Positions 1-20,000 of a stretch of DNA of 20,000 bases are shown piece after piece; position 1 is the first letter of the stretch, and the number at the start of each line of letters is the position of its first letter. Both the position numbers and the translations under genes were made by a program. The notes under the pieces were generated by a model. The model saw only the letters and a list, made by a program, of their open reading frames with translations, ran no database searches and had not been told where the DNA came from. Source of the DNA: an uncultured virus (IMG/VR IMGVR_UViG_3300012007_000017) (lineage: Duplodnaviria > Heunggongvirae > Uroviricota > Caudoviricetes); IMG/VR virus record IMGVR_UViG_3300012007_000017, positions 46,154 through 66,153 of that record, one strand, 5' to 3'.

Positions 1-1
1 G

Positions 2-418
2 ATTATCCCCACTGTCATTGACGGAATCAGGGATGTCATCTACACAGCTACTGATTATATTCTGTACGGCGGTGGACAAAGACACAGCAGGAACAACAGA
101 CGAGGAGGCTCTTACACATCCTACAGTAAGAAGAGCCAGCAGAAGTCAGCTAGACGGAACGCACCTTCATCCTCTTCTTACTATTTCACTTATGATGATC
201 GCGCTACGGCTGACAAGGACCTAGAAAAGATGAGGGACGTTGTCGACCAGAGAGATTTTGTAACCATTATGGATATGTTCTCAATCGCCAAGAGACCTAC
301 CAGCAACTACACCTATAACGACTGGGGCTGGTATGATCTCAGATCGGCGATGGTCAGGAGGACGACGGACGGCAGGTATTATATCGACTTGCCTAAGCCT
401 GTTCCGATTGAGGAGTAA
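2..418 (+). CDS. Conserved phage hypothetical protein, 5'-truncated by the window edge
   Basis: Frame 2 is open from base 2 to TAA at 416-418 (IIPTVIDGIRDV...NYTYNDWGWYDLRSA...YYIDLPKPVPIEE). The track ORF 230..418 is only its C-terminal part. Confidence 0.8.
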   Translation: MIPTVIDGIRDVIYTATDYILYGGGQRHSRNNRRGGSYTSYSKKSQQKSARRNAPSSSSYYFTYDDRATADKDLEKMRDVVDQRDFVTIMDMFSIAKRPTSNYTYNDWGWYDLRSAMVRRTTDGRYYIDLPKPVPIEE

Positions 419-420
419 TT

Positions 421-597
421 ATGAAGTGCCCGTGTAAAGGGTGCGACTTTAGGGATGCAGAATGCCATGCTAATTGCCGATTATATTCTAAATGGAAGAA
501 AGAGCAGGAATCCATTAAGAAGAAAAGGACTTTAGATGCTGTTCTGCATGCCTATTTTAAGCAACCCGAACGTTGGCAAGACCACTGTTTTATGTAG
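421..597 (+). CDS. Small Cys-rich phage protein (58 aa; not in ORF track)
   Basis: GAGGAG RBS at 410-415, ATG at 421. Reads MKCPCKGCDFRDAECHANCRLYSKW... to TAG at 595-597. Confidence 0.75.
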   Translation: MKCPCKGCDFRDAECHANCRLYSKWKKEQESIKKKRTLDAVLHAYFKQPERWQDHCFM

Positions 598-612
598 AAA
601 GGAGAGGCTGAG

Positions 613-837
613 ATGAGTATCCCGACTATCAATCTCATAGCCACTGGAGAAAACATTAACCGTATGCGCTTGGAGGCGGGTATTGCGGTAAAAGATGTTC
701 AGGAAGCTTGCGGGTTCTCTACGCCGAATGCCGTGTACAAATGGATTCACGGACAGAGTCTTCCAACAATTGATAACATGCTTATCTTAGCCTCTATGCT
801 TAATGTAACACTTAACGACATTTTGGTTGTCGAGTAA
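613..837 (+). CDS. XRE/Cro-family helix-turn-helix transcriptional regulator
   Basis: AAAGGAG RBS. Sequence GENINRMRLEAGIAVKDVQEACGFSTPNAVYKWIHGQSLPTIDN...LASMLNVTLNDIL fits the HTH_3 pattern. Confidence 0.9.
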   Translation: MSIPTINLIATGENINRMRLEAGIAVKDVQEACGFSTPNAVYKWIHGQSLPTIDNMLILASMLNVTLNDILVVE

Positions 838-847
838 AGGAGGTACT

Positions 848-1480
848 ATGACGAAAGACGAGAAGGTTAAGTCTTTATGTAATTGGTGTAACAGTCATAC
901 CTGTTATCCGACACACTGCAGAATCTATGACCTTTGTCAACAATACCCATTTAGTACGGCTTGGACTAATTTGCCAGACGAGGATATCGATAAAATTTTT
1001 GAAGCACTTTGGAAGGAGGACGTGGAAAGAACAGAGAAAGGAGACCAGAAGGTCATGGAGGAAAGGCGTGAGAGTACTGAGATGACGAGAGAGGAAGTTG
1101 CAGAAAAGGTTATGAAAGATCTGATAGGTACGAATAATCCTAGAGAGGCAGCTACACGGATTCTATTCGGAACATATAGTTCTTCATCTTCCGATCAGAA
1201 AGCCAAAGCAGACTACGGTAAGGAAGAACTTACTCTGGTACCCAGGCGAATTATTCACGATATTTGTGCGATCCGCATGTATGGTAATAAGAAGTATCCT
1301 GAGGGCGGACCTGATAACTGGAAGCAGGTTGCGATCGAGAGATATCGGAATGCGACATTCAGACATTTCCTTGCATATTTGGACGATCCTCAAGGGAAAG
1401 ATAAAGAAAGCGGTTTCCCTCACCTGTGGCATCTGGCTTGTAATATAGCATTTCTGTGTGAGATGGAGGATAAAGTATGA
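848..1480 (+). CDS. dATP/dGTP diphosphohydrolase (DUF5664-like) domain protein with a Cys-rich N-terminal extension
   Basis: AAGGAGG RBS, then ATG at 848. C-terminal KADYGK..LTLVP...YGNKKY....NW....RY..A..RH.......D.ESGFPHLWHLACNIAFL is the family signature. Confidence 0.8.
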   Translation: MTKDEKVKSLCNWCNSHTCYPTHCRIYDLCQQYPFSTAWTNLPDEDIDKIFEALWKEDVERTEKGDQKVMEERRESTEMTREEVAEKVMKDLIGTNNPREAATRILFGTYSSSSSDQKAKADYGKEELTLVPRRIIHDICAIRMYGNKKYPEGGPDNWKQVAIERYRNATFRHFLAYLDDPQGKDKESGFPHLWHLACNIAFLCEMEDKV

Positions 1481-1704
1481 GCAATAGAGATGAGTCTCTG
1501 GATATGTTCCTACAGAAACTTGACGCTATAAATTCGTTCTGTGAGTCTAGGGGAGACGAAAGCCAGCACGCTTGCGACGGTTGTATTCTTAGCGATTATT
1601 GCGTCGACATTCCAAGTCGCGAGTCATATAAAACGGCAGTTAAAAGCACGGATAAATGCATGGAGCTTATTAGGAGAGCTAAAGAGGAGGATAAAGATGT
1701 TTGA
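1477..1704 (+). CDS. Small Cys-rich hypothetical protein
   Basis: ATGA overlap with the upstream stop, GGAGG RBS, and an FC...CDGCILSDYC motif. Confidence 0.75.
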   Translation: MSNRDESLDMFLQKLDAINSFCESRGDESQHACDGCILSDYCVDIPSRESYKTAVKSTDKCMELIRRAKEEDKDV

Positions 1705-1843
1705 TACGACAATCGATTTGCTGTTGAGCATGTTCTGTATTGCTTTACTCGCTGCAGCTTTTGCAGTCATAGTAGCTGGTGGAGCGTATATTACAATACG
1801 CATCATAGTAAGTATCATGATATTTATTAGGGAGGAATTATGA
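1697..1843 (+). CDS. Small membrane protein (48 aa)
   Basis: GAGGAGG RBS, then ATG at 1697, in frame with track ORF 1541..1843. Almost entirely hydrophobic. Confidence 0.7.
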   Translation: MFDTTIDLLLSMFCIALLAAAFAVIVAGGAYITIRIIVSIMIFIREEL

Positions 1844-2031
1844 CCCCAACAAGACTGTATGAGTTCGCCAAAGAAGGCGCGAAGGATATTGTGGATCTGG
1901 ATGAGATCGTGGACACCTATAAGCGTTTAGATTCCGGGGCGATCGAGATGAACCTAAAGAATGGTATGAAGGGTGTATTCAGGATTGACGGCAACAGCAA
2001 GACAAAATATCTGATGATTCAGTGGAGGTGA
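1840..2031 (+). CDS. Hypothetical protein
   Basis: GGAGG RBS and ATGA overlap with the upstream stop. Confidence 0.75.
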   Translation: MTPTRLYEFAKEGAKDIVDLDEIVDTYKRLDSGAIEMNLKNGMKGVFRIDGNSKTKYLMIQWR

Positions 2032-2034
2032 AAT

Positions 2035-2628
2035 ATGAAAGTATATATTTCTCCCACAAGACCGGACGTAAGTGAGATTGATGGTAGTTGCACGTACGTA
2101 TTTCTGGCGGGTGGTATAACAAAGTGTTGGGATTGGCAAGACCGATGCTGTGAATTGATTCAGGAAATAGCTAAAGACAATGAGATAAACACGGATAGAC
2201 TGATCATCTTTAACCCTAGAAGATTATCTTTTGATACTGCCAATAAAACCGCTTCTGATGAGCAGATTAAGTGGGAATATGACTATTTAAATTTTTGCGA
2301 TATTTTTAGTATGTATTTCTGCGAGTCAGATAGTGTTCAGCCCATATGTCTCTATGAACTTGGTCATTATATTCCTGGCATTGTGAGTCAATATTCAAAC
2401 TATCAAAAAGCTCTACAGCACATCATAGTAACTGCTGAATCAAATTATGCACGCTGCTATGATGTGGAGAAACAGCTTGAACTGGATCTTGGACGAATTG
2501 AGAAAAGATTGATATTTGATAAAAACGAGCATAGAGAAGAAGCTATAAAATCTCACGCCAGCAGAATTTTGATTGCCTATGAAAGGGATCAGACAAATAA
2601 GGTAATAAAGCGTATAAACATTGTGTAA
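2035..2628 (+). CDS. Nucleoside 2-deoxyribosyltransferase-like protein
   Basis: GGAGGTG RBS. Motifs VFLAGGI..C.DWQ, IFNPRR, EQIKWEYDYL..CD and QPICLYELG are typical of the Nuc_deoxyri_tr2-like family. Confidence 0.8.
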   Translation: MKVYISPTRPDVSEIDGSCTYVFLAGGITKCWDWQDRCCELIQEIAKDNEINTDRLIIFNPRRLSFDTANKTASDEQIKWEYDYLNFCDIFSMYFCESDSVQPICLYELGHYIPGIVSQYSNYQKALQHIIVTAESNYARCYDVEKQLELDLGRIEKRLIFDKNEHREEAIKSHASRILIAYERDQTNKVIKRINIV

Positions 2629-2650
2629 AAAGGAAGTGGAGGTGAATAAA

Positions 2651-2950
2651 ATGGACGAAAATTTATCTAATGTTGGCATTGACGCCGATATGGAAACCAA
2701 AGCGATCATCATCGTAGCTAGGTATATCAAGGAGCATCTCGATAAAACAGACGGCGAAGTATATTTCGATGTTTATACCGTGTGGAAATGCAAGACCATA
2801 CAGAACTGGAAATTCCTTATTAGTTCTTCTCTGCCTGATGGTATGTACTACGAGGTCACATATAACGGGGATAAGGAAGAGTGGTATCTCGATGCCTATA
2901 AGAAGTTCGAGGATCGCTGTATTAAGTCTGGCTATGACGATTATATTTAG
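2651..2950 (+). CDS. DUF6275-like phage protein
   Basis: GGAGGTG RBS, then ATG at 2651. Contains VYTVWKCKTIQNWK.LISSSLPDGMYYEVTYNGDKEEWYLDAYKK. Confidence 0.8.
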   Translation: MDENLSNVGIDADMETKAIIIVARYIKEHLDKTDGEVYFDVYTVWKCKTIQNWKFLISSSLPDGMYYEVTYNGDKEEWYLDAYKKFEDRCIKSGYDDYI

Positions 2951-2965
2951 AAAGGAGAATCAAAC

Positions 2966-3370
2966 ATGATCTTAACGTTTATTGCATTTGCTATATTGGT
3001 TGCTGGCCTGTACATGGGCATTAAAGGAGGTAAAACCTACAATTATGGACTTCAGGAATGTGGCTTTGTAGTTGCTGTAGTTGGAGCTATTGCCGCTATT
3101 ATTATGGTATTTCTTATTATAATGGCGCATGTCGGTGTTGATGTCGTTATCGAGAAAAACCGGATTAAATATGAATCCCTTTGCGAGCGATATGAGTTGA
3201 TTACATCCGAATACGAAGATGTTTCAAAATCTGACATAATTAAGGAAATCACTGAGTGGAATCTATCTGTTTATTCTGAAAAGCACTGGGCTAATAATCC
3301 ATGGACCAACTGGTTTTATTCAAAGCGTGTTGCTGATTCGGTGGAGATGATAGAGATAGAGCAAGAGTAA
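2966..3370 (+). CDS. Membrane protein with two N-terminal transmembrane helices
   Basis: AAAGGAG RBS. Two hydrophobic stretches followed by a soluble domain ending ..WANNPWTNWFY.. Confidence 0.8.
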   Translation: MILTFIAFAILVAGLYMGIKGGKTYNYGLQECGFVVAVVGAIAAIIMVFLIIMAHVGVDVVIEKNRIKYESLCERYELITSEYEDVSKSDIIKEITEWNLSVYSEKHWANNPWTNWFYSKRVADSVEMIEIEQE

Positions 3371-3388
3371 TTATATTTAGGAGGTTCT

Positions 3389-3694
3389 ATGGATCATTTA
3401 GTTCAATTTACAATCAGCATTGATGACGCGCATATTGCAAATAAGGTTGAGCAAGAGGCGGCCAATGCGCTGAAAGATGAAGTCATTAAAGTGTGCAAAT
3501 CTCACATTGGCGACGAAAGAAATTACTGGGGAGATGGGCAGCCTGGTCCTGCTCTTAAGAAAGCCATTGATGATTTCATGAACGACAATCGCGAAGAGAT
3601 CATCAACAAAGCAGCAGACAAGTTGGCTGAGAGATTATCCAAGACGAAGATCGTCAAGGAAGCTGCAGCGAAGAGAGTTGAGGAGGTACTATGA
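3389..3694 (+). CDS. Hypothetical helical protein
   Basis: AGGAGG RBS, and translational coupling to the next gene. Confidence 0.8.
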   Translation: MDHLVQFTISIDDAHIANKVEQEAANALKDEVIKVCKSHIGDERNYWGDGQPGPALKKAIDDFMNDNREEIINKAADKLAERLSKTKIVKEAAAKRVEEVL

Positions 3695-4044
3695 CTAACT
3701 GTCCTAACTGTGGGGCTCCGCTTACTGGCCACAAGTGCGAGTATTGCGGGGCCATTATATTTGACTTTGCGGCGATAGAGATCGGTAAGCCAGTATGGAT
3801 TAATTTCAAGATGGGTGATCGTTGGGTGCTAGCTCATGTATTACTGGAGTCAGGCGATATACATGTCGAACCCATGGACGAGTTCATTATGTATGCTGAT
3901 GGAATAGCTCAAGCTACATTCAGAAGACCAGCCCCCGTTAGAATAGAAATGAATTTCATTGAGATTCCGACCGATAAAGGCTATGGGCATATTGTGTCTG
4001 AGAGAAACGTTGTACCATCAATAGATTTGGAGGGATATTTATGA
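3691..4044 (+). CDS. Zinc-ribbon domain protein
   Basis: N-terminal CPNCGAPLTGHKCEYCG, GGAGG RBS, ATGA overlap. Confidence 0.8.
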   Translation: MTNCPNCGAPLTGHKCEYCGAIIFDFAAIEIGKPVWINFKMGDRWVLAHVLLESGDIHVEPMDEFIMYADGIAQATFRRPAPVRIEMNFIEIPTDKGYGHIVSERNVVPSIDLEGYL

Positions 4045-4448
4045 CAAATGTAGAAATTTTCATCGATGAACTGGGGAAACTGCCGCATGATAACGGGAAT
4101 AATCTTAAGTGGGCCGTTGAGACCGACTACGACAAGAGAGTAGTCAAGATTGTAATGAGGGATCGTACAAGAAAGCCAGTCAGAGTAAAAACCCAGAAGT
4201 GTCCTTTCGAAGATATTATGGCTATGGTTGAGCCCAGGCTAGCAGCTAAGTCGATCATTGAGAAAATGTATTATGACTTCGGAGAGCATATTGTCGACAA
4301 GAAACTTCTTATGTCTCCAGATGAAGCGGCGGGCATTCTTAGAGAATTCGCTAAAGACTTCGAGGAATGTGGCGCTTGGGATATTGAAGACGATGCGCTT
4401 GTAACGGCTCTCAAAGTTGCGATTAAGTGTCTGGAGGTTACGCTATGA
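4041..4448 (+). CDS. Hypothetical protein with a C-terminal MSPDEA-type helical module
   Basis: GGAGG RBS and ATGA overlap. Confidence 0.75.
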   Translation: MTNVEIFIDELGKLPHDNGNNLKWAVETDYDKRVVKIVMRDRTRKPVRVKTQKCPFEDIMAMVEPRLAAKSIIEKMYYDFGEHIVDKKLLMSPDEAAGILREFAKDFEECGAWDIEDDALVTALKVAIKCLEVTL

Positions 4449-4588
4449 TGAGTCCTGATGAAGCTATTGAGGTTTTGAGAAACCTACAGGATTGGTTATA
4501 TTTGTGCTCAATGAATGGCGGCACTAGAATACAGAGAGAGGCGCTCGATATAGCCATAGCTTGCTTGGAGGAGAAGTGTCATGAATAG
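4445..4588 (+). CDS. Small hypothetical protein (47 aa; not in ORF track)
   Basis: GGAGG RBS and ATGA overlap. Reads MMSPDEAIEVLRNLQDWLYLCSMNGGTRIQREALDIAIACLEEKCHE and fills the gap between flanking genes. Confidence 0.75.
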   Translation: MMSPDEAIEVLRNLQDWLYLCSMNGGTRIQREALDIAIACLEEKCHE

Positions 4589-4919
4589 AGAGCTTACAAG
4601 AGAAGAAGCCATAGAGCTGCATAGACAAATGTGGACTGACATGCAAGCTGAGTTGGGTGACACTCCTTCTTACCAAGAAAGAGTGGAATTCAAGGGAAAA
4701 TGGGTTGATGAGCATTTTCCTAATGAGCGCGTGAATTCAGATTGCTTTTTATGCGAATACGCTGAATCTGTTACTAAAGATTCATTTACTAGATGCCGTA
4801 ACTGTCCTATAGCGTGGAATTCTGGCTTTTTTCCTAATTGTAGGTCCAGTAGGGTAAATTATAGATATTCGCCTATTTCTGTGATCTTAGCGTTGCCGGA
4901 AAGGGAGGTTGCAGAATGA
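4581..4919 (+). CDS. Cys-rich hypothetical protein (possible metal binding)
   Basis: GGAGGAG RBS. Motifs CFLCEY, CRNCPI.W and a further Cys. Confidence 0.8.
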   Translation: MNRELTREEAIELHRQMWTDMQAELGDTPSYQERVEFKGKWVDEHFPNERVNSDCFLCEYAESVTKDSFTRCRNCPIAWNSGFFPNCRSSRVNYRYSPISVILALPEREVAE

Positions 4920-5104
4920 GTAAGAAAATACCTCTTTATCTTTGTGATAAGAAGCAGGACTGTAATGGTCCTTGTTATAGGTACTGTCGTTTAACGCATG
5001 ATATTAATCACGCCGTAAGAGACGATAAAGGTAATCCTATCATTGTGACTTATTTTGAAGATCCTGGAGATACGTGGTCAGGGTTTAAGGAGGTTGAGAA
5101 GTGA
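4916..5104 (+). CDS. Small Cys/His-rich hypothetical protein
   Basis: GGAGG RBS, ATGA overlap, sequence YLCD...C...C...C..THDINHA. Confidence 0.75.
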   Translation: MSKKIPLYLCDKKQDCNGPCYRYCRLTHDINHAVRDDKGNPIIVTYFEDPGDTWSGFKEVEK

Positions 5105-5271
5105 AGAGCGTGAAACTGTATACGGATGGTGAATACGAAAACATGGTCGGACTTGTGCAGAATGCTCTCTGTGAAGTCGAAAACATGGAAGAAGATTATA
5201 AAACGCTTCTAGTTATGGATTATCTTACGAGACTGCGCGATGCGATCACTGGTAAGGAGGCGACAGAATGA
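5101..5271 (+). CDS. Small hypothetical protein (56 aa; not in ORF track)
   Basis: AAGGAGG RBS and a GTG start overlapping the upstream TGA. Reads MKSVKLYTDGEYENMVGLV...GKEATE, with its stop overlapping the next ATG. Confidence 0.7.
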   Translation: MKSVKLYTDGEYENMVGLVQNALCEVENMEEDYKTLLVMDYLTRLRDAITGKEATE

Positions 5272-5468
5272 TTGAAAACGGATTCTACAAGCATTATAAA
5301 GGCGGTTTGTATGAAGTAATCGGAAATGCAGTACATACAGAAACAGGAGAAAAACTTGTTATTTATCGTCCTGTCGGTATGATTTCTAAGATATGGGCAA
5401 GACCCGAATGTATGTGGAATGAAAAAGTCGATGAGCAGATAAGACGGTTCGAGAGGGTGGAAAAATGA
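5268..5468 (+). CDS. DUF1653-like protein
   Basis: GFYKHYKGGLYEVIGNAVHTETGEKLVIYR...IWARP..MW.EKV....RF signature. Confidence 0.9.
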   Translation: MIENGFYKHYKGGLYEVIGNAVHTETGEKLVIYRPVGMISKIWARPECMWNEKVDEQIRRFERVEK

Positions 5469-5689
5469 CTTACTGGGAAGCAGCTTATATTCTTGAGCAT
5501 GGGTCAACGGATTACGAAAAGATTCGAGAGGCGGGAGCAATAGCATTGAAAGTTATTAAAGAATTGAATAAGAAGCTTGATGAAGCTGAAGCTGCGAATT
5601 TTAGGGAGCCGCCAAAGAGAGGACCGCTTTATGGATCTAACTCCGGTGTGATATTTGTTGATGAGTTTTGCGGGGAGGTTGAAAAATGA
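5465..5689 (+). CDS. Hypothetical protein
   Basis: ATGA overlap and a GAGGG RBS-like sequence. Confidence 0.7.
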   Translation: MTYWEAAYILEHGSTDYEKIREAGAIALKVIKELNKKLDEAEAANFREPPKRGPLYGSNSGVIFVDEFCGEVEK

Positions 5690-5919
5690 AACCAACGCTA
5701 GCAGGATACTTGGAACTGCTGATTAAGGTATTCATGGCCATGATCGCCCTTATATTTTGGGGAGTCCTGATCGCTGTGGTTGCCATGGCGGTTCCATTTT
5801 TATTAAGTCTTATTTGTGTATTGGCTCTGGCTTCGGCTGGAGCTTTTGTTTTTAGCTGGGAATATGTGTGGGTCGGGACAATATTCTTTTTAATCCTGAT
5901 TGGTATAGCGATGGAGTGA
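5686..5919 (+). CDS. Small integral membrane protein
   Basis: GGAGG RBS, ATGA overlap, almost entirely hydrophobic. Confidence 0.75.
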   Translation: MKPTLAGYLELLIKVFMAMIALIFWGVLIAVVAMAVPFLLSLICVLALASAGAFVFSWEYVWVGTIFFLILIGIAME

Positions 5920-5926
5920 TTATATT

Positions 5927-5945
5927 TTACAGCTCTTGTAATAGA
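5927..5945 (+). promoter_or_regulatory. Putative phage-specific promoter/operator, copy 1 (TTACA-GCTCT-TGTAATAGA)
   Basis: Intergenic and upstream of an RBS. The same spacing and consensus recur at 6547 and 15559. Confidence 0.55.
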
Positions 5946-5972
5946 AAGACTATTTTTACAGGAGGTAACAAG

Positions 5973-6101
5973 ATGACAAAAGCAAGAAGAGCATGGCTTA
6001 TCATTGTCGGAAGCGCCATGACCGTAGTTGGTTATAGGTGCATGTGCAATGGAGCAGAAGGTGTTATTTGCGGAATCTTGGGTATTGAACCCGAAAAGTA
6101 A
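5973..6101 (+). CDS. Small membrane peptide (42 aa)
   Basis: AGGAGG RBS, then ATG at 5973, in frame with track ORF 5868..6101. Reads MTKARRAWLIIVGSAMTVVG... Confidence 0.7.
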   Translation: MTKARRAWLIIVGSAMTVVGYRCMCNGAEGVICGILGIEPEK

Positions 6102-6118
6102 AAACTGAATATGGAAGC

Positions 6119-6159
6119 GAAGAGTCGTTGTAGAAGATTACAGCGGCTCTTCTGTTTTT
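6119..6159 (+). terminator. Intrinsic terminator
   Basis: Stem GAAGAGTCGTTGTA / TACAGCGGCTCTTC (with G-U pairs), loop GAAGAT, followed by TGTTTTT. Confidence 0.8.
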
Positions 6160-6192
6160 CATTATATTTTTAAAAACGAAAGGAGAAAAATC

Positions 6193-6330
6193 ATGAAAAA
6201 GATCAAGAGTTTGCTGTGGAGTATTATGGGTGTTGGCTGTGCTGTAGGTTTCGCTTGCCTGGGAGCAATTGCGAGTCTGTCCTATATCGGCTGGGCACTC
6301 GAAGACTTCAGACAGTTCAGAGACAACTGA
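6193..6330 (+). CDS. Small membrane peptide (45 aa; not in ORF track)
   Basis: AAAGGAG RBS. Reads MKKIKSLLWSIMGVGCAVGFACLGAIASLSYIGWALEDFRQFRDN. Confidence 0.75.
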   Translation: MKKIKSLLWSIMGVGCAVGFACLGAIASLSYIGWALEDFRQFRDN

Positions 6331-6356
6331 TTATATTTAGAAAGGAGATCGAAACT

Positions 6357-6539
6357 ATGAAGACATTTTTCTACGGTGTAAAACTCGGTGCAGGACTGGT
6401 AGCAGGCAAGGTTATCATCACAGCGGCAGCTTACGTGGCACTGAGAGCTGTGTTCGGCATGGATGGGCTTAATTATATTCTCGGCAGAGGACCTAAGCCC
6501 AGCTGGATGAAAGGCCAGGAAGAGCCTAAAGTCGAGTGA
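6357..6539 (+). CDS. Small membrane protein (60 aa)
   Basis: AAAGGAG RBS, then ATG at 6357, in frame with track ORF 6216..6539. Reads MKTFFYGVKLGAGLVAGKVIITAAAYVAL... Confidence 0.75.
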   Translation: MKTFFYGVKLGAGLVAGKVIITAAAYVALRAVFGMDGLNYILGRGPKPSWMKGQEEPKVE

Positions 6540-6546
6540 TCTAATA

Positions 6547-6565
6547 TTACAGCTCCTATAGTAGA
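6547..6565 (+). promoter_or_regulatory. Putative phage-specific promoter/operator, copy 2 (TTACA-GCTCC-TATAGTAGA)
   Basis: Intergenic, upstream of AGGAGG. Aligns without gaps to copy 1, including GAGTGAT 13 nt upstream. Confidence 0.55.
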
Positions 6566-6594
6566 GTAGCAATATTTCACTTAGGAGGTGCAGG

Positions 6595-6798
6595 ATGAAA
6601 AAGAAAAGTATGATCAAGACACTCGCTGCTGGTATCGCTTTTGGAGCTATCGTAGGCGTAAAGGTCTGTCTCGACATTTATGACTTTGGCTATCAGACCA
6701 GAGTCAAAGAAGAAATGGGCGACAAAGCCGCGGCAAGACTCAACAAGAGCGTGCAGGAGGTCCGTGTGATCGTCAAAGACACACTTAAGAAAAACTGA
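6595..6798 (+). CDS. Small membrane-anchored protein
   Basis: AGGAGG RBS, basic N-terminus and one hydrophobic helix (AAGIAFGAIVGVKV). Confidence 0.8.
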   Translation: MKKKSMIKTLAAGIAFGAIVGVKVCLDIYDFGYQTRVKEEMGDKAAARLNKSVQEVRVIVKDTLKKN

Positions 6799-6806
6799 AT
6801 ACTGAG

Positions 6807-6851
6807 AAAAGGGGCTGTTGGCAGAAGATTACCACAGCTCCTTTTATTTTT
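6807..6851 (+). terminator. Intrinsic terminator
   Basis: Stem AAAAGGGGCTGT / ACAGCTCCTTTT around TGGCAGAAGATTACC, followed by ATTTTT. Confidence 0.8.
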
Positions 6852-6891
6852 CTAACCGTTCATTATATTTTTCCCAGAAAGGAGATTTGGC

Positions 6892-7842
6892 ATGGGAATC
6901 AGGAAAACTCTGGTCAAAACGGGCTTATTTATCAAGAAATATTCACCTACGATCCTGGCAGTTGCCGGTACAGTATGCACAATTGCTGGTGTGGTGCTGG
7001 CTTGCAAGGCTTCTGCAGAGAGCGCTGATGATATTTCAGAGGCTAAGGAAGAGATCCAGGAGATTAAGGAGACTCTTAAGGACAAAGAGAACAAAGACGA
7101 GATCAAAGCCTGCAAGAAAGAGATCCGTGGTATCCGCTGGAAGGTCGTTAAGAAGGTCGGCCCCAAGTACATTATATCTGTGTTACTGATGGTAGGAGGT
7201 GTTGGTGCCCTATGGGCCAGTAAGTTGATAGTTACATACTGGCTGAACGGCACCTCGGCTGCTTATATTGCGCTTGAAAACAAGTATCAGGTGCTGGAAG
7301 ATGGGGTGCGTAGAGAGTACGGCGAGGATGCCCTTGAGAGGCTCAAAATGGGCTGTAGAGACGATTTAGCAGAGGTGAGGTACACTGATACCAACGGCAT
7401 CGAAACGTCCCGTATAGAGGCATTTAACGACGTTGTAGACCTGAATCAGGTAGAGCTCTTCACCCTGACCTTCGACAGGACTTCTCCTCGTTATGTGGGC
7501 GATGCTCAGCATGATCTGGCGACTATTCTCGATTACCAGAGTCATATTTTCACACCTCTCTTGCAGAAACAGGGCGCCATTTCCCTTGACCAAATCGCGA
7601 ATATTCTCTGCATTGCTCCTAAGAATAAGGAACAGCTGCTGGTATGGCGTAACACTTGGTGGACTTATGATCCCACAAGAGCGGACAAGGACTGCCACGT
7701 TAACCTGAGACCTAAGGTAGTTTACAACAAAGATACCAAGAATTATGTCAATGGCTTCGATAAGGTCATCGTTATGGATCCTAATTATGACGTTGTGGTC
7801 ACAAATGGGGACTATAGCGAGGTTTACAAGGCCATGAAATGA
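6892..7842 (+). CDS. DUF6353-like membrane-anchored phage protein
   Basis: AAAGGAG RBS. N-terminal KKYSPTILAVAGTV..IAGVVLACKA, a coiled coil, a second hydrophobic segment, then SAAY..L...Y....V...YGED. Confidence 0.7.
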   Translation: MGIRKTLVKTGLFIKKYSPTILAVAGTVCTIAGVVLACKASAESADDISEAKEEIQEIKETLKDKENKDEIKACKKEIRGIRWKVVKKVGPKYIISVLLMVGGVGALWASKLIVTYWLNGTSAAYIALENKYQVLEDGVRREYGEDALERLKMGCRDDLAEVRYTDTNGIETSRIEAFNDVVDLNQVELFTLTFDRTSPRYVGDAQHDLATILDYQSHIFTPLLQKQGAISLDQIANILCIAPKNKEQLLVWRNTWWTYDPTRADKDCHVNLRPKVVYNKDTKNYVNGFDKVIVMDPNYDVVVTNGDYSEVYKAMK

Positions 7843-7852
7843 GGTAAAATAG

Positions 7853-8035
7853 ATGGATAAAGGCAGTAATTGGGGTAAATGCCCTCTTAGGATTCTCGGT
7901 TGGGCTGAAATAAGAGGACACAGAGTCGGCTGGTGTTATATTTGTGGCAAGAATGGCGATGTCTGTGACCCCGATTACTGTCTTGGGCCAGATGAGGATA
8001 AGAAAGGAGACGAGGATGAACGTAAAACTGTGTAA
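7853..8035 (+). CDS. Small Cys-rich hypothetical protein
   Basis: GAGG RBS and CPL...CYICG...C....C. Fills the gap before the next RBS. Confidence 0.55.
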   Translation: MDKGSNWGKCPLRILGWAEIRGHRVGWCYICGKNGDVCDPDYCLGPDEDKKGDEDERKTV

Positions 8036-8777
8036 ACTGCTTATATTTTCGGCAGGTGCAGTCATCGGAGCGGTGATTTCTGCGGTTGCGACTAAGAAAA
8101 TTCTGCAGAAAAAGTACTGGGATGAGTTCGATCGGGAGCTTAATGAGCAATCTCTGCGGCATAAGGACGACATGAAGGCGCTCAAAGAGGAAAACGCTGA
8201 GCTTAGAGATAAGATTTCCCAGCAGAATGTAGCAATTCAGACCCTCGCGGACCAGATTTCGGGCAAAAAGTGCGTTAATGAGGGCGGATTAGCTGCTGAT
8301 AGCGATGCGGAGGAGGACCGATCGAAGGCTAATGGAGTCCAAAACAGCGTTGAAGGAGAGGCTGAAGCAGGCAGACGGCGATATTCTGGCGCCTTTGACG
8401 AGGAAAATGACGGGATTGAGGATGATATTCCGGGAGAAGACGGGTATTTTTCAGAGGAAGAAGTCGAAACAGAAGAGCTCATAGTGATGGCGGACAAGAT
8501 CCAGCGCATTGATGAGACCGATTTCGACACAACTTGCTTCGATTACAGTAAGGAAGAGCTCACATATTACACTCGTGACGGTAAAATGGTGACCGAAGAT
8601 GGCGAGTGGATGGAAAGATATCCTGAATTTGTGGGTGATTTCTGGACCGGAGACGTCAATAATGGCGATGTTATATTTGTGAGGAACAATTACTACAACG
8701 CCGACTACATGATCACCGTGAAAGCTGACTTCGGAGAGAACTTTATTACCTGTTCTGATAGTGAATGGGAGGACTAA
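8016..8777 (+). CDS. Membrane-anchored coiled-coil/acidic phage protein
   Basis: AGAAAGGAG RBS at 8001-8009 favours ATG 8016 over 7944. N-terminal TM helix, coiled coil, acidic linker and C-terminal LTYY..D...VG...VRN domain. Confidence 0.8.
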   Translation: MNVKLCKLLIFSAGAVIGAVISAVATKKILQKKYWDEFDRELNEQSLRHKDDMKALKEENAELRDKISQQNVAIQTLADQISGKKCVNEGGLAADSDAEEDRSKANGVQNSVEGEAEAGRRRYSGAFDEENDGIEDDIPGEDGYFSEEEVETEELIVMADKIQRIDETDFDTTCFDYSKEELTYYTRDGKMVTEDGEWMERYPEFVGDFWTGDVNNGDVIFVRNNYYNADYMITVKADFGENFITCSDSEWED

Positions 8778-9338
8778 GTGGATAAAGTTGAAGTTCAGAA
8801 AGACTATTATATTTGGCTGAAAGGGATCTCTGAGCTTGGCGAAAAATACTCTATGTTGTGCGATAAACTGCACAGAACGCCATTTGTATGGATTATCGAC
8901 ATGGATGCAAACAGGGCTTCGGACGGTAAAACACTCAGATATTTGTACACTTGTGAACGTAATTTCGATAACGAAGAGCGGGAAAAAGCGGAAGAATATC
9001 TGAGTGGACCGTGCTCTTTGCTGGAGTTTTTGGTAGCTTTAGCCAGGCGAATTGAGGTCGATATTATGGCCGAAGGCGGCATCGATGACCGTACTGGAGA
9101 GTGGTTTTGGGACATGATTAGCAATCTCGGACTACTCAAATTTGATGATAAACACTATAACGAGAACCAGGTTGATTATATTTTGAACCGGTTTATGAGC
9201 CGAAAATACAAGGAAAATGGGGACGGAAACATCTTCAAAAACGTGAAAATAGGCCGGGACAAGGGTGGGCCACTTTTCAGGGATTTGGAGGTGTGGTCGC
9301 AGGCTCAAGCATATTTGGTGGACAAAATTGGATTATGA
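8778..9338 (+). CDS. Conserved phage hypothetical protein preceding the replication module
   Basis: GGAGG RBS and GTG start. Contains YYIWL, FVW....D.NRA.DG..LR, PCSLLEFLVALARR and WFWDMISNLGL. Confidence 0.85.
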   Translation: MDKVEVQKDYYIWLKGISELGEKYSMLCDKLHRTPFVWIIDMDANRASDGKTLRYLYTCERNFDNEEREKAEEYLSGPCSLLEFLVALARRIEVDIMAEGGIDDRTGEWFWDMISNLGLLKFDDKHYNENQVDYILNRFMSRKYKENGDGNIFKNVKIGRDKGGPLFRDLEVWSQAQAYLVDKIGL

Positions 9339-9612
9339 AGGGCGAAAAACCCCAAAAATAGCCTCAGGGTGGGCCACTTTTACCTGGGGTGGGCCACTTT
9401 TGGCCCACTTTTTCGAAACAAAAATGGCCCACCTTTTTGCACAAAAATGGCACTTTTTGCACAAAAATGGCACTTTTTTGGCACTTTTTTGCACATTTAA
9501 GGGGGGTGGGCCACTTTGCCCACTTTTTTTTCTACCTTTATATAGAAAAAATTAACATATATAAAAAGTTGTTTGAGGCCCAATTTGTCCCGCCCATTTG
9601 GCCCAATTTTTC
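9263..9612. repeat. Iteron-like repeat cluster with an AT-rich segment; probable replication origin
   Basis: GGGTGGGCCACTTT at 9263, 9367, 9387 and 9504. Tandem 20-mer CTTTTTGCACAAAAATGGCA at 9433 and 9453. Many GCCCACTTT/GGCACTTT/GGCCCAATTT variants, and an AT-rich stretch at about 9524-9568. Confidence 0.75.
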
Positions 9613-9639
9613 ATCAAATTAGGAGGTACGAAATGAACG

Positions 9640-12600
9640 ATGCTTGACTTTATAAAAATTAAAACCAAGGTAAACAAGGACGCCTCCATCGAAGTTTCAC
9701 CTGATTATATTTGCAACAAGAAAGTCAGCGATGTAATGATTCGTGGCGGAGCTTTCTATGCTATCTGGGACGAAGCGCTCGGACTCTGGTCTACAGATGA
9801 GCACGACGTCTTTAGGCTGGTTGACAACGAACTCTGGCATAAGGTCGAGGAGTTGAAGCAGAAGTACGGAACGGATCGTAATTATATTGTCAAGACCATG
9901 TCCGAATTCTCTACCAGCAAACTCACCGACTGGAAGAAGTATCTTAAGGCTAGTCCAGACCTCTATCACGAATTGGATAGTACTGTAACTTTCCGTGATG
10001 ACGAGGTTGCCAAGGAAGACTATGTAAGTAAGCGCTTGCCTTATTCATTGTCTAACGGTCCAACACCTTGCTATGATACTCTGATGAATACATTATATTC
10101 TGAGGAGGAGAGAGACAAGATTGAGTGGGCTGTTGGTTCTATATTGACTGGCGACTCTCGTAAGATACAGAAGTTCCTTGTCCTGTACGGTGAAGGAGGT
10201 ATCGGTAAGGGAACAGTTCTGAGAATAGTGGAGGCTATATTTCAGGGCTATACAATTTCCTTTAACGCAAAGTCTCTTACGTCAAGTAATAACCAGTTTG
10301 CCTTATCTCAGTTTAGGTCAAATCCTTTGGTCGCTATTCAGTTTGACGGCAAGCTTAACAGAATTGAAGACAATACGCTCTTAAATAGCCTTGTTGCTCA
10401 TGAACCCATGACTGTAAACGAGAAGTATAAAGCTCAGTATGATGCTTGCTTCTCGACTTTTTTATTTATGGGTACCAACAGTCCGGTGGCTATTACGGAT
10501 GCTAAGTCTGGATTGATCAGAAGGCTTATTGATGTTCAGCCAACTGGTAAACTTCTTCAGCATGATGTTTATGACAGAGCCACGAACGGAGTTAAGTTTG
10601 AACTTGGCGCTATTGCTCAGCATTGTATCGACAGGTATAAGGAAATGGGCATTAGTTATTATGACAAGTACAAACCGACCAGCATGTTCAGCGCTACCAA
10701 TGACATGTATAACTTTGTCTATGATAATTATGACGAGTTCAATGCAGAAAATTATATTACTCTTAAACATGCCTGGACTCTGTACAAGGATTATGTGGAA
10801 GAAGCCAAGCTGTCATATCCTATGAGTCTTCGAGTCTTTAAATCGGAACTAGCTAACTATTTCGAAAAGTTTACCGAGAGAGCCAGAGTCGGTAACGGAG
10901 AACGCATTCGCAATGTCTATCAAGGATTTAAAACCGACAAGTTTCAGATTCGAGAAGACTTTGTGGATGATTATATTCCCATTGAAGAGCTTGAGGCTAA
11001 GGAAGCAGAAGCTGAGAAGGTAACAATGCCCTTCGATTGGCTCAATCTGGACAAGACAGAGAGTTCTCTTGATTATATTCTTGCAGACTGTCCTGCTCAG
11101 TATGCTAAAGAAGATGGAACTCCTGAGAAGCCATGGGACAGAGTTACTACGAAGCTTAGGGATTTGGATACGTCCAAGGTTCATTACATTTTGTTACCCG
11201 ACGGGCATATCATTATCGACCTTGATCTTAAGGACGAAGATGGCAACAAATCCATGAAGCTTAACCTGGAGTATGCCAAGAAGTTCCCTCCGACTTATGC
11301 TGAGTTCAGTAAAAGCGGAGGCGGTATCCATTTGCATTATGTTTATGACGGAGATGTTAATGCGTTACGCCGTATGTATGATGACAATGTGGAAATCAAG
11401 GTGTACAGAGGAAATGCATCGCTCAGAAGGAGGCTGAGTTATTGCAACGATGTTCCGATTGCTACTATCAGCAGCGGACTGCCAACGAAAGGAGACACCA
11501 CAACTATGCTTAATGTTGACAGCATTAAGAGTGAGGCGCAGTTGCGGAGTCTGATTAAGAACTGTTTGGCGAAGAAACATCACGGACACACAACGCCTGA
11601 GGTTAATTATATTTTCTCAGAGCTGGAGAAAGCCTATAACAATGGCGTGTCTTATGATGTTACTGACCTGCGCCCCAAAATCAGGTCTTTTGCGCTTAAC
11701 AGCCATAATCAGCCCAAACAGTGTATGCGCCTTGTAGGCAAGATGAAGTTCAAATCCAAGGACTTCGAAGAGAAAGACCTGAATCCTGAAGTACGGACAT
11801 TGCCTGAGAGCTGGGTCAAAGCTGTGATCAAGGATCATGACCAGCCTGACGATTACGAAGAAGCCAAAGCGAAAGAAGATTCTTCTAAACCCCTTGTTAT
11901 ATTTGACATTGAGGTTTTCCAGAATCTTCTTTTAATTTGCTGGAAAAAACTCGGCAAGGAAAATCCTGTAATGACCATGATTAATCCTACGCCTCAGGAA
12001 GTTTCTGACTTTGTGGAGAAGTACAGACTCATTGGCTTCAACTGCAGAGGATACGATAATCATATTTTGTATGCTCGTATTCTTGGCAATGATAATATGG
12101 CTATCTACAAGGTATCTCAGAGTATTATCAACAACACTTTCAATGGCTATGGTCCTGCCTACAGAATTTCTGAAGCTGATATTTATGATATTTGCAAGAA
12201 GAAACAGGGCTTGAAGAAGTGGGAGATTGAGCTCGCTGAGAAAGGTCTATTGGTGCATCACCAGGAGCTTGGCTTCAGATGGGATGAGCCGGTCCCTGAA
12301 GATCAGTGGGGTGTTGTTGCTGAGTATTGTGCCAACGACGTTATCGCTACAGAAGCCGTTTGGGATGCGAATCAGGAAGACGTTAAGGCTCGTATGGCTC
12401 TGGCTAAGATTAGCGGTTTGAGCATCAATGAGCGTAACAGAGCGCATGCGGCACGGATTATATTTGGGAACAATAAGAATCCTAAGCTTGTCTATACTAA
12501 ATTGGCTACAGGTGAAAGAAGCGATGGAACCATGGACATCGCTTGCTTCCCTGGCTATGAGTACAGGTCGGAAGGCTTTGATCATGATGATTATATTTCC

Positions 12601-13743
12601 AAAGTAATCACTGGTAAGTCAATGTATAAGAAGCACGACCCGGGAGAAGGCGGCTTTGTGTATGCTGAACCCGGCATTCACAGGAATGTTGCTCTCTTAG
12701 ATATTGCTTCAATGCATCCGTCGAGCATTATTGCTCTGAATCTCTTTGGGGAATACACTCAGAGATTCAAGGAGATAGTTGATGCTCGTCTGGCTATTAA
12801 GCACAGAGATACTGAGAAGCTCAAGACTCTGCTTGGTGGCGCTCTTATGGATGCTATAGGAAGCGACGAGGACATGGATATTTTGTCTGATGCGCTAAAG
12901 CTGGTAATCAACAGTGTCTATGGCTTTACCACAGCTACGTTTGATAATCCTTTTAAGGATCCCAGAAATATCGATAATATTGTTGCTAAGCGCGGTGCCT
13001 TATTTATGGTTGACCTCAAAGAGGAAGTCCAGAAGAGAGGCTACACGGTTGCTCATATTAAGACAGATTCTATCAAGATCCCGAATGCTACGCCTGAGAT
13101 TATTGAGTTCGTCATGGAGTTCGGCAAGAAGTATGGCTATAACTTTGAGCATGAAGCCACATATGAAAAGATGTGCCTCATGAACGATGCTGTTTATATT
13201 GCCAAGTACGACATGAAAGGGCAGCGTAACAAAGGCGGAAAGCATGCTGGAGAATGGACAGCAACAGGAAAGCAGTTTCAGGTTCCTTATGTATTCAAGA
13301 GCTTGTTCAGTCATGAGCCTATCGAGTTCAAGGATCTTTGTGAAACAAGATCGGTGTCGACCGCGATGTATCTTGACATGAATGAACAGCTTAAGGACGG
13401 CGAACACAATTATATTTTCGTTGGTAGAGTTGGTCAGTTCTGTCCTATTAAGCCTGGTTGCGGTGGCGGAGAATTACTTAGAGAAAGCAAAGAGCGTGAC
13501 AAATTTAGCGCTGTTGGAGGCACTAAGGAATTCAGATGGCTTGAGTCCGAAACGGTTAAGACTTTGGGAAAAGAAGTTGATATCGATCGGGAATATTACA
13601 AGCGGCTTGTTGACAGAGCTGTAGAAGATATTTCTAAACTTGGGGACTTTGAGTCCTTTGTATCGGAAGGCGTTGATGATTATGTCAGCGCCGTTCCTTT
13701 TATGAACGCACCGGAGACTAACGATGATGAAGTCCCGTTCTAA
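9640..13743 (+). CDS. Fused SF3 (D5-like) helicase / AEP primase / 3'-5' exonuclease / family-B-type DNA polymerase
   Basis: Helicase: Walker A GEGGIGKGT (about 10189) and motif C FMGTN. Primase: IIDLD (about 11218) and SKSGGGIHLHY. Exonuclease: FDIE, GFN..YD, YCANDV. PolB motifs: DIASMHPS, KLVINSVYG, KTDS. Confidence 0.9.
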   Translation: MLDFIKIKTKVNKDASIEVSPDYICNKKVSDVMIRGGAFYAIWDEALGLWSTDEHDVFRLVDNELWHKVEELKQKYGTDRNYIVKTMSEFSTSKLTDWKKYLKASPDLYHELDSTVTFRDDEVAKEDYVSKRLPYSLSNGPTPCYDTLMNTLYSEEERDKIEWAVGSILTGDSRKIQKFLVLYGEGGIGKGTVLRIVEAIFQGYTISFNAKSLTSSNNQFALSQFRSNPLVAIQFDGKLNRIEDNTLLNSLVAHEPMTVNEKYKAQYDACFSTFLFMGTNSPVAITDAKSGLIRRLIDVQPTGKLLQHDVYDRATNGVKFELGAIAQHCIDRYKEMGISYYDKYKPTSMFSATNDMYNFVYDNYDEFNAENYITLKHAWTLYKDYVEEAKLSYPMSLRVFKSELANYFEKFTERARVGNGERIRNVYQGFKTDKFQIREDFVDDYIPIEELEAKEAEAEKVTMPFDWLNLDKTESSLDYILADCPAQYAKEDGTPEKPWDRVTTKLRDLDTSKVHYILLPDGHIIIDLDLKDEDGNKSMKLNLEYAKKFPPTYAEFSKSGGGIHLHYVYDGDVNALRRMYDDNVEIKVYRGNASLRRRLSYCNDVPIATISSGLPTKGDTTTMLNVDSIKSEAQLRSLIKNCLAKKHHGHTTPEVNYIFSELEKAYNNGVSYDVTDLRPKIRSFALNSHNQPKQCMRLVGKMKFKSKDFEEKDLNPEVRTLPESWVKAVIKDHDQPDDYEEAKAKEDSSKPLVIFDIEVFQNLLLICWKKLGKENPVMTMINPTPQEVSDFVEKYRLIGFNCRGYDNHILYARILGNDNMAIYKVSQSIINNTFNGYGPAYRISEADIYDICKKKQGLKKWEIELAEKGLLVHHQELGFRWDEPVPEDQWGVVAEYCANDVIATEAVWDANQEDVKARMALAKISGLSINERNRAHAARIIFGNNKNPKLVYTKLATGERSDGTMDIACFPGYEYRSEGFDHDDYISKVITGKSMYKKHDPGEGGFVYAEPGIHRNVALLDIASMHPSSIIALNLFGEYTQRFKEIVDARLAIKHRDTEKLKTLLGGALMDAIGSDEDMDILSDALKLVINSVYGFTTATFDNPFKDPRNIDNIVAKRGALFMVDLKEEVQKRGYTVAHIKTDSIKIPNATPEIIEFVMEFGKKYGYNFEHEATYEKMCLMNDAVYIAKYDMKGQRNKGGKHAGEWTATGKQFQVPYVFKSLFSHEPIEFKDLCETRSVSTAMYLDMNEQLKDGEHNYIFVGRVGQFCPIKPGCGGGELLRESKERDKFSAVGGTKEFRWLESETVKTLGKEVDIDREYYKRLVDRAVEDISKLGDFESFVSEGVDDYVSAVPFMNAPETNDDEVPF

Positions 13744-13773
13744 TGATTATATTTCTAGAAAAGGAGAAAGATT

Positions 13774-14316
13774 ATGCCTAATTTGACTGTTAACAATAAG
13801 GACAACACTATTGCGTTTAACAATGCAGATTTGGGAAGAGGCGGTTGGAGTAATTTCTCAGGCAGACCTTTGCCTTGGGATCCTACCAACACCAAGCGCA
13901 CCTTCACTATATTTCTTACAGAAGAAGAGTACAAAAGGCTCAAAGATCTCGGCTGGAACGTTAAAGAGCGTGAGCCTAAGAACGCCTCCGAGCCTTCCAC
14001 ATATCATCTCAAAGTCACCGTGAACTACGAAGTATCCAGAAAGCTCCAGCCTCGCATCTGGTTGGTAAGAAATTCTGGAGATCCTGTCCTGCTTGAGCCT
14101 GAAGATCTGTTTCAGCTTGATGATGAGGATACGATCATCACCAGAGCCAAAGTCCAGATCAGAGCTTATGATTGGGAATGGGGAACAGGTAAGAACGCTA
14201 GAAAGGGTCGTAAGGCTATGCTCAAACAGATGTTTATCACTATTGAGCAGGAACACGATGATTTCGGTGCTGAGTTCTTCAACCGTGACGAAGAAGAGAT
14301 GCCATTCGAGGAGTGA
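13774..14316 (+). CDS. Putative single-stranded DNA-binding protein
   Basis: AAAGGAG RBS, position between polymerase and helicase, beta-rich aromatic core and acidic C-terminal tail (DEEEMPFEE). Confidence 0.7.
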   Translation: MPNLTVNNKDNTIAFNNADLGRGGWSNFSGRPLPWDPTNTKRTFTIFLTEEEYKRLKDLGWNVKEREPKNASEPSTYHLKVTVNYEVSRKLQPRIWLVRNSGDPVLLEPEDLFQLDDEDTIITRAKVQIRAYDWEWGTGKNARKGRKAMLKQMFITIEQEHDDFGAEFFNRDEEEMPFEE

Positions 14317-14344
14317 TTATATTCTAGGAGTGATTATATTCTAG
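14311..14344 (+). repeat. Perfect 17-bp tandem duplication (GAGTGATTATATTCTAG x2)
   Basis: Copies at 14311-14327 and 14328-14344 span the SSB stop codon and the whole gap to the helicase ATG. Confidence 0.95.
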
Positions 14345-15547
14345 ATGAGCTTTGAATTAAGAGAACACCAAAAAGCCGCACTCAAAAAGATGCGGAATGG
14401 TTGTATTCTGAATGGTTCTGTCGGCTCTGGTAAGTCTCTTACATCGCTCGCGTATTATTATATTTACATTTGTGGAGGTTCTTTGGAAACTTGGACAATC
14501 AAGAAACCAAAGGACCTCTATATTATTACGACTGCGATGAAGCGAGACCGTAAAGAATGGCCTGTTGAGCTCATACAGTTTGGCTTGCTTGAAGGCGCTA
14601 ACGACAACGGAATTAACGTAAAGGTCGATAGCTGGAACAATATCGGCAAGTACGTCCAAGCCAGTGGCGCCTTCTTTATATTTGATGAACAGCGAGTAGT
14701 CGGCAAAGGGGCATGGGTTAAAGCCTTTCTCTCCATTACTAAGAAGAATGAGTGGATTCTTTTGTCTGCTACTCCTGGTGATAATTTCATGGATTATTGT
14801 CCTGTTTTTATTGCTAATGGCTTTTATAGGAATCGAACCGACTTCATTAAGCAACATGTGATTCCTAAGCCATATGTCAAGTATTGGGCTGTGGACCGCT
14901 ATGTGAATGTGAGGAAATTATATTATTACAGAGACAAGATTCTCGTGCCTATGGATTTTGAGAGGAACATAGAGTATCACCATATGGACGTGATTGCTCC
15001 ATATTCATCGTCACTCTACAAGACTGTTCTTAGAGACCGATGGCATATTTACGAGAACCGTCCCGTAATTAACGCCAGTGAGCTGTGCTATCTGCTAAGA
15101 AGAATAGTTAATAGCGATGAGCGAAGGCTGAATATGGTTTCGGACTTGCTTGACACGCATCAGAAGGCGATTATATTTTTCAACTTCACTTATGAGGCCA
15201 ATCTGCTGACCAGACTGTGCAACACAAAAGGAATAGCTGTCGCTAAATGGGATGGCGAAAAGCACGAGCAGATACCCAAAGCAGAACGATGGGCTTACCT
15301 CGTTCAGTACGCAGCAGGCGACAGTGGATGGAACTGCACAGAGACAGACACAATTATATTTTACAGCCAAAACTATTCGTACAAATCAACCGTTCAGGCA
15401 GCAGGACGAATTGATAGATTGAACTCTCCGTTCTCAGACTTATATTACTATCACATTCGTTCTCACGCAGGAATAGACAACGCAATACATCGTGCACTCA
15501 AACAGAAGAAGAAATTTAATGAGAGATCCTTCTGTGGATCTTTGTAG
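14345..15547 (+). CDS. Superfamily 2 (SNF2/DEAD-like) helicase
   Basis: Q motif LREHQ, Walker A GSVGSGKS, Walker B IFDEQ, motif III SATP, motif VI QAAGRIDR. Confidence 0.9.
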   Translation: MSFELREHQKAALKKMRNGCILNGSVGSGKSLTSLAYYYIYICGGSLETWTIKKPKDLYIITTAMKRDRKEWPVELIQFGLLEGANDNGINVKVDSWNNIGKYVQASGAFFIFDEQRVVGKGAWVKAFLSITKKNEWILLSATPGDNFMDYCPVFIANGFYRNRTDFIKQHVIPKPYVKYWAVDRYVNVRKLYYYRDKILVPMDFERNIEYHHMDVIAPYSSSLYKTVLRDRWHIYENRPVINASELCYLLRRIVNSDERRLNMVSDLLDTHQKAIIFFNFTYEANLLTRLCNTKGIAVAKWDGEKHEQIPKAERWAYLVQYAAGDSGWNCTETDTIIFYSQNYSYKSTVQAAGRIDRLNSPFSDLYYYHIRSHAGIDNAIHRALKQKKKFNERSFCGSL

Positions 15548-15558
15548 GTGTGCACATT

Positions 15559-15577
15559 TTACAATCATTGTAATAGA
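15559..15577 (+). promoter_or_regulatory. Putative phage-specific promoter/operator, copy 3 (TTACA-ATCAT-TGTAATAGA)
   Basis: Intergenic, upstream of the nuclease-RNAP gene block. Its core TTACAAT-C-ATTGTAA is a perfect inverted repeat. Confidence 0.55.
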
Positions 15578-15627
15578 GAGGAAGAAACGATATACATGAC
15601 ACATCGTTCCGGCCTCTTTTTTCTTTT
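15575..15627 (+). terminator. Terminator-like hairpin after the helicase gene
   Basis: AGAGG..AACGAT / ATCGTT..CCTCT interrupted stem, followed by TTTTTCTTTT. Confidence 0.55.
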
Positions 15628-15638
15628 GGAGAAGAAAC

Positions 15639-15929
15639 ATGCTTGAAAGTAAATTCAAGACGAAACTTATCAAAGAAATAAAAGTCAGACTTCCAGGTTC
15701 TTTTGTTTTTCATCTAGATCCTTCAGAAAGGCAAGGCGTACCTGACTTAATTGTTTTGTACAAAGACAAGTGGGCTGTCCTTGAAGGAAAGAGAAAGTCT
15801 AAGGCAACGCATCAGCCTAATCAGGATTTCTATGTATGGCTGTTCAATGAGATGTCGTTCGCCAGGATTATATTTCCAGAAAACGCTAAGGAGGTACTAG
15901 ATGAAATGGAACGAGCATTATCGGCTTAA
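15639..15929 (+). CDS. VRR-NUC domain nuclease (probable Holliday junction resolvase)
   Basis: MLES.F...LIKE, GVPDL, LEGK, and PNQ..Y...F..M.FA. Confidence 0.85.
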   Translation: MLESKFKTKLIKEIKVRLPGSFVFHLDPSERQGVPDLIVLYKDKWAVLEGKRKSKATHQPNQDFYVWLFNEMSFARIIFPENAKEVLDEMERALSA

Positions 15930-16464
15930 AGGTCAACATGCGATCTTTAGTCCATCTACTCCAAGCTGGCTTCGCTATGATGAGGCAAAAATCAGAAGCT
16001 TCTTAGAAGCGAAAGAAGCAATGGTTCTTGGCACAAAGCTTCATGACTATGCTTGTCAGAGTATTCAGCTTGGACGCAACTTACCCAAAAGACCTGCTGA
16101 CACTGTATCGCTCTATGTCAACGACGCAATTAAGTACGGAATGACGCCAGAGCAATGCTTATATTTTTCACCAAGTGTCTTCGGACATGCGGATGCTATC
16201 AAATTTGATAGAGGACTCTTACGGATACACGACCTTAAAACAGGCGCGAATCCAGGCAAAATGGATCAGCTGCTAATCTACGATGCCCTGTTCTGTCTTG
16301 AGTATGGATACGATCCTCATAGCATTAAGCACAACTTGAGAATCTATCAGTACGACGACATTAACGAGGTTACGCCTGACCCAGACGAGATTGCACAAAT
16401 CATGGATCAGATTATTCGAGTTGATGACATCAAGACAGAAAGAGAGGAATCGATGTATGAATGA
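15901..16464 (+). CDS. PD-(D/E)XK (Cas4-like/DUF2800-like) exonuclease
   Basis: AAGGAGG RBS. Motifs HA.FSPS, GTKLH, E..LY, FG.ADAI, IHDLKTG and QL.IY. Confidence 0.8.
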   Translation: MKWNEHYRLKGQHAIFSPSTPSWLRYDEAKIRSFLEAKEAMVLGTKLHDYACQSIQLGRNLPKRPADTVSLYVNDAIKYGMTPEQCLYFSPSVFGHADAIKFDRGLLRIHDLKTGANPGKMDQLLIYDALFCLEYGYDPHSIKHNLRIYQYDDINEVTPDPDEIAQIMDQIIRVDDIKTEREESMYE

Positions 16465-19285
16465 ATTATATTCTAGATTAGTTGGACCTTTCTTAAGACA
16501 TGAAGGCAGAGGACGAGACGATCCAAGACTTGCCAGCGAATCTCAAAGAGGTTCTGGTCGTTATCCTAAGGACTCAGGTAAGAATCCTGGACAGCATCAG
16601 GATACTATTCCATGGAGCAGACGAGAAATCGATAGACTACGTGGAGAAGGTATCTCTATGGCTGAAATAGCCGAGATGTATGGCACAAGTCAGAATAAGT
16701 TAAGAGCTTATATTTCTCAGTCTAATGTTGAAAGAATTGCTGATGAAAGAGCCGAATGCATTAGACTCAGTAAAGAAAAAGGCATGTCTATTCGAGATAT
16801 TGCCAAAGAAACAGGTTTAACCCCTACCACTGTTCGAAATCGCCTTGCCGATTACACTCAGGCAAAGATCGATAAAGAAGAGAAGTATAAAGAGATCCTC
16901 AGAGAACAGATTGAAAAACATGGCCATCTCGATGTAGGACTTGGTAATGAGCACAATCTTGGTGTAAGCGAAACCAAGATGAAACAGCTTGTTCAGGCAC
17001 TTAAAGACGAAGGCTATGTCCTTAGTAAACCTCGTATTCCTCAGGCTGGCACCGGTTACGACACGCATTTGCTTGTTCTGTCTAAGAAAGGCACTCCCAA
17101 GAATTATATTTATAACCACATCGAAGAAATCAAGCCGATGGACGATTTAAACATCGTCGATCTTGGAGATGGTCCTAAAAAGAAGGAACTTCATGACCCT
17201 TTAAGTATCGATTCCAAGCGTTGTATGGTTCTTTACAACGAAGAAGGAGGATTAGCTAAAGACGGACTTGTTGAGCTTCGTAGAGGCGTTCCTGAACTCA
17301 ACCTTGGAAAGAGCAACTATGCCCAGGTTCGTATTGTTGTTGATAATTCGCATTATATTAAGGGGATGGCAGTATATTCTGACGATCTTCCCGAAGGTGT
17401 GGATATTCGCTTCAACACTAATAAGCACGAGGGAACGCCTATGCTTGGCGCTGATAAAGACAATACGGTCTTTAAGCCTCTTAAAGGCGAAGGACTGAAT
17501 GGATTTGGCGCTACGATTAGAGACCAGAATGAATGGGTTGATGACAAAGGCCAGACTCATTTTGGCGTTGTCAATATCGTAAAAGAACAGGGCGTTTGGG
17601 CAGACCAGCAGAAGACGCTTGCGTCCCAGTTCTTGAGTAAACAGCCCCATGCTCTAGCTAAAAAGCAGTTACAAATCGATTTGGATAATCGCAAGGACGA
17701 ATTTGACACAATCATGTCCCTTACTAATCCTGCGATTAAACAGCGCATGCTTAAGTCGTATGCTGACGAATGCGATGCTGCCGCAGTTCATTTAAAAGCT
17801 GCCGCAATTCCTAGGCAGGCATGGAATGTTATAATTCCGATGACTACGTTGAAGCCCAACGAAATCTATGCTCCTGGCTTTAAAGATGGCGAAGAAGTGG
17901 TTTGTATCCGATATCCTCATGGCGGTAAATTCGAGCTGGAACAGCTTATTGTTAATAATCGTTGTAAAGAAGGGCAACAGGTTATTGGCAAGACAGCCTT
18001 CGATGCTGTCGGAATCACTAAATCTTCTGCTGATAAGCTTTCAGGTGCTGATTTTGATGGCGACACGGTTCTTGTCATACCGAACCCCAAGCGCCCTACA
18101 AAGAACGGCAAATACACTTATGATATTCAGGTACGGCCCGCTCTTGAGGAGCTTAAGGACTTCGATCCCAAAGAAGAATACAAGGGATATCCTGGAATGA
18201 AGCGCATGTCTAGTGACAACACGCAGAGACAGATGGGAATTATATCTAATCTTATTACGGATATGACCATCCAGGGTGCTGATGACGACGAATTAGCTAG
18301 AGCCGTAAAGCATAGCATGGTCGTTATTGATGCCGAAAAGCATGGATTGGACTATCGTCGGTCATTCAAAGAAAACCGTATTGCTGAACTTAAGAAGAAA
18401 TATCAAAAGGGAGGCGGTGTAGCGACTCTGTTATCCAGAGCAAAAAGCCCTGATATGCAGCCACAGCGCGTGAGTAACCACCCTTATGATATTGACCCCG
18501 AGACGGGCCGTAAGATCTGGAATGTTCAGAAACCTAAGACTTATATTGGTAAGGATGGTCAGGAACATACTATACCCCCTCGCAACTTTAAATCAACCAA
18601 GATGCTTGAGACCGAGGATGCATATACGCTGGTTGGCGATAAAAACAACGTCATTGAAAGAATATATGCAGACTACGCTAATGAGTGCAAAGCACTTGGC
18701 AACCGGGCCCGTAAGGAGTTTCTTAAATCCACTAAAACTGAGAGTATTGAGTACAGCAAAGAGGCTGCACAATTATATTCTAAAGAAGTAGAGGATCTTA
18801 AGGCTAAACTGGTGGTTGCTGAGAAGAATGCACCCAGGGAGAGGGCGGCTCAGCGTCTTGCTGCACAGAAAGTTAAGATGGAAGCTGACGCCAGGGCTCT
18901 TGTCGGCAATGAGATGACCGAGGGAGAGAAACGTAAGCTCCTTGCTAAAGAGATAACCCCTGCTAGACGAATAGTAGGGGCCAAGAAACAGAGAATCATA
19001 TTTACAGATAGAGAGTGGGAAGCCATACAGAGTGGTGCCATTAATAAGACCACCCTCAATAAGCTCCTTAACAATGCTGATGAAGATGACTATAAGAAGC
19101 GGGCCACACCTAAGGAACGTAGAGGTCTTAGCGCTCGTAAAATAGCACTTGTTAAGCAGATGCTGGCAGATATGGACAACCCCAATAGCCGTCTGACCAT
19201 GGAGGATATCGCCAAGTACGTGGGGGTATCTAAGTCAACCATATCCTCCATAAATTTAGGCACCTATCAAGGAGGAAGTGAGTAA
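16457..19285 (+). CDS. Putative single-subunit two-barrel (YonO/cRdRP-like) DNA-dependent RNA polymerase with HTH domains
   Basis: GAGAGG RBS favours ATG 16457 (942 aa). LSGADFDGDTVLV with DFDGD at 18050-18064, upstream IRYPH, two N-terminal HTH-like segments and one C-terminal. Confidence 0.75.
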   Translation: MNELYSRLVGPFLRHEGRGRDDPRLASESQRGSGRYPKDSGKNPGQHQDTIPWSRREIDRLRGEGISMAEIAEMYGTSQNKLRAYISQSNVERIADERAECIRLSKEKGMSIRDIAKETGLTPTTVRNRLADYTQAKIDKEEKYKEILREQIEKHGHLDVGLGNEHNLGVSETKMKQLVQALKDEGYVLSKPRIPQAGTGYDTHLLVLSKKGTPKNYIYNHIEEIKPMDDLNIVDLGDGPKKKELHDPLSIDSKRCMVLYNEEGGLAKDGLVELRRGVPELNLGKSNYAQVRIVVDNSHYIKGMAVYSDDLPEGVDIRFNTNKHEGTPMLGADKDNTVFKPLKGEGLNGFGATIRDQNEWVDDKGQTHFGVVNIVKEQGVWADQQKTLASQFLSKQPHALAKKQLQIDLDNRKDEFDTIMSLTNPAIKQRMLKSYADECDAAAVHLKAAAIPRQAWNVIIPMTTLKPNEIYAPGFKDGEEVVCIRYPHGGKFELEQLIVNNRCKEGQQVIGKTAFDAVGITKSSADKLSGADFDGDTVLVIPNPKRPTKNGKYTYDIQVRPALEELKDFDPKEEYKGYPGMKRMSSDNTQRQMGIISNLITDMTIQGADDDELARAVKHSMVVIDAEKHGLDYRRSFKENRIAELKKKYQKGGGVATLLSRAKSPDMQPQRVSNHPYDIDPETGRKIWNVQKPKTYIGKDGQEHTIPPRNFKSTKMLETEDAYTLVGDKNNVIERIYADYANECKALGNRARKEFLKSTKTESIEYSKEAAQLYSKEVEDLKAKLVVAEKNAPRERAAQRLAAQKVKMEADARALVGNEMTEGEKRKLLAKEITPARRIVGAKKQRIIFTDREWEAIQSGAINKTTLNKLLNNADEDDYKKRATPKERRGLSARKIALVKQMLADMDNPNSRLTMEDIAKYVGVSKSTISSINLGTYQGGSE

Positions 19286-19563
19286 TGAGCAGAACGATTA
19301 CACAGTGGTGGCTCACTACCACAGACAATCCTTATGATCCTTTTGATGACTTCTGGAACTGGTGGCGCTTTGACGAGATTGAAAAGAAATACTGTACAAC
19401 AGGCCTTATGGCCCGGTTTGCTTCATGCCCAGACGACGCGCCTGCAGCCATGATACAGGAGTCCAATGAGCGTGCTATTGAGATTATCATGACAACAATA
19501 CCCTTGCTGTCTGATGAAGCCCAATACAAACCAGTTTGTAGACAAGCAGAAATAGACGAATAA
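19285..19563 (+). CDS. Conserved small phage protein coupled to the RNAP-like gene
   Basis: AGGAGG RBS and TAATG stop/start overlap. Contains LTTTDNPYDPFDDF..W..FD...Y.T.GL.AR. Confidence 0.85.
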   Translation: MSRTITQWWLTTTDNPYDPFDDFWNWWRFDEIEKKYCTTGLMARFASCPDDAPAAMIQESNERAIEIIMTTIPLLSDEAQYKPVCRQAEIDE

Positions 19564-19615
19564 AGTAGCTTTTTGCCGCTTACCTGTCACTTCTTTCTCC
19601 AAACCAATTGAATTT

Positions 19616-19658
19616 AGAGTTCAGAGATCGTTTTTGGTCTTTGAACTCTTGTTCTTTT
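19616..19658 (+). terminator. Long hairpin with U-rich tail; probable terminator
   Basis: AGAGTTCAGAGATCG-TTTT-TGGTCTTTGAACTCT forms a 15-bp stem including three G-U pairs, followed by TGTTCTTTT. Confidence 0.6.
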
Positions 19659-19968
19659 GGTTTAAAACAAGTTCTTTTGTGTAATTGTGAGTCTTTTAGA
19701 CTCTATCTATGCAGTTCCCTATTCGAACCCCATGCTTCTCAAATGGATACCATTGAATTAGAGCTTTGTTTGCTTTAAAAGCTTGTTCTTTGTTCACTTC
19801 TGATTGTTAATGAAGAACTTTTAGAGTTTTAAAACGCTTTTGTGTGCATTCATTTTGAGTTTTCAATCTGTTTAACGAATTAAAAACTGTTTTAAAAGCT
19901 TTTTAAAGCATTAACTTATCAATTTGTTAAACAAAATCGTTTCAATTTCAAATAGAAAGGTGCTTGTG

Positions 19969-20000
19969 ATGACAAAAACAATTGAAAAACATCAAAATTC
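19969..20000 (+). CDS. Possible gene start truncated by the window edge
   Basis: AGAAAGGTG RBS-like sequence, then ATG ACA AAA ACA ATT GAA..., open to the end. Only 10 codons are visible. Confidence 0.3.
   Translation, partial: MTKTIEKHQN

What the first reader, a model, noticed from the sequence alone, without database searches (positions are those of the whole stretch)
55..18779. Window-wide, strictly strand-polarised TTATATT motif (about 49 copies) embedded in genes in all codon phases
Seen: by hand count TTATATT, usually as (G/A/C)ATTATATT(T/C), starts on the + strand at 55, 481, 2367, 2941, 3371, 3755, 4496, 5485, 5750, 5920, 6162, 6331, 6473, 6863, 7263, 7936, 8041, 8671, 8807, 9176, 9705, 9882, 10093, 10752, 10971, 11073, 11607, 11897, 12458, 12591, 13194, 13410, 13747, 14317, 14334, 14458, 14676, 14918, 15171, 15354, 15440, 15868, 16159, 16466, 16708, 17104, 17353, 18541 and 18773, about one per 400 bp. 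A rough base-composition estimate gives only about 3. I found no reverse-complement copy (AATATAA), and none in the very AT-rich tail 19564-20000. Within the polymerase gene alone it is read as D-Y-I (9705), L-Y-S (10093) and V-I-F (11897), so protein sequence does not explain it. Inference: a polar cis signal overlaid on the coding sequence. Candidates are lagging-strand priming sites for the fused primase, loading or processivity sites for the phage RNAP (possibly during transcription-driven genome entry), nicking or modification sites, or an mRNA-level binding or cleavage site (UUAUAUU).
Basis: partly seen in the sequence, partly recalled or inferred. Interest (0 to 1): 0.9.

Follow-up and report, generated by a model that had tools for sequence, protein, structure and literature searches.

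The report
One-strand ATATT signal across phage genes
A seven-letter DNA word is written every few hundred bases on only one strand of this gut phage, on top of its genes, and related phages of very different bacteria carry the same kind of word, so it is a real hidden signal, probably read by a phage enzyme such as its own RNA polymerase.

Summary
TTATATT occurs 49 times on the + strand of the window and never on the - strand. Dinucleotide shuffles give 4.7 and synonymous-codon shuffles 18.4 (max 27).

The window is the right end of a 66-kb cos phage whose long ORFs all lie on +. The whole genome has 75 + copies and 1 - copy. Enrichment starts near the tape-measure gene and is absent from the head genes.

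TTATATT is the local form of an ATATT-core word found across a phage supercluster that shares a YonO-like RNA polymerase:
- ReqiPepy6 has 176 + and 6 - copies; Gordonia DJ has 120/10.
- Streptomyces BI phages, oral contigs, rumen relatives and Clostridia prophages also carry it.

Key properties:
- Copies are conserved between relatives (31 of 37 aligned, against 16-32% of control windows).
- Reverse copies are purged.
- Neighbours closer than about 70 bp are excluded.
- Capsid and tail-tube genes carry none.
- One prophage uses a different word, CCAAAAT(G/A), in the same way.

Best reading (about 35%): short sense-strand initiation sites for the phage RNA polymerase. Rivals: an RNA-level mark, a polymerase pause, primase sites, and nuclease or restriction evasion. 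No description was found in the papers searched.

The parts
55..61 (+). TTATATT copy, in ORF 2-418, codon phase 2
481..487 (+). TTATATT copy, in ORF 421-597, phase 0
2367..2373 (+). TTATATT copy, in ORF 2035-2628 (deoxyribosyltransferase-like), phase 2
2941..2947 (+). TTATATT copy, in ORF 2642-2950, phase 2
3371..3377 (+). TTATATT copy abutting stop codon TAA, followed by AGGAGG; 11 nt before start 3389
3755..3761 (+). TTATATT copy, in ORF 3691-4044, phase 1
4496..4502 (+). TTATATT copy, in ORF 4445-4588, phase 0
5485..5491 (+). TTATATT copy, in ORF 5465-5689, phase 2
5750..5756 (+). TTATATT copy, in ORF 5686-5919, phase 1
5920..5926 (+). TTATATT copy abutting stop TGA, followed by TTACAG; non-coding
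6162..6168 (+). TTATATT copy, non-coding, 24 nt before start 6193
6331..6337 (+). TTATATT copy abutting stop TGA, 19 nt before start 6357
6473..6479 (+). TTATATT copy, in ORF 6357-6539, phase 2
6863..6869 (+). TTATATT copy, non-coding, 22 nt before start 6892
7263..7269 (+). TTATATT copy, in ORF 6892-7842 (DUF6353), phase 2
7936..7942 (+). TTATATT copy, in ORF 7853-8035, phase 2
8041..8047 (+). TTATATT copy, in ORF 8016-8777, phase 1
8671..8677 (+). TTATATT copy, in ORF 8016-8777, phase 1
8807..8813 (+). TTATATT copy, in ORF 8778-9338, phase 2
9176..9182 (+). TTATATT copy, in ORF 8778-9338, phase 2
9705..9711 (+). TTATATT copy in primase-helicase-PolB gene, phase 2 (D-Y-I)
9882..9888 (+). TTATATT copy in PolB-fusion gene, phase 2
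10093..10099 (+). TTATATT copy in PolB-fusion gene, phase 0 (L-Y-S); ATATT kept in 11 of 11 aligned relatives' sequences at this column (col 560)
10752..10758 (+). TTATATT copy in PolB-fusion gene, phase 2
10971..10977 (+). TTATATT copy in PolB-fusion gene, phase 2
11073..11079 (+). TTATATT copy in PolB-fusion gene, phase 2
11607..11613 (+). TTATATT copy in PolB-fusion gene, phase 2
11897..11903 (+). TTATATT copy in PolB-fusion gene, phase 1 (V-I-F)
12458..12464 (+). TTATATT copy in PolB-fusion gene, phase 1 (I-I-F; ATA Ile codon kept in 12 of 12 aligned sequences, col 3063)
12591..12597 (+). TTATATT copy in PolB-fusion gene, phase 2
13194..13200 (+). TTATATT copy in PolB-fusion gene, phase 2
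13410..13416 (+). TTATATT copy in PolB-fusion gene, phase 2
13747..13753 (+). TTATATT copy abutting stop TGA of PolB gene, 20 nt before start 13774
14317..14323 (+). TTATATT copy abutting stop TGA; first unit of a 17-bp tandem duplication
14334..14340 (+). TTATATT copy, second unit of the 17-bp duplication, 4 nt before start 14345
14458..14464 (+). TTATATT copy in helicase gene 14345-15547, phase 2
14676..14682 (+). TTATATT copy in helicase gene, phase 1
14918..14924 (+). TTATATT copy in helicase gene, phase 0
15171..15177 (+). TTATATT copy in helicase gene, phase 1
15354..15360 (+). TTATATT copy in helicase gene, phase 1
15440..15446 (+). TTATATT copy in helicase gene, phase 0
15868..15874 (+). 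TTATATT copy in ORF 15639-15929 (endonuclease-like), phase 1
16159..16165 (+). TTATATT copy in exonuclease gene 15901-16464, phase 0
16466..16472 (+). TTATATT copy at the 5' end of the RNAP gene, phase 0
16708..16714 (+). TTATATT copy in RNAP gene, phase 2
17104..17110 (+). TTATATT copy in RNAP gene, phase 2
17353..17359 (+). TTATATT copy in RNAP gene, phase 2
18541..18547 (+). TTATATT copy in RNAP gene, phase 2
18773..18779 (+). TTATATT copy in RNAP gene, phase 0
16391..19285 (+). Candidate reader 1: YonO-like single-chain RNA polymerase (invariant GADFDGD) with sigma-70 region-4-like HTHs at the N terminus and an HTH at the C terminus. The SD-supported start is 16457.
   Evidence: Pfam HTH families and RdRP PF05183, 23.7 bits against a 23.8 cut-off; phrog_4291, E 5.6e-294; G552-D558 invariant in 13 sequences
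9640..13743 (+). Candidate reader 2: fused D5-like NTPase/helicase, AEP primase-polymerase motifs and family-B DNA polymerase
   Evidence: DUF5906 and DNA_pol_B; phrog_4210, with the N-terminal half matching 'DNA primase' PHROGs; the DLD and SGGGIHLHY motifs are read from the translation, and their meaning is recalled
6547..6562 (+). Separate, classical promoter-like element TTACAG-N4-TATAGT. It is one of about 11 such elements in the genome, and the class is conserved across the supercluster. It is not the TTATATT word.

Best explanation
What is shown. TTATATT is this phage's dialect of a lineage-wide, sense-strand word with an ATATT core (extended consensus here T-R-A-TTATATT-Y). The word is laid over genes by synonymous-codon choice and is also placed next to ribosome-binding sites. 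The core is shared by phages of Actinobacteria and Firmicutes, the flanks differ between clades, and one relative has swapped the word for CCAAAAT(G/A).

What is inferred. The most likely reader is the YonO-like RNA polymerase that marks this phage lineage. The copies would act as very short, weak initiation or re-initiation sites ('mini-promoters') that feed rightward transcription along the one-directional gene array.
- A reversed copy would fire antisense RNA, so it is purged everywhere.
- Two copies within one polymerase footprint add nothing, so neighbours closer than about 70 bp are missing.
- Genes that need no such input, or belong to another expression class, carry none: capsid and tail-tube genes in all genomes checked, and the terminal RNAP gene in six actinophages.

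Status of each step. Shown: polarity, enrichment, purifying selection, counter-selection of reversed copies, spacing exclusion, gene specificity, lineage-wide spread, word switching.
For: Enrichment on the sense strand.
- Window: 49 on + and 0 on -, against 18.4 +- 2.7 (max 27 of 500) under synonymous shuffling.
- Genome: 75 on + and 1 on -, against 34.6 +- 3.3.

Purifying selection on single copies.
- 9 of 10, 7 of 10 and 15 of 17 aligned window copies are intact in three metagenome relatives at 72-78% nucleotide identity. Only 16-22% of all 7-nt windows and 16-32% of AT-rich control windows are intact.
- Pepy6 against Poco6: 107 of 147 aligned sites (73%) against 50-51%.
- In a 12-sequence PolB codon alignment, one site is ATATT in 12 of 12 through the ATA Ile codon.

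Reversed copies are purged. With motif copies frozen and the other codons shuffled, AATAT counts are:
- Pepy6 6 vs 36.0 +- 4.4
- Poco6 8 vs 41.0
- Rickmore 10 vs 29.5
- LibertyBell 2 vs 9.8
- Serenabean 0 vs 6.9
- own 77 vs 114.9
In each, 0 of 150 shuffles are as low. The depletion also holds in regions without + enrichment: Pepy6 0-20 kb has 0 vs about 7, and own 0-25 kb has 12 vs about 29.

Spacing.
- Pooled Pepy6, Poco6 and Rickmore: 0 gaps below 40 bp (56 expected), 3 at 40-60 bp (25 expected), and a 1.2-2.9-fold excess in most 10-bp bins at 90-210 bp.
- Five control 5-mers show no such exclusion.

Expression-like distribution.
- Non-coding density is 4.7-4.8 per kb against 1.4-2.4 per kb coding.
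- Intergenic copies sit 1-3 nt before the SD in own, Pepy6 and Rickmore. In FP_oengus and the CCAAAAT prophage they sit between the SD and the ATG.
- Realised over potential sites: capsid-protease gene 0 of 8-24 in 12 genomes; PolB 23/41 in own and 13/34 in Pepy6; RNAP gene 0 of 94 summed over six actinophages.

Link to the RNAP lineage.
- The word is enriched on + in 14 of 16 genomes examined that carry the RNAP homologue. It is clearly polar in 11 of them.
- It is polar in 30 of 56 genome-contig loci upstream of RNAP homologues.
- The RNAP carries fused sigma-region-4-like HTHs.
- The ATATT/TATATT core resembles the TATAAT block of the lineage's long promoter-like element.

Open in the literature. 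The YonO paper states that YonO's promoter sequence remains to be determined (PMC5467207, passages read).
Against: - 41 of 49 window copies are inside genes, 12 of them spread evenly along the PolB gene. That is unlike any mapped phage promoter set I know of (recalled).
- The base after the core is a pyrimidine: T 46 and C 18 of 75 in own; C 86 and T 65 of 176 in Pepy6. That is a poor start nucleotide if initiation is just downstream.
- Arthrobacter phage Mudcat has the closest RNAP in the phage collection (44% identity) and shows no enrichment. Lactococcus phage P092 also shows none. Both have all core genes.
- A separate, well-formed ~30-bp promoter-like element exists in all members. It stays TATAAT-type in the prophage whose distributed word switched to CCAAAAT. 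The two signals therefore need not share a reader.
- Enrichment inside the tape-measure gene (own 16/37, Pepy6 11/41) would raise transcription of minor tail genes, which is not obviously useful.
- No transcript 5' ends could be examined. All public runs found are kept as contigs.
Confidence: 0.35

Rival explanations
1. An RNA-level mark. The word acts as (U)UAUAUU in the sense transcripts. It would be a binding site for a phage factor (antitermination, protection, translational control) or a cleavage site for an endoribonuclease that tunes the amounts of individual genes within long polycistronic RNAs. Reversed copies are purged because they would mark antisense RNA.
For: - It is restricted to the sense strand and is specific to genes. 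Capsid and tail-tube genes, which I take to be the most heavily translated (inferred), have 0 copies in all genomes checked except the two that lack the word. Long, presumably low-copy genes such as tape measure and PolB are rich.
- Copies sit right at ribosome-binding sites, in different registers in different clades.
- In own, the TT-flanked form occurs from the first long promoter-like elements rightwards, at 30-66 kb.
- The word can switch independently of the TATAAT-type promoter element.
Against: - No candidate RNA-binding protein or RNase was identified among the conserved genes.
- Depletion of the reversed word needs the extra assumption that antisense RNA is made and matters.
- Depletion also holds in regions where the sense word is not enriched.
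- No conserved flanking structure accompanies the word: the +-40 nt profile is flat.
Confidence: 0.25
2. Lagging-strand priming sites. The AEP primase domain of the fused helicase-primase-PolB protein starts Okazaki primers on the + strand template at ATATT(Y), initiating with purines opposite the T/Y run.
For: - The + strand is G-rich throughout. This fits rightward forks with + as the lagging-strand template.
- A 5-8 nt word followed by pyrimidines fits the rule that primases start with a purine on a short template word (recalled).
- The spacing of mostly 90-210 nt with none under 40 resembles the short Okazaki fragments of AEP-primed replication (recalled).
- The fusion protein is present in all members.
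- Word switching is known for primases (recalled).
Against: - A replication signal should cover the whole genome. Enrichment is absent from own 0-15 kb, Pepy6 0-20 kb and the right 12 kb of BI phages.
- It is absent from particular genes in many genomes: capsid gene 0 of 8-24 in 12 genomes, RNAP gene 0 of 94 in six.
- Copies are 2-3.5 times denser in non-coding DNA and sit at ribosome-binding sites.
- Mudcat and P092 have the same fusion protein without the word.
Confidence: 0.15
3. Programmed pause sites for the phage RNAP. A built-in sigma-like module would re-recognise a -10-like word (ATATT against TATAAT) on the non-template strand during elongation. This would slow transcription, for example to keep it in step with translation or with a loading factor.
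For: - Non-template-strand polarity.
- The core differs from TATAAT by one base, and the RNAP has fused sigma-region-4-like HTHs.
- The pyrimidine after the core argues against initiation.
Against: - Pfam finds only region-4-like HTHs and no region-2-like module, and region 2 is the part that reads -10 elements (the role of region 2 is recalled).
- The switched word CCAAAAT is not -10-like, while the TATAAT element is kept.
- Purging of reversed copies is not explained.
Confidence: 0.1
4. A polar DNA signal against host or phage nucleases. It could be Chi-like attenuation of an exonuclease that enters at the right cos end. It could also be one-orientation placement that evades an enzyme needing two inversely oriented sites, the Type III/ISP logic seen with phage T7 and EcoP15I.
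For: - Strict single orientation and genome-wide purging of the reversed word.
- Geometry: a + strand word approached from the right end matches Chi recognition from its 3' side (recalled).
- Density rises toward the right end in own and Pepy6.
Against: - The same core serves phages of Actinobacteria and Firmicutes, whereas Chi is host-specific (host specificity recalled).
- Evasion alone predicts neutral counts on the allowed strand. Observed enrichment is about 2.7-fold in the window, and Pepy6 has 176 copies where only about 15 further copies arise by chance, with conserved positions.
- The 3 kb nearest the right end, the RNAP gene, has no copy in six actinophages.
- Gene specificity and placement at ribosome-binding sites are unexplained.
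Confidence: 0.08
5. No function: a by-product of codon usage, amino-acid content or a strand-biased mutation process.
For: - Phase 2 (xxT-TAT-ATT) is the commonest, 23 of 41 coding copies, and GAT-TAT-ATT (D-Y-I) contributes to the flank consensus.
- All genes are on one strand, so some k-mer asymmetry is expected.
Against: - Synonymous shuffles never reach the observed count: max 27 against 49, and max 42 against 75.
- Copies are conserved at 70-90% where control windows are at 16-32%.
- Spacing exclusion is absent for control words.
- Non-coding copies are the densest.
- A different word behaves identically in another member.
Confidence: 0.01

Closest known systems
Short promoters of virus- or plasmid-encoded RNA polymerases (T7-type promoter sets; the 6-nt upstream conserved sequence of yeast killer plasmids read by a minimal two-barrel RNAP; poxvirus late TAAAT initiators). 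All recalled, none tested here.
   Same: An AT-rich short word in the sense orientation only, placed directly before ribosome-binding sites or start codons. It goes with a lineage-specific polymerase, and the word can change between lineages.
   Different: - Most copies here are inside genes, at one per 200-400 bp.
- They are conserved there by synonymous-codon choice.
- They are spaced with an exclusion zone.
- A separate long promoter-like element coexists with them.
Chi sites (crossover hotspot instigators of RecBCD/AddAB) and their over-representation in some phages (recalled)
   Same: A short, over-represented word on one strand that is read directionally.
   Different: - Chi is host-specific, whereas this core is shared across two bacterial phyla.
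- Chi is G-rich in the species known to me.
- Chi shows no gene specificity, no link to ribosome-binding sites and no reported exclusion zone.
Primase recognition words, for example the 5-nt template sites of phage T7 gp4 (recalled)
   Same: Word length, single-strand reading, 3' pyrimidines, and spacing on the scale of Okazaki fragments.
   Different: Known primase words are not reported as strongly enriched, conserved in position, or missing from particular genes. This word is all three.
FtsK/SpoIIIE orienting polar sequences (KOPS, SRS) and other 'architecture-imparting' skewed oligomers of bacterial chromosomes (recalled)
   Same: Strong strand skew, and selection against the reversed orientation.
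   Different: - Those follow replichore polarity over megabases at one per several kb.
- No FtsK-like translocase was found in the window.
- The density here is 10-50 times higher and specific to genes.
Single-orientation EcoP15I sites of phage T7, an evasion of Type III restriction (recalled)
   Same: All copies of an asymmetric word lie in one orientation.
   Different: That case needs only avoidance of one orientation. Here the allowed orientation is itself enriched and conserved.

Membership tests
Phage RNAP promoters | Lie upstream of genes or operons and are co-oriented with them | tested here: inconclusive
   All copies are co-oriented. Non-coding density is 4.8 per kb against 1.4 per kb coding, and copies sit 4-46 nt before start codons. 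However, 41 of 49 window copies are intragenic.
Phage RNAP promoters | Primary transcript 5' ends map at a fixed distance | not testable with these tools
   The only public runs found are kept as contigs, so no read ends are available.
Phage RNAP promoters | Co-occurrence with the polymerase across genomes | tested here: inconclusive
   Enriched on + in 14 of 16 RNAP-bearing genomes, but absent in Mudcat and P092. Polar in 30 of 56 loci upstream of RNAP homologues.
Chi sites | Sequence specific to the host's RecBCD/AddAB | tested here: not met
   The same ATATT core occurs in phages of Rhodococcus, Gordonia, Streptomyces, Curtobacterium, Faecalibacterium and rumen or oral contigs.
Chi sites | Polar and over-represented along the replicon | tested here: inconclusive
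   Polar and over-represented, but specific to regions and genes.
Primase recognition sites | Located on the lagging-strand template | tested here: inconclusive
   The + strand is G-rich in every 1-kb bin, which fits. No origin was located.
Primase recognition sites | Needed throughout the replicated genome | tested here: not met
   Observed equals expected in own 0-15 kb and Pepy6 0-20 kb. 0 of 94 potential sites are realised in the RNAP genes of six actinophages, and 0 in the capsid genes of 12 genomes.
KOPS/SRS-type translocase-orienting sequences | A cognate FtsK/SpoIIIE-type translocase | tested here: not met
   No such family appears among 19 window proteins in Pfam or 11 in PHROGs. The rest of the genome was not scanned.
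Type III restriction evasion by site orientation | One orientation absent, the other at a neutral level | tested here: not met
   The reversed word is depleted. The allowed orientation is enriched, 49 against 18.4 and 176 against about 15 chance copies, and is conserved.
Site-specific single-strand nicks (T5-, phiKMV-type; recalled) | Nicks mapped at a consensus on one strand; a handful to a few tens of sites | not testable with these tools
   No raw reads are available. The count here, 75-180 per genome, is far above what I recall for those phages.
YonO-like two-barrel RNAP (for the gene at 16391-19285) | Catalytic loop DxDGD within a single ~100-kDa chain, with a distant match to the RdRP family | tested here: met
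   G552-A-D-F-D-G-D558 is invariant in 13 sequences. Pfam RdRP PF05183 scores E 2.4e-5 at 23.7 bits, just under the 23.8 cut-off. phrog_4291 scores E 5.6e-294. bioRxiv 10.1101/842583 (passages read) describes the same protein family. There was no direct comparison with YonO itself.

The most novel reading that the evidence does not exclude
The word would be a 'self-sense' marking system of a whole phage supercluster. A phage-encoded reader with switchable specificity (ATATT in most members, CCAAAAT in one) recognises a short word seeded every 100-400 nt on the sense strand of selected genes.

It could work as an array of minimal re-initiation sites for a sigma-less two-barrel polymerase. It could instead be an RNA-level licence for antitermination or protection that highly translated genes do not need.

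Either way this would be a new layer of gene-dosage control written into synonymous sites, conserved from Actinobacteria phages to gut Clostridia phages.
Probability: 0.3. Interest if true: 0.9.

Novelty: new variant of a known kind. Interest (0 to 1): 0.8.

Why it matters
It would also show that a minimal two-barrel RNAP can work from arrays of 5-8-nt sites inside genes.
This holds in a lineage spanning soil actinophages, dairy and gut phages, and many prophages of gut Clostridia. It affects codon-usage analyses, host prediction, recoding and phage engineering in this group.
- It offers a simple sequence signature (polar word, exclusion zone, head genes spared) to search for in other phages.

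Tried and rejected
- Second repeated word. ACCTCAGTGGAGCA looked like a tRNA D-arm. It is a 15-bp tandem repeat inside an ORF at genome 38366-39058, and aragorn finds no tRNA.
- Gene content. I looked for a gene present only in word-bearing genomes. tblastn of own and Pepy6 ORFs against 16 genomes shows all core genes also in Mudcat and P092, so no candidate emerged.
- Replacement word in genomes without ATATT. I searched Mudcat, P092, Zeina, Linda and Teacup by strand asymmetry, synonymous-shuffle z-scores and a spacing-exclusion scan. None was found. The CTATGG-type asymmetries in Mudcat did not stand out against the shuffle. Linda, Zeina and Teacup keep + enrichment of (C/G)ATATT(C) without - depletion.
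- Transcription polarity against genome polarity. The test needs a relative with inverted genes. The first 50 kb of Arthrobacter phage Qui and the G001 prophage are all rightward, so the test could not be made. My ORF-based search for minus-strand genes in GC-rich genomes was unreliable.
- Link to cos. An ATATTT copy lies 3-27 nt from the left end in several relatives. Pepy6 and Poco6 lack it there and Mudcat has it, so I treat it as part of a variable A/T stretch of the cos region.
- Public reads. All 22 runs listed are contigs, with no starts, ends or strand. The RNA run X18 covers 20 of 30 bins but cannot show transcription or 5' ends. Only 40 of 1,813 differences were printed, and none falls in a copy, which is uninformative.
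- Host sigma-A promoter reading. There is no -35-like partner or any conserved position beyond about 8-11 nt in +-40 nt profiles. A start 7 nt downstream would fall inside the SD (my reading).
- Rho-shield version of the RNA model. The observed gaps, mostly 90-400 nt, are wider than the roughly 80 nt that Rho needs (recalled), so a complete shield is unlikely.
Rfam found no family in the window. A PDB sequence search with the RNAP found nothing meaningful.

Full report
**1.

- 200 dinucleotide-preserving shuffles give 4.71 +- 2.13 for both strands together, with a maximum of 11.
- Against an order-2 Markov model it is the most over-represented 7-mer of the window (49 vs 4.6). ATTATATT is the top 8-mer (35 vs 1.5).
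- I took 34 + strand ORFs that are all open and stop-terminated. 41 of 49 copies are coding, in phases 0/1/2 = 8/10/23. 8 of 49 lie in the 6.8% of the window that is non-coding or overlaps a stop codon.
- 500 synonymous-codon shuffles keep the proteins, each gene's codon usage and the non-coding copies. They give 18.4 +- 2.7, max 27.
- The absence of the reverse complement is not significant in the window alone: 2.2 expected, and 34 of 500 shuffles also have none.

**2. Genomic setting**

- The window is bases 46154-66153 of a single 66,153-bp contig. All long ORFs are on the + strand.
- A sequence at contig positions about 60-150 matches the conserved cos region of the relatives. The relatives' right ends read ...CTGCATCGCCGNCCT and their left ends CC(A/T-rich)CCCCGGGGG.... 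The window's right end is therefore the physical right end of a cos genome.
- The window encodes:
  - a YonO-like RNA polymerase at 16391-19285, with an RdRP-family match, sigma-70 region-4-like HTHs and an invariant GADFDGD;
  - a fused D5-like NTPase, AEP primase and family-B polymerase at 9640-13743;
  - a single-strand annealing or binding protein, an SF2 helicase and two nucleases.
- In the whole genome the word occurs 75 times on + and once on -. There are none before position 21340. Counts per 5 kb rise rightwards: 0,0,0,0,2,1,6,5,11,7,13,14,16.
- The ATATT core without the TT flank is already enriched in the tape-measure gene (17 copies; 14 vs about 6 expected in 15-20 kb). In 0-15 kb the observed count equals the expected count.

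**3. The word is lineage-wide**

- The RNAP has homologues at 35-45% identity in 250 phage records. The hosts are Arthrobacter, Gordonia, Streptomyces, Rhodococcus, Curtobacterium, Microbacterium, Lactococcus 1706-like and Faecalibacterium, plus oral contigs.
- This is the 'supercluster' of bioRxiv 10.1101/842583. Of that paper I read passages only, and in its text 'promoter' occurs 0 times and 'motif' only for protein motifs.
- I fetched 15 relatives. ATATT on + / - is:

| Genome | + / - |
|---|---|
| ReqiPepy6 | 176/6 |
| ReqiPoco6 | 179/8 |
| Gordonia Rickmore | 120/10 |
| Streptomyces LibertyBell | 60/2 |
| Streptomyces Thiqqums | 51/5 |
| Streptomyces Doxi13 | 25/1 |
| Curtobacterium Serenabean | 38/0 |
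| oral contig89 | 44/5 |
| Siphovirus 29632 | 50/3 |
| FP_oengus | 106/47 (TGATATTT 36/2) |
| own genome | 208/77 |
| Teacup | 69/37 |
| Linda | 82/56 |
| Zeina | 65/50 |
| Mudcat | 101/101 |
| P092 | 224/208 |

- Against synonymous shuffles, Linda, Zeina and Teacup still show + enrichment of (C/G)ATATT(C). Mudcat and P092 show none.
- The flanks are clade-specific: TT in own, T[TG] in rumen relatives, TG in oengus, C-[CGT] in actinophages.
- Metagenome relatives found with the PolB fusion repeat the pattern. L069-L073 have TTATATT at 15-33 on + and 0-2 on -; L086 has 49/1; L100 has 32/1.
- An RNAP alignment found 319 relatives in bacterial genomes and MAGs, of which 80 were kept. Many are prophages in Lachnospiraceae and Oscillospiraceae.
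- Of the 56 loci with 10 kb upstream of the RNAP gene, 30 have ATATT at least twice as frequent on + (binomial p < 0.001). 31 have at least 10 T[TG]ATATT on + and at most 2 on -. Some have no polarity, for example L155-L158.

**4. Evidence of selection**

a) Single copies are conserved.
   - Window copies aligned to three relatives at 72-78% nucleotide identity are intact in 9 of 10, 7 of 10 and 15 of 17 cases. All 7-nt windows are intact at 16-22% and AT-rich control windows at 16-32%.
   - Pepy6 against Poco6: 107 of 147 (73%) against 50-51%.
   - In a 12-sequence PolB codon alignment, several columns keep ATATT in 9-12 sequences. One does so through the ATA Ile codon in all 12. Many other sites are lineage-specific, so there is turnover.

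b) The reverse word is purged. With the motif copies frozen and all other codons shuffled, AATAT counts are:
   - Pepy6 6 vs 36.0 +- 4.4
   - Poco6 8 vs 41.0
   - Rickmore 10 vs 29.5
   - LibertyBell 2 vs 9.8
   - Serenabean 0 vs 6.9
   - own 77 vs 114.9
   - oengus 47 vs 66.8

   In each, 0 of 150 shuffles are as low. Own AATATAA is 1 vs 5.0 (2 of 150), and Linda shows no depletion. The same null yields only about 15 chance + copies in Pepy6 against 176 observed. The depletion also holds where + is not enriched.

c) Copies avoid each other.
   - Gaps under 50 bp: Pepy6 1 vs 24.4 expected, Poco6 0 vs 27.0, Rickmore 1 vs 17.0, own 1 vs 7.0.
   - Pooled over Pepy6, Poco6 and Rickmore, there are 0 gaps under 40 bp (56 expected) and parity near 80 bp. 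Most 10-bp bins at 90-210 bp show a 1.2-2.9-fold excess.
   - Control 5-mers show nothing of the kind.
   - The one close pair in the window (14317 and 14334) is a 17-bp tandem duplication. It is missing from contigs of two other runs (table 4).

**5. The distribution is specific to genes**

Counts are realised copies over positions where synonymous codons would allow ATATT.
- Capsid-protease gene: 0 of 8-24 in 12 genomes.
- Tail-tube gene: 0 in the same genomes.
- Tape measure: own 16/37, Pepy6 11/41, Poco6 14/43.
- PolB fusion: own 23/41, oengus 15/43, Rickmore 14/35, Pepy6 13/34, but 0-3 of 23-27 in three Streptomyces phages.
- RNAP gene: own 12/18, but 0 of 94 summed over six actinophages.

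The Streptomyces BI phages are enriched at 0-40 kb and not in their right 12 kb.

Non-coding DNA is 2-3.5 times denser than coding DNA (4.7-4.8 against 1.4-2.4 per kb). Intergenic copies sit 1-3 nt before the Shine-Dalgarno sequence in own, Pepy6 and Rickmore. In own they often directly abut the upstream stop codon. In FP_oengus they sit between the SD and the ATG.

**6. A natural word switch**

One prophage (L112; contig G001:C1, about 8.7-65.8 kb) has no ATATT polarity: 13/17 in the 10 kb upstream of its RNAP gene. It carries CCAAAAT instead.
- There are 71 + copies and 0 - copies between 8.7 and 33 kb.
- The minimum spacing is 85 bp. There are 0 gaps under 50 bp (9.5 expected) and 2 under 100 bp (17.7 expected).
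- The next base is G 46, A 18, C 5, T 2.
- The word is sparse after cos in the structural genes and balanced in the host flanks.
- At gene starts the word fills the SD-ATG spacer.

This shows a dedicated reader whose specificity can change.

**7. A separate long promoter-like element**

All members examined, including Mudcat and P092, carry 2-16 copies (Serenabean had none by my pattern) of a ~30-bp element. Its form is TCGCA-N6-TACAC-N4-TATAATGAGA-cccctacGAAAGGA, and it lies before small genes to the right of the tail genes.
- Own has about 11 copies of TTACAG-N4-TATAAT/TATAGT, one of them at window 6547-6562.
- The CCAAAAT prophage keeps a TATAAT-type version. The long element and the distributed word are therefore separable.

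**8. Interpretation**

- The gene specificity, the placement at ribosome-binding sites and the purging of the antisense orientation point to gene expression rather than replication, packaging or entry.
- A replication-wide primase signal is hard to reconcile with regions and genes that carry none.
- A host factor is unlikely, given the shared core across two phyla together with clade-specific flanks and a switch.
- My best single reading is weak initiation sites for the YonO-like RNAP, at about 35%. This is inferred. YonO's own promoter is unknown according to the YonO paper (PMC5467207, passages read).
- The main difficulties are:
  - the intragenic majority of copies;
  - the pyrimidine after the core;
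  - Mudcat and P092;
  - the independence from the TATAAT element.
- An RNA-level mark (about 25%), primase sites (about 15%), an RNAP pause (about 10%) and nuclease or restriction evasion (about 8%) remain open.

**9. Literature**

I found no description of this word in the following searches, and the claim 'not in print' rests on these alone:
- a full-text search for TTATATT (listing only);
- YonO + promoter + phage (listing);
- ReqiPepy6 (listing);
- YonO + actinobacteriophage;
- strand-biased motif terms;
- cluster and RNA-seq terms;
- passages of the Rhodococcus phage preprint 10.1101/2022.11.23.517428, in which 'motif' and 'promoter' occur 0 times.

The original ReqiPepy6 and phage 1706 papers were not available to me, and supplements were not consulted.

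The comparisons with Chi, KOPS, T7 primase sites, T7/EcoP15I, killer-plasmid and poxvirus promoters are recalled, not tested.

Noticed in passing
window 6547-6562; also genome 34952, 36558, 37785, 37952, 38064, 40175, 40875, 43850, 45010, 45683: A conserved ~30-bp promoter-like element. In own it reads TTACAG-N4-TATAAT/TATAGT-AGG. In actinophages it reads TCGCA-N6-TACAC-N4-TATAATGAGAcccctacGAAAGGA, and in Lactococcus phage P092 TTTTACATACCCTATAATGA. It lies before small genes and is shared across host phyla. It may be the true strong promoter of the phage RNAP or of the host polymerase.
   Followed up: partly
L112 / G001:C1 about 8.7-65.8 kb: A prophage in a Eubacteriales MAG contig uses CCAAAAT(G/A) instead of ATATT as its distributed one-strand word. 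It has 71 + and 0 - copies in 24 kb with the same spacing exclusion, and the counts are balanced in the host flanks.
   Followed up: partly
genome contig positions about 60-150 (outside the window): A cos region conserved with the actinophage relatives: a G/C stem-loop, then ...CCCTGTATCGCGCCGGTCT | TAAATTTTCCCCCGG.... The contig is a circular assembly opened about 118 bp left of cos.
   Followed up: partly
window 827-1480 and 2035-2628: A MazZ-like dATP/dGTP diphosphohydrolase N-terminal domain (E 1.8e-20) and a nucleoside 2-deoxyribosyltransferase-like domain (E 1.9e-14). These hint at nucleotide-pool or DNA-base modification. PurZ or other partners were not looked for.
   Followed up: no
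window 14309-14342: A 17-bp tandem duplication (…GTGATTATATTCTAGGA… twice) creates two adjacent copies of the word before the helicase gene. Contigs of runs X4 and X6 lack one unit.
   Followed up: partly
genome 38366-39058 (outside the window): A 15-bp tandem repeat (GCAGACCTCAGTGGA-like, about 15 units) inside a 230-aa ORF, encoding a pentapeptide repeat.
   Followed up: partly
genome-wide, e.g. genome 8746, 22837, 5004, 10559: A second, weaker one-strand word (T)CAAAATG(G). Own has CAAAATG at 18/4, FP_oengus 31/3, P092 16/1. It occurs partly at start codons and partly inside genes, and it resembles the CCAAAATG word of the L112 prophage.
   Followed up: partly
Pepy6 14.1-19.3 kb (L022) and homologues in DJ, Doxi13, Linda, Zeina: A block of 5-6 genes between terminase and portal is present in several actinophages and absent from own, FP_oengus and P092. 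Their function was not looked up. From memory I suspected a base-modification pathway.
   Followed up: no
records NC_023735.1 and NC_023694.1 (L008, L032): The depositors' notes call the RNAP homologue 'similar to Lactococcus phage 1706 gp75, structural protein'. If true, the polymerase is carried in the virion, as in N4 (recalled). I could not check the source paper.
   Followed up: no
genome 32881-32890: A run of 10 N in the assembly.
   Followed up: no
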